Origin: Catajapyx aquilonaris
Lineage: Eukaryota
Assembly: GCA_000934665.2 (NCBI GenBank)
Contig: JYFJ02001795.1
Location: 1 to 64,000, forward strand
Reading direction: 5' to 3'
DNA: 64,000 bases
In this document: piece after piece, positions 1-64,000 of the stretch
Layout of the letters: each line of letters begins with the position of its first letter
Numbering within the stretch: the stretch's first letter is position 1
The notes under the pieces: model-generated
Told to the model about the DNA's origin: nothing
What the model saw: the letters and a program-made list of their open reading frames with translations, nothing else
The model's database searches: none
Translations under genes and position numbers: made by a program

Positions 1-158
1 GCGCACTCACTCACTCGATTTGTAAACAGTGGCAACAATGGAAGCAGTCTCCATGGGCTAATGTTTGAATTGGCCCGCCGGACAGGGTTGCCAGGTAACG
101 CCGCCGCCGCCTCCGCCGGAAAAAAAACATTCAGCGACGGCTATTATGTCCAGCACTG
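1..158. mobile_element. Right arm of a palindromic MITE (same family as 411-744), truncated by the window start
   Basis: Near-identical to 591-744 and reverse-complementary to 411-562; ends in TGTCCAGCACTG. Confidence 0.75.
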
Positions 159-410
159 TACAACGATTAAGTGATCAAGAAATGGAAAGAATCATAGCAG
201 TATATGAAGAATATTAGATACGAAATAACATGTGGAACAAATTTATGAGAAAATCAGTGTTAACTAATTTATGAGAAAATCAGTGTCAACTACTGTATAA
301 AATAAATAATTTAACAATGAACAAGTAACAAGTGCATGTACAGAACAAATACAAGTACAAAACGTGAACATGTACAGTTTGATAAAATAATGACCTGAAT
401 ATACATAGTT

Positions 411-744
411 CAGTGCTGGACAAATTAGCCGTCGCTGAATGTTTTTTTTTCGGCGGCGACGGCGTTACCTGGCAACCCTGTCCGGCGGGCAAGTTCAAAG
501 ATCAGCCCATGGAGAGCGCTTCCATTGTTGCCACTGTTTACAAATCGAGTTAGTGAGTGCGCAGGCAGAAGAGACCCGTCGCTGGGTCGTCCGCGTCACT
601 CACTCGATTTGTAAACAGTGGCAACAATGGAAGCGCTCTCCATGGGCTGATGTTTGAATTGGCCCGCCGGACGGGGTTGCCAGATAACGCCGCCGCCGCC
701 GCCGGAAAAAAAACATTCAGCGACGGCTAATATGTCCAGCACTG
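411..744. mobile_element. Palindromic MITE/foldback element with CAGTGCTGGACA...TGTCCAGCACTG termini (hAT-like ends)
   Basis: Arms 411-562 and 591-744 are about 150-bp inverted repeats around a 30-bp loop. No clear TSD. Confidence 0.75.
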
Positions 745-1599
745 TTCAAACAGAAATGTCCAAATATTGCGTCTATTTGCACGACTGACAAATCTGTAGC
801 CTTTATACCCCCTTTTTATCCCCATTTCTTTGAAAAACTGCATGTTATAGCCTTTTATAGTACATTCAGGTAGATTAAAAAGAGGCCCATTGTGGCACCC
901 CCGTTTTTATCATCCACCTGCTCTTTTCTATGGTTTCCAAAAAAAAGCACAATTTGTGTTTGTGGTCGCCATGGTAAAACCACGCTACCATTTTTTCCTC
1001 TCTAGAAAACAATTTTTTTTTCCTCCTTGTATGTGACAAATGCCCGGAGATTCTTCTGGCATTCAAGGCACGTCCTATATTTTTTATCTTGGAAATAGAA
1101 GAGACCAAATGACTTCAGCTTCACGCGTCCAGACCTCAGCTTGGAAACATCTGCGATTTTTCAATATACAAAAAAGTGACGTGCTATGAACGAAGGGGAT
1201 TCGATCTCTGTGGAATCGAACGTATTCTTTTTTCCTCCTTTTTTTCCTCTTCCCTTCCTTTTGGGTATTAGCTCCGGAGGGAAATATTGAAATCGAGGAA
1301 GTTGTTATGGCCATAAATTTTCTTCCAGAGGCACGATGGTAATATAGGGGGTGGGTGAAACGAGCGATACGAGCGCCACCGTTTTAATGGCGGAAAATCA
1401 CGGGTTTTTCCTTCAATCATGTGCTTCCTGAAGGGCACGCTGCGATATTTTCAGAGTTACGAGGTGTTGTCAGGTGAGGAGAGATGGTCAGGTGAGGTTA
1501 CAATCATGTGAAGCAGCACAATGGGCAATAATTAACTCTAACGATGTACCGAACAATTATTTCAAAAAAATTGAGCACTATTAGAAAGGTTAGATCTCT

Positions 1600-2245
1600 C
1601 GGTAATTAGTGAGGTTAAGTTAGGTCAGGTCTAGTTAAATCAGATTACAGTAGGTCAGATTAGTTCAGGGCTGATTACGTCAGAGGTTAGTAGAGGTTAC
1701 AGAAAGTCAGGTTAGTTCATGTTATAGTAGGTCATGTTAGATTAGTTCAGGGTGGGTTAGGTCAGGTTAGGTCAGGTCGAGTTAAATCAAGTTAGGCTAG
1801 TTCATGTTACAGTTGATCAGGTCAGGTTACACTGGATCAGGTCAGGTTACACTAGATCAGGTCAGGTTACACTAGATCAGGTCAGGTTACACTAGATCAG
1901 GTCAGGTTACACTAGATCAGGTCAGGTTATAGTAGATCAGGTCAGGTTACACTAGATCGGGTCAGGTTACACTAGATCGGGTCAGTTTACACTTGATCAG
2001 GTCAGGTTACAGTTGATCAGGTCAGGTTACACTAGATCGGGTCAGGTTACACTAGATCAGGTCAGGTTACAGTAGATCAGGTCAGATTACAGTATATCAT
2101 GTCAGGGTGCAGTATACCAGGACAGGTTACACTGGATCAGGTCAGGTTATACTAGATCAGGTCAGGTTAAATTAGTTCACAATAATTTATGTCAAGTTAG
2201 GTAAGGTCAGATTCATTTAGGTTAGCTTAGGTTAGATACATTCAG
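1600..2245 (+). repeat. TTAGG/TCAGG-derived minisatellite; core is a 20-bp unit GATCAGGTCAGGTTACACTA (about 18 copies, 1816-2170)
   Basis: Tandem copies are directly visible; the flanks decay into GGTTA/GGTCA pentamers. Confidence 0.9.
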
Positions 2246-2974
2246 GCTAACACCCTTCTTATCCAAACTAGTGTTATCCTTCTTGTCATGGGATAAAACC
2301 AGCTCTATTTACATATATATCCATCTTCCAAATTCATATCCAGCTTCATCCATTTTTTTCTGCTCCCTAGAGTGTAGACATTGTTAGCAAACTTCTGCCA
2401 TATGTCAAGCCTGCTGAAGAAATGGCCTTCCTTGCAAATGTCTCGGGTTTAATCAAGTGGAACGACCCCATTCGTCATCCTGTTTCATAATGGAGGTGGA
2501 AATAGTCGTTGGGGCTATTAAAAACGTTCTCGAATAAGACGGGTTTTTTTTTGAAGACGACGTTATTTTGCTTGGAGTACTTGCTGAGCAGAGGAAGGAA
2601 TGAATTACGGAAACTGGATGACCCTCTCGATTTGGGAATGGCTTCTTCCTTCTCCTTTCTTGGTCCCTGCCATCGACTGATAACGAAAGACAAACCGGGG
2701 GAGTCTGTCGGACCCGCCAAGCTTTCCTCTTTCTTCCCTTGAAACAAAAGGATGTCTCAGGAGCAGAAGAAAAGAGAGCTGAGGGGAAGAAGAAGAAGAA
2801 AAATGGATGGGGCCTTGAAAGGAGCCCTATAGGAACATCTTTTTATCCAAATGAAGCCATTAAAGTGGAGTGGCCTCATTACCTTTTCAGGCAGAAAATG
2901 TTTCTTCTGCGGAGTGATCTCTGTTCTGTTGGAGGAAGGATGGATGGGGATGGGTGGAATAGAATTGAAATTTT

Positions 2975-3975
2975 TTGAACGTCGATTGTTGTTCGGATAT
3001 AAGAAAAGAAATTGTATTGAGGACTCCGACACATTACCAGATCGATGTATCGAACAATAATCAATAAGTCGAGTATTCAACCAGGAATCGATATATCGAA
3101 TGCTCGTACAATCGTTGATGAATACTTGAACTATTGTCGATACATCGAATATTCGAACAATAGGAGAGATATCGAACATTCCAATGATAAATGATACATC
3201 TATCGCCTATTCAACATACAGTCGAGGAATTAACCAATCGAACTACCATCGATATACGCTATATACGCACTACCGTTCATATATACTCGAACCATCGTCG
3301 ATATATCGAACATCCGAACTAGCCTCAATATATTATCGTATGTTCAACATGCAGTCGATATATTGAATATTCGAAATCGGTATATCTAATTTTGTACGTA
3401 CCATCTTCGATAATAATAAACATATCGAATTCTCGTACAATCGTTAATATAGACTCGAACTACTGTCATCGATAAACCCGAATATTCGATCAATAGACAT
3501 ACAGGTATCCAGCATTCTAATTATGAGAGATACATCTATTCAACATGCAGTCGATTAATATAATATTCAACCTGCAATCGGCATATCTACTTGTAATATT
3601 CGTAGTATCGTCGATCATATCGTATACTGGTAGTATCGTCGATAATATCGTATACTGGTAGTATCGTCGATAATATGGTATACTGGTAGTATCATCGACA
3701 ATATCGTATATTGGTAGTATCGTCGATAATATCGTATACTGGTAGTATCGTCGATAACGATCAAATACTCGTACTAGCGTCGATAACTATATCGAATACT
3801 CGTACTGGCGTCGATAATTATATCGAATACTCGTACTAGCGTCGATAACATACTACAGTATCAAATGATCGTAGCATCGTCGGTATATCAAATAGACCCT
3901 ACTCGTTCCATTGTCGATATATCGAAGATTACTATCATATTTTATTAATATCGAGCATGCTTAAGATTCTTAATA
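2975..3975. repeat. ATCGAT/ATCGA-rich degenerate repeat block containing a 28-bp tandem (TAGTATCGTCGATAATATCGTATACTGG, about 3600-3760)
   Basis: Dense ATCGA/TCGAT words; 28-bp period between 3631 and 3659. Confidence 0.85.
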
Positions 3976-4730
3976 TCAAACCTGTGAGCCATATTTTCTC
4001 AATAAATTCTCGTCCCATGCATTGTTGAGACTGGAGGATATACCCCCTCGCCTTTCCTTCCTGATTACTCCATTTTGAAATTAGTCTCCATACCTGTTTT
4101 CGTACGGGGTAAGGAGATTTGGCTGCACTTTAGCGCATTTGGGGTTTTCATTCCGGAGCAGGCAAGGCAGGGTTGGAACATGCTCGGATTTATTATCCGG
4201 AGAGTATTCCTCCCCCCCCCCTCTCCTCCGCCCCCCACTTTGTTTTCCTCCACATTTCCCTTATTAAAGGCGACGGTTCATGCATATTCAGGCCTCTGGA
4301 GCCTTGGGGGCCTCTGGATCGATCCCCCTCTTTCCCTGGGAACTTATTGTTTTGGACCTGGGGTGTGACGATATTTGGGGGAAGGGGGGGGGGGGGTGCA
4401 AGACCTAAACTTTTGGGAGGAAGTTGGCACCATCTTTCCTTTTGATTGGACCACCATTTCTCGATTCGTGTGGTGTTATTCGATGATTCACCCTGTACGT
4501 TTGCTGGAATTGAACTTTCAGATATTTGTTTTGGAATGGTAAGTTCTTATACTAGTACTAATGGTAGGCTATGTACGCATATGTCTGTCTGCTTGTTTGT
4601 AGAGGGTTATAGGTCAAAGGTTTCGCACAATTAAATAACACTGACTCTTAATAAGTTATCACCCCAATTCAGCTCTGACAATGGTATCAGTGTGATGAGA
4701 GAGACTGTGCGCCACCTATACGACGTGGTG

Positions 4731-5105
4731 GTACCAGATAGCATATACTATACATAAGAGGCGCAAACTTCTGTCGGCGCCGTTGATGTTCGCGTCTCTC
4801 TGTTTGGGGCCGTTGCCAAGGCTAGCGGCCATTTTGAAGTGTGGGCAACGCCTACGAGGTATAAATAAGGTACAGGCAAAAATATGGTCCGCCATCTTTG
4901 ATGGTTTTGGCGTCCATGGCAACTACACAGCAAGAATACGCGCGAATCACAGATGGCGGACCCTATTTTTGCCTGTACCCTATTTATCCCTCGTTGGCGT
5001 TGCCCACACTTCAAAATGGCCGCCATCCTTGGCAACGTCCCAAACAGAGAGACTCGGAAATCGAATGTTTGCGCCTCTTATGTAGTATATGCTCCCTGGT
5101 GGTAC
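4731..5105. mobile_element. Long palindromic (foldback) MITE
   Basis: Arms about 4731-4902 and 4945-5105 are inverted repeats, e.g. GCATATACTATACATAAGAGGCGCAAAC vs GTTTGCGCCTCTTATGTAGTATATGC, and GGCCATTTTGAAGTGTGGGCAACGCC vs GGCGTTGCCCACACTTCAAAATGGCC. Confidence 0.85.
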
Positions 5106-5859
5106 TTCAAAGGTGATGACTCACCCCGGACAAACAGTTTTCCCAACTTTTGGTAGTTATAACCACATTTCATGCACCTGTATACTGTACCATTCACACA
5201 CGTGTGGCTTATCTCATCTTCCAGCTACAGGCTGGGCGCCATTGTGAAACCCGTCCTGATTTACGATTTTCGCAGGAAACTCGCGACAATGCGGACCAAT
5301 CAGAAAGCACCCTCTTTGATTTCGAAAAGGGGGGGGGGGGTATCGAGAAAGCATAAGTGACGTCCATGATTTTCTTCCGGGACCGAAAACGACACCCTTA
5401 AAGGAAGCTTAGGCTTGAAACGTCTGTATATGGACCTCTCTCAGGGGCGCAGAACAATTTGGAGACTTCGAAGTCAACTTGCTAGGGTGGAGCTCAATTC
5501 CAGAGGAAGAAGGAAAGAAGAAGGAAAAGAAGAAAGAAGAAAAGAGAGTTGGCGGGTTGCCTTCTCTCGATTGACATCGGGGACCTATAAATTGTGTTTG
5601 GATGCCAGGAGCCGGATAAAGCGTCTCAGCCCATGTAGAGTTTGCGGGGCTGTGGCGCCCTCCGGCGATTGGAAATTAGGTTGGGGAATAAGTGCGACTC
5701 TTGCCGCATCCGAATTCCGCCATTTTAGGATTTTTTTTTTNGGGGGGGGGGGTTAGCTAACATCTCTGACGCAGTACGGGTAAGGCCACCTGTACACTGG
5801 TTTCAACATGAGTTACTTTCAGATTACAAGAAAAGTATATGTTTAATCATTAACATTTG

Positions 5860-6500
5860 CATTGAATTGTTATTAATCACTGTTACTGTTGGCTGTTATT
5901 TTCCTGAGAGCATTAGCACATAACTGATACTATTCACGGTTGGTGACTTCCAGTGGTGGGAACCGCTAACTTTCTCGGTAAAACGATGGGCATCGCTAAA
6001 TCGCTAATGATAAACCGCTAGAAAGGTTTGTGGTAATCCCAGTAATCATGCTAGCTGTTTATTGTTAGCTATTTAGCGCAGCCCACAGTTAGCGGTTAGC
6101 GGAAGTTAGAGTAACTAAAATTTTGGTTATCGTGCCCACTTCTGGGACTTCGAATTTTCCCATTTGTATTTTTCGAATAGAAGTAGCAGAGCTGCTATTA
6201 GTCACCGTTACTGATTGCAGCTACTTTCAGTAGCAGTCGCATAGAAAAGTCACTAATTACTGTTATTTTCCTGAGAGCATTAGCAGATAACTGTTACTTT
6301 TCACCGTTATAGGTGACTTCGAATTTTCTAATTCGTATTTTTCGAATAGTAGTATAGCACAGAGGTGCTATTAGTCACAGTTACTGATCGCAGCTACTCT
6401 TCAGTAGCATTCGCATGGGACAGTTACTAAGTACTGTTATTGGGACTGGTATTTTCAAATAGCAGTAGCAGGGACATGCTATAAGTCACCGGTACTGGTC
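5860..6500. repeat. Degenerate TAGCAG/GTTACTG repeat block (same family continues at 6780-7275)
   Basis: Repeated TTTTCCTGAGAGCATTAGCA, TTTTCGAATAG and GCTATTAGTCAC segments. Confidence 0.75.
5951..6144. mobile_element. hAT-like MITE nested in the TAGCAG repeat
   Basis: TIRs CAGTGGTGGGAACCGCTAAC / GTTATCGTGCCCACTTCTG. Flanks GTGACTTC and G-GACTTC form a degenerate 8-bp TSD. An empty-site paralog GGTGACTTCGAATTTTC is at 6312. Confidence 0.7.
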
Positions 6501-6779
6501 GCTGCTACATTTCAGTTTGTATTACCCCGTGGCCCTTAGGCCCTTTTAGGGGGGGATGTTCCCAAGGGAGGGCCCTCTTAATTAGCTTCTGGTCATTTCT
6601 GACCCTCTTAAATACCAGACCTTTTCTTTTGGCCCTGGGCAGAGGAGGGGGTGCTAATCTGCCCATACATGTCTGGTGAAAAGCGAAAAAACGGCTTATC
6701 ATGCTGACCTCCCCCTTGGCTGGCCAGTAGCATAGCCACTAGACCACCATGCCCCCCTGGAGCAGCCTGATGGAACAGC

Positions 6780-7275
6780 TATTAATGATCGTTATTAGAA
6801 ACTGCTCGTTTCGAATAGCAGTAGCAGAGAGCTGTCCACAATCGCCGTTATTGGTGACTTGTTTTTCTAATAACATGAGCAGATAACTTATTAAAAACCG
6901 TTACGGGCGAATGCTATTTGAAAAGCAGTAGCAGATAACTAATGACAGTCACCGTGATTATCGTGATTCCTGATAACATTATTAGGTAACTGCTACTAAA
7001 ATCCATTATATCCATGCTGCTATTTTGAATAGCAGTAGCAGATAACTGCTGCCAATCAACGTTACTGGAGGTTATTTTCATAAAGTTTAGGTTTATTGTG
7101 AAGGAACCAAAATTAATCAACTATGGCTCTCTGGATATTTCCCCCCTCAGAATTACCAGATAACTGTAACTGATAACAGTTATGGTTGAAGGTTATTTTC
7201 GAACCACAGTATTAATATCTGCTCCTAATCACCGTTACTGATACTGCTATTTTTGAATAGCAGTGATTATTGATA
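6780..7275. repeat. TAGCAG/GTTACTG degenerate repeat block
   Basis: Repeated GAATAGCAGTAGCAGA and GCAGATAACT words, same family as 5860-6500. Confidence 0.7.
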
Positions 7276-7644
7276 GCAAAAAAATATTGCAACTCGAAGC
7301 TCCTAGTGGGAAATATGTAAACTACAGTTAACTCTGGGATAAGTAGTGTTTAGGTATATGTGAACATTAGAGTGTTGTGGGCGGTTTATGATCCATGGGT
7401 TTTGGAAGCGGATGTTTGCTCTGGTTGGAGCAGCAAACATACGTGCGCTCGACGCTAGTTTGTTTTTGTTCCGATCCTGCAAATGCCATGCTTGCCAAAG
7501 GATTTGACTTTTCATTTTCGACCAACATTGCAGAAATTTTGACCCTGATTTTTTTTGACTTTTTTTTAAAAATGTGCATGGTTTTTGGGAGGGCGAATTA
7601 CAATGTGTTACATGAATTAAGGTTGTAGCTTAACTTGAATGGTG

Positions 7645-7795
7645 GAATATCGATCAAAAAAGCGATATATCGATTTTCGATTTTCAGTGCATCGATAAAA
7701 TGGAAGAACGATGTCCGGAATATTTCGATCGATTTAGCGATAAAATTCGAGTTTTCGCGACATATCAATCAGTGAATCGATATATCGATTTTTAG
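7645..7795. repeat. Short ATCGAT-rich block
   Basis: Multiple ATATCGAT/CGATATATCG words. Confidence 0.65.
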
Positions 7796-8309
7796 AATAT
7801 GTTGGCTCAAATCACCCCTAGAACGCAAATCGAAAACATTTACCAGCACTTGACCTGTGTAATGGACAAATTCTTTCACCATGCCCTTAAATATGTAGGA
7901 ATCTACATGCAGTCAGGTTGACCCTTTACCCAACAGTTCATTACATTTGGTTGGGTGGAAAAGCCCCCCCTCTGTCCCAAATTAACCCCGTTACATTTGG
8001 AAACAGTCGCGGCAAATATTTCCGCTTGTAATTAACCCTCCCTCCGTCATGACAAGGCCTGCAAAGTGCATTGGATTTGGTCATTCCCAGTCATTATGAT
8101 CCCTCCCGATTATTAGGCCCTATCTTTAATCCTCGCCCAGTCAGGAGAACGACCGTCAGTCCTCATTTAAAGGCGGATCACCAAATGGTGACGTCACGCG
8201 TGTCAAATAACCCCGGTCATTATTTTTACTTTGGCTTCCCTTGCCCTAAATTTGAGATAAACATGTTGCTTCAAGAGTAGTTCCCATGATGTGATCGTGG
8301 ATGGGGGAA

Positions 8310-9090
8310 CTCGATATATCGATGTGAACGCTCTCATATGTCAAACCTTTGATATAATCGATATATCGAATAATCGAACAAAGCTCAACATATCGATCAT
8401 TCGAGCTGGGACCTATATGTCGCACATTCCAGTTATAATTGATATCCTGAACAATCGATATAATCGATGTCAAGTTACAGTCACTCGTTCAAACGATGAT
8501 CTAAGTATCGAACATTCTTTATAAAAATCGATGTATCAAACATGCGATATATAATCGATTTATTGAACATTCGACTTAATCCAATCGATGTCGAGAAATC
8601 TGGTTTTTCCAAGATCGATGTATCGAACAGACGATATGTAATCGATGTATCGAACAGACGATATGTAATCGATGTATCGAACGTTCTCTCTAATCGATAT
8701 ATCGAACGTTCCCGCTCTAATCGATATAATAAACATTCGACACAATCGATGTCGAGAAACAGTCGATATGTCAAACTAAGATCGATATCTCCATCGTTGC
8801 GATATTTTATAATGATTTTCTAACATGATTACGTTCAAAATATCAAACCTATGAGCAATATTACTCAATATCGAATAATGAATCCCTCTAAACCCTCAGA
8901 GGCAATGTATCTAACTTATGATTCGCAATTGAAGGTTTTGATAGTCTTAATATATCGATACTGGACAGGAAACATGCGCGATTTTCGATACTTGCAATGT
9001 GGAATCATTCCGTGTACGAGTAATCATTTCCTTAATTATTGTAATCGATATATTAATTTCCGCTTGTTTCATTTGAACATTATGATATCG
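8310..9090. repeat. ATCGAT-rich degenerate repeat block
   Basis: Dense ATCGAT words; internal 27-bp tandem ATCGATGTATCGAACAGACGATATGTA. Confidence 0.85.
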
Positions 9091-10369
9091 CACCACCTAT
9101 CAGGAATGTCCTAATCCAACAAACTAGTACATGTTAATTAAGCTTAAATAACACTTTAAACTTAGCATTCAACCAATCTAGTTCCAGGCTAAAGCCAATA
9201 ATCCGTGTTCCCAGACCGAAACAGTTCAAAAAAAAACTGATGACGATAGCATCGCTAATCAATAGTAATGGATAAAGGTATGGTTTGAGGTAGAACTCTT
9301 TTTGTGGGGGCCCGACACTGATTGGATGAGCCACGTGATCATGATTAAAAGTCGGTTTCGATAATATATTGATACAGCACTTTGTCAGAGGCTTTTTGGG
9401 GGGTGGCCTCTCTTCTGGCCGCGGCTGGGGCCCTTCCAATTATAACGGCGATAAAGGATTGTTATCGGTAATGGGAACGGCGATTACCATTTGCCATGTC
9501 CATTGCGGAGAGGGGGAGGGGGGAAGGTGGTTTAAATGCAGAAAATGGGCATATTTGGTCGGATTTTAGGACCAGGTAATTAGCACCGGTTGTAGAGCGC
9601 CATTGTGGAGTTTCTGCGTCCCAAAATATGTTGTGTCCGAAACTTTTCTTGCCATGTAGTACCATACCACTCGAATATATGACGCTACATCACACTCATA
9701 CCCCAGCCACATAATGCCCTTATCAGCTGTACCCTAAGGGAGGGCAGTTGTCGCTTCGGCGCTGGTGTAGTGGCCAAATATCCTGGCGGGCGATTTTTTT
9801 AAGTAAAAATCCAGTATTATAATATCAATGCGAACAAATGGAATGAAAGACATGTCACGATAAGGCCTAAAAAAATAGATCAGTCTACAAATGAATCGTC
9901 ACCTACACAATGCATGGCTCAATTAATAGCTATAGTAGGGTGGAGCTATTTCAAGTCCAATTATAGGTTATATCTCAATCCAACTGTTATTTCGTGAGAG
10001 GCCAAAACAGTTTCCATTGTTTCAACTCTTGCTCCTCGTCACGTTCGAAAGAGTTTTTTTTCCACACCCATGGAATAATAGGTGACATTTTGTGGTGTGT
10101 CAATTTATTGTCATGAACTTCAAAAGCTTTGTTTATAGTGACAGTGGGATAGCACGCGTCGTTGTTGTTATTGTTATTATGGGTCCAGTGCTCTCTCTTT
10201 TTTTTCATTCCTGGATTATAGATTTTAAGAGGCGTGATTGATGGTGGCGCCACTTATTTGAAACTGCAACACTGTCAGTCCAAAATCCATTGTAATGATC
10301 AAAAGTGTGTATGAAATATTGGATAAATTTATGACGTTGTAAGTTGACAGGCTGCTGGTTAATTATTAT

Positions 10370-11010
10370 TATCAAATTATAATCGACTAATTACGATAGA
10401 AAAATGAATTCAAAATATTGACATGTAATAATACGCAGGAAGAAAAAAAATTAGCTGGCTACAAATTATTAACAGGCTATATTAATATTAAATCAATAAA
10501 ATGTACCATACATAACATGCGCGATAAATAAATATTTAAAAACTCATAATAAAATCAAATAAATACATTCAAAAATAAATAAATAAAAACCAATAACAAT
10601 CAAGCAAATGAATAAGTAGGCCTATAATTAAATTAATAACGAAATCATACTACCAAAGAAATTACACGAAATTAAAAGGAAATGATACGAAACATGACAC
10701 AAATGAACAACAAATATAAATAATAATTGCAATCGCTTTACCACCAGGTAATATCGATAAGAGTGGACAAAATATTCTGTATTTATGTCTACCAATTTAT
10801 TTACATCTTCCCAAACTTTATTCGTATTAATTCTGATGTAGGGTACATCATATACCTAGTAAAATATTCATGATCATGTTTTAATTGCATTTAAAATATA
10901 CAGTGTAGATCTGATAAGATTATAAGATCATAATAATAACAATAACAACAACAATAATAATAATAATAGTAATTGTTATTATTGTTATTATTGTTATTAG
11001 TATTATTATG
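10370..11010. repeat. AT-rich low-complexity tract ending in (AAT/AAC)n followed by (TTA/TTG)n
   Basis: Composition and trinucleotide runs at 10930-11008. Confidence 0.7.
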
Positions 11011-13551
11011 GTCTGACCCAAAATAATGGCTGTTTCGTGTCATGTGAACAACAGGTTGCGTTGTATGCAAAATTGTGCAAAGTTAGGGAAGATCAGCCAT
11101 AAAGAGAGAGAGAGAAGGGTTGGCGCATTTAACCATCCAAACTCTAGCCATTATAACAACGCTGTGTACATATCTCAAAACTTTCTGTTGGTTTACGGCT
11201 AACCGCAATCTGCTGGCCTTAGGCATTGCACGTAGTTGCTTCATTGCTTTCCGCACACCTAAGTTACACTTTTTAAAAAATGCACTGCTTCTACTCAATA
11301 AACTAACTGCACAGTGCGACCCACTTTCATTATGTTAACAATAGAGCCCATGAATCATAACTTCTGTTCGTTTTGCTATTTTTAAAACTAATACACATAT
11401 TTTTTTACCTTGTAAGCTATACACAGTGTGGTTCACACACATGTAAGTTTTGCAACTGAAGGTTATCATTCATTGGCTGGGCTTTGTGCAGAAATGTTCT
11501 GCAACAAGCGAAACCCAATAATGGGTTACCTTCCATGAAGAAGATTATATTTGGAATTCTGTTTGGCAGCCGGGCAAATGAAATTTGCAACTTGCGGTTG
11601 TCATCCAAGTTGGAGGGAGTAATTAAGGTCAGTAATTAGAGTCTGGGGTGGGGAGGAGGGGTAGAGGAGGTGAAGGGTGGAGAGAGTTGGCAAGGGAAAA
11701 ATAATATACAGGAGGGTTTACATGAATAATGCTTGGAGGGAGGGGGTGAAATTTAATTGAGATTTAAGTTGCCTAGTTTTTAACCAACAGGGTGGTTAAT
11801 TGCATAATAATTAACTTGCCTAAAGCATTTTACTGATTGAGTCTGCGAAACCTGATTAATATTTTTGGTAGTTCAACTGATATTCACAATAACTAATATA
11901 AGCACTAATATTAATCATAATATGAAAAACTGTTATTATTAACAACTAGTATTCATCCTCACTAACTAATATTAATAACAAGTAATATGAATACAACTAA
12001 CCGTTACACACTAATAGGGATAATAAGCACTTTTCACAATAGCTAATATTGATAACTACTTTCACAATAGCTAATATTAACAATAACTGCTACTAACCAA
12101 AATCTGTAAAATTCATACTTTTAATGAAATATTTTCTGTTGGCCTATACCCATTGTTGAAAAATAATGCCTATATGTGCCATAGGGGCAATTAAAACACC
12201 TGTCAGAGCTTCCAACCTTGATGGCCAATCACAGTCAGCTTAGCCATCACCGCAACCCCCCCTATCCCCAGCAGCCAAATGGCTCTCAGTCAACATACAC
12301 CTGACCCCAAACGCAATGAAATATATAATAGGCAAGCAACAATCAAATCAATTTTAGGTTCCCCTTCCATCCCATCCACCCCCAATCCCCCTAACCGGAC
12401 TTAACAAGATTATGGACACTTTAATTATCAGACTATCCAACCTCCAACTGAATAACTCCGCATAATTGGTCAGCTAATCATAAATTTTCATCCGGAGGGC
12501 CACCCTAGTACAGGCCTGTTACTATCACAGGTACGTATGGCCAATAGTTGCATTCAAACTATAATAAGCGGCATAGTAATCACCTTTCCCCAGAAGGCTT
12601 TGTGATGTTATGATATTTTGATTTGACATAATTATTATTATTGTATCGAAGGAAATAAAATATCCCACATCATATTTATGTACATTTCAATCGATTCTCT
12701 CCACACAAATCCTGAAATCGCAGGCTTTTCCCATGTTGACATCATCAAAAAAATATTATCGACATCTCCTTCTAATAGTCCCCTCATTACACGAATCTCC
12801 CAACGGGTGTTGTCGACTCCATTTTTATATTTTAACAACCACTCCCCACCGACAGAGGGCTCTAGAATCCTTTCTACAGGGTGGGGTGGGTAAGAAAACT
12901 AACAATAAACAGCACATCAGGCTAGATTCAATGGAAGTAAAAAAAAAAATCTAGGACGGTTGGAAGCGGCAGGTAGACGAGGCCTATGGGGTAGGAAGGA
13001 AAGAGCAGGAAAAGCTTTTCGCAGCAAGGCGTCATTATGCTGGAAGCGCATAACGAGCGAAAATATAGCTCCCGGAGCGAACATTTGACTCGCTCGCTTG
13101 GAAAATAGAACCTCCAACCTTTAAATAGAGACGGGAGGGGTTACATGACCCCTGAAGGAAGAGGTCAAAAAGATGGCGGCAGTTTTTTTTTGATCTGATT
13201 TTTTTCCCTTCTAGGCGCCCTCTTGGGGATTTATTGGCGTTTTTTTGTTTGTCTTTTTCCTTGGCGTTGATCCTCACCAGTCCCACGTTTATGGAGGGAT
13301 CGCAGGTGACACATTGATCTGATTGAACGCGAGGGATCAAACAAAATCCTCCAAGGAAGAAGACCGTGGCGCTTGGCTGCCCTACTTCGATGGTATCAGT
13401 GGCAAATCGATAGTATAGCTGTGGGAAAAATCTGAAGCAAAAAAGACGTAATTGAAGTCGACCTGGTTCGTGTGAGACACACCACACTTGATCTGGGTTT
13501 ATAACCAATATAGTAGAGCATACCTAAAGAGAAATTAACAGGGGGTACGGT

Positions 13552-13818
13552 ATATTAGCAAATCATCTGTGGTCCCCGCAACCGGTCCTAAACGTAACTG
13601 ACCTAACGTAACCTATCCTAACATATTCCTACCTATCCTAACCTATCCTAACCTACCCTAACCTATCCTAACCTATCCTAACCTACCCTAACCTATCCTA
13701 ACCTATCCTAACCTATCCTAACCCAACCTAACCTTCCTCCTTGTGGATACAACCTTATCTTCAGCGGATACAGAAACCTATGGACCGGTTGCGGAGACCA
13801 CCTACGATTTACTTATAT
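13552..13818. mobile_element. TIR element carrying an internal (CCTAA/CCTAT)n array
   Basis: TIRs ATTAGCAAATCATCTGTGGTCCCCGCAACCGGTCC / GGACCGGTTGCGGAGACCACCTACGATTTACTTAT enclose a 10-bp unit ACCTATCCTA array (13600-13733). Confidence 0.8.
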
Positions 13819-14499
13819 GTCAACAGGGTACTACATGGACAAACAAACAACCAAACAAAGAAATAAACCGTTTTCTTCGTTTATAGTAATAGAGATCCTC
13901 CAACTACTGTATCCAGGCATTTCAGATGTCTCTTCTCTCTTGTCTCAAGCCTCTTCGCCATCATCCTCTTGCAGGTACTTGATCGGGTTGGGTTGCATAC
14001 CCCTGGTGAGCCATCTCGAGTCGCATCATGCAACAGCCAAACATCGATCCCGATCCAGTTCTGGTGGTTTGGGGGGGGGGTGGAAGGAAAAGAAACGGCG
14101 CCGAATATTTATTGGCGGAGATTGCAGATCGGGAAATGAGTTTCCTTTGGTTTTCTGTCCTCCAGAGCACGTGCAAGACCTAAGATGGCTTTTCCACTTG
14201 GCAGTCCGATTGCCTTCTTTCGTTCTTTTTCTTCTTTTTTTATGGTTACACGGATGAAGGAACCCTCGGCGTGTTTCACCACCAAAACATCGGAATATAA
14301 ATTCAGACCATGAATTCAACGGTGATGAATTATTTGCACTTTTTCCTAGATAATTTGTAGTTTATCTACGAGACATCAATATAGGGCTAGACGAGGTGTC
14401 TAGGGTGAGTACTGATGTCGTACAATTTGTCTCAGTAAGTTTTGGCCACTAACTTTATCCTGGTCTTGAAGAAAGCCTTCGCACAGGTCCCACGGTACA

Positions 14500-14755
14500 T
14501 AGGTGTGTGTATGTGTGAGGGGGTTAGGTTAGGTTAGGTTAGGTTAGGTTAGGTTACCTAACACGGTAAACAGGTATATGTATGTGTGAGGGGGTTAGGT
14601 TAGGTTAGGTTAGGTTAGGTTACCTAACACGGTAAACAGGTATATGTATGTGTGAAGGGGGTTAGGTTTGGTTAGGTTACCTAACACAGTAAAGAGGTGT
14701 CTGTATGTGTGAAGGGGGTTAGGTTGGGTTAAGTAACCTAACCTAACCTAACCCA
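14500..14755 (+). repeat. Interstitial (TTAGG)n arrays embedded in a 60-72-bp minisatellite (4 units)
   Basis: Unit GTATGTGTGAGGGG(GTTAG)nGTTACCTAACACGGTAAACAGG; ends with an inverted CCTAA run. TTAGG is the ancestral arthropod telomeric repeat. Confidence 0.85.
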
Positions 14756-16009
14756 CCATGTACATTTAATGAATCAAACCCAGTAGTAGATTACATTAAA
14801 TACATTTCAAAAGTATATATTGTTGAAACTGTCCATTTGAAACGTTGCTTTGCGTTAGTCTTTGTCCTAACAATGTGTTACCTCATCCGTAATGTCATTT
14901 TGGTGTCGTTCCGGATGGCTGGAAGGGAAGAGGCCTCTTCACCCCCCTTCCAAGCCCTTCCCTCTTCTCCCTAATTAAAAAATATGGGCTGGCGCTGAGT
15001 CCCAAAATCCGGAAGATTATCCGGTGCGGCGAAGAACAGGCGCCGCTGTCCGATCCGGTGACAGCCACTCAGGGAAAAACGCTTCGCGGGCTTCCAACTT
15101 GCTTAGCGGGAACCAACTTTTTGGGCAAAGGGAAGGGATGCTGGAGGTGGAGGAGGGAGAAGAGGTGTCTTTTTAGAGTAAGATTCAATTTGCGAAATGG
15201 GGTCGGGGGTGTTGAGTAGGTGCGACTGAGAGTCTGTCAGGATTAGACAGGTTTTTTTTTGGCCGAGTAGAATGGAAGTGCCATCTACATGGTGGATATG
15301 GTACTACGATTCATTCAAACAAATCAAGTGGCTAAATTCAGTTTGGAACACTCTGTATAAAGGAGCTGATTGTTGAGACTAAGGAATGAAACAGTGGGAG
15401 CAAAATGATTTTAGAATAATCCATTGTGCTTATGTAGCTACCAAAACCATAGAGAAACCCAAGTTCCCATAAACAGAGACTCTGATACCATCAACACAGA
15501 TTCGCCAACATTGGCATGTTTATTTACTTTTCGCAGGATTTCATCCCCTGGGAAAGTAGGATCCAGAGTTAGACTAACATGCCTATTATGCAATATAGTA
15601 ACATTTGTTAAAGTAGTGGCTCATGATAAACGACAGATTAATATTATTGTTATTTGCTATCTGATCATAACTTTTAAACTTTATCAGATGATCGATAGTT
15701 GAGCGATACTATCCTTAATTATACATTCCACGATAGTCCTCTGTCCAATTTCGTTACACAGAAGATCGATCCAGCTCTTTTTTGACCCAATACCAGACGA
15801 CGAACAGAATTCTTTTGAGCAATAACGCGCAATTAGTGTCCCTCGAAATCAATAAATGTCAACAAAGTATTCGGCCATCCAATGGCTGAATCTCGATCTC
15901 TGCCGCATACTATTAATCGGATGACCTGTCTATATTTTAAGTTATTTCAGCTAACTATAAGTAAATGTAACAGAGGTAGCCTTGAATAGATGTTACAAAG
16001 GGTTACCCA

Positions 16010-16335
16010 CTTCGGTACTCCGGTGTACACCTGCAATGGTACTCTTTGGTACTCCTTGGTACTCCTTGGTACTCCTTGATACTCCTTGATACTCCTTGAA
16101 TTTGTTACTCCAGTGTACACGTTACAGTCGAGTGGTTAACCACTTGAGATGTACTAAGGGGTTGTTATGAAGCCTCTAGTGGAGGTTACTGAAGGTTGTT
16201 ATGAAGCCTCTAGTAGAGGTTACTAAAGGTTGTTATGAAACCACCAGTAGAGGCTACTAAAGGTTGTTATGAACCCTCTAGTAGAGGCTACTAAAGGTTG
16301 TTATGAAACCTCAAGAAAAGGGTTACTAAGATGTA
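16010..16335 (+). repeat. 10-bp (GTACTCCTTG)n array followed by a 34-bp tandem AGGTTGTTATGAAGCCTCTAGTAGAGGTTACTAA (about 5 copies)
   Basis: Periods visible at 16040-16098 and at 16159/16193/16227. Confidence 0.85.
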
Positions 16336-16984
16336 TTGAAACTTCTAATACAGGTTATACTAAGAGATCGTTTTTAACCCTCTATTAGATAATACTTTGT
16401 TATAGAAACCTCTCTTAAAAGTTACCTGGCTAAGAGCATAATTCCAATTCCATCCAACTTGCAAGGATTTGTCCCACGTTGGGCGCCATTTGTGCCGTTC
16501 CGCTTTTGCCTGGACACGACGCTATAAAATATGGAATAGTCGTAGACACACGACACCAGGAGGGGGAGACAATGTCCTGGACTTTTCCCCTCCCTGCCTC
16601 TCCCTCAGCTTCTGTCCTGCTTCCTCGGACATAAAAGCCTCTGGAGGCAGGGGGTCCAGATGCCTCCGAATAATCCTCTGGAATAAGGTATAACCGGAGA
16701 TCTACAACACCTGACGCCACCAATCGCGGTTCCGGCTCGTGGCTTGTCTCTTCTCTTTCCAGCAAGTTGCTGGAGAGAGAGGAGATGGGAGGAAGGGGGA
16801 AGGAAATGGCTGGTTTCCGAGGCGGTGTCAATGGCGAAGGGGGATTTCAGGGGCTGGAGATGAAATTAGCCCAACTGCGTTTTGTCATAGCGTAGAAAGC
16901 CCTAGGATAATAAGCAATAAGTTTGTAAGCAGGGAAAATTACTTGTGAGGAGAAAAATGGCAGCCATTTTGAATGTGGCTATCA

Positions 16985-17595
16985 ATAAAGATTAGCAGTA
17001 CAATATTAAAATGAGAAAATGAACATAAATGAATGTAATAATTAACAATTAAAATAACAATATAAATAAATGGATGGATAAAGGATTGAAACGATGAAAC
17101 TAATAATTAAAATTTACATTTAATTAATTCATTAATTATAAGCCTAAATTAATAAATGATTGAAAAGATTAGTATAATAAGCATTTCAATAAATAAATGT
17201 ATAAATAAAATTAAATGTATGAATTAATAAATGAATATACACAAATACTCGTAAGTTATATAAATGCAAAATATTAAAATATATGTACACCAATACGCTA
17301 AAATATAATACACGAAAGTCAACAAACATCAAATTTCATGAAAATAAAGCAATTGATAAATATTGTGAAAAATATTTAAGGAATTAAAATTCCTGGAAAT
17401 AAATACAATAAATTGAAAATAAATAGATATTAGATAATAAATGAATCAACGAATGAAGAAATGAATTAATAAACAAACAGGCAAACAAATAAATAACGAA
17501 TGAACGAACGAACGAACGCATGAGCGAACGAACGAACGAACGAACGAACGAACGAACGAATAAATTAATAATATAATCAATTAATTAATAAAAGC
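16985..17595. repeat. A-rich low-complexity tract with an (ACGA)n microsatellite at 17496-17560
   Basis: Directly visible. Confidence 0.8.
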
Positions 17596-19849
17596 ACATA
17601 GCATACGTATCTGATTTTGATGCTTCAATAATGTTTCATATAGTTGTCCGAAACTTTTTTCTCATAAAAATGAAATATCAGCCACATTTTTTCTCTCTCT
17701 AGTCAGGTGAGATACGTTGGTTTGACACAACCTATGACCCCGACCATGTTCAATCAGCCCGGCTTTTTTATCCCTAGAGCAATAAACTAGTGGGCTATCG
17801 ATTTGGAAGGATGCGGATTTTTTGGCTACCCCCCCCCCCTCTCCCCTTCAGGCTGCGGTCATTTTTTATTATTCCACAAATACCATGCAAATGGCGGCCT
17901 GACCCAAAAAAACTGCTGGTAAAAGTAGTGGCTGCTGACATGAAATCAGGCTCAATATCAGGCCCGACTTGTACTCACGTCCCATGTAATTGGATTCTGT
18001 AAGCTGTCATGACAGGGACCTAGAAATATTGGTATTGAATGTCCAGCAACAATGTTTTGTGTTGAGGACAAGAATTCCCCAGGTGATTTTTGCTTAAAAA
18101 TATCTCAACTTATGTATACGCTACTTTACCTTATTTTTTAAGCAAAAAAAGGGGGAAGTAGGGATAAACTTTTGTCAAGTCTTTCATCTTGGATTGCATA
18201 ATGAATCAAGGTTTTTAGCAACACATATTTCGAACTGTTTGTTTTCTAAAAAAAAATTCATGGGGCCCACTTTAATCCAGGTTTTTTCTTCACAACCGAA
18301 AAATTCTCTTCACCTCGTTAAGCATGCATAAAGACAAAGAAAAAAAAATCCGCTAGCCTAGCTTTAGGAATACAGATAGAAAAAAAAAGCGAGAAAAAGA
18401 AGCGGGGAGAAAAAAAGTTAACTACTTTTACACCGAGTGGCAGATTCAGTTATGCACTGTTGAGCTAATCCCAAAAGAAACTTAATATTTGCGAAATAAT
18501 ACACATGTTAGGAACATAAATTTTTGCAAAAAGAATTTACCCAGCTAATAGTAAAGGTAGAAGGGATACAAAATGGCTGCCAAATTTTATATAAAAAACC
18601 AATTTTTAAAAACTCAGATAATACTAAAGAGAGTGTAGAGTGGATACAAAATGGCTGCCAGTTAAAAAAAATTAATATTTTTAAATCTCAGTTCACAGTA
18701 AAAGTAGAGTGGATAGAAAATGGCTGCCAGTATAGGCCAAAAACTGCACATATAAGTGGGTCAAGTCGAGGTCAAACCTTTAAAAAAAATTCAATATTCG
18801 CCTTCCCCAAATTCCAGGCTCGAATAAAATTCCTACATTTTTTTAACGGGAATTTTGGCCTCCATTTTAAGTCCAATTCGCAAAAAAATATGGTCGGGTC
18901 AATATCACACTGCAGTTTTCTTCATCGCCATTCCTTTTAATCTAGCCTGGAATATGGTGACCAGTCCCTCAGGACTTTCCGAAGCGTAGCAATTCCAAAA
19001 CCCTGGTAATTAACGTTTAATTCCAAGTAAATTGGGTAATTCATACACTCCAATGCGCAACCTTCCCGGACTAGGATTATCCGCAACATAAACGTCGATA
19101 TCTGCTACATAAATGTCGATATTTGGAAGCTGTGTCATCTAATCCTACTATCTAGGAAAAAATAGTGACGGTTCCATGGCTGGCTTCAGATTGTCTCTTT
19201 TATTATTCATAAAGCCCGCCTTTCGAGCTGTGGGTGGGGGAAGGCGGGGAAGGGAAGGGAGGGGAATTGATGTGTCGATAGGTGGTGGTGGATTGGTGTA
19301 AAAGTGTCCACTGACAGCTTTTCACCTCGTCGATCGGCCGCTTAGGACGTGTGATAAGAATTCTTCGGGTTTTTTGGGGGAGAGTTGGAGCCAAAATGGC
19401 GTGGACTGAATTTCAACATGGGAAATGGACAGACACGAAGATATCGGCTGTGGAAACTATTAGGTGTTAAATTCTGATCGTATCGATAGGTATCGATATT
19501 GGCATGTTGTTTAATTTATTTATGGCGTAAGTGGGGCATATCAAATTGTGATGGGGGTTTTATGGAGAGAAAGGACACGGAATGGCGATGATATCGGGTT
19601 GCTATTATCGCGATTGATAAGGACCGTGTGAGGGGATTTAATTATTTGCCGAATGGACGAGCTTTAATACGGTTTGGGTACTAATGACCACAACAATTGA
19701 TTTCGCCATAGGGTATGTGTGTATGGTGTCTGGTAATAGCAGCAGGTAAGTAAAATGCAGTAGAGTCCTAATTGTGAGTTTAGTTAATAGCAGGTTTAAT
19801 AGACGTTTCTGAGAAGCAGAGATAATTACACTGTATTGGTAAGTTTAAC

Positions 19850-20850
19850 ATCTGACTAATCTAATAGCAACTACTAACAGCTACACTAATAGCTACTAAT
19901 ATAATTATAGATAATAATCTGCTAATAATAGCAAGTAATACCTTAATAACTACGACTAACGACTAATCTACTACTAACGACTAATCTACTACTAACTACT
20001 AATCGACTGCTAACTACCACCACCAATAGTAGCTACTAATAGCTACTAATATAATAATTATAGAAATCATCTGCTAATAATAATAGTAATACCTTAATAA
20101 CTACTACTAACTACTAATCTACTGCTAACTCCATACTGCTATTCTACTGCTAACTCCATACTGCTATTCTACTGCTAACTACAGTACTTACTGCTAATCT
20201 ACTGCTAACTACAGTACTTACTTCTAATCAACTGCTAACTACAGTACTTACTGCTATTCTACTGCTAACTACAGTACTTACTGCTAATCAACGGCTAACT
20301 ACAGTACTCACTGCTAATCAACGGCTAACTACAGTACTTACTGCTAATCAACGGCTAACTACAGTACTTACTGCTAATCTACTGCTAACTCCATACTGCT
20401 AATCTACTGCTAACTACAGTACTAACTGCTAATCAACGGCTAACTACAGTACTTACTGCTAATCTACTGCTAACTCCATACTGCTAATCTACTGCTAACT
20501 ACAGTACTAACTGCTAATCAACGGCTAACTACAGTACTTACTGCTAATCAACTGCTAACTACTTACTGCTAACTAACAATCAGCTACTAACTACTAATCT
20601 ACTAATAACTGCTACTAACTACTATTACTATAACTGTTACAAACTACTGATCTACTAATAACTGCTACTAACTACTAATCTACTACAACTGTTACAAACT
20701 ACTAATCTACTAATAACTGCTACGTCGACTACTAATCTACTAATAACTGATACGTCGACTACTAATCTACTAATAACTGCTACGTCGACTACTAATGCTA
20801 TTAATCAGCTATAATAACCAGCTACTAAAATAATACTAATCTACTACTAA
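19850..20850 (+). repeat. CTACT/CTAAC satellite with 30-bp unit CTGCTAATCAACGGCTAACTACAGTACTTA and variants
   Basis: Tandem copies at 20170-20560; the flanks are degenerate. Confidence 0.9.
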
Positions 20851-20857
20851 CCACTAT

Positions 20858-20971
20858 GGGTGGAATTTTCGTCCTACTGATAATTATAGTTACTGCTAAC
20901 TTAGCAGTACCGTTTCCAACACTGGTACTGCTAAGTTAGCAGTAACTATCAGTGGGACGAAAATTCCACCC
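20858..20971. mobile_element. Short palindromic MITE (GGGTGGAATTTTCGTCC...GGACGAAAATTCCACCC), possibly PIF/Harbinger-like
   Basis: Near-perfect inverted arms; flanked by TAT on both sides; second copy at 35267-35370. Confidence 0.8.
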
Positions 20972-21087
20972 TATAGAATAAATGCTTTTACCACTACTAA
21001 CTACTAACCTATTAATAACTGCTACTTCCACTTCTTACTACTAACCTACTAATAATGTCTTCCACTACTAATTTCTATTCTTCTACT

Positions 21088-21453
21088 TGTGGGGAGGCGG
21101 AGTGGTGCTGCGGTAACGTATGCGCCCACGGATGTTAAGGTCCCGGGTTCGATCCCAGCCTGGGGACACCCCCTTCATCTCGTGCAGAGTTCAGGGTCAC
21201 CTCTGGCTTCGTCTCGGGTGGTATTTCCAACAGACTAAACCACCCGGGGGAGTTCACTAAAAATGGCCACGTTTAAGACATTGCACTGCACCTTGCACAT
21301 CCCCTCCTGTCACCCTGCCCGTGGGCCCGGGCGCTACGTCATCAGGTCCAATGTATACTGTATATGAGTAATAATAAAGGTCCGTGCCATATAACTCGTA
21401 AAGAGTTCGTGCACTACCCGGATTATTATTATTATTATATTATTATTATATTA
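21088..21453 (+). mobile_element. tRNA-derived SINE with (ATT)n tail and 12-bp TSD
   Basis: A-box-like TGGTGCTGCGG and B-box GGTTCGATCCC; (ATT)n tail at 21422-21453; perfect TSD TATTCTTCTACT at 21076-21087 and 21454-21465. Confidence 0.9.
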
Positions 21454-22449
21454 TATTCTTCTACTACCAGTACTAGTTTCTGCTAATCAACCTATACCAA
21501 CCATTGTTATATCTGTATCAGGGCTCGTCTGATAGGGTAGCTTGATTTATTAATATGGCGCCATCGGCACCAAATCTCTCCCTAATTTTGATAACCAATT
21601 CCCGCAACTAATACTTCAGTCACTGCCATTCATTGCACCCTGTACATGAACCGGAGCGATATCTGCCAAATATCGGTCCAATATTTCGCAAATAACGGTC
21701 ATCCTCTATTGCGGCCATATTTGCAGAACCCACAAATTAGGGCCAGGTCCTAATATTAATTAATAATTTTGCACTCTAAACCCAGGCCGTCCTCTAATCT
21801 CGGGGTTATAACAATCCCTGTCCAATTGCTGGTCGGGACATGTCCCAAAATTTGAGAGGGTAGGGGGGTTTGGGGACACAAATCTTTCCCAGTAAAACCG
21901 GGTCCCGGACACCACCGCTTGACAGAATGGTCCATCAGAGTCGGTCCGAATGAGAAGTTTATTTCCACTAAACCTCCGAGTGGTGGAGCTGCAGTCGTTT
22001 TAGGAGGGTTCTGGATGAAGATATGGCGGTTTTTGCGGGTTTCCTTCATGTGGAATCCGCTGCAAGAACTTCACATTAATCATGCTATATTTTGGGGCGA
22101 AAAGGGAAGGTGTGTTTGGACGGCTGTGAACTAACAAAAAAAAGTGGGTTAATTATTTTGGGGGCGGGGTATGTAAAGAGCGTTGAAATTAAATTAATCG
22201 TGGCCAGAAATGGCGGGTGATAATAATGCGATGGTCGTGTAGCGAGGGTGGGAATTAATTATTTAAAAATTAATCATCAAACTGTGGCCTAGGGGTGTGC
22301 TTCTACTGGAGTGCGGGAAAGTGATTGGCTGTAAAAACAACGAACAATAAGCAACAAAACGTAGCTGTTATTTAAAATGTTTATTGGAAGTGTTTTTGAT
22401 ATAGGCCTAATTCCGTTACTATGCTAGTGCTTGGTTCTAATTTGTTAAC

Positions 22450-22624
22450 TATAACCACTTTCAGAATGGGACGTGACGTATGATGATGTTTCATAAAGCA
22501 CCAATCAGAGGCATGATGCTCTCTCTGCCGCCAATGAGCTTCAATCATCCCATCTGATCGTGCCTCTGATTGGTGCTCTATGAAACGTCATTATACGTCA
22601 CGTCCCTTTCTGAAAGTGGTTATA
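22450..22624. mobile_element. Palindromic MITE
   Basis: TATAACCACTTTCAGAATGGGACGTGACGTATGATGA...TCATTATACGTCACGTCCCTTTCTGAAAGTGGTTATA; arms about 70 bp. Confidence 0.85.
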
Positions 22625-22869
22625 CTATACACCGTAATAGGTGTTCTGACGCTATATTCTTATAAAGAACTGTGAACATAAGCAGTTTTTCATGAGCTAT
22701 TTTTGAAACTGACAATAACGGTTTTTAGACGTTATTATGTTATGACCAAACAAGATCTGTTCTTAGACGCTATTTTGTTACAGCTCCTAGTAGGAACTTT
22801 TTTTCTTAGAAGTTGCATGCTTATAACTTAGAAGACAAGTTTCACAAGCTATTTGGTATCCCTGTCAAG

Positions 22870-23150
22870 AGTAACTGTTCTTCTTAGACGTTATGTTCTA
22901 ATTGTTAGTAAGAACTGTTCTTCTTAGGCGTTATGTTCCAACTGCTAGTAAGAACTGTTCTTCTTAGACGTTATGTTCTAACTGCTAGTAAGAACTGTTC
23001 TTCTTAGACGTTATGTTCTAACTGCTAGTAAGAACTGTTCTTCTTAGACGTTATGTTCTAACTGCTAGTAAGAACTGTTCTTTTTAGACGCTATGTTCTA
23101 ACTGCTAGTAAAAACTGTTCTTCTTAGACGTTATGTTCTAACTGATAGGA
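22870..23150 (+). repeat. 40-bp minisatellite TTCTTAGACGTTATGTTCTAACTGCTAGTAAGAACTGTTC (about 7 copies; degenerate copies extend 22640-23300)
   Basis: Directly visible tandem array. Confidence 0.9.
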
Positions 23151-24364
23151 ACAAAGGTGTATTCTTAGCATTGTGAACAAAACCTGTTTTATAAGCAATT
23201 TTTGTGTAACAGCTAACAATAACTATTCTTCTTAGACCAAGTCTTAGACGTTGTTATAACTGCCAACAAGAATTATTCTTAGGCGCTATTGTGTCAATAA
23301 CTGTTAATGAAACTGTTATTGTGTCAATAACAGTTACTGTCAACGTGTGGAACCACGCAAGCTGGCAATACCTACAATGTAATGTAAAATGTCTCTTACT
23401 AACATTTAATCTAGTCGAGTAACTGCTATTACACGTTATCCAATATATGTTATTACACATTNACCCCCCCCCCCCCCCCAAAGGACACACCTCCCCATTA
23501 ATTTAGCCTTCCAAATTTCACTCGACTTATTCCCGCTACAATAGAGTCGCATCTTCATTATTTCCACTTTGCTTCCAACATTAATTCCAACTCCTAAACG
23601 AAAAGAAAAAGGGTGGATAAAAGACCACAGGTTTTTTCCCCACTGGGTTTTGCAGCTAGACCCCCGATGGCTGTATTCCAAGGTAAATAATTATTATGCG
23701 GTAATGCAAAAAGGAAAACGCTCGAGTTCCCAAGCAGCAATTAAGCAAGTCAGGAAGCAATTGCGGGAGTTTGTCTGATACTTGCCCAGGCGGCAGCACT
23801 GAGCCACTAGGGGGAAAAGGTGAGTCTATTTTTTTTTCTAACAATGGATTCCCCCCTTGGTGTCTCTCTTGTGTTTAAGTCGCGTCCCTTTCATCTCGAC
23901 TTGTCTGCTATGCGTCGTTGACTCGACTAATTGCCGACTTTGGCAAATCCCGGGGACAACTTTGCCGTTTGTTTGCCAGTACAGCGGCGTAACGGAAGAA
24001 AAGTGGAGGATAGGACGAATGAGGGTTGAGAGGAGGGAGGATAGGGAAGAAACTTTGTTCGGTAATTGGCTGCAGCGATGGATGTATCCGGTTACATTGG
24101 TTCAAAAATGGTGAGGGGGACGAAGAGGGATGAAAAGGTCTGTTGTGGTTTTCGTTTGAAACGTTTTGGTCCGATGAAACGACTCTAGTTAGTACAGCAT
24201 GAACTGGTGCAAATTATGCTTGATAATAATTACTAGAGACAAATTTTAGTCACACAGAATATGTGTGCAATAATATTCTTTATTTTATCAAATACATATT
24301 TTGTCCAAAACTGTATGTCCGACAACATAATTATTATAACGGGACTTGGACAAAATAGAGCATA

Positions 24365-24669
24365 CTAGCTGCGGCACCCGGCGTTGCCCGGGAAGAAATG
24401 AATGAAGGGAAAACACCTGCCAGTACCCCCGTGAACAGTCTGTCTTTCTGTGTGTCCGGCCACCAATGCCATCTGTGGTCCTGCTACTCCCCCTTCAACC
24501 TCTCCCGCCTGTATAACGGCAACCGCCATTTGCCTGCCATCTGTAGTCAACCCCCAACACCTCCATCCTCTCCCGGCCTGGGGGTGGAGCACAGATGGCA
24601 GGCAAATGGTTGGCAGGCGGACAGACAGACAGAGAGACAGACACTCAAAAACGGCTTTATTTATATAGA
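24365..24669 (-). mobile_element. Non-autonomous Helitron
   Basis: On the minus strand it starts TCTATATAAATAAA and ends with the GC hairpin CCCGGGCAACGCCGGG followed by ...CAGCTAG. It sits between host A and T with no TSD, and has an internal (CTGT)n microsatellite. Confidence 0.85.
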
Positions 24670-25384
24670 TTAGACAAATATTCTGTCGGATGTGTGATAA
24701 AACATTTTGTGAACACAAATCGGACATTTTGTGTCCGAACAACTGTCCCGAAGTACTCCAAAATTAACCAAATTAGATCCTAAACCTGTTGAGGACTCCC
24801 AAAGAAGCAATAATCATTCCTCCAATTAGCACTCGAGCAATATCGATGGTCATACTACATACTAAAGCACGATTAGTCCGATTAGGCCGCTGATTGTGAT
24901 CGATTAAATTGTCAATCGTCTAATGAGAAAGTCGATCGTTTGATTGACAACACTTGTGATGAAAAGAATTTTGCTATCAGCTCCGTCAACGTTCCCTTGG
25001 CGAAACATTTTCACATCACGCCCTCTATTATCGTCGGTTAATATTAAGTGCTATTGAAGCTATTGAAAGAGACGGAGCAGGGACGCACAAAAAAAACTGG
25101 GGTTAATTAGTGCGAAATTGCGAGGACCGCCGGTTGACAAACGCAGGTAATTGAAAATACTTGCCGGCAGTTGGCGCTGCTTGCGAGGTGTGATTTTCAC
25201 CAGAAGAAATTAATCTAGTCTGATTCCAGTTTTTTTTTGCAAGGTAAAATCTGCAAGGAATTGCCCTAATTAGAACCTGGCAGAAGGAAATGTTAATGAT
25301 TTTTGAGATAAGAATGAGCAACATTAAAGCTAAATATTTTCTCTGAACCTTAATCGACATAAGCTCTAAAGTTGTACCATTTTT

Positions 25385-25975
25385 ATTATTATGTTACGTA
25401 CCTTGTATTGTTCATTTTACTCATTATTTTTATGCCTTAATTTATCGCTATATCTTTATTCATCATTTTCTCTGTTGCAACCATTATATTTTATTTACTA
25501 CATTTATTTTTGTTTAATTTATTTTGCGATTTAAGTTTATTTATTATTTTACTTATATTACCGGTATGTGTATTATTTTAATTTATTGTTTTTTTCTCTT
25601 ATTGGTTTCATTCATTCATTCATTTATTTTCTTTTTCTTATTTATGTATTTTCATTCATTTATTTATTTATTTTCTTTTTCTTATTTATGTATTTTCATT
25701 CATTTATTTATTTATTTTCTTTTTCTTATTTATGTATTTTCATTTATTTATTTATTTATTTTCTTATTTATGTATTTTCATTTATTTATTTATTTATTTT
25801 CTTATTTATGTATTTTCATTTATTTATTTCTTTCTTTTCTTATTTATGTATTTTCATTTATTTATTTATTTATTTATTTATTTTCTTTTTCTTATTTATG
25901 TATGTTATATCATTTTTATTTTGTAATATTAATTGTAGGCATATTCTATTTTATTTTTATTTTTATATTTATTTT
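25385..25975 (+). repeat. T-rich low-complexity tract with a compound unit TTTTCTTATTTATGTATTTTCATT(TATT)n
   Basis: About 7 variable-length units at 25630-25905; source of the spurious F/I/Y ORFs. Confidence 0.85.
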
Positions 25976-26759
25976 CTACGCCGCCATGTTTGGTCCAGAT
26001 TAATTCAACTCCCTCTGGACTGAACATGGCGAGTTATACATTGCTGTTTGTTGCCTTTAATAGGCTATTACTAGCCTACTTTTAGTTCATAGCTATTGGT
26101 AGAAAGTTCACTCCTAATTTCACGCTACGAGCCAACTTCCACTAGCAACTTTCTAGCAACCTTTGCTCGTACATTTCAATGAACAGCGTTGCAATTGCAC
26201 CTCACCTTCTCCCCCTAGTTTTTCGGGGTCGAGTGTGAGTGACATTCTCGAAGCCGCATCTCGGTCGTCCATGATAACGAATTTGGTAGGGGAAGGCGGG
26301 GGAGGAGAGGGATAGGCAGGTGGGGAGGGGGAAGAGGGAATGGGAAAGTTGTTGGAATGGAATGACGACGGAGATGGCTTCGATTTTGGGCCCGAATTCT
26401 GCCAGAATTACATTAGAATTGAATTTGCTGCTCGGCTGGGATGGGGTTAAAGTGGGGGAGGGAGGGGATAGGGAGGGAAAAGGGGATGGAGTGATGTTGA
26501 GGGTTAGGAGAAGTGGAAACTGAGAGGTGAGTCACAATATGGGCGGGAAAACGATTTGGCTGGGAAAAGGGCGTGTATTCAAACCGGAGATGGCAACCAC
26601 GCCCCTGCATGGTAACACTATGAGGGGAAAAGGGCGTATGCAACAATTGGGACTGCTCATATTATGATTATCCAACTGTTATTGTTGTTGCAAACGCCTT
26701 AATCTAGCAAAATGTGCTGGAAGTGATTTATTGGCGTATATACAACAACCCTTTTAGAG

Positions 26760-27345
26760 AATCGCACATCAAATTGTGACATCGATAATCGCATGAAAAA
26801 TATCGACATTACAAATATTATACCGAAAATATCGATATATCATCTAGATAAAGGACATAAATAATCGAATATCAAATCGGAAACAATCGAAAGCAGAAGG
26901 GATAAAAATCGAATGTGTAATTGAAAATAATCGAATGTATCATTGATAATAGTGGAATGGCATATCATAACGATAGTAATCGAACGTAGAATCGAAAATA
27001 ATCGAACGTAACATCGATAATAATCTAATATCGAACAAATAATAAAAGAATGATATATCAAGACGATAATAATAATCGAATGTAGAGTCCAAAATATTCG
27101 AATGTACATTCGAAAATAATCGAACGTAGAATCGATAATAATATATCGTAGTATCGATAATTATCGAACGTAGAATCGATAATAATATATCGTAGTATCG
27201 ATAATTATCGAACGTAGAATCGATAATAATCGAACGACATATCAAGACAATATAATAATATTGACTATTCTGCTCGATATTCGCTATTACTTCAGCTAAC
27301 GATAGATATTTCTCTACTGAACGATACATCGATACATCGAAATAA
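26760..27345. repeat. ATCGAT/ATCGAA-rich repeat block
   Basis: Repeated ATCGAACGTAGAATCGATAATAAT. Confidence 0.85.
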
Positions 27346-28013
27346 TTAAAACATCCAGCCCAAAAAGACGTCCTCCTCCCATACCAGCAACTCACCTCCA
27401 GGCTCTCACACCAGACCCAAAATTATGCAAAAATCCTCCCCCCAGTATTTGGAGGCCCAATTTGCTTATTCACAACCCTCAGCGACATGTGCTACTTTTT
27501 GCGCTTCTCCCCCACGCTCATTCCGCCCGCTGAATGAACGCTTGAAAGGACCGTTGTAGTGGAGATTTCCGCCGAATTACGTCATAAAGGTTCGCCCGTT
27601 TGCATAATGAAGCAGGCTCTTACAAACACCGCCCTTCTCTCTCTCCCTCTCTCTCTTTTTTTACCTCCATCTCTCTCTCTCTCTCACTCTCGCTCTCACC
27701 TGACGTGAAAAGTGGGCGGAGACAAGTGACGTACTTCCTTCCTCTTACTTTTCCGCTCATCAACACTTTTCCGGGCCGTTAAACCGTCGCCTGGGGGAGG
27801 AAAAAAAACGAATGTCACAACCTGCTCGTTACTCGCTTATCTTTTGATCAGAGGCAGGAACACACCTTTTCTGCTAATCACTTTTGGCCAATCAGCAATG
27901 ATGAGGGTGGGGCTTGTTTTCTTGGAACTGAACGTGATTGATGGCCTCGTTTAAAAAAATAAGGTTTCTTTTATATGATTGGTTGATGAATTAATCTAAC
28001 AGGAATTAAATTA

Positions 28014-28148
28014 AGCGGAATATATAGAGGAACGGAATTGATATTAGACAAAGGAACGGAACAGGCTGGATCTAATTAATTATTAATTAGATCCAGCATG
28101 TTCCGTTCCTTTGTCTAATTTCAATGCCGTTCCTCTATATATTCCGCT
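28014..28148. mobile_element. Near-perfect 135-bp palindrome (hairpin MITE remnant)
   Basis: AGCGGAATATATAGAGGAACGG...CCGTTCCTCTATATATTCCGCT with centre TAATTAATTATTAATTA; only a few mismatches. Confidence 0.8.
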
Positions 28149-28199
28149 ATACTGTATATTTCAATTCATGTAGTACTTGTAGTCAGTCACATTAAACGA

Positions 28200-28655
28200 A
28201 ATGAAGATAAAAATAAAATGAATTGCTCTGAAATCATTAGACGTCAAACAAGATCAAAGTTTAATCAAAATCAACATAAATCAAAATGAAATCAATAATA
28301 TTCCAATCAAGATCGAAACAAATCACAATTAAATCAATATAAATCAAAAAAATCATAATGAAATCAATATAAATCAAACAAATCATGATGAAATCAATAT
28401 AAATCAAACAAATCAATAAAAATCATTGTGAAATCAATCGAAATAAAAATACAAATCACGATTGAAATATGAAATCAAAGAAATATCAAAATCCAACTCA
28501 ATCCAATCAAATTCCATTCAAAATATTATATTGAATCATAATGAAATCCCTGGTAATTAAAACGCAATCAAAATGAAAGAAAAGTAAATATTGAATCGAA
28601 TCGAATCAAAGACAAATCGAAATCTAATCAAAATCAAGAAAAAATCAAAAAGTAA
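28200..28655 (+). repeat. (AAATC)-based low-complexity/minisatellite tract
   Basis: Repeated AAATCAATATAAATCAAA units. Confidence 0.8.
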
Positions 28656-29308
28656 TCTGGCGTAATGATGAGACGGAACGGGTTGAACCCAGGATCAAAG
28701 CTGTCCGTTTTTGTCCCGGACCGATCGTTCGCCCTGCAGTTGACCGGAACGTCCCAGTTTGTAGTGTCCCATCTGTGCATCCGGCGTTTCCCCATCAGGC
28801 GTACCTACACACAATGGCGGCAAAGGAAGAGGAGGTTCAATTAATATGTAAATGCTGTCCAGTAGCGGGGGTGGGGGTGGGGGGCGACGTTTCTGGCAGC
28901 CGCCTGGTCCCCATATTCAATAGAGCGGACCGGAGGCAGCGGTGGGAAGGGGCCCCTTGAATGGAAAGTGTCCACTGCCGAACATAATCCAATGACTATC
29001 CGGGACTTTCATCAATCAAGGCTGCCTCTAACTGGATTTGGGATTGCCAGACAGGTTTCCAATGGAATGGCTGCGTCGAAAAGCAATTACCAGGTCAGCT
29101 TCAGCGGGAACCATTAGGCTTTTCCGCTTTCCATTGCAGACTTTCCACTTGTACACTCTCCGAGCTGCCGGAATACATTTTGGAGCCTGGCCCGCCACGC
29201 TGAGTGGGCCGGTTTTTGGCCGAAAGGTCGATGTGGATAGTTTTTAAAGTGTAGTGTCCGGTGGTCAAAGTGCGATGGTTTTTGGAACGAATAAAAAGGA
29301 AGATGTGG

Positions 29309-29743
29309 AGGGGCGAACTAACCGCATGACATCATTCAGCAAGCCCAAATTTGAACCGTCATATGTTCCGTCAGATTTGGCCCAAATTCATAGAATTTTA
29401 CAGTCGGACACTTCACGTCCATACCTATGAGTGCTGAAAACGTGAAGCGTTTATGGCAAATAGGTGAGAAGATATGCGGGTTTAAAGTTAGGCATGTTGT
29501 TCGGTGATGTCATTATGCTTGGGCGCACCAAGCGTAATGATGTCACCAATCAACAGACCCATCTTTGACTACCCATATCTTTCCTCATATTTGTCACAAA
29601 ATCATCACACTTGACGCATCGAACTCAGCACTTTCGTATCTATCAAATGTCCATGCGTGATGCATTTCTGACAAATAGAAGTGAAAATATGGCCGTTCAA
29701 ACTTTGTGGTGATTTGTGAGGTCTTCGATGCAGCTGACTCCTC
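29309..29743. mobile_element. Old degenerate foldback element with GAGG...CCTC ends
   Basis: Central hairpin GGTGATGTCATTATGCTTGG-GCGCA-CCAAGCGTAATGATGTCACC. Outer arms still pair, e.g. AAATTTGAACCGTCATAT vs ATATGGCCGTTCAAACTT, and GAGTGCTGA vs TCAGCACTT. Confidence 0.65.
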
Positions 29744-31039
29744 TTTTGAGCGAATTTCTTATCCATGCAGCAGAGTGCACCTAGCTCGAAGCAGATGCAC
29801 TTAGTTCATGAAGAGGTCTGCAATGCGGCCACATCATACACATGCAAATAAGAGTGTTATGGTCTTGAATGGTTAAGACCATCCAGGGCTTCCTGCTATG
29901 TCGATATATCGACCAGCTGGATGGAAGGAGCTCTGAAGCTGAGAAGAGCTTTCCCTCCGATTCAATCCGGCAGAGTAGGTTAGAACATTTTCACTATCTG
30001 CTCTGTAGTGAGTGGGGAAGGCGGGGGAGGCAGAGAAGCCCTAGGAGGGTGGGGTGGGGGTAGGAGGCCAATTTTGGGGATGCGGGCCTTTTGTTCGGAT
30101 ATTTCAGACCAATTTATGAACACGATGCTGATATTGAATCGTAACTTGCGCAGTAATGGAGTTGATCAGAACCTAGGCCAACAATTGCTAAATTAACAGG
30201 GCCTAAACGTAGCTGTTTAAATTGCAATCAGCAGCTAATATTTTTGACTCAGTGTGGCTAATATTTAAAGCAGTCGTGTTAAAGTAATCTTCATGTGAGA
30301 TACTTGACAGAAATGTCTATTGTTCCTGATAAGGTCAGATAAAACGAGCTCATTGCAGACTATAATTTGAAAATTTTTATAATATATTTGTTCAATATAT
30401 ATTGAAATTATTTTCTTACCAGTTGGTAGAGGAAGGTTTGTTCTCTCAACAATCAAGTGAGCTATCAAATATGACTAGTAGGTAACTGTAGAAAAAGTCT
30501 TGAAAATATACTCTCAAAAAGTGTTGTCCCATTTTTTTGACATTTCATTGTAGAATATATGATACACCTTGTACTTTGCAATTACTCGGAGCAAACCAAT
30601 CAGGACTATGCGTCCCTAGTCGCCATGCATAAAAGTACTATAAGTGTTGCCAACATATGACGCCAGTGCTCAGTAGCTCCCTATGCGCATTTTTGAAGTG
30701 CAAAAAGGGGGTAGTAAGCTAAGTAATTTTTTGTTGTTTATACCCCCATATCCTCCTCCTACCCCACCCTACTATCGTTAGATAGAATTCACGGCCGAGT
30801 TGTCCCAAAAACGGGCCTACTGAGAGTCGTTTCACGTGCGAAATATTCAGGCTTGCGTTAATGCCTTTCTTCGTTCATTAGAAGGGCTCGTATAACCATA
30901 TGGCCTTAATGATATATGGATAATTTGGGAATGATTACGGAACCCAGTCAGGTACAGGTTCCGGAACGCTGGGCCCGGAAAATAATAAGGAGTTGTTTCT
31001 ATGGGATTAAAGGAGGCTCACAGCTGCCTCCAGTTCAAA

Positions 31040-31525
31040 TTCTGACCGCCATTTTGAATCCTACATGACCTTTCTGATGCGGTATGTGCGATTCTGCAGC
31101 AGTGAGATGTGTCTAAATAATTTGGATCAAGATTGACACAATTTTCACCTGTTACATCACAGATATGGACATTTTGGATCATGCCGCCATTTTAAATCAA
31201 CATCGCCCACCATTTTTAATCCGTCTTGACCGTTGCCTACCGTGTGTATGTGACATTTGTACGGTTAGATTGAGTCTAAGTATTTTTGAATCCAACTCGA
31301 TACAATTTTGAGCTATTTGAACATGCCACTTTTAATTCACTTCTCCACCATTTTGTATCCAGCACATTTCCTGCGCAACTATCATGTTTTCTCCATTTCT
31401 GAGCTCCCGCATTTGTAATTCAAAATAACTGACTGTAATATCTGGTCCAGTTTCATCATCTTATTGGTCTACGACTTGATCATGTCGCCATTTTTAATCA
31501 ACTTCCCCGCCATTTTGGATCCACC
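31040..31525 (+). repeat. Degenerate repeat built on CCGCCATTTTRAATC
   Basis: About 7 copies of (C)GCCATTTT or CACCATTTT followed by AATC/ATCC. Confidence 0.65.
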
Positions 31526-31930
31526 ATTCTCCTGCTCGACCATCATGTTTTCGAGCTTTCTGAGGCGACAGGTCCCAACAGAGGCTTGGCTCCGGGGCAA
31601 GTGGGATCCAGAAGATAATGCGGGCTAACAGGGTGGTAATGTGAGGTGAGAAGAAAAGAGGCTAGGCTAGTAGAGGCAAAAGCGCTTCTGGGAGGGAAGG
31701 AGGAGGCTGCTTCTCCCCGTCTATTTGCGCTTCCTGCTCTCGACGGGTCCCTCTGATTCAATTGAGACCAGGGAAGGGTCGCATGCATAAAGGTGTTTAG
31801 TGAACTCCCTTCATGCATGCGGGTTTGGCCTCCGCACACCTTTATTACGTTTAATGCCAGCAGGGTCAAGGAGAAGGGAAGATAATCCACTCAAATCATC
31901 TTCAGTTAGGAATTACAGCACAATCTGGCA

Positions 31931-32325
31931 GTTTTAGACTATTTAGAAGAAAAAAGTCTTATAGCACGGCTTTGTCTGTCTGTGGACAGGTATCAGACAG
32001 ACAGAGCCGTGCTATAAGACTATTTTTGATTTTCGGGTTCCGGATTCACTCTATACGCCCCTTCCCTCTGACCGCCCATTCTTCCCAGACCAGACAGACA
32101 GAGCCGTTCTATAAGACTTTTTCCGATTTTCGGGTTCCGGGTTCACTCGATATATACGCCCCTTCCCCCTGATCACCCAGTCCCCCCACCACCCCTCTCC
32201 CCAGATCACCATTTCTCCCTTCCCAATCCCGTGACTGACGTTGGTAACAACAAGAGCTAATGGTGACAATAGCGGTAAACATGAAAAAGTCCACTCTAAT
32301 CACGCTCACGTGATTTGCCAATATT
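31931..32325 (+). mobile_element. DINE-1-like Helentron-associated element (HINE)
   Basis: 5' subTIR plus inverted repeat TTAGACTATTT...AAAAAGTCTTA; GTCY microsatellite; 3' subTIR GAAAAAGTC followed by the stem-loop AATCACG-CTCA-CGTGATT. This matches the Drosophila DINE-1 layout. Paralogs at about 38760, 40026, 42378 and 47343. Confidence 0.7.
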
Positions 32326-33054
32326 TTTTACCTCACAATCTGGCAACCCTGCCAATATTTACCTCACAATCTGGCAACCCTGCCAATATTTACCGCACAA
32401 TATGGCAACCCTGCAATTTTTTGCAACATTGCCATTTTTTGCAAAAAGGTATAACATTGTTACAGGGGGGAGTCTTTCCCTGGGCGGCGATAGCCTGGAT
32501 TTGCAATCACGCCATAATTTCCTTTTTTTGGGAGGGTCTGTGGGGGTCGGTGGGGGATGGAGGAGCGGGGAGAGAAGTAGTGTCGGTGCAGCTGGGGCGC
32601 TGGCATTAACCGGGCCGAGCTTCCGTGATAAGAGGCAGGGGCGCATCAGCAAATGGACCGCGAAATGGCGGAGGGGGAATAGCTCGTCCTACCCAACCCC
32701 CCCATCCCCTGCCTCCCAGCCAGACTGCAGATGCCGCCACAATACCCCCTCCCTCCCTCACACTTCTTCCCTTTTTTAGGGGGGGGGGGGAGGTGAAAGG
32801 GAAGAGCACCCGAGCAGAGCCATCTTCCGGTGGCGTCATTCCCATCTTGGAAAGCACGCCTGGGTGCCTGCCAAGTTGGGAGAAGACGGATTTATGCACA
32901 TCATCTTTAGCCAAAAAAAAGAAGAAAATTGAAAGATTTGTTGCTACAGGGTTAGGCTGGCTTAATCGGAGGATAGATCCGGGTTTGAATCTGGATTGTG
33001 AGTTATGCTAAGGTCAATTTGATTGGTAAATTATGATGTGTCGCTACGAAAGTG

Positions 33055-33450
33055 ACCTAACCCTACCTAACCCTTACCTAACCCTTACCTAACCTTCTCC
33101 TACGATACTTTTCTACCTAACCTTCATCGAACGCTACTTAACCCTTATAGAACGCTACTTAACCCTTATAGAACGCTACCTAACCCTTATAGAACGCTAC
33201 CTAACTCTTACCGAACACGACCTAACCCTTCCTAACCTTCTCCTACCTTACTTTTCTACCTAACCTTCTCCTGATTTACTTTTCTACCTAACCTTCTCCT
33301 TCCTTACTTTTCTACCAAACCCTTAACGAACACTACCTAACCCTTACCGAACGCTGCCTAACTCTTACTGAACACTACCTAAACCGTCCTAACCTTCTCC
33401 TACCTTACCTAACCCTTCCTAACCCTTGCCTTACCCTACCTTACCCAACA
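33055..33450 (+). repeat. CCTAA/CCTTA-rich minisatellite
   Basis: Repeated ACCTAACCCTTA, GAACGCTACCTAACCCTTATA and ACCTAACCTTCTCCT. Confidence 0.85.
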
Positions 33451-34039
33451 TAAATACTCAAGGATGGTGCTATTCAACTGGATATTATCGGGCATTCCTA
33501 CCGACTTTTTACTATCCGGGGTTGTGGCAACAATGCGATGGAACTTTGATGATGGCTGATAATAGTTGGAAGCGAGTTACGCACTGCAAATTTTACACCG
33601 GGGCAAACATCCTCCCCCCCGTAAAATTTTTTGTGTGTCCGGGGCCCTTCATTCCATCCCCCTAGTGTTGGGAAGTAAACCCGTGACAGAGGTTTTGTGA
33701 GCCTGTGAACCCGGACAGCTGTCGTGCATTGTTGGATTTTCAGTAGTAAATACCGCCGCACCAGCGAGACAGGCGCCGATGCGGGCTTGTAAATTAGAGG
33801 TGAAAATCCGGGGAATGAATATTAAATGATGTGAACTCCAAGCCTGCTCTCACCTATACCCGGATTTTGCACCTGAAACCTCGTTGTAAGTCGCAATTTC
33901 CAAATTTTTAATGCAGGTTCGTACCCACCTAAATTCATAAAAACTGGTCTTAAATATTTTAAACCAATCAAAATTATATAATTAATTTCAAATGTAATTT
34001 AGTGTGCATGCTCTAATTTCAGTTAGATTCATTTCCTAA

Positions 34040-34295
34040 TTTTAATTTCGAACGTTATTATATTTAATATCGAAATTTTTAATTTCGAACGTTATTATAT
34101 TTAATATCGAAATTTTTAATTTCGAACGTTATTATATTTAATATCGAAATTTTTAAATTCCGACGTAATTATATTTAATATCGAAATTTTTAAATTCCGA
34201 CGTTATTATATTTAATATCGAAATTTTTCAATTCCGACGTTATTAGATTTAATATCGAAATTTTTAATTTCCAACGTTATCAGATTTAATATTCA
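34040..34295 (+). repeat. 37-38-bp minisatellite AATTTCGAACGTTATTATATTTAATATCGAAATTTTT (6-7 copies)
   Basis: Period 34044 to 34081, continuing. Confidence 0.9.
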
Positions 34296-35266
34296 AATTT
34301 GGATTTGCAAAACGTATTTTCACATTTTCATTTTTATATAGCATCATTAAAGTTGATTTTAAATTAATAAAGCTGCCAAAATTGGAATTTAAACTAATGA
34401 AATTGCTGAAATTATATTTCAAAATTCATTCATATCAACATTTTAACGCTTATTTCTTTTTCTTGAGTCAGAAGACTTGTGATCAACTTAATATAAAATA
34501 GTTATATCCTCCCGTCCACCAGAGGCGCTGTCTCCTCCATCGCGCAGGCGCAGAACTGGGGCCAATCGCCAACCTCATACAACGAAATATATTAAATATT
34601 AAATATGATAGCTATTACATTTTTAAACCTTTATAAATAAAAGGGCAGAAAAAATTTCAATGAGATCCCAACATTTTGGAATAAAATTTTCGCAAAAAAA
34701 ACAAACATCAGCCAGCCCTGCAAATCCGACCCGTAAAACTGTTGAAACCTGACCTGAGTTACGTATAAACGACACGTATCGCATAACAGGACCCTGTAAC
34801 TCTAGACAGTTATTATTGCCAGCCAGTTTTACAAGGAAACTGCCGTAAATTCAAGCCTTGGAGGGCTTATCTCAATTTCTAGAGGAGGGTAGGGGGTGGG
34901 TGAGTGGGTATATAGGGATTAATAATTTCGTGCAGAGTTGCATTATTTTTACATGGAGAGTTACGGGTGTAGCTGCGCGTTTGAGATATGCACTGCATTG
35001 CAAAGGGGGGTTGTTCTAGTAGGGGTGAAATATTTAATAAGGCGGGCATATACATTTTATGCAGGGAAGAAAAGGGGATTTTGAATCGCTTTAAAGTCAC
35101 TCGCACAGCTTTATGAGAAAGTTTTTTGAGGCGGATTTGCCGACAGAATTCTAATAGAAAATTAGGCCATATGAGATATTCACCTTTGCATAGTAGCATG
35201 ACATACGTGTAGTATGAATAATATCTGCTACACACATTTCCATGGCTGCAGTGCATAAATTTCTTA

Positions 35267-35370
35267 GGATGAAATTTTCGTCCCACTGCTACTTACTAAT
35301 TTAGCAGTAGTCGTCCGCAACACTGGTACTGCTAAGTTAGCAGTAACTAGCAGTGGGACGAAAATTCCAT
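35267..35370. mobile_element. Second copy of the 20858-20971 palindromic MITE
   Basis: Shares CAACACTGGTACTGCTAAGTTAGCAGTAACTA.CAGTGGGACGAAAATTCCA. Confidence 0.8.
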
Positions 35371-37867
35371 TTGACTTCATTCAAGAGTCGAAAATGTGCT
35401 TCCTTACTACACTTAGAACCTACACTTAGAACTAATATTTTGAAGACAACTATTTCTATAACTATTACTATTTGCGCAACTACTAACCATCTACTATCAG
35501 AACTATTTCTAGTTTTATTATAATAGTACTATCATAACTATTTCTAGGTTTATTATAGCAGCTACCATCAGAACTATTTCTATTTATTATAACTGCTATT
35601 ACTAATACTTCTACTCAGTAGCAATAGCAACACTACTAGTCACATGGTACAAACCGACCAATCATGGCAAGGTTGGCGTAGTGTCAATTAGGCAAGTCAC
35701 TCTAACGTACAAATGACCAGTTTTGCCTAATTGGAATCATTTTTTTCTTCTCCAAAACATATTATTCGGGTAGTAAACGAGTGACATTCCGTCAAATAAT
35801 TACACGCGGTGTGTACCGCATATCGCGCGTTATGTAGAGCATTGTGGATCCGATTAGCTCCAATTACACCTAATGAAATTAACCGCCATGTAACTCTCTG
35901 GCCTGGTTTTCCACCTAAGGGAGTTATTGTATGTACAGGGTGCTCTGTAATTATTATGACACATATTGAGGGTCATATTAAATGTTGTGGGATCAAAATG
36001 CCCAATTTAGCACCAGAATTCGATATATCGAATGTCGGTATCTAAAATCATTCTACTGTCGTGTCAAAATGGACATACATACAAAAAATCACTATAGCTA
36101 CATCGATAGTTACAGTTTTAAAATGTATCGAAACACGTGTGTAGAGTACACACTTATTGGTTCTACTGTGCAATATATCGATATATCGTTAAATAAAGAA
36201 TGACATCGATTTTTCAATTACGCAAGATTGATAAATTTGTAAAATGCATCTATACATCATATCCAGCAATATCCGTTTCAACAATTTGATATATCGATGT
36301 TTCTCAATGCATTTTCAAAAATGGCCTATATTGAATTTGTAATTTGCAATGTTCTGTTACAATATCGAGTACGATATTTGACAAATTATACTATTATATT
36401 ATGCCGTAATATATTATACTATCGCAACAATTTGATTACGGTACTTCATTACATAATATAGATGCAACTAAAGCGACGCGAAACTGGTACCCTTGACTCA
36501 TTACGTCATCAAAAATGGCAGTTCAGCCGATCTTTACACAATATCGATATTTGATATCAAAGAAATCCTCATATTGTACTACTATCACGGTAACGATACT
36601 TAGAAGTGCAAATGACACCTCTACACAAAATGATACCAGGAACTATCATTCAGCAACACCCTGTATATCCCCAGCGATAACACATCATAACCGCTGCTTG
36701 GGCCTGCTCGTATACATGTATTTAGGACATTTTTATCAGGCATCGCCGTCGGGGCTGGGTGGGCGATGGCAATAGTTCCCCCGGTCCAACCCCTCCCTTC
36801 TCCCCCATCTAAATCGTCCTTCCTAGCTATGAACCTTTCATGACCCCGAAAGGGACCATTTAGAAGCGGAAATGCAGTCGTAGGTGTTGTCACGCGCCAT
36901 CGGCCTCGGGATTCACGATCGCTTGCTGGGGCCTCCATTTTGACTCCCAGGGTTTTGTTGTGTATGGAAAGGATGCGGACGAGGAAATGTTCGAGACGGA
37001 GCCATTGTGGACAAGTTTCTTTAGAGGGACGGTATAAACCTAGGGAAAGGCGGTTGACAGGACGGGTAGATTAGACGCGCAATTTGGATGCACCAGAAAA
37101 GTTTCAGTAGTATGATCGATATCTGCAGACATGCGATATCTAATTTAAAATTAATTTTAATCATTTTTTTATGTCTTAGCCTGAAGATTTATATTAGATG
37201 AGGCGCATTTAACATAGACCTACGTTCCGAAGGGTACTGTTGAGTGAAGTGCAGACCACAGCGCCATCATGTGGGTGGCACTCTAACTAAAGTGGAACTG
37301 GAGCGCCATCGTGCGGCTGGACCGGTAATCAACCTCGAAGCTTTGTGATTGGCAGGTTTCGAGCGCAAAGTCTGTCGCAATTTGCCTCCCACAAAGCCTG
37401 GATTTGCTGATCCGTCCAGTTTTGCGGCCAAGACAATGGCCGAGCTGGGGAGGGGGTGACTGATGCAAAGTGGACCAGATTTCATTTACACCCTAGCAAG
37501 GCCCGGGCTTTTCCTCCACGCTACGTGCCAAAAGGACTAATTACCACTCAGTCCATTGTGACAGCCCAAGTCTCTCCCGTCGTCACATGCGCAATGAGCT
37601 TTCTAATGGCCTGCCTTTTCAACGTCGTTTCCGAACTGTAACCACCGCTAGAGTGCGCCACACAGTAATTATGGGGATACATCATGCCCAGCATGTCGCG
37701 TTAGAACCATTTGCGTAATTGTGGCTGCATGCGTCACTCCGATTTTGGAACAGATTTTGAACCAGGGACCACGAAGCTCTGGCTTTCATTTGGTCATATT
37801 ATTTTGAAAAATTAATAAGCAATGAACATGCTATATATACTGTATACTGGTATGTAATAGTATGACA

Positions 37868-38045
37868 AGCCACAGCCGGGCGCATGCCACAGCCGGGCGC
37901 ACAGCTGGGCGCAGGCCACTTCCGGGCGCATGCCACATCCAGGTGCATGCCACAGCCGGGCGCACAGCTGGACGCAGGCCACTTCCGGGCGCATGCCACA
38001 TCTAGGTGCATGCCACAGCCGGGCGCAAGCCACATCCGGGCGAAC
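37868..38045 (+). repeat. GC-rich minisatellite; 60-bp unit built from 12-16-bp GCCACAGCCGGGCGCA subunits
   Basis: Directly visible; source of the repeated ORF peptides. Confidence 0.9.
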
Positions 38046-39985
38046 CCCACAGCAACTCCTACCCCAGGCTTATGGAGTTATGGTGATGACGACCTTCAAA
38101 AATAATGCATAGAAACAAAACAAAATCACTCTCAAATTCACTGCCTGAAAGTAATATCACCACCTTCTCACAAGATGGCGCTAAATTCCCACCAACTGCG
38201 GACAATCTCTGGCACAAAAGTGGTCCTCGAAAAGGGTAGAGGATCACGTAACCCCACAGGCTAGGGTGGTCCTAATCCTAGAAAGGCTGGATCTCTCACG
38301 CGGCCATTAGGGGCGCCTGTTTGCACACTCTGGCCTGGGTCAGGAAAACTAACTAAGCTGGCACAAAATACGGAAAAGCAAAGTCGGCAGGTCTCTAGCA
38401 AGCTGGGCTTATTATTAAAACTCTTTTTTACGTTGGTTCTAGGACCTAGAAAATGGCTGAGGCGAAAATGGTTCGAGACGGTCGAAAAGAGAAGGGCGAA
38501 ATTCAGGAGGGGTGTTCGTGGCCCATATTTTGTAAATGCCGGTTGAATCGATTGGGTGTAGAGTTTCGGACGCGGCCGGAAGAGGCGGGGCTTGGGATAG
38601 GCGCCTGCTGACCTCGTTTTGTCTAAGCTTTAAGTCAGAAATAGAGTAAGGCAGCTTCTAAATTAAAAATTTAGACATTTAGGCGATACTTGAATCGATA
38701 CGCTGCCTATGTTACGATATATGCATCGATATATCAAATCCTCATACTGTACTTGAAAGAAGGAAAAAAAGTCTCATCGAATCACGCTCCGGTGATTTGC
38801 CGATCTTTGTTTAAAACTATAGGACAAAACAATGAATCTTCTCTGCGGAGCACAATACGGTCTAATTGTTGGCAGTACACAACCCACATATGGAGCTAAA
38901 TAGCTCTTACTTACCATGCCAGAGGGCAGCACCTCAAACTTTTGGTTACAAACAAACAAACAAAAAATGCCAGTTACAGGCTTTACAATAGCGTTACTTG
39001 GCAGGGTTGGAAGTAACTTAACTTGACACTCCAACCAAAAGTTGCATTGTTTGTACGCCTTCAGCTATCGCCATAGCCTACTCCCTGTTCTTTTTGCACA
39101 TGAAAAACTTTCTATTCTCTGCTTCCAGACCGTAATTAATTTTGAAGCAGATACGGTGAGAGGGAGCTAGGTTGCAACTGGCTGTCAACACTGAATTATT
39201 CATGAACAATTCTAGGAGCATGTCCTTGAGAAGCTAGAAACCTGTTATATTCATACACAACTTTCTATTAATTAACACTATAGGTTTAGAATCAACCTTA
39301 TCAAACTTATGCCATCAGTGGGCCGCCATTTTTGGGCAAAAAAATTGTTTGGTCGCCATTTTCAGGCCGTGTCAAGGTCCATCTGCCGACTATGGAGATA
39401 GGCTATTACCACTCTCGCCTATTGTGTGGGCAGGAAGCATCAACTTTTAATCCCCGGTAATCAAAGCTCGGCTTTACTTTTAGCCCGTAAATTAACAGTC
39501 TGCTGCCTGGACTTGTTTACTGTGGGGGCTTCCATTTAGGGGCAGGGAGCACTAAAAAGCTCCAAAATGGCGGCCTACAAAAAATGTGGAGAATCAGTAC
39601 ACAGGGTGGTGTTTGGGATCATGCCAAAATCCTTAACGCTTGGCTTGCTACTAGATAGTAGTCAAATAGGAGGGAAAAGCTAGTCTTGCAGAAACCATAC
39701 TTTGTCTTCACTTATGTTCGACTCGAAGATATATTCAGTTGGCAACGGTTGTTGTGTGTGGCAAACTGCCGGTTGATGTCGACACTGTGCCAGAAGGGAT
39801 TGGCATCATGGCTGATCCTTTGATGATTCATAAACTTCCGCTTATCTCGATTCGACTTACAAATAATTCCGCTTGTTTGTCCGGGGTGATTCATCACTTC
39901 CTCTAACCTCCTCGTGATACCCAGTGGCAGTAATGCGGCATCTATGCGAGGAAGATGGTGTTAAGTTAGTGGACAGTGGTAGGTG

Positions 39986-40572
39986 AACAAGATTGGAAAA
40001 TCTCGCGAGCGTGATTTGAGTACACTTTTAGACTTTTTTGAAGAAAAGTCTGTCTGTTTGTCTGTCTGTGGACAGGTATCAGACAGACAGAGCCGTGCTA
40101 TAAGACTTTTTCCGATTTTCGGGTTCCGGGTTCACTCTATCCGCCCCTTCCCCCTGGTTACTCCCTCCACCCTCCACCCCCTCCCCCAGACCGCCCATTC
40201 TCCCCAGACCGTCCCTTTTCCCCCTGACCTCCCAATCCCCCCACCGCCCCCTGCCCACGATCACTTTCCTCCCTTCTAGTCCCGTGACTGACGTTGATGA
40301 CAATAGCATTACACATGAAAAAGTCTACTCTAATCACACTAACGTGATTTGCCAATCTTGTTTCTGATTGCCAAGGAAATTTGACCTTTGATAGAGTGAA
40401 CCCGGAAACTCGGAAGTGGTCGGTCACAAGAAGTTGACCATAAAACCTAATTAGGGCCAGCTAAATCCGAAAACGAACACAGTTTGTTGCTACGTCTTGC
40501 AATTTAGGCCCGGATATCTGTCCACGGACAGACGGACAAACAAATGAGTCATATTTCGATGAGAAAAAGTCA
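39986..40572. mobile_element. Nested HINE pair: a + strand copy (about 40026-40362) inside a - strand copy (3' end 39986-40028, 5' part 40370-40572)
   Basis: 40026-40362 aligns to 31931-32325 and ends GAAAAAGTCTACTCTAATCACACTAACGTGATTTGCCAATCTTGTTT. 39986-40028 is the reverse complement of that 3' end. 40460-40572 is the reverse complement of the 5' part seen at 47343-47482. Confidence 0.7.
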
Positions 40573-41149
40573 AATTTGTAGTAAAATTAATGTTGATATG
40601 GATACCAACCACAAAGACCCCCGTGTGAATCTAACATTACAAACTTTCTAAACCACCCTTCACTTTTGATTGGACAGTACCACGTCCACAAATGAAATGG
40701 AGCATCCGGTAATTACGTCCTCCGCAAAAACCGCAGTTGTACAACCGGAAAACTAGTTTTTCCTAGAGCGAAAAATTGCACCTGCTGTGAGATTCAATTA
40801 CAGCGAATAAATTCATCACCGGTGCACCAAACTGTGTGGTCAAACCGACACAAAGTTGACATATCTAGGTGGGGTCGAAACACCAGAGTTGCGCAATGCC
40901 ATGGATTTCTTGTCTTTCTACGGATCAACAGAGATCCCTTGAGACTTCATGGCATGAAAGTCTAATGGTCCAAGGGAGCGGAAACATTGCGAGTTGTCCA
41001 AACACGTCCCCATTCGACCAGACCTCCCCTGAAGAGGAAAGTCAGGTCATCTAGTTTCGAAGCCCAACCTTACAAGTTTGTCACCCCAAAAATCTTAAGG
41101 AACAAAAAATGGCTCTGATGTCATTTCCTGTTGGATTTCAGCTTAATGC

Positions 41150-41955
41150 AACGAAAAAGGTGCATTCACACTAATGTATTTTGCTTCAACCGAAAAAATG
41201 TGCACTTAGACCCCCGTTTTTTGGTTTCAACTGTGGAGAAGTAGGACACTTTTTGCTGGTGTGTATTTTCCGAAAGATATACTGTAATGCAGAGTATTGT
41301 TAATGAAACGAAAGAAAAAAGGTGCATTTAGACTCCTGCCTTTTGCTTCAAACGAAAAAAGGTGCGTTCAGACCCCTGTCTTTTGGTTCAAATGAAAAAA
41401 GGTGCATTCAGACCCCTGTTTTTTATTCAGCTGTGGAGAAGTAGGACACTTTTCGCTGGTGTGTATTTTCCGAAAGATATACTGTAATGCAGAGTATTGT
41501 TAATGAAACGAAAGAAAAAAGGTGCATTTAGACTCCTGTCTTTCGCTTCAAACGAAAAAGGTGCGTTCAGACCCCTGTCTTTTGGTTCAAATGAAAGAAG
41601 GTGCATTTAGACCCCTGTCCTTTGCTTCAAATGGAAAAGGTGCATTCAGACCCCTGTCTTTCGGTTCAAACGAAGAAAAGGTGCATTCAGACCCCTGTCT
41701 TTCGGTTCAGACGAAGAAAAGGTGCATTCAGACCCCTGTCTTTCGGTTCAAACGAAGAAAAGGTGCATTTAGACCCCTGTCTTTTGCTTCAAACGAAAAA
41801 AGGTGCGTTCAGACCCCTGTCTTTCGCTTCAAACGAAGAAAAGGTGCATTCAGACCCCTGTTTTTGGCTTCAACTGTGGAGAAGTAGGACACTTTTTGCT
41901 GGTGTGTATTTTTCGAAAGAGATGTACTGTAATGCAGAGTATTGTTAATGAAACG
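41150..41955 (+). repeat. Compound tandem repeat: 39-41-bp unit A (AAAAGGTGCATTCAGACCCCTGTCTTTCGGTTCAAACGAAG) punctuated by 80-bp unit B (CTGTGGAGAAGTAGGACAC...GTTAATGAAACG)
   Basis: B at about 41231, 41431 and 41874; order approximately A2-B-A3-B-A9-B. Confidence 0.9.
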
Positions 41956-42377
41956 TCGGAGGAGTCCAGTGATCGTGGATGATGGATGGGGACTGCTTTG
42001 AAGGTAACACTGGGAACAATGTGGAATAATGTGGAAACAAAGTTCCCCCAAAATGGAGCGGTCCAAATGAGATTGTCAGGGGTGGTTTATGGAGCTGGCC
42101 GCGCTCTGAAAACTGTTGATGGTTGCCAGGGGAGTGGAAGAAGATGCAACAAACAGTCATTGTCACTGTGGAGGATGAATTGTTGCGGTGAGATGTGGTC
42201 ACGTGATTCAAATGAGGCCACATTATTGGCTGACATTATAGTATCATTAACGATACTATTTGCCCCCAATGAGACCTCAAGCCTCTTGAAAGGGTATGAA
42301 ACAAACAATCAAACAAATAACGAACAATGTATTGTCAATTTTTAATTAACTGCTCATTATAATATGAATACTCATCG

Positions 42378-42745
42378 AAAAAGTCTTATAGAACGGCTTT
42401 GTCCGTCCGTCCGTCTGTGGACAGGTATCAGCCCCTAAATTATATGAGATAGCAACAAACTGGTTTCGGATTCGGATTCAGCACACTCTAAATTGGTTTT
42501 ATGATCAACTTCTGGTGACTGTTCATTTCGGTTTTCCGGGTTCACTCTATACCCCAAGGTCAAGTCAGCACGATTAGGATATATTGCGTTGCTTGGCAAC
42601 GGAAAATGAGACTGACAACATTCTGTCATTGTCCAATTAGAATCGTATCGTGTATCGGCCACAGATCAAACAATTTCAACGAAGTTGTCCAGCTCATTCC
42701 CCTTGTCCAATTAGAAAACGTTTACTCGAATCACACTCTCGTTAT
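42378..42745 (+). mobile_element. HINE-family copy
   Basis: GAAAAAGTCTTATAGAACGGCTTTGTCCGTCCGTCCGTCTGTGGACAGGTATCAG, then TTCCGGGTTCACTCTATA, and a decayed 3' end GAAAACGTTTACTCGAATCACAC. Confidence 0.65.
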
Positions 42746-42795
42746 GTTATATAATTTATATAATATTTAAAATTCATGCCTTACATTTACTCGTA

Positions 42796-42863
42796 CTTAA
42801 CACTTATTTTCTTCTCTTTCTAGGTGAGTGACCCAAATTACGTCGCATACTGTACAGGTATGG
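42796..42863 (+). other. Candidate recursive splice site (ratchet point) with a 34-nt cryptic exon
   Basis: Branch-like CTTAAC (42796-42801), tract TTATTTTCTTCTCTTTC, TAG|GTGAGT at 42823/42824, and a second donor CAG|GTATGG at 42857/42858. Confidence 0.55.
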
Positions 42864-43744
42864 TAACAACCTTTGACCCATCCAGACCATATCTCAGGAC
42901 TTGGTCTAGACTTTCGCATTGTTTCGCACAATGGCTCCGGTCAAGCGGCTTATTTAGGGCTTGGCCGATAGTATCGCCAGGTCCTTAAAAGGATCGGTGT
43001 GCGGCACGTGAACTAACCATTCACAAGGAGGCTCATAATATTAGCCCAATTGCAGTTATTTTACTAGCGAAATAACAATTTAGCCATTTTTTTGACCTCT
43101 GGATTTTAGGCCAAGGTGGAGATGGGGATAGGCGGTAGAATCAGGCCATTGTTGCCATGTTATCCGGGTTAATAGAACACTTAGCACTCGCTTAGCAACA
43201 ACGATAAGAATTTTGGCGAATTGGCGTGAGCTGTGGGCGTTTCGACCACAAAAAAAATATTTCGCGAAGAGCGTTTGGAACATTTTCAATTGACATGTTG
43301 GTCGCACGTGATTGCGCATTATTGCGAGTTGACGTGAAGGCAAATGAGCATCATTTCGCACTTAGGTGCAGGTCATTTCCAGCATGATTGACGAGTTTGA
43401 CGAGCACATGATAGTCACACTTTAAAAAAAAACTAAAAACGAGAGCAAATGATATGCTCCGAAGGTTACATGTGTAGATTTGAATTTTGCAAATTTGAAA
43501 CACCAGTTTCCAGGAATCCCTGACATTTATTATGCAAATATATGAGCGAAAAAATAATTAATGGAAATTGACATTTACCGTATCAATTTTGAGGAATATT
43601 ATAATTAAATAGCAAATTATGTAATATAATGATGATTTCTGTAATATTATATTACCCTTTCAGTAATAAATTCAGATTAATATGAAATTAAATAGTGGTT
43701 CAAATTAAATAATGATTCAAATTTTTCTGATGAAAATATTGTAA

Positions 43745-44055
43745 TTAAATAATTTATGATTGAAATATATTAAATAATTTATGATTGAAATATATTACAT
43801 AATTTATGATTGAAATCAATTGTAATGATATAATTTATGATTGAAATCAATTGTAATGATATAATTTATTATTGAAATCAATTGTAATTATATACTTTAT
43901 GATTGAAATCAATTGTAATTATATACTTTATGATTGAAATCAATTGTAATTATATACTTTATGATTGAAATCAATTGTAATTATATACTTTATGATTGAA
44001 ATCAATTGTAATTATATAATTTATGATTGAAATAAATTGTAATAAAATAATTTAT
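43745..44055 (+). repeat. 31-bp AT-rich minisatellite TTTATGATTGAAATCAATTGTAATTATATAC
   Basis: Period 43896 to 43927; about 9-10 copies including shorter 24-bp variants. Confidence 0.9.
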
Positions 44056-44147
44056 GGCTAAAAATAACAACCCCGGTTATTTAAATTAATTAATTTTAAT
44101 TATCAAATGTGAAACTTAAATCAGTTCAGCTTCAATATACATGTATC

Positions 44148-44355
44148 CAGGGTGTTCTAAATTCGTGGGTCGCTTTTATAACTGATATTGCACCATAGCA
44201 ATTATTTTCATAGCTTGTGGCCTGATACTCCCAGGGAGTCAATTATAGCCGTTGCTATAGAATGGGGCATCTGATAGGTGCACAAGCTTGTACATAAAAA
44301 CTGCTATCGGGCGTTATTAGTTATAAAAAACGTGCCACGAATTTGGTACACCCTG
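44148..44355. mobile_element. Tc1/mariner-type MITE
   Basis: TIRs CAGGGTGTTCTAAATTCGTGG / CCACGAATTTGGTACACCCTG followed by TA; paralog at 50765-50990 in the opposite orientation. Confidence 0.85.
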
Positions 44356-45234
44356 TACATTCATAGCAAACCTGCATTTTATTTAACTACCGTTACATAT
44401 TGAATGGGAATAAACTGATATTAAAATATATTAACTAGGTTGGTGTTGCTAATATACGGTACTCCCAGTAATGAAAGTACCGGTAGTGTTGGTACATTCT
44501 TCCCATAAACAAATCCGGGCAATTCCTCCTAATTGGAAACTAAATGCATTTACAGCTAAGGGATTTACGCCGTAATGAAATTGTTGTAGCCAAACCCCAC
44601 CCAACCGAACTACTACACCAGGGTTTAATTTTCCGGGCTTTTCCAGTCCGAGTCCAGGGAACTATATTAGTCTGGTTCGGATACCGAAGAGAGGAGTCCC
44701 ACAGATGGAGAACCGCATTCTCCCCCCTTCCCTCCCTCCCTACCCCGCCTTCCCCCACCCTGAAAAATAATTAACACTGCGGACCCAGGGCAAGGAAGGA
44801 GAAAATACGGCAATTCATTCCGGGGCTACAAGTTTCCTCCTGGAACACCCTTAAGGGACGGTTCAAATTGTACGGGGTTTGCCCCGGATTACTGGCCCTG
44901 GAGAAAATGCCCGATCCGGTTCACAATCCACATAACAGCTAATTGCTTACTCGGGTTTCAAGGCCCGCATTGTTGCGAGTACGTCTTGCAGATTCGGTGT
45001 CCGGTTGGTGATAAGTTGGGTGTAATTATAGTGGTTGTCACTTATTTCAGCGTGACTGTACTTTAATTAGGGGAACATTTTTGGTGGTTCAGTTAGCGGA
45101 CAAGATTGGCCTGGTTAATAGTGTCATTAAGAATAATCACACGAAGTGTTAAATTTTCTAATCAATATTAGCCACATTTTATTATAAATTATTGATTTCA
45201 GTTATTTCTAAAAAATATTTTAATTGATATTAAA

Positions 45235-45400
45235 ATAATAATTATTTATTGAAATCTAACTATTAAAATAACAATAATTTATTGAAATCTAACTATTAAA
45301 ATAACAATAATTTATTGAAATCGAACTATTAAAATAATAATAATTTATTGAAATCGAACTATTAAAATAATAATAATTTATTGAAATCTAACTATTAAAA
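45235..45400 (+). repeat. 33-bp AT-rich minisatellite (about 5 copies) within an AT-rich tract 45140-45970
   Basis: Period 45251 to 45284. Confidence 0.85.
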
Positions 45401-47342
45401 CACATGGATTATTAATTATTAGTTATCAAAATCTTCACGAATTAATGACCAACTCATGGAGGTTTTAATAACTAATATGAACAGTTATTTTAGTATCACA
45501 TTCTACGTGCAAGTTAACAAAAATTTATCGTTTTAACTATTTTAGATATTAATAATTCATATGAAGTTATATTAGTATTGGTTTTATCATAAAATTTAGC
45601 AATTTATAGGGTAATGTAATTAATTAACAAATTAATTTTAGTTCAACCTTAAATAATACCAATACTAATACAACTGTAAATATTAGTTCAATTCGTGAAG
45701 ATGTCTATAACTAATATTAACAGTTATTTTAGTATAGGTTTTAATCTAAAATATGACAAAAATGTATTAGTTAATGTCATTAATTAACTTAATAAATTAT
45801 GTTAAATTTATTTTACTTTTAGTTATTTTACATTTTAATAACCAATTGACCTCATATTGAACTAATAAAAACTGATTACATTACCTAATAAATTTTTGTT
45901 AAATTTGATAAAATATTACTTTAATGTCAATTTAAATCGTGAATATTTTGATAAGTAATATGAACAGTTATGACTGTCAATTCTTTCTCGCTGGATGCAA
46001 ATGGCTATTAATACAGTATAAGTCGGCCAAAGGCATTCTTATTGACCCCTTCAATTAAATAGCCATGAAACTAACTCTGATGAATGGTTTCGCAAGCTTT
46101 TCAGACGGTTCACTGTCACATCGTGCAACCATCGTACGTGACGCATAAAACACGTCAAGTTTGATTCCAGTTGACGTCAAAGATATGCGACATTCCCAGA
46201 AACATGGTCGCAGGAAATAACCGCTTCTTTTTTTTGTAGTTATTCATCAGTGCAGCTATTTTCTGCTGTAATTTCTCACTCATAATCGCTTATCTTCTCA
46301 AAACTACATCTGTCGCCAAAATTGTGATCAAATCTCGCGTGTCACACGACACATTGTATAGGGGGTGGTCGAAATTCCATTTCGAGTGGGGGCTATGCTC
46401 GGTTCAGGGCCGCAGTGCGAATAATTTTGATCACATTATTAGAAGAGCAATCAAGGGAGCAATAAACAGTAGTAAGTTAACTAGTAGTAAGGTTAGGTTA
46501 TTCGCCACTTGAGGCAGCAGTGTAGCCAACCCCATTTCTAACTAATTGAGCCATATTTGGCAACAATGTTCAGGAATTCGCCATATGCGTGACTAAAGAG
46601 TTATTTGAGGTCATATGATAACCGTACTTGACATTATTGCAGCGAATTTTTGTCGCCAAAAAACTGCACTCATTTTTCCTATGAAATATGATGGGTGCGT
46701 CGTATAGATGCGCTTTTTTACCCCCTCCTCCCATCCCCGCCACCCTCCACCCAACGCAATGGCCCACATACATAACTGCTCGGGGCACGCAAATCCCCAT
46801 CATAATAACGCCAAAAACATGGCCAATAATAACCGTGTGGCCGTGCCAAAATAATGTGAATAGCACTCTCCACCAATTGCAGCTCGTGTTTCTATTCAAT
46901 CATCGGATTGGCCAATCATCATCTGACATTGTTTCCTAATTTCTCTCATTATTGACCCTATCCATTGTTTAAAATGCAGTATTTTTTAGTGTGTTCAGAC
47001 GGCTGTCACAAACTGCTGATTTTTTTTTCATGTCAGCTAGGGTGCGTTTGTGTCGCTGTCAGTCACAGATCTCCCAGGAAAACTGGCTGGAAAATGGCAT
47101 TTTGTAAGGGGGGTAGACGGACTAGGTCTTTTTCTCGTGAGGTGTCAATCTTCTTTCCAATATTCCCTTGGGCCTAGGCGCCATTATTGCCAGACAGAGG
47201 GTAGGAGGAAGAAAGTTGGGTCACGTTGTCGCGGTTTTTATGACGAGACATGGCGTCCAAATCTAGTCAGAAGTGTGCTGATAGGAGACTCCCAGGCGCC
47301 TGGACTGTCAGGATTGGACAAAAGGACATACCTATTCTCTGC

Positions 47343-47625
47343 AATTTTAGATTTTTCTCGTCAAAAAAACGTCTTATAGATCCACTCTGTCCGTCTGTCC
47401 GTCTGTCCGTCCGTGGACAGATATCAGAACCTAAACTGCAAGAGGTAGCGACAAACGGTTTTCGGATTCGGATTCAGCTAAATTGATATCATGCTCAACT
47501 ACCGGTGATATTTTTACACGAGCAAATATATCGATTTATTAAAATATTATCTATATCAATCACGAATATTGAGTAACATTTTAGCAGAAATATTGGCAAA
47601 TCACTCGAGCGTGATTCGATGTAAA
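47343..47625. mobile_element. HINE fragments: + strand 5' part (47343-47482) and - strand 3' end (about 47585-47620)
   Basis: TTTTAGATTTTTCTCG...GTCTTATAG, (GTCY)n and GTGGACAGATATCAG; then TTGGCAAATCACTCGAGCGTGATT. Confidence 0.65.
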
Positions 47626-47629
47626 TAGA

Positions 47630-47870
47630 TCTATCTATGTGTTTAATAAGCCATATATCGATTTTTCTAATTGACATTAATCGATATGTCGAAGTTTATG
47701 ATAGTGTTAATCGATATTTCTGTTTGACATTAATCAATATATCGATATTTTTGAGCAATGAAAATCGATATATCGATGTGTAGTCTATGTGAAACTATAT
47801 ATCAATGTTTTCTGGTCGATATTATTCCATAAGTCGAAGTTTCTGATGATATTAATCGATATTCCGGTTG
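47630..47870. repeat. ATCGAT-rich block
   Basis: Repeated TTAATCGATAT and ATATATCGAT. Confidence 0.75.
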
Positions 47871-48594
47871 TGTCTGAATCACATTAACCGACTAAATGTA
47901 AATTTTGTTGCCCGTAATGCTTCCCATTGTCACTTACACTACTTACATTCCTCACAAGTTGGCCACATCTCCAGCAGTTGAAACACACCACAACTCATTT
48001 ACAAAATCCCAACAATTTCGCCCAATTCGCCCCAACTTTTCGTCTTTTTGCCCACAAAAAAAGGTCAGTGAGTAACCGAACCTGAGGAAAATGAAAAGGC
48101 GACAAAAGTGCTGGCAGGGAACATACAGTGCGCATATACTCCAGGGGTACTTGTACCTGCAAGTGACATTCGTGGACAAGGCCTGGGTTTGTTTGTGGCA
48201 AATTTGAAAAGTTTCTGCGGCAAGCTGGCGCTGCAGGTTTGTTAGGCTTTACTGCATCGTCAGCGAGCCTCAAATTTTCGAGGTAGGGGGTGGTGGGGAC
48301 ATGGGAAGGATAGCAGAGGGGAGGGGGACCCCCGTTGCAACCCTGCGGTTTAATTTCCTGACCTGCCAGAGAGAAGGGCCTTTTCCGGGCTTGCAAAGTC
48401 ACCAGGACGTGGTCATATCGGCAGAGGCTGGTTACTATTGCCAACTTTGCCAATATCAGACGACGACTCGCACTGCAAGGAGACCTAACAGTGAAGGAAC
48501 TTTGGATGGATCCGGTTGTCTGAAATAATCAGATGTGAAGTCTGTCCACGAGATGGCAGGTAGAAATTGCGCATGCGCACTGCATTTGGAGACA

Positions 48595-49470
48595 CATCGG
48601 TTAATATCGAGCAGAAACGTCGCTATAATAGACTAATGCAATCAGAACTATCGACGTATCCCCTAATGTGAAACAAACATCGATATATCGATTAATATCG
48701 AGCAGAAACATCGATAAATACACTTATATCTATCAGATCGATGTATCACATAATGTTAAACAAACGTAGATATATCGACATATAGCTTAATATGTCAAAC
48801 AAATGGAGATATATCGACATATCGCCTCAGGTTCAGCGAAGGTAGATAATTATATCGACATAGTGACATATCGCCTAATGTTAAACAAACTTAGATATAT
48901 CGACTATTATCAAGCATAAATATCGACATATCGCCAACATATCGCTGAAGGTGAAACAGACATCAATATATCGATTCACACATAGTAAAAGATATATATT
49001 TGCATCTGCCAGATTTATACATATTGATGCACACGAGCAATATATCGATATTTTTATTAATATCGAGCAAGAACAATAATTTACATTAGCAAGAAATTTG
49101 ATATATCGATTAATATCGATAGGTCGAATATTATCAATGAGAAATGTCGATATATCGCCTAATATAAAACGACACATCGATATGCCGATTCACACCAGGC
49201 AAATATATCGATATATTAATTAATATCAATCTGGAATATCGATTAACATTATCATAAATTCAGGATATCGATTAACATTATCATAAATTCAGGATGTCGA
49301 TTTATATCGAGCAAAATATCGACATATCGCTTAATATGTAACAGGCATATCGATAAATATATTCTCAACGAGCAAAATGAACAGCAAAATTTATTAACTT
49401 TAGCAGAAATTCCGGTATAGGCCTACCAATATTATCGATCCGAGACATCGATATATCAATATATCGTCGT
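48595..49470. repeat. ATCGAT-rich degenerate repeat block
   Basis: Dense CGATATATCG, AATATCGAGCA and ATATCGACATATCGC. Confidence 0.85.
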
Positions 49471-49517
49471 GTGACACATACTATTAGCTATTTATGATGC
49501 TTTTTCACTTGTTTCAG

Positions 49518-49532
49518 AACCGAAACGTTCCG
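49518..49532 (+). other. Candidate 15-nt microexon AACCGAAACGTTCCG
   Basis: Acceptor TGCTTTTTCACTTGTTTCAG| and donor CCG|GTACGT; frame-preserving and free of internal stops in all three frames. Confidence 0.4.
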
Positions 49533-50764
49533 GTACGTGACCAGTTCGTTTCCCTTTCAGCCCTGCCATGTTAATTTCCCCACTAATTGACCGTCTGATG
49601 GCCTGCATACTTTAAAGCGGATTAGTGCTGTAATGGCATACGGGGCCTAAATGCGTGAACACACCCGGCTTTTGGGCTTCAAAATTGTTATTCCCTTCAC
49701 GCATTTTACGTGACATATTGCGTCAAACTCGCGATAAATTGGCGGTTACCGATATTTTGTTGGGCGGGTAACAAGGGCTCATGCAACTCACCACAAAATC
49801 AATTTTCACTGCTATAAAACCCTCATAGCCTGTGGGGGTTTATAATAACGTCAGCTGCATCAGAATAGTCCACTGCTATTTTAGAGAAAGGTTAGTTTTT
49901 TTAGGGAAAAAACCGCACATTTTAACCACCGAAAACATTGGTTGGGCAGGGTTGATTATTATGACGCGATACCGCAATTTCAATGTTCATAATAACGGTT
50001 TAACGGTTGCGAAAGGTAGCCAGTAACACAATGCGTCGATCACTTACTTCACTTCACTGGAGTTTGCATTTGTAACGTCTAGAGGACGCTACAAAATTTG
50101 CTTCAACCGTGTCTACATCTCGGGTTCATTTTAGCGCAGATGTTATTTATAACGACAAAAATCTATGCGATTTTAACTTACAAGTACTGGAGTAGTACCA
50201 GTATATCTTTTATTATCCTGCAGTGCAACAATAATACAGCTACTACTTGCGTGAACTCCAATAATAATCCTTTTAGGAAGAGTTATTTTATATGAGTTCG
50301 TCAACAAAATAGTTCTAACGACAACAGTTACTGTAAGTAACTTACAGTCATTGTTGTCGTGAGAACTATTTCAGCAGGAGTTATTTCATTAATGACAATC
50401 TGGTAGCTATTACTACATGATAACACTTATGTCGTGTTATTAGCGGCTCTTGCACCTAAGGAAAGCCATATTAATCTTGCAGCTATTTTTCTTGAATAAT
50501 AGCTACTCTAGTACAAACTGACTGACAGCAAACTTGCTAACAGCAACAAACAAGAATCACTGCATAACCTGATGTAACCTAACTCTAGAAATGGGCAGTA
50601 AGTGCTTCTTACTGTGGCTTTATTTGGTATTAATAGCTGTTATTTTTACATTAAAACAGCTGTTATGCTCAGTACTAGGGAAGTAGCTACTTTAGGCGAA
50701 TAGTTTATCATTTTACTTGTAGGTTATTGTAGGGATATTGTACTCTAGTAGCGGTTATAATATA

Positions 50765-50990
50765 CAGGGTGTCCAAATGCGTGGGTCGTTTTTTGTAACT
50801 TATATCGCCGGATAGTAGTTCATTTTTGTAGCTTGTTGTGCCCCTAGCCATGTGCCCCATTCTATAGCAACTGCTATATTTGACCCCATGGGTGTAATGG
50901 GGAACATGAACCGGGGCACAAGTACAAAAATTACTGCTATTGGGTGATATCAGTTACAAAAAATACGTTCCACAAATTTGGAATACCCTG
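50765..50990. mobile_element. Tc1/mariner-type MITE with TA TSD
   Basis: TA|CAGGGTGTCCAAAT...ATTTGGAATACCCTG|TA. Internal TGCCCCATTCTATAGCAAC is the reverse complement of GTTGCTATAGAATGGGGCA in the 44148 copy. Confidence 0.9.
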
Positions 50991-51244
50991 TAGGCTATAT
51001 TTTATTCCATAATTTTCATTTGATTGCAAATGTTCCAAAATGTATAATATTAAAATCCTTTGTTTTATGGTTGTGCCTTCCGATTGGCCCTGGCCGCATA
51101 TGGTTGTTACCGCGACGCTTCCTATTGGCCCGCGTTCTACGCATGTGCTATGTGCAATGGGTGGAAGAACTCAGTGGTCTGCTGGAGGTCGGCGAGTACA
51201 CGTCTCGTTGACTCTCCCGTGACACCTCATAACGCATTAAAATA

Positions 51245-51572
51245 AGAACCGTCATGGCATAAGGAACGAACCAATCATGGTTCAAGGAACGAACCAATCA
51301 TGGCACAAGGAACGAACCAATCATGACATGAGGAACGAACCAATCATGACATGAGGAACGAACCAATCATGACATAAGGGACGAACCAATCATGACACAA
51401 GGAACGAACCAATCATGACATGAGGAACGAACCAATCATGACACAAGGAACGAACCGATCATGACCCAAGGAACGAACCAATCATGACATGAGGAACGAT
51501 CCGATCATATCACAAAGAACGAACCGATCATGACATGAGGAACGAACTAATCATGACACAAGGAACGAACCG
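51245..51572 (+). repeat. 23-bp minisatellite AAGGAACGAACCAATCATGACAC (about 14 copies)
   Basis: Period 51261 to 51284. Confidence 0.9.
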
Positions 51573-52414
51573 TTACTTTGAACACACTGTAACCGCATGA
51601 TACCTAACTGCATATGGCTGTATACAGTAGAATAAATTTTCCCGGTTTGTGTCCATGCAAAGTAGGCTCGTGTGAACCCACCTCACCCCAACTGATCATA
51701 TTCAAAGCAACAACCGCCTTATGCAAATCCAGTCTGCAAATCCTCCAGACTTGATATCAAGATGACTGAGAGATATAACCCTCCAGCCTTCCCCACCATC
51801 CTGCTCCGCCATTTTGGATGGAACCACTGCTTGAGAACACGACCGTTTGGCTTGCCTCCCTAATTGAGCTCCAATGAAGCGTCGTAGCCCGAATGCTAAT
51901 CCCGGTTCCAGCCTAGGACCAGGCCTTATCTCTCAACCTCGTCTTGCGCCGCTCAAAACCGCCCAGGAAGAGACACCCCTAATAGTTCAGGGAGGGGAGG
52001 AGAACTAGGATTTCTAGGATGGGATTGGGTACAAAATGGGAGGGCTGAAATGAGCAGAGCGGTTCAGATAAACATAACGGGGCGTGAGGAGGTTGTTAGC
52101 AGCCGCGATTAATTCTGGGGAATGGAACAGGGTTCAACTGAATTTTGGAAGTAGGGGAGTTCTAGGCTGGACAAGTGAAATGGGGGGAGCGGATCAGGAT
52201 CAAATGGGGTGCACGCAAATGAGAGGAACAGATGCTGAGAGAGGAACGGAGGCGAAACTTGTCTTCATCCAATCAGAAGAGCCCCGAATTTTTCCGGGTC
52301 TCTGGTTGGCACACTAGTACAGGCAACAGAATGAGCCACCTGGCAAGTACAGCAATCAGAACGCGCTTCACGTTCGTTCCGTTCCACACTTCTAACTTTA
52401 TGTTGGGAGTACAA

Positions 52415-52930
52415 TAGTTCATGACGTGCATAATCGGTTAGCTCCTTGTTGATTTGTACGTTCTCTATGCCATAATCGGTCAGTACATTATGTCACAATT
52501 GGTCCTTTCCTCGTGTTATGATCGACCCGTTCCTTATGTAACGACACAAAAACAATTAACGCGAAGAACGAACAAATCATGACGTAAAACCGAACCAATC
52601 ATCACAAACTAATCGTATAAGGAACCCGTTCCTTGTGTTACGATTAGTTCGTTCATTGTGCCATGATCGGTCGGTTCCTTACGTCATGATCGGTCCGTTG
52701 CTTGTGTTACGATTAGCTCGTTCTTTGTGTCAGAATAGGTCTGTTGTGTCATGATTGGTCCGTTCCTTGTCATAATCGGGCCGTTCCTTATATTACGATT
52801 AGTTCGTTCCTTGTGCCATGATTGGTCCGTTCCTTACATTTATGATCGGTACTTTCCTTATGTTACGATAATTTGATGTGTCATGATCGGTCTGTTACTT
52901 GTGTCATGAATGGTTCGTTCCTTGTGTTAT
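52415..52930 (-). repeat. Degenerate, mostly inverted array of the same 23-bp minisatellite
   Basis: GTGTCATGATTGGTCCGTTCCTT-type units; a short forward stretch at 52540-52625. Confidence 0.85.
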
Positions 52931-53754
52931 AATTGCTATGATACGTAAAGTACTGTACTAGTCCTATTTAACCCCATGGGTCTTTCGTTGACGCTCCGTT
53001 TGTGCTGCGGTCGTTCCACGCATCTTATCAACCGTTGTGGTTTGAACCTCTGTTTCATTCCGCTGTCCAATTCTTGCTTCTCTCCCATGCGACCAGTGTT
53101 AACCCTTGACATTTCCAAACTGAAAGAAAAAGGGTTTGGACACTCCATTTCTCCTGATAAATCGTGGCAACCGGGCCCTTTTGACTGGCCACTTTAGAAT
53201 TTCCCTCCTCCTGCCTAGTTTCTAAACATAAAAGGCCGTCTCCTGCTATTGGTTACCCTGGCAGTCCCAAATATAGCTTTGTGAATGGTATTCGACCCGG
53301 GGTGAATACCTCGCTCCACCCCCCCTCCCCTCCAAGGCTCAATAATTTATGTGGAAATCGCAGAGTACAACAAAAAAAAAAATTCGCCAGAGAGAGAAGC
53401 TGGAGTTGCAAGGTCTGCAAAAACTTTGACCTGTTCCGTTCCCTGTTTTATTCATACCCTCTTCTACTGCAAAATCGGGGGAGGGTTTGTTGCACATGTA
53501 ATCTGACCCTCGCATTCTACAGCACAGGGGCTCCAACTGAATAGACACTGCTTAACTATTGATGGGCCTCGCTTCCAATCCAGGGGAGAATGGATGACCT
53601 GCGTTTCCTATCACCTTTCCGGTTACGTTACACGGGACTGTTTACGTAATCAGGAATGGATGACGTCAAATGTACTAGGGGATTGGTCAGTTCGAGTCCA
53701 AAATGGCTGTTCGTTTTGTATTGTGGTCATTTCTGCATTTGGCTTGATCGTTGT

Positions 53755-54485
53755 ATAATCGGTTCGTGTTTGTCAGTTTTATGTCCGTTTTTGTTTCGTT
53801 TTTGGTTGTTTATGTATCGATCTTATTTCACTAACGTTCGTTTTCAGTTCGTTTAGGTTCGTTTCCGTTCCGTTTATGTTTCGTTTATGCTCGTTCTTGT
53901 TTCGTTAATGTTCGTGTTTGGTTTTGTTTCGTTAATGTTCGTGTTTGGTCTTGTTCGTTTTGTTTCGTTTATGATCGTTTGCATTTCGTTAATCGTTTAT
54001 GTTTCGATTTAATTTCTAAAATATTCGTTTTCGTTTATGCTCGTTTGGTTAGTTCTTTTTTCAATAATGTTCGTTTTTGATATTGTTTCGTTAATGTCTG
54101 CTTTTGTTTTCATTTCGTTAATGTTCGTTTTTGTTGGTGTTTGTTTCGTTTCTGATCGTTTTCGTTTCGTTTATCGTTTATATTTCGATTTTATTTCGCA
54201 AATATTCGTTTTCGTTTCGTTTCGGTTTGTTTCCGTTCCGTTTATGCTTCGTTTATGCTCGTTTATGTTTCGTTATTTTTTCGTTAGTCTCTGTTTTAGT
54301 TTTCATTTCGTTAATGTTCGTTTATGATCCTTTACGTTAATCCAAGTTTTCTTTACGGTTGTTTGTGTTTCGTTCTTGTTTCGTTAATGTTTGTTTTCGT
54401 TTCGTTTATGGTCGTTTGTGTTTCGTTTATGCTCCTTCTAGTTTCGTTTTTTTCGTTTTTGTTCGTTTTTGTTCGTTTCGCTTGT
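53755..54485 (+). repeat. (TTCGT/TTTGT)-rich low-complexity tract
   Basis: Repeated GTTTCGTTTATG and GTTTCGTTAATGTTCG. Confidence 0.85.
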
Positions 54486-55282
54486 TTCTATTCCCACTTC
54501 AGTTCCCCAATGTTTCGCGCTCTGGTCCATCCATTCCGCCAGTCATCCCCACCTTTTTTTGTATTCCCCTATTCCCCTTTCAAAAAAAAAAAATCGCCTA
54601 CGTCACACCCTGTCCGGTCAAAGCAGCAGCACTTGTATTCCCTCCAGGCAGCCCTCCGCCTTTCTTACAACGGTCCCTTTCATTTCCGAAGGTAACTCCA
54701 GGGGCTTTCCTGCCAAAAACCCCGCCCGACTCTCTCATTTCCGCCAATTCCAATTCGCGCCCCGACTCTGCCAAAGTCAACCATCTGAATTCAGCATTAG
54801 GGGGACTGGAGGCTGGAACTTGCCCAAAAAGAAGGAAAGAAAAAAAACCGCATCTTAGCCCCCCCACCCCACCCCCATGGAGAGAACTGTGTCTCCATCA
54901 TGGCCTCCGTGACATTGGCGGGCGGGATAAAGATAAGCGGTTGGCTCCCAATTGGTGTTGACTTGTAACCAAAGTCACCCTCCCTTGTCCGATGTCCGAC
55001 CTGAGGGTGGAGAAGAGAAGACGACATGGAAACTGCATTTGGCATCAATCAGGACCCCCACCCTGGCTTCTATGCCCTTTTGGCCCGGCCTCATTAAGGC
55101 TCTTCTCTTCCAAGCGGACCAGAAGCCTCTTCCACCCAACTTGGAACAGGAATCGATTCTGGAAGCTGCGGCAGATTGTCTTTCCTGTGAGACACCCCCG
55201 ATTCTCAAACCGACTTCACACCATTTGCTTCCGACCAGGTCCCAGAACGCGATGTGGCTGAAGAATTGGTGTCGTCGGGGGA

Positions 55283-55700
55283 GACGCGGTCGAAACGCGG
55301 TCAAAACATGGTAGAGCCACGGTCCAGACGTGGTCCATTTACACTTATAAAAGACTTGTGTAAATTTGGCACAATTCTGTCTGTACCTGAAAACTAGACG
55401 CGGTCGAGACGCGGTCCGTGTCGGCCATGTCGCTTTGCCGGACCATGTACGCTTATCAAGTACATCTGTAAATTTGGTACAGTCTGATCCGCGAAATGCT
55501 CCAGACAAGGTCGGTGAACATATTTGAGACGTCTGTGAATTTACCGGAACCTTACAACTAGACGCTGTCGAAACGCGGTCGAGACGTGGTCGAGACACGA
55601 CCCGTTTATACCTCCCTAAGACGTCTGTAAATTAGGCTGTCTGGTAGGTAGGCTTACCTCAAAATTAGACGCGGTCGAGACGCGGTATAGTCGCGATCGA
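55283..55700 (+). repeat. Degenerate repeat built on GACGCGGTCGA
   Basis: CTAGACGCGGTCGAGACGCGGT-like motifs at about 55283, 55394, 55557 and 55666, each paired with CTGTAAATT. Confidence 0.7.
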
Positions 55701-55782
55701 GCCCCGACCAACTCCAAGGGTCGTGATTGGCCGCAGGGTATGACGAACTCACAGCGGTGACGCCAAAATTGTCAGATTCAGC

Positions 55783-56125
55783 CAGCTGTGAAGCTCTTAG
55801 GAGCTCAAGGTGGCTGTTTCAGCACGTGATTATAGCTGTAAGCTTCATGTGGCTGCCTCAGCTCGTAATTATAGCTGCAAGCTTCATGTGGCTGCCTCAG
55901 CTCGTAATTAGCTGTAAGCTTCATGTGGCTGCCTCAGCTCATGATGAGCTGTAAGCGTCAGGTGGCTGTCTCAGCTCATGATTAGCTGTATGTTTCATGT
56001 GGCTGCCTCAGCTCATGATTAGCAGTAAGCTTCAGGTGGCTGCCTCAGCTCATGATTAGCTGTTAAGCTTCAGGTGGCTGTCTAAGCTCATGATTAGCTG
56101 TAAGCTCCAAGTAGCTTCAGCTCAT
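55783..56125 (+). repeat. 37-40-bp minisatellite AGCTGTAAGCTTCATGTGGCTGCCTCAGCTCATGATT (about 8-9 copies)
   Basis: Directly visible. Confidence 0.9.
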
Positions 56126-57419
56126 AACTGACCGGAAAGAGGTCTCTGGGCAATTCATTTGCAAACGCGGCTAAGGACCGCTAGGGACCGAAGAGGTTAA
56201 TGAGCCGTGGCAGCCTCAGTCGGTTTTCCGAGGGTTTCAGAACTGGCCCACCGAAAAGCTAGATTTCTCGCCAGGCTGTTTGCTAATGGGAATTATGCTC
56301 ACCTCTAATCCTCCTCCACCATCGGAAACCCCCTCTCTTTTTTAGCAACCCTTATAGCACTAGGAGGGCCTGGGAATTGCAATGGGCGGAGCTTCCGAAT
56401 AATTACCCAATGGCTCCAAGGAGATTACAAGCCAGACAGTTACGCTGCTTTTTTTTTAAACTCTCTCTAGTTTGTTTACGCCATTTGCGCTTAAACGCAG
56501 CCAGATCACGTTCTCGCTCTAGAGGGAATTGCACGCGCTTAAAAATCGCGAGAAGTCATTTTCCGCTGCGGATGAGCCGCCATATTTATTTGCCACATGG
56601 GACCATAGTCCTTATCTAAACTCTATAATGTATTCAGGTTTAGAATCATAGTGACGTTAGTGACGTAAATCAGGCTCGATCTACTTGATCAAAGAGCAAT
56701 ATTATTACTATCTTAAGTTGGTTACGTCACGTTTGATTCGATTAGCTCAGTTCGGTAGGGTTCATTTTGATAAGGTTCGTTTCGATATGGTTCGTTTCAA
56801 ATTATAGATTCGTTTCGATGGGGTCGTTTCAAGTAGTTCCGCTTTGGTTAGGTGCGATTAGGTTGGTTTATGTTAGGTTAGGTTAGGTTTTGGCGGCCAT
56901 ATTTGATACAGTCAATCCACAGAAGTACAGCAAATTTGACGTCCAAAGCACAAACCTTTTGAATGCATGATGGGATCCGTGCATATGGGCAAAAAGGGTA
57001 GCAGTGATTTACTGGCCGACTGAAGCATTTGGGCAAGAACCCATGGTAAAACATGACTGCTGATTGAAATTGGTTGGGACATGAACCGTTTCGTGACTTG
57101 GGCTTGATTAAGCGCCACCTTGTCCCTGCGCGGCGCTTTTCCCATGGGGCACGTCCTGAAATAAGGTAGTTAATGAGCGCGGTCGAGACTAGTGCTATAC
57201 GGGCGGGCACGAAATCGCCCTGCCATATTACCGGAAGCATCTTCACAAATCCATAGCTTGATAGTCGTTCCGAAGATGCGCTACTTCAGAGCCCACCCTC
57301 AAATATGGCCGATAGTGAGGGCAGGCTCTATCAAAAAACGCCATTTTTTCATATTAGATGACATATTTTATGTAAGATACGTATGCCATAACATGGTGAG
57401 GCCAGTGCAAAAAACAAGT

Positions 57420-58400
57420 GCTATATTAATGGTTATATCCTAAATAGCTATTTAAATCTTCCGCAGTGCATAATAGCTATTTAAATTAGCAACTATGTAT
57501 TGACGGTTAGAAAATTTAACAGCTATATTATTATTTTTATTTATTTTGTATTATTTAAATATTTAGCTATGCAAATAACTATTTAAATCTTAAGGTATGC
57601 ATAATAACTAATAGTATTTAAATTTTCAGTGGTGCGTGCAAGTTATTGAAATTATCTCAGCTATGCATAAAGCTATTTTAATTTCCAGTTATTCGTGTAA
57701 CAGAAATTATTAAATTAACAACTATGCATTAATAGTTAATAATTTAACAGTTGCGGATTTATTAGCTATGCAATTCAACGGTGATGTAATAATAGTTACA
57801 CAATTGAGCAGTTGAATCAATAGCTGTGCAGTTTAGCTATTATAACTTTAGCTGTTAATAGGTCAAAGTATTAATATTTATTCATTTAACAGCTAAACAG
57901 TGTTAATTATTGGCTATACCCTAATTAGCTATTTAAATCTTCATCTACGCATTTAATAGCTATTTAAATTAAGGACTATGTATTAATAGTTAGAAGATTT
58001 AATAGCTGTAGATTTATTAGCTATCTAATTCAACAGTTATGTAATAATGGTTACGCAATTAGACAATGAATCAATAACTATGCAATTTAACGGCAATGTA
58101 ATAGTACACTTAGTTACACAATTTGACAGTGAATCAATAGCTACGCATTTAACGGCTATGTAATAATAGTTACACATTTTGACAATGAATTAATAGGCAT
58201 GAAATTTAACAGTTATGTAATAATAGTTACACATTTTGACAATGAATTAATAGGCATGAAATTTAACAGTTATGTAATAATAGTTACACAATTTAACAAT
58301 GAATCAATAGCTATTCGATTGAACAGTTATGCATTTAGCTCTTAATAAATGAAAGTATCGCTATTTAACAGCTAAAAGTAACGGTTATTTCCATCAATTG
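57420..58400. repeat. AT-rich TAGCTA/TTAACAG degenerate repeat with a 57-bp tandem at 58140-58310
   Basis: Period 58204 to 58261. Confidence 0.8.
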
Positions 58401-58504
58401 CTATTTTCATTCAGGGTTACGCAATCTCTGAAGCCCTATGTTTCCGTCATCACAATAAATCCAGCGATTACTCCACATCGCTGATGATCTCCCAGCATAA
58501 CGAT

Positions 58505-58517
58505 TGACCTTTGACCT
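58505..58517. promoter_or_regulatory. Perfect DR1 nuclear-receptor-type motif TGACCTTTGACCT
   Basis: Exact consensus match inside a unique island; motif match only. Confidence 0.3.
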
Positions 58518-60260
58518 CCTCCCCACAGTTGTCACGCCCCAGTAGTTAAATCCGGAACGAAATATGTTGGCGACAAGCAATACGATGATTGAAAACATTT
58601 GGAGATGAATTTTACTGCCCTCTATACCAAGCGAATAGAGCTCAATCTCTCTTCAAAGTCCCCGGAATTTATGATCCGGGGAGGCATGGGGCAAGGGGCA
58701 GAATCCGGTTCTATTTCTAGTCGCTTTTTAGTGTCTGGCTTAATTAGATGCGAGTTTTTTTTTTTTTGACTGGGACCCCCGCTCCTCTGAGGGCCCCCTT
58801 TTTCTGTGTATCTACCCGGATTCCGAGCCTCCCCGGATTTTCCTTTTGCTGGGCTTATCTCCGGGCCAAGGGTTACACGGAATAGGTTTTGAATAAAACG
58901 CTCGGCCGCTCAATATTAAGGAGGAATTTATAGGATGATCCGGGTATGGGGGGGGACTCCGGTGCATTCTTCCGGAGACCTGATGCGTGCAATGCGGACC
59001 GCTCCCTGCGTGACATATGGCCCCGGTTGCCTTTGGCGCCCCGGAATCGTAAATTGAAGCCACAGGGAGAGTGTGTCTGATTGGCTCAAGAGAGGGAGGT
59101 ATAGTCATCTGCACCGGGTTCCTATATTCAAGCCTTGCCGCGCACATTTCCGGAGGAGTATTGTTCCGGGAGGCTGCGAATGGCCCCCCTGGATTGAATC
59201 GGGGGAGGTTCTTTTTTTTATATTGTTGGCAGGGAGAGCGGGTAATGCATACTTATGACTATGGCTCAGATATGCTCCATTTCGAACCGGTTATGACTTT
59301 GGGGCGTTCTGATTTGTTGAAAGAAATGATTTTTTTTTGTGTGTATAAGTTACATATGTATAAATGATTCGCCATATATGTGTGAGATACAGTACTACGT
59401 TTACAGTCCGGACTTGGGAAATTCCTGGCACCCACTTTTTTCAACCAATCCGGCTCCTGATTAGACCCCCGTCTTGCCTATCCGACACTGCCCATTGGTC
59501 ATTAGCCCTCCCCTCCTTTTCCTCCCCCGTCCTCCTCCCACCAAAACCAACCCAACCAACCTAAATCTCCGCCAAGCAAGCAGTGTCCAACCGCAGCTTT
59601 ATCACCAAGCGCAGGCGATATTAAATTAAAGTCTCCCGTAGTTGTTGTCCGAAGAGCATATATCTTGGACAGCGATACGGGTTATTCTTCATCCGGAAAT
59701 TGGACAGCTTGGGGACTACGCCATCTTATGGGGGGGAGGGGGAAAGTCAGCGGACACAACAAAGCTACAACAATATTAAAAATTGAAAAGTAGTATGGAA
59801 AAGTTTGACTGTAAAAGATGGATCTGACCAAGCGTGACTGTGCGTGACATGGGGGGTGAGGGGTGGGGTTAAAAAAAATTAACCTCAAAATCACAGAAGC
59901 GTACTTGTCTCACCTGGTTAGCGTAATTTTCAACTCATGTTAACGAGAGAAAAAACGGCAAGCGGGCGTGAAATCGAGCGGAAAGCTTGGTTATAGAACC
60001 AGCTGGAATTACTGCGTCTGACTGGAAGGCCTCGGAATCGCTTCGAATGTGAACATGTGCTCGTAACACTGCCTCACACACACATACACGTCATTAATAA
60101 CTAGGGACCGCTGAAAAGTATCCGCTACATACACTGCTTTGAAATCAGCTTGTTTAGAAATCGCTGAAAATTATTACCCTTTTCAGTTAGTATAGTACTA
60201 GCGAACCTACTGTTGAAATATTGGCAAAACTAAGTAGCCACCCAGGACAATCCAAGTACA

Positions 60261-60743
60261 TACAGTGTAACCTGGCTATGTTGGACATTGACTGGACAAG
60301 TTGACGGTTCCAAAGCGTCCAACATTGCCAGGTTGACAGTAGCATGGATTTTCGAAGTTAAAGGTAACTTCGGATATAGTAGACAATAGTCCCACTAAAG
60401 ATGATCCCTGACGTTATTTTAACGACTCTGACGTCAATTTAACGATTTTTAACGTCAATTTAACGACTTTTAACGTCAATTTTACTTCAAGATGTGTAAC
60501 GGCTATTGTACCATTAAGACAGTTTGACGTGAAATTGACGTAAAAGTAGTTCAAATAACGTCCGAGATCATCTGGCGTGTGACTCTGGTCTACTATATCC
60601 GAAGTGGCCTTTAACTCCGAAAATACATGCTAGAGTTGACGGTTACAAAACGTCCAACATAGGCAAGTTGACGGTTCCAAAATGTCCAACATAGGGAGCT
60701 GTCCAACGTATAAGGGTGTCCAACTTCACATGTTTTAACTCTA
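60261..60743. mobile_element. pogo/Tigger-like MITE remnant (TACAGTGTAACCT..., GTCCAAC repeats) hosting a nested MITE
   Basis: AGTTGACGGTTCCAAA.TGTCCAACAT units continue on both sides of the nested insert. Confidence 0.55.
60340..60632. mobile_element. Nested MITE with about 100-bp imperfect TIRs
   Basis: TAGCATGGATTTTCGAAGTTAAAGGTAACTTCGGATATAGTAGAC / GTCTACTATATCCGAAGTGGCCTTTAACTCCGAAAATACATGCTA. Confidence 0.85.
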
Positions 60744-61164
60744 CAAATCTAAATCGTGTTCAATATTTTACACGTAGATCTGGTAACATCTACCTGTCGA
60801 TAGTATACAGTATGTGCTGACACACGTCCACTCTATGTGGCGACTAATTGGTACTATCAGAGTGATACTGTATTGTGTATGTTGGACCCTGCGGACAGTC
60901 GCATGGCCGACCAACCATCCATCTATTTAATTATTTCGGGTTCAGAGCCATGCAATAGTGGGTTATTCATGGCCTAAGACCTCTAGGCGCTGAATTCAAC
61001 GCCGGGCACTGACAGGTGACTTCACTGATTGGTTTATTTCCAGGAAGGTGCGATGACCTGATATGCGCCAATGATTATCCTAGAAGTTGGAGAAGTGAGA
61101 ATATAATTGAAGTATTAAAAGTAATTGTAATTAAATGTTCAATTTTAATTAATGTTTACAATGT

Positions 61165-61423
61165 ACCGAAGCAGGTCGGTGTAGGGGATAAGGAGCCGGC
61201 CTGCTAATCGGGAGGTCCTGGGTTCGAATCCCGGGACCGGCGACCCTGACCATGGTTTTCTGTGGTTTTCCATGGTCCCCTCCAGGACAATTCCGGGGTC
61301 GTTTCCGTAATAGGCCACAGCCGCTTCCATCCTTCCCTATCCCTGGTCCCATCCAATGGTGGTAATCCACCCCCCTAAGGGAGCCAAAGGCTCTAGCACG
61401 GGGTATATGATTTTTTTTTAAAA
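61165..61423 (+). mobile_element. tRNA-derived SINE with a Talua/Lm1-like body
   Basis: tRNA-like head with B-box GGTTCGAATCCC. The body CCTGACCATGGTTTTCTGTGGTTTTCC...CCTCCAGG...TAGGCCACAGCCGCTTCC resembles arthropod Talua/Lm1-type SINEs (from recall, not a search). Degenerate TSD AATGTTTACAATGT (61151) / AATGTTTATCATGT (61424). Confidence 0.85.
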
Positions 61424-62558
61424 AATGTTTATCATGTGAACAAATTGCATATTATTTTAATTTATAAGGGTTCATTCAATTTTATAATTCTACTTTAAAA
61501 TTAATTAATTCTTTATAACGATTTAACCGTCAGAATGTATTGAAATAAATTTTAATATTTAAACACCTATTAAATTTTTTAATTTGCACTAAATTATCCC
61601 CCTTCTTTAACTGTGCAGCCCTGCACCATTCGGAAATCCTGATTGGTCCACAACCTGGCGACATTAGTAGAGCACACGCTGGGCGCCATTTGTAGTCCAT
61701 CTCACTTATTCCGTCCTTTAAGGGCCCGTTATGAACATTCTGCTCCACACGTTAAGAGCACTTATTAGGGGCTCTTAAAGACACCTTTTCCTCTCACAAT
61801 TTTTTTCCTTTACACTGAAAAGAAATTTACTCTCCTCTTAAAGGTTACACAAGAAACCCTATATACGTACGGTACTGGAGCTGAAGGGGACGCAAATGGC
61901 CACTTGACAGACAAGATGTCGCATGCTTTTTTAAAAAAGCTTAGAGAGGACTTGTGGGTATACTGAATCAGTCTGAGTAAAAAAAACTCGAAATTTTTTT
62001 GAGAAATTAAACCGAAGCATATTTGGCGACATCATTGAGACAAATCTCCTCGAAATTCCAAATTTTTGGATTTTATTCTAACCCTATTATTGCGAAAAAA
62101 ATTGCCAAAAAATGGTGCGCATTTATCATATCCCTCCTTCTACGTCGTTACGATTTTTATTCCGTCCCATACATCACTTTTTTTTCTCTCTCTTTTTCTC
62201 CTCCACCCCCTACTCTACCCACCTACCCCTCCAGCTCTGAATATGCCCGTTTGATCTCGCACGAAAACTCTGCGCCAGACCTTGAGATATTGCTTCTCTA
62301 GACGTCTTGGCAGGAATAGAGCATTACGGCTATGTTTTTGCACGAGTTTTTTTTTTTTTGTTCGTGCCAGGCCTCTAGGGTGGGATGAAGGATAGAGGTA
62401 AAGCTAGATCAGCTCTATATGCGCGAAATGCAAAAAAAAAACACTATGAAAAAATTGATAATTTTTAGATATGGTTTTAGGTTGATAGGAGAATGTTGCA
62501 AAAATAAGTTACTTTTGCAACATTTACTATTGATTACTATTGATATAAAACTTATTAT

Positions 62559-63377
62559 TTTGGACACTAAGCTGCTTTTTCTAGCAGCGATTTTTCGGCA
62601 AGCCTAAGGTTAATTGAAATAACTTATTTAGGGACAAAAGTTTAAAGTTTTGTCCCTAAATATATATCTTTCAATTGCTTATTTTAAATATTTATATCTT
62701 TTAAATGCTTATTTTAAATATTTATATCTTTTAATTGCTTATTTTAAATATTTATATCTTTTAATTGCTTATTTTAAATATTTATATCTTTTAAATGCTT
62801 ATTTTAAATATTCATACATTTTAAATGCTTACGGTACATTTTAAATGCTTATTTTAAATATTTATACATTTTTCATGCTGATTTTAAATATTTATACATT
62901 TTACATGCTGATTTTAAATATTTATACATTTTTCATGCTGATTTTAAATATTTATACATTTTACATGCTGATTTTAAATATTTATACATTTTGCATGCTG
63001 ATTTTAAATATTTATACATTTTACATGCTTATTTTAAATATTTATACATTTTTCATGCTTATTTTAAATATTTATACATTTTACATGCTGATTTTAAATA
63101 TTTATACATTTTACATGCTGATTTTAAATATTTATACATTTTACATGCTGATTTTAAATATTTATACATTTTACATGCTGATTTTAAATATTTATACATT
63201 TTACATGCTTATTTTAAATATTTATACATTTTACATGCTTATTTTAAATATTTATTTCTTAATATAATATTATATAAATATTATTTAGGGACAAAACTAA
63301 CCCCTTTGTCCCCAAATAATAGTCATTTCAATTAACCTTTCTAATAATAGCTACTAGAAAAGCAGATAGTGTCCAAA
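62559..63377. mobile_element. Foldback element with about 105-bp TIRs and an internal 30-bp array (ATTTTAAATATTTATACATTTTACATGCTG, about 19-20 copies)
   Basis: TTTGGACACTAAGCTGCTTTTTCTAG...GGGACAAAA vs TTTGTCCCC...CTAGAAAAGCAGATAGTGTCCAAA. Confidence 0.85.
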
Positions 63378-63378
63378 T

Positions 63379-63730
63379 TTTGGACACTAAGCTGCTTTTT
63401 CTAGCCCTATTCTTAGGAAAGCCTATACGCGGTTAATTGAAATAACTATTATTTGGGGGACAAAAGTTTTAGTTTTATCCCTAAATAATATTTCTTTTAA
63501 ATGTTAAATTTATGTATTTTTTTCTTTTAAATGTTAAATTTATGTATTTTTTTCTTTTAAATGTTCATTTGAAATATTTTAAAATGTTTATTTTAGATAT
63601 TCATTTATTTATATAATATATAATATGAATAAATATTTAAGGACAAACTAACACTTTTGTCCCCAAATAATGGCTATTTCAACTAACATTTCTAATAATA
63701 GCTACTAGAAAAGCAGATATAGTGTCCAAA
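63379..63730. mobile_element. Second, tandem copy of the foldback element with a short interior
   Basis: Same TIRs as 62559-63377; junction GTGTCCAAATTTTGGACAC. Confidence 0.85.
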
Positions 63731-64000
63731 TTTTCAACCGTAGCATTTCACGTGACTATTTTCGACGCGGTGTTTAGCGTTAATCCGTTCCCATAGTTGC
63801 GATGAGGATTGGATTAGAAAGGCGATTAGTGAGGTGGTCCCCGGTGTGGGTAGCACAAAGGGAATATTTTCTGATCCGGCTTGAGTGTGTTTATCGCCGA
63901 CTGCACCATTCCCTTTACCTGATTCCGACCCAGAATATTTCAGCTCCCAGCTCTTGAAGCATATTCAACCCACAGTGATTTCCCACCGGATCGTTGCTCG

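Follow-up and report, generated by a model that had tools for sequence, protein, structure and literature searches.

The question raised by this locus is whether the GC-rich patches scattered through a stretch of Catajapyx aquilonaris DNA share a strand polarity running from C-rich to G-rich and, if so, which process produced it. The window analyzed here is the whole 64,000-nucleotide stretch (contig JYFJ02001795.1, positions 1 to 64,000). It is minisatellite-rich, repeat-rich eukaryotic DNA without detected genes, and contains about 48 GC-rich patches (islands), mostly single-copy, with a median length of 291 bp and a density of about one per 1.2 kb (median spacing of 1224 bp). Tandem arrays (n = 54) cover 15.6% of the window, SINE-like and MITE-like elements are present, and palindromes and foldback-like structures are numerous.

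Analysis of the gene content indicated that the islands are not coding sequence, since none of the 81 stop-to-stop ORFs of at least 90 aa matched Pfam (a search that genes with very short exons would escape) and 3-base periodicity was absent outside the tandem arrays. Three translated ORFs proved to be random-looking sequence, and alternative stop-codon sets yielded no convincing or long ORFs in the window. The window contains no tRNA genes and no Rfam match at the gathering score; the sub-threshold Rfam matches were only of the hairpin type, to miRNA models, and located at palindromes. The islands are not CpG islands either: the CpG observed/expected ratio was 0.67–0.78 in windows with GC content of at least 0.45 versus 1.03–1.52 where it was below 0.40, showing no enrichment relative to the surrounding DNA. 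Nor do they form one repeat family, as a single strong pair was found (32042/40068) and the others scored no better than shuffles. No motif common to the island cores exceeded the controls, and oriented poly(A)-signal, TATA, and splice-like words near the islands showed nothing notable. Between 12 and 32 kb, islands with the C-to-G order (C>G) fall in bins at the baseline depth of ~20–50, a measure that copies of less than 90% identity would escape, and those at ~14.9, 16.6, and 26.3 kb belong to bins of single-copy depth. An organellar origin, as in giant algal plastomes, was considered and set aside, since the islands are unique and not dispersed repeats and since the contigs of the sequencing runs add up to about 254–257 Mb and include high-copy SINE-like elements.

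The original prediction placed C/CT tracts on the left and G/GA tracts on the right of many islands, and all 10 of its left/right pairs have that composition (left tracts, C 0.34–1.00 and G 0–0.20; right tracts, G 0.32–0.86 and C 0–0.13). The G-quadruplex-type runs that it described are present as canonical motifs, but in just 5 of its 20 tracts, namely 2 of the 10 G tracts and 3 of the 10 C tracts. It had also flagged an exception near 32450-33010, where we found the tract order G-C-G. The individual loci are as follows.

2640..2962: weak example; CT-rich 2642-2740, GA/G-rich 2781-2803 and 2928-2962; left flank flat over ±400 bp.
4203..4403: island with a C tract (4203-4241) and, 128 bp further right, a G tract that holds a G4 motif (4369-4403); both flanks conform.
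13721..14094: C tract (13721-13741) and G tract (14057-14094) about the island 13959-14176.
14933..15225: C tract (14933-14974, G4 motif on the minus strand), 154-bp core, G tract (15128-15225); single-copy depth bin.
16581..16814: C tract (16581-16607), 162-bp core, G tract (16769-16814), which forms the right-hand arm of a local 19-bp hairpin.
23453..24134: C16 run (23464-23479) and, at a distance of 534 bp, a G-rich tract (24017-24134).
26195..26503: a short C tract (26195-26219) precedes two G tracts (26281-26348 and 26437-26503); G-rich on both sides over ±400 bp.
46713..47220: C tract (46713-46760) and GA tract (47195-47220, as placed by the original prediction); two islands according to the island caller.
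51775..52010: C tract, 176-bp core, G tract, within the island 51710-52382, which is flanked by inverted arrays of a 23-bp repeat (51252-51571 and 52626-52935).
59503..59874: C tract (59503-59557), 166-bp core, G tracts (59723-59750 and 59844-59874).
62190..62398: CT/C tract (62190-62238), 140-bp core, G tract (62378-62398).
9502..9710: counter-example in which a G tract is followed, 156 bp on, by a C tract.
21087..21316, plus strand: counter-example, G on the left and C on the right; the island is a high-copy SINE-like element.
32526..32807: counter-example, in the order G tract, C tract, G tract.
61174..61343: counter-example in which 131 bp separate a G tract from the C tract that follows it; contrary on both sides over ±400 bp.
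40132..40273: one-sided island, rich in C over its whole length, with three minus-strand G4 motifs; part of a segment duplicated from 32042-32330.

The island at 13959-14176 is bracketed by telomere-like arrays of the same polarity, (CCTAW)n to its left and (TTAGG)n to its right; a linear fragment capped by telomeres likewise runs from C-rich to G-rich in the 5' to 3' direction.

Tracts were called in 20-nt windows with at least 11 of one base (C or G) and at most 1 of the other. The window holds 82 such tracts (38 C and 44 G), about twice the number expected by chance in dinucleotide shuffles of 300-bp blocks (44.0 ± 6.0); shuffles of 1-kb blocks and of the whole window gave 26.6 ± 4.8 and 15.3 ± 3.6, respectively. 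Canonical G4 motifs (four runs of G3+ with N1-7 spacers) numbered 20, with 6 on the plus strand and 14 on the minus strand, compared with 3.5, 1.2, and 0.35 in the three kinds of shuffle. Relative to the midpoint of the nearest island, ten of the 14 minus-strand motifs are located to the left and three of the six plus-strand motifs to the right. Adjacent tract pairs were C>G versus G>C in 9 versus 5 cases within 300 bp, 14 versus 9 within 600 bp, and 16 versus 14 within 1000 bp. This polarity reached significance in none of six parameter sets (p of at least 0.29), and the confidence intervals of a block bootstrap include 0; the trend is in the expected direction though not significant. Neighbouring pairs 120–190 bp apart were of opposite type in 9 of 11 cases (6 C>G and 3 G>C), too few to interpret.

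A threshold-free statistic, in which local GC content was correlated with the right-minus-left step in G-C and the result evaluated against circular shifts, revealed the polarity without reference to tracts. The correlation was r = 0.12–0.255 over 12 parameter pairs, and in each of them 0 of 500 shifts reached it. At R = 400, r was 0.239 (null SD of 0.056, null maximum of 0.185), a value reached by 0 of 5000 shifts. The correlation was positive in all four quarters and in all 15 4-kb blocks. Upon removal of the ten loci of the original prediction with ±500 bp, r remained at 0.209 (0 of 2000 shifts reached it), and the 37 islands left comprised 15 C>G, 5 G>C, and 17 with same-sign flanks. Polarity also persisted after masking of tracts and tandem arrays (z of 2.5–4.5), and C..G pairs outnumber G..C pairs by 1–2% at separations of 50–500 bp. 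The purine skew tracked the polarity as well (r = 0.20). The A/T skew step gave r = 0.03–0.06 across parameter settings (p = 0.09–0.59), and r = 0.044 with z = 0.6 in a second test. Because purine skew follows the polarity but A/T alone does not, the effect is specific to G/C, so that the predicted pyrimidine-to-purine inversion holds for G/C but fails for A/T (r = 0.04, p about 0.6). The C-left/G-right bias around the islands is real but weak, and the rule is valid on average only: the recurrent inversion that had been proposed exists as a window-wide average (r = 0.239) but is absent from about half of the islands.

It is highly improbable that the C and G tracts are the terminal inverted repeats of transposons or hairpin arms. 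The numerous palindromes and foldback-like structures of the window would suit such an origin, and minimum-free-energy RNA folds paired the C tract with the G tract in all four units folded out of 11 (z scores of -0.4, -2.1, -3.1, and -2.4). Among 14 C>G pairs, however, complementarity within a tract's own pair was 16.8 versus 17.5 across pairs (permutation p = 0.74), and the 15 clear inverted repeats comprised 4 C>G, 6 G>C, and 5 flat cases. Masking the inverted repeats left the polarity in place (r = 0.23). This candidate was rejected, as the left tract is not specifically complementary to its own right tract.

Comparison of the island flanks revealed the shape of the signal. Mean skew was -0.11 to -0.125 at -400 to -200 from the island midpoints and +0.11 to +0.12 at +100 to +300, with bootstrap intervals excluding 0 on both sides; it was zero in the island core, was gone by ±500 bp, and was negative again at +500 to +700. 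The GC-skew metaplot is thus not flat, as the original prediction had anticipated, and the expected excess of C>G over G>C polarity was also observed: the 48 islands divide into 22 C>G, 5 G>C, and 21 with the same skew sign on both sides. These counts hinge on the island definition, the C>G:G>C ratios being 22:5, 17:3, and 25:6 for GC of at least 0.45–0.47, and 20:11, 14:7, 14:8, and 7:8 (not significant) for at least 0.50–0.53.

Skew inversions of this kind have been published for human CpG islands as marks of origins and of bidirectionally transcribed elements (PMC2817419, PMC3787257). Were each island a bidirectional replication origin, the inversion would be a leading-to-lagging strand switch, and the C-to-G switch matches the sign of bacterial origins, which has also been proposed for human CpG islands in PMC2817419. 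In the window, however, the asymmetry falls short of replicon scale, fading within ~500 bp and reversing before the next island; it recurs about every 1.2 kb, a spacing already implausible for origins; and the A/T skew does not switch along with G/C. These three properties argue against origins, as do the one-sided flanks described below, and we consider it very improbable that the islands are of this kind; the original prediction had taken such inversions to mark origins and bidirectionally transcribed, R-loop-prone elements.

The signs of the two flanks of an island are independent, with 22.0 C>G islands expected from the flank margins versus 22 observed and a Spearman rho of about 0. Strong flanks (|G-C| of at least 30 per 400 bp) conformed in 24 cases and opposed in 4. 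At this threshold, both flanks were strong in 2 islands versus one flank in 20, and at a threshold of 20 both were strong in 8 versus 18 one-sided islands; both distributions fit independence. The proposal of a symmetric unit at every island, with the midpoint as its centre, is therefore not supported: 21 of 48 islands have same-sign flanks, the flank signs are independent, and strong flanks are mostly one-sided. The pattern is indeed the same on both strands, but automatically so, because the C-left/G-right order is its own reverse complement; the identical look is no evidence for bidirectional function. A polar unit with a single G-rich 3' flank, in either orientation, yields the identical picture. 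With strong flanks mostly on one side of an island, what looks like a symmetric inversion arises largely by superposing two sets of islands, those with the G-rich flank 3' on the plus strand and those with it 3' on the minus strand.

One-sidedness bears directly on two further explanations. The islands may be double-strand-break hotspots of recombination, in which GC-biased gene conversion would build the core and strand-asymmetric heteroduplex repair on the two resected sides would leave C-rich left and G-rich right flanks; the asymmetric-repair step is our own inference and not drawn from a paper. Conversion tracts are similar in scale to the 150–400 bp concerned, and unique GC-rich patches without a common motif amid AT-rich, minisatellite-rich DNA would fit this account. 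Recombination and gene conversion have also been proposed in PMC2817419 as makers of human CpG islands, which are bidirectionally asymmetric too. A break-centred process should couple the flanks, which are independent, and the expected A/T asymmetry is missing, which makes hotspots unlikely. Somewhat less likely still, each island could be one short polar transcription unit, with the coding strand biased toward C at the 5' end and toward G at the 3' end, the arrangement seen in unicellular fungi. A unit of this kind would account for strand-symmetric polarity without bidirectionality, giving C-left/G-right in either orientation, and six C>G tract pairs are spaced 128–176 bp; it predicts both flanks skewed in each island, against the mostly one-sided strong flanks, and neither ORFs nor RNA families were found in the window.

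Passive turnover stands as a possible though doubtful alternative. The G/C tracts and GC patches would then be products of slippage and insertion, or old, decayed polar insertions (a body with a G-rich 3' tail, in either orientation), with no present function. The signal is pervasive yet weak (positive in all 15 blocks), the two flanks are uncoupled and for the most part one-sided, as single-tail units predict, slippage products and mobile elements abound (54 arrays, 15.6%; SINE-like and MITE-like elements), and the island cores lack a common motif. On the other side, the islands are mutually unrelated except for one strong pair, the C>G islands at ~14.9, 16.6, and 26.3 kb are single-copy by depth, the sole island identified as retroposon-like runs the other way (G then C), and the skew remains after masking of tracts and arrays.

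Our best guess, held tentatively and drawn from composition, is that a short-range, transcription-linked polar skew shapes the island flanks. On either strand, the 150–400 bp before a patch in the 5' to 3' direction tends to be C-rich and the 150–400 bp after it G-rich, a tendency that is observed; its cause would be a short-range, strand-asymmetric process linked to local transcription, and the conspicuous C/CT and G/GA tracts, some of them G4-capable, would be the extreme tail of the flank skew. The signal is of a known kind, resembling strand skews at promoters and CpG islands. Human CpG-island promoters have co-oriented GC skew downstream and at 3' ends, with a link to R-loops (PMC3787257), skew peaks are located at CpG-island boundaries (PMC4617957), and mutation near transcription start sites is strand-asymmetric (PMC13712754). 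Relative to transcription, the skew is described as favouring G in mammals but C in plants, fungi, and invertebrates (PMC3315797, PMC555766); because its sign varies among lineages, the direction of transcription cannot be read from the sequence. Several observations count against a transcriptional cause: one island per ~1.2 kb is far denser than usual promoters or enhancers, and the window shows no detected genes and its islands lack CpG enrichment. In mammals, a T>A excess accompanies transcription-linked skew; here this excess is absent (A/T step r = 0.04, not significant), which also counts against transcription. Moreover, because the signal occurs in each of the 4-kb blocks, it resembles a general feature of how the sequence evolves more than a set of discrete elements.

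As a long shot, the G/C tracts and flank skew may amount to a directional "edge code" in the non-coding DNA of the genome. On the 3' side of each of thousands of single-copy GC-rich patches there would be a G-rich flank capable of forming G4s or R-loops, which would act as an orientation-dependent barrier or as a start/stop signal for a dense array of short unannotated transcription units or for nucleosome remodelling, in a role analogous to that of oriented poly(dA:dT) at yeast nucleosome-free regions but built of G/C. If genome-wide, the polarity would offer a cheap, sequence-only marker for the orientation of whichever process operates at the islands, be it initiation, termination, recombination, or nucleosome placement. 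The analysis also has corrective value: the eye-catching tract pairs are the most visible part of a flank skew that is weak, diffuse, and confined to G/C, and the symmetry is largely that of superposed one-sided islands.

Comparison with known systems places the window beside several oriented sequence arrangements. As with the poly(dA:dT) barriers of yeast (de Boer & Hughes 2014, PMC4212969), the strand orientation of tracts is ordered about a central region; the tracts of yeast nucleosome-free regions are A/T and were shown by nucleosome maps, whereas those here are G/C, so the likeness is an analogy only. The C-biased then G-biased order along one strand is shared with polar units of the fungal type (PMC555766), whose skews are described in and around protein-coding genes, whereas the islands show no detectable coding sequence and uncoupled flanks. 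Polak & Arndt 2009 (PMC2817419) described antisymmetric strand asymmetries centred on GC-rich islands, as here, and discussed the human asymmetries via replication, transcription, and gene conversion. The human asymmetry concerns substitution rates, extends up to 1 Mb, and is bacterial-origin-like; that of the window concerns base composition, dies away within 500 bp, lacks an A/T component, and is one-sided in most islands. Unlike human CpG-island promoters (PMC3787257), the islands have no known genes or transcripts, no relative CpG enrichment, a skew of only ~400 bp, and a higher density (one per ~1.2 kb), and a gene adjoining them, as in promoters of the R-loop class, was not found within the window. 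The likeness to this class is one of composition alone: as at the human promoters and 3' ends of Ginno et al. 2013 (PMC3787257), islands that are GC-rich and a few hundred bp long have a G-rich strand reading away from them, and as in human R-loop-prone regions the skew lies at the island boundary rather than in the core and includes tracts with G runs or G4 capability.

The window (64 kb) has a GC content of 40.3% and a CpG o/e of 0.90, with the dinucleotides CC and GG over-represented (1.18 and 1.27, respectively). A tRNA search of the window returned none, and an Rfam search of it returned zero families at the gathering score; at E up to 1, the matches were nearly all to miRNA-precursor (hairpin-type) models, every one below the gathering score. 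Near-perfect short palindromes are common. Pfam matched none of the window's 81 stop-to-stop ORFs with 90 aa or more, long ORFs were not found in it with alternative stop-codon sets, and 3-base periodicity was absent outside its tandem arrays, of which there are 54 after merging of Tandem Repeats Finder rows (15.6% of the window). The sequencing runs that contain the stretch are recorded as 'DNA?' and come from the probable source sample. Their contigs total ~254–257 Mb per run, and the baseline word depth across the window is ~20–36, with a few segments at 10^4–10^5, including a SINE-like element at 21091–21340. TTAGG is the telomere unit of arthropods. Given the (TTAGG)n arrays, the lack of any sign of genes, and the depth and contig data, the window appears to be nuclear DNA, poor in genes, from a eukaryote with a mid-sized genome. 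The words TCGA and ATCG are abundant in its AT-rich minisatellites (TCGA, 321 vs 249 expected).

Analysis of the GC-rich islands, the patches beside which the original prediction had listed ten pairs of left C/CT and right G/GA tracts, confirmed the composition given for all ten pairs. An objective caller identified 82 C- or G-rich tracts in the window (38 C and 44 G), compared with 44.0±6.0 in dinucleotide shuffles with 300-bp blocks and lower numbers as block size grew, and canonical G4 motifs number 20 vs 0.35–3.5 in shuffles. Since both counts exceed those of the shuffles, the tracts are genuine and in excess. Of the 20 listed tracts, only 5 hold a canonical G4 motif. Just two N's occur in the window, at 5741 (T8-N-G11) and 23462 (N-A-C16), and each adjoins a long G or C homopolymer, which suggests uncertainty of base calling or assembly there.

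The order of neighboring tracts shows only a trend, with C>G vs G>C pairs numbering 9 vs 5 within 300 bp, 14 vs 9 within 600 bp, and 16 vs 14 within 1000 bp; significance was reached in no parameter set, and the block-bootstrap intervals of tract-pair order span zero. Comparison of the left and right halves of every island gave mixed results. The C-left/G-right order, on average, was settled decisively by a threshold-free test, in which, for each position, the (G−C) value of the R bases on its left was subtracted from that of the R bases on its right and the result correlated with the surrounding GC content. The correlation ranged from 0.12 to 0.255 across 12 radius combinations and was reached by 0 of 500 circular shifts in each; at R=400, r was 0.239 (null SD 0.056, null maximum 0.185; 0 of 5000 shifts as high). 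It was positive in all four quarters of the window (0.21, 0.37, 0.16, and 0.20) and in all 15 of the 4-kb blocks, with a jackknife SE of 0.036. C>G and G>C steps are equal in number by necessity (57 each), and the mean GC is 0.458 at the former and 0.402, the window average, at the latter. The correlation remained after masking of the strongest tracts (r=0.15–0.26), tandem arrays (r=0.28), arrays together with the strongest tracts (r=0.19), or 15 inverted repeats (r=0.23). With the ten listed loci ±500 bp left out, r was 0.209 (0 of 2000 shifts as high), and the 37 islands outside these loci comprise 15 C>G, 5 G>C, and 17 with the same sign on both sides. The A/T skew step takes no part (r=0.03–0.06). 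The polarity is thus an effect of C vs G; of the pyrimidine-to-purine inversion originally described, the G/C order is clear, but the A/T component is absent.

The skew metaplot centered on island midpoints is not flat. Across 46 midpoints, the skew is −0.11 to −0.125 on the left (−400 to −200) and +0.11 to +0.12 on the right (+100 to +300), with bootstrap intervals excluding zero on both sides; it is near 0 in the island core, is gone by ±500, and turns negative again at +500 to +700, where the next island approaches. The islands have a median length of 291 bp and a median spacing of 1224 bp. At the base level, the excess of C…G over G…C pairs is only 1–2% at separations of 50–500 bp. Within 200 bp of the midpoints, CCCC words number 106 on the left vs 51 on the right, and GGGG words 92 vs 113.

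With flanks of ±400 bp, the 48 islands comprise 22 C>G, 5 G>C, and 21 with the same sign on both sides, so that G>C islands are fewer than, rather than equal in number to, C>G islands. These counts vary with island definition, the C>G:G>C numbers being 22:5, 17:3, and 25:6 at GC of at least 0.45–0.47 and 20:11, 14:7, 14:8, and 7:8 at GC of at least 0.50–0.53. A C-rich left flank occurs in 32 of the 48 islands and a G-rich right flank in 33; multiplying the two proportions gives an expectation of 22.0 C>G islands, exactly as observed (22; rho ~0), although 48 islands give low power for modest coupling. The strong flanks are tabulated below.

Strong flanks of the islands, by |G−C| per 400 bp (conforming, C-rich left or G-rich right; contrary, the opposite)
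At least 20: 34 conforming and 14 contrary flanks; both flanks strong, 8 (6.0 expected); one strong, 18
At least 30: 24 conforming and 4 contrary flanks; both flanks strong, 2 (2.9 expected); one strong, 20

The skew rule attaches to island edges: on its G-rich strand, the flank sits 3' of the island, and most islands have a single such flank. The view of each island as a symmetric unit is not supported, since 21 of 48 carry the same sign on both sides and the flanks are uncoupled, and the inversion in the metaplot is mainly the superposition of two island orientations. The observation is partly confirmed: the flank polarity is genuine, pervasive, weak, and confined to G/C, and it takes the form of a full inversion in about half of the islands. 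Replication origins are very unlikely to underlie such a pattern, because the asymmetry is one-sided, spans ~400 bp, comes back at intervals of about 1.2 kb, and has no A/T component. Hotspots of recombination acting through biased gene conversion appear rather doubtful, given the missing A/T asymmetry and the uncoupled flanks. The C-left/G-right order reads the same after reverse complementation, so it is produced by a polar unit whichever way that unit is oriented, and its sameness on both strands is uninformative about bidirectionality. Fungal coding strands have been described with a C-biased 5' end and a G-biased 3' end (PMC3315797); a single polar unit of this type is improbable here because the flanks are one-sided.

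Complementarity between the left C tract and its own right G tract was 16.8, compared with 17.5 for the right tracts of other islands (p=0.74, 14 pairs), and transposon termini or specific hairpins were accordingly rejected as the source of the tracts. In folds of 4 of the 11 units, the C-tract and G-tract ends paired in all four (z −0.4 to −3.1), showing that pairing is possible between any C tract and any G tract; inverted-repeat ends are a highly improbable explanation. The islands do not form one repeat family, the sole strong pair being 32042/40068 and the rest reaching at most 34 bits vs 26.8–32.6 bits in shuffles, and a search for a shared motif among island cores gave nothing beyond controls. 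Nor are they CpG islands: throughout the window, CpG o/e inversely follows GC, dropping from 1.3–1.5 in AT-rich parts (below 33% GC) to 0.67–0.78 in GC-rich parts (above 45% GC). That the polarity is a passive by-product, left by the turnover of tracts and insertions or by polar insertions that have decayed, seems somewhat unlikely. Identified mobile elements run counter to the rule, as in the SINE-like island 21087–21316, which is G then C. The following further features were noticed in the window.

1640–2246: TCAGG-containing arrays
13601–13738 and 14522–14742: telomere-like arrays in opposite orientation, bracketing island 13959–14176, both high-depth; left, (ACCTATCCTA)n, a CCTAA-like variant; right, (TTAGG)6–7 within a 57–66-bp higher-order repeat
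33055–33446: further C-strand-like arrays
20854–20976: MITE-like, near-perfect palindrome of 123 bp whose ends are complementary; contigs break at 20971
35261–35369: second copy of this palindrome, 81–91% identical, 14 kb off; the match of the palindrome to miRNA-precursor models is below threshold
21091–21340: SINE-like high-copy element, with summed contig depth of ~1.0–1.8 x 10^5 in its bin vs the baseline of 20–36, and loose ends of many contigs at 21091/21092; present also in a second sample, X5; contains GGTTCGATCCC, which matches the Pol III B-box consensus; Rfam tRNA match not found
24380–24670: GC-rich element with internal inverted repeats and many variant positions; summed contig depth ~1–2 x 10^4 in its bin vs the same baseline
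51252–51571 and 52626–52935: 23-bp repeat in inverted arrays, ~75–78% complementary, flanking island 51710–52382 in a foldback-like architecture ~1.7 kb long
442–710, 4804–5044, 22443–22631, 28014–28148, 31950–32027, 60340–60632, and 63276–63493: hairpin-type inverted repeats with arms of ~40–115 nt and loops of 1–83 nt, 84–96% complementary where measured; depth is raised in the bins of 22443–22631 and 31950–32027
31971–32329 and 40057–40363: dispersed ~300-bp duplication, 83–94% identical in pieces, with C-rich tracts
42374–42550 and 47396–47479: short relatives of this duplication

Ranked first among the readings is a polar skew linked to transcription, which may be the cause, a proposal that we make tentatively. 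Against it stand the lack of genes in the window, an island density that is implausibly high, the absence of T>A, and a skew sign relative to transcription that varies between lineages. The compositional signal is of an already known kind, and its setting here is unannotated and non-coding. Among described phenomena, the closest are the co-oriented GC skew seen at gene 3' ends and downstream of CpG-island promoters in humans (PMC3787257; PMC4617957), the bidirectional asymmetries centered on CpG islands (PMC2817419), and the fungal coding-strand biases noted above (PMC3315797), together with the C>G order at the transcription start sites of plants and fungi (PMC555766).
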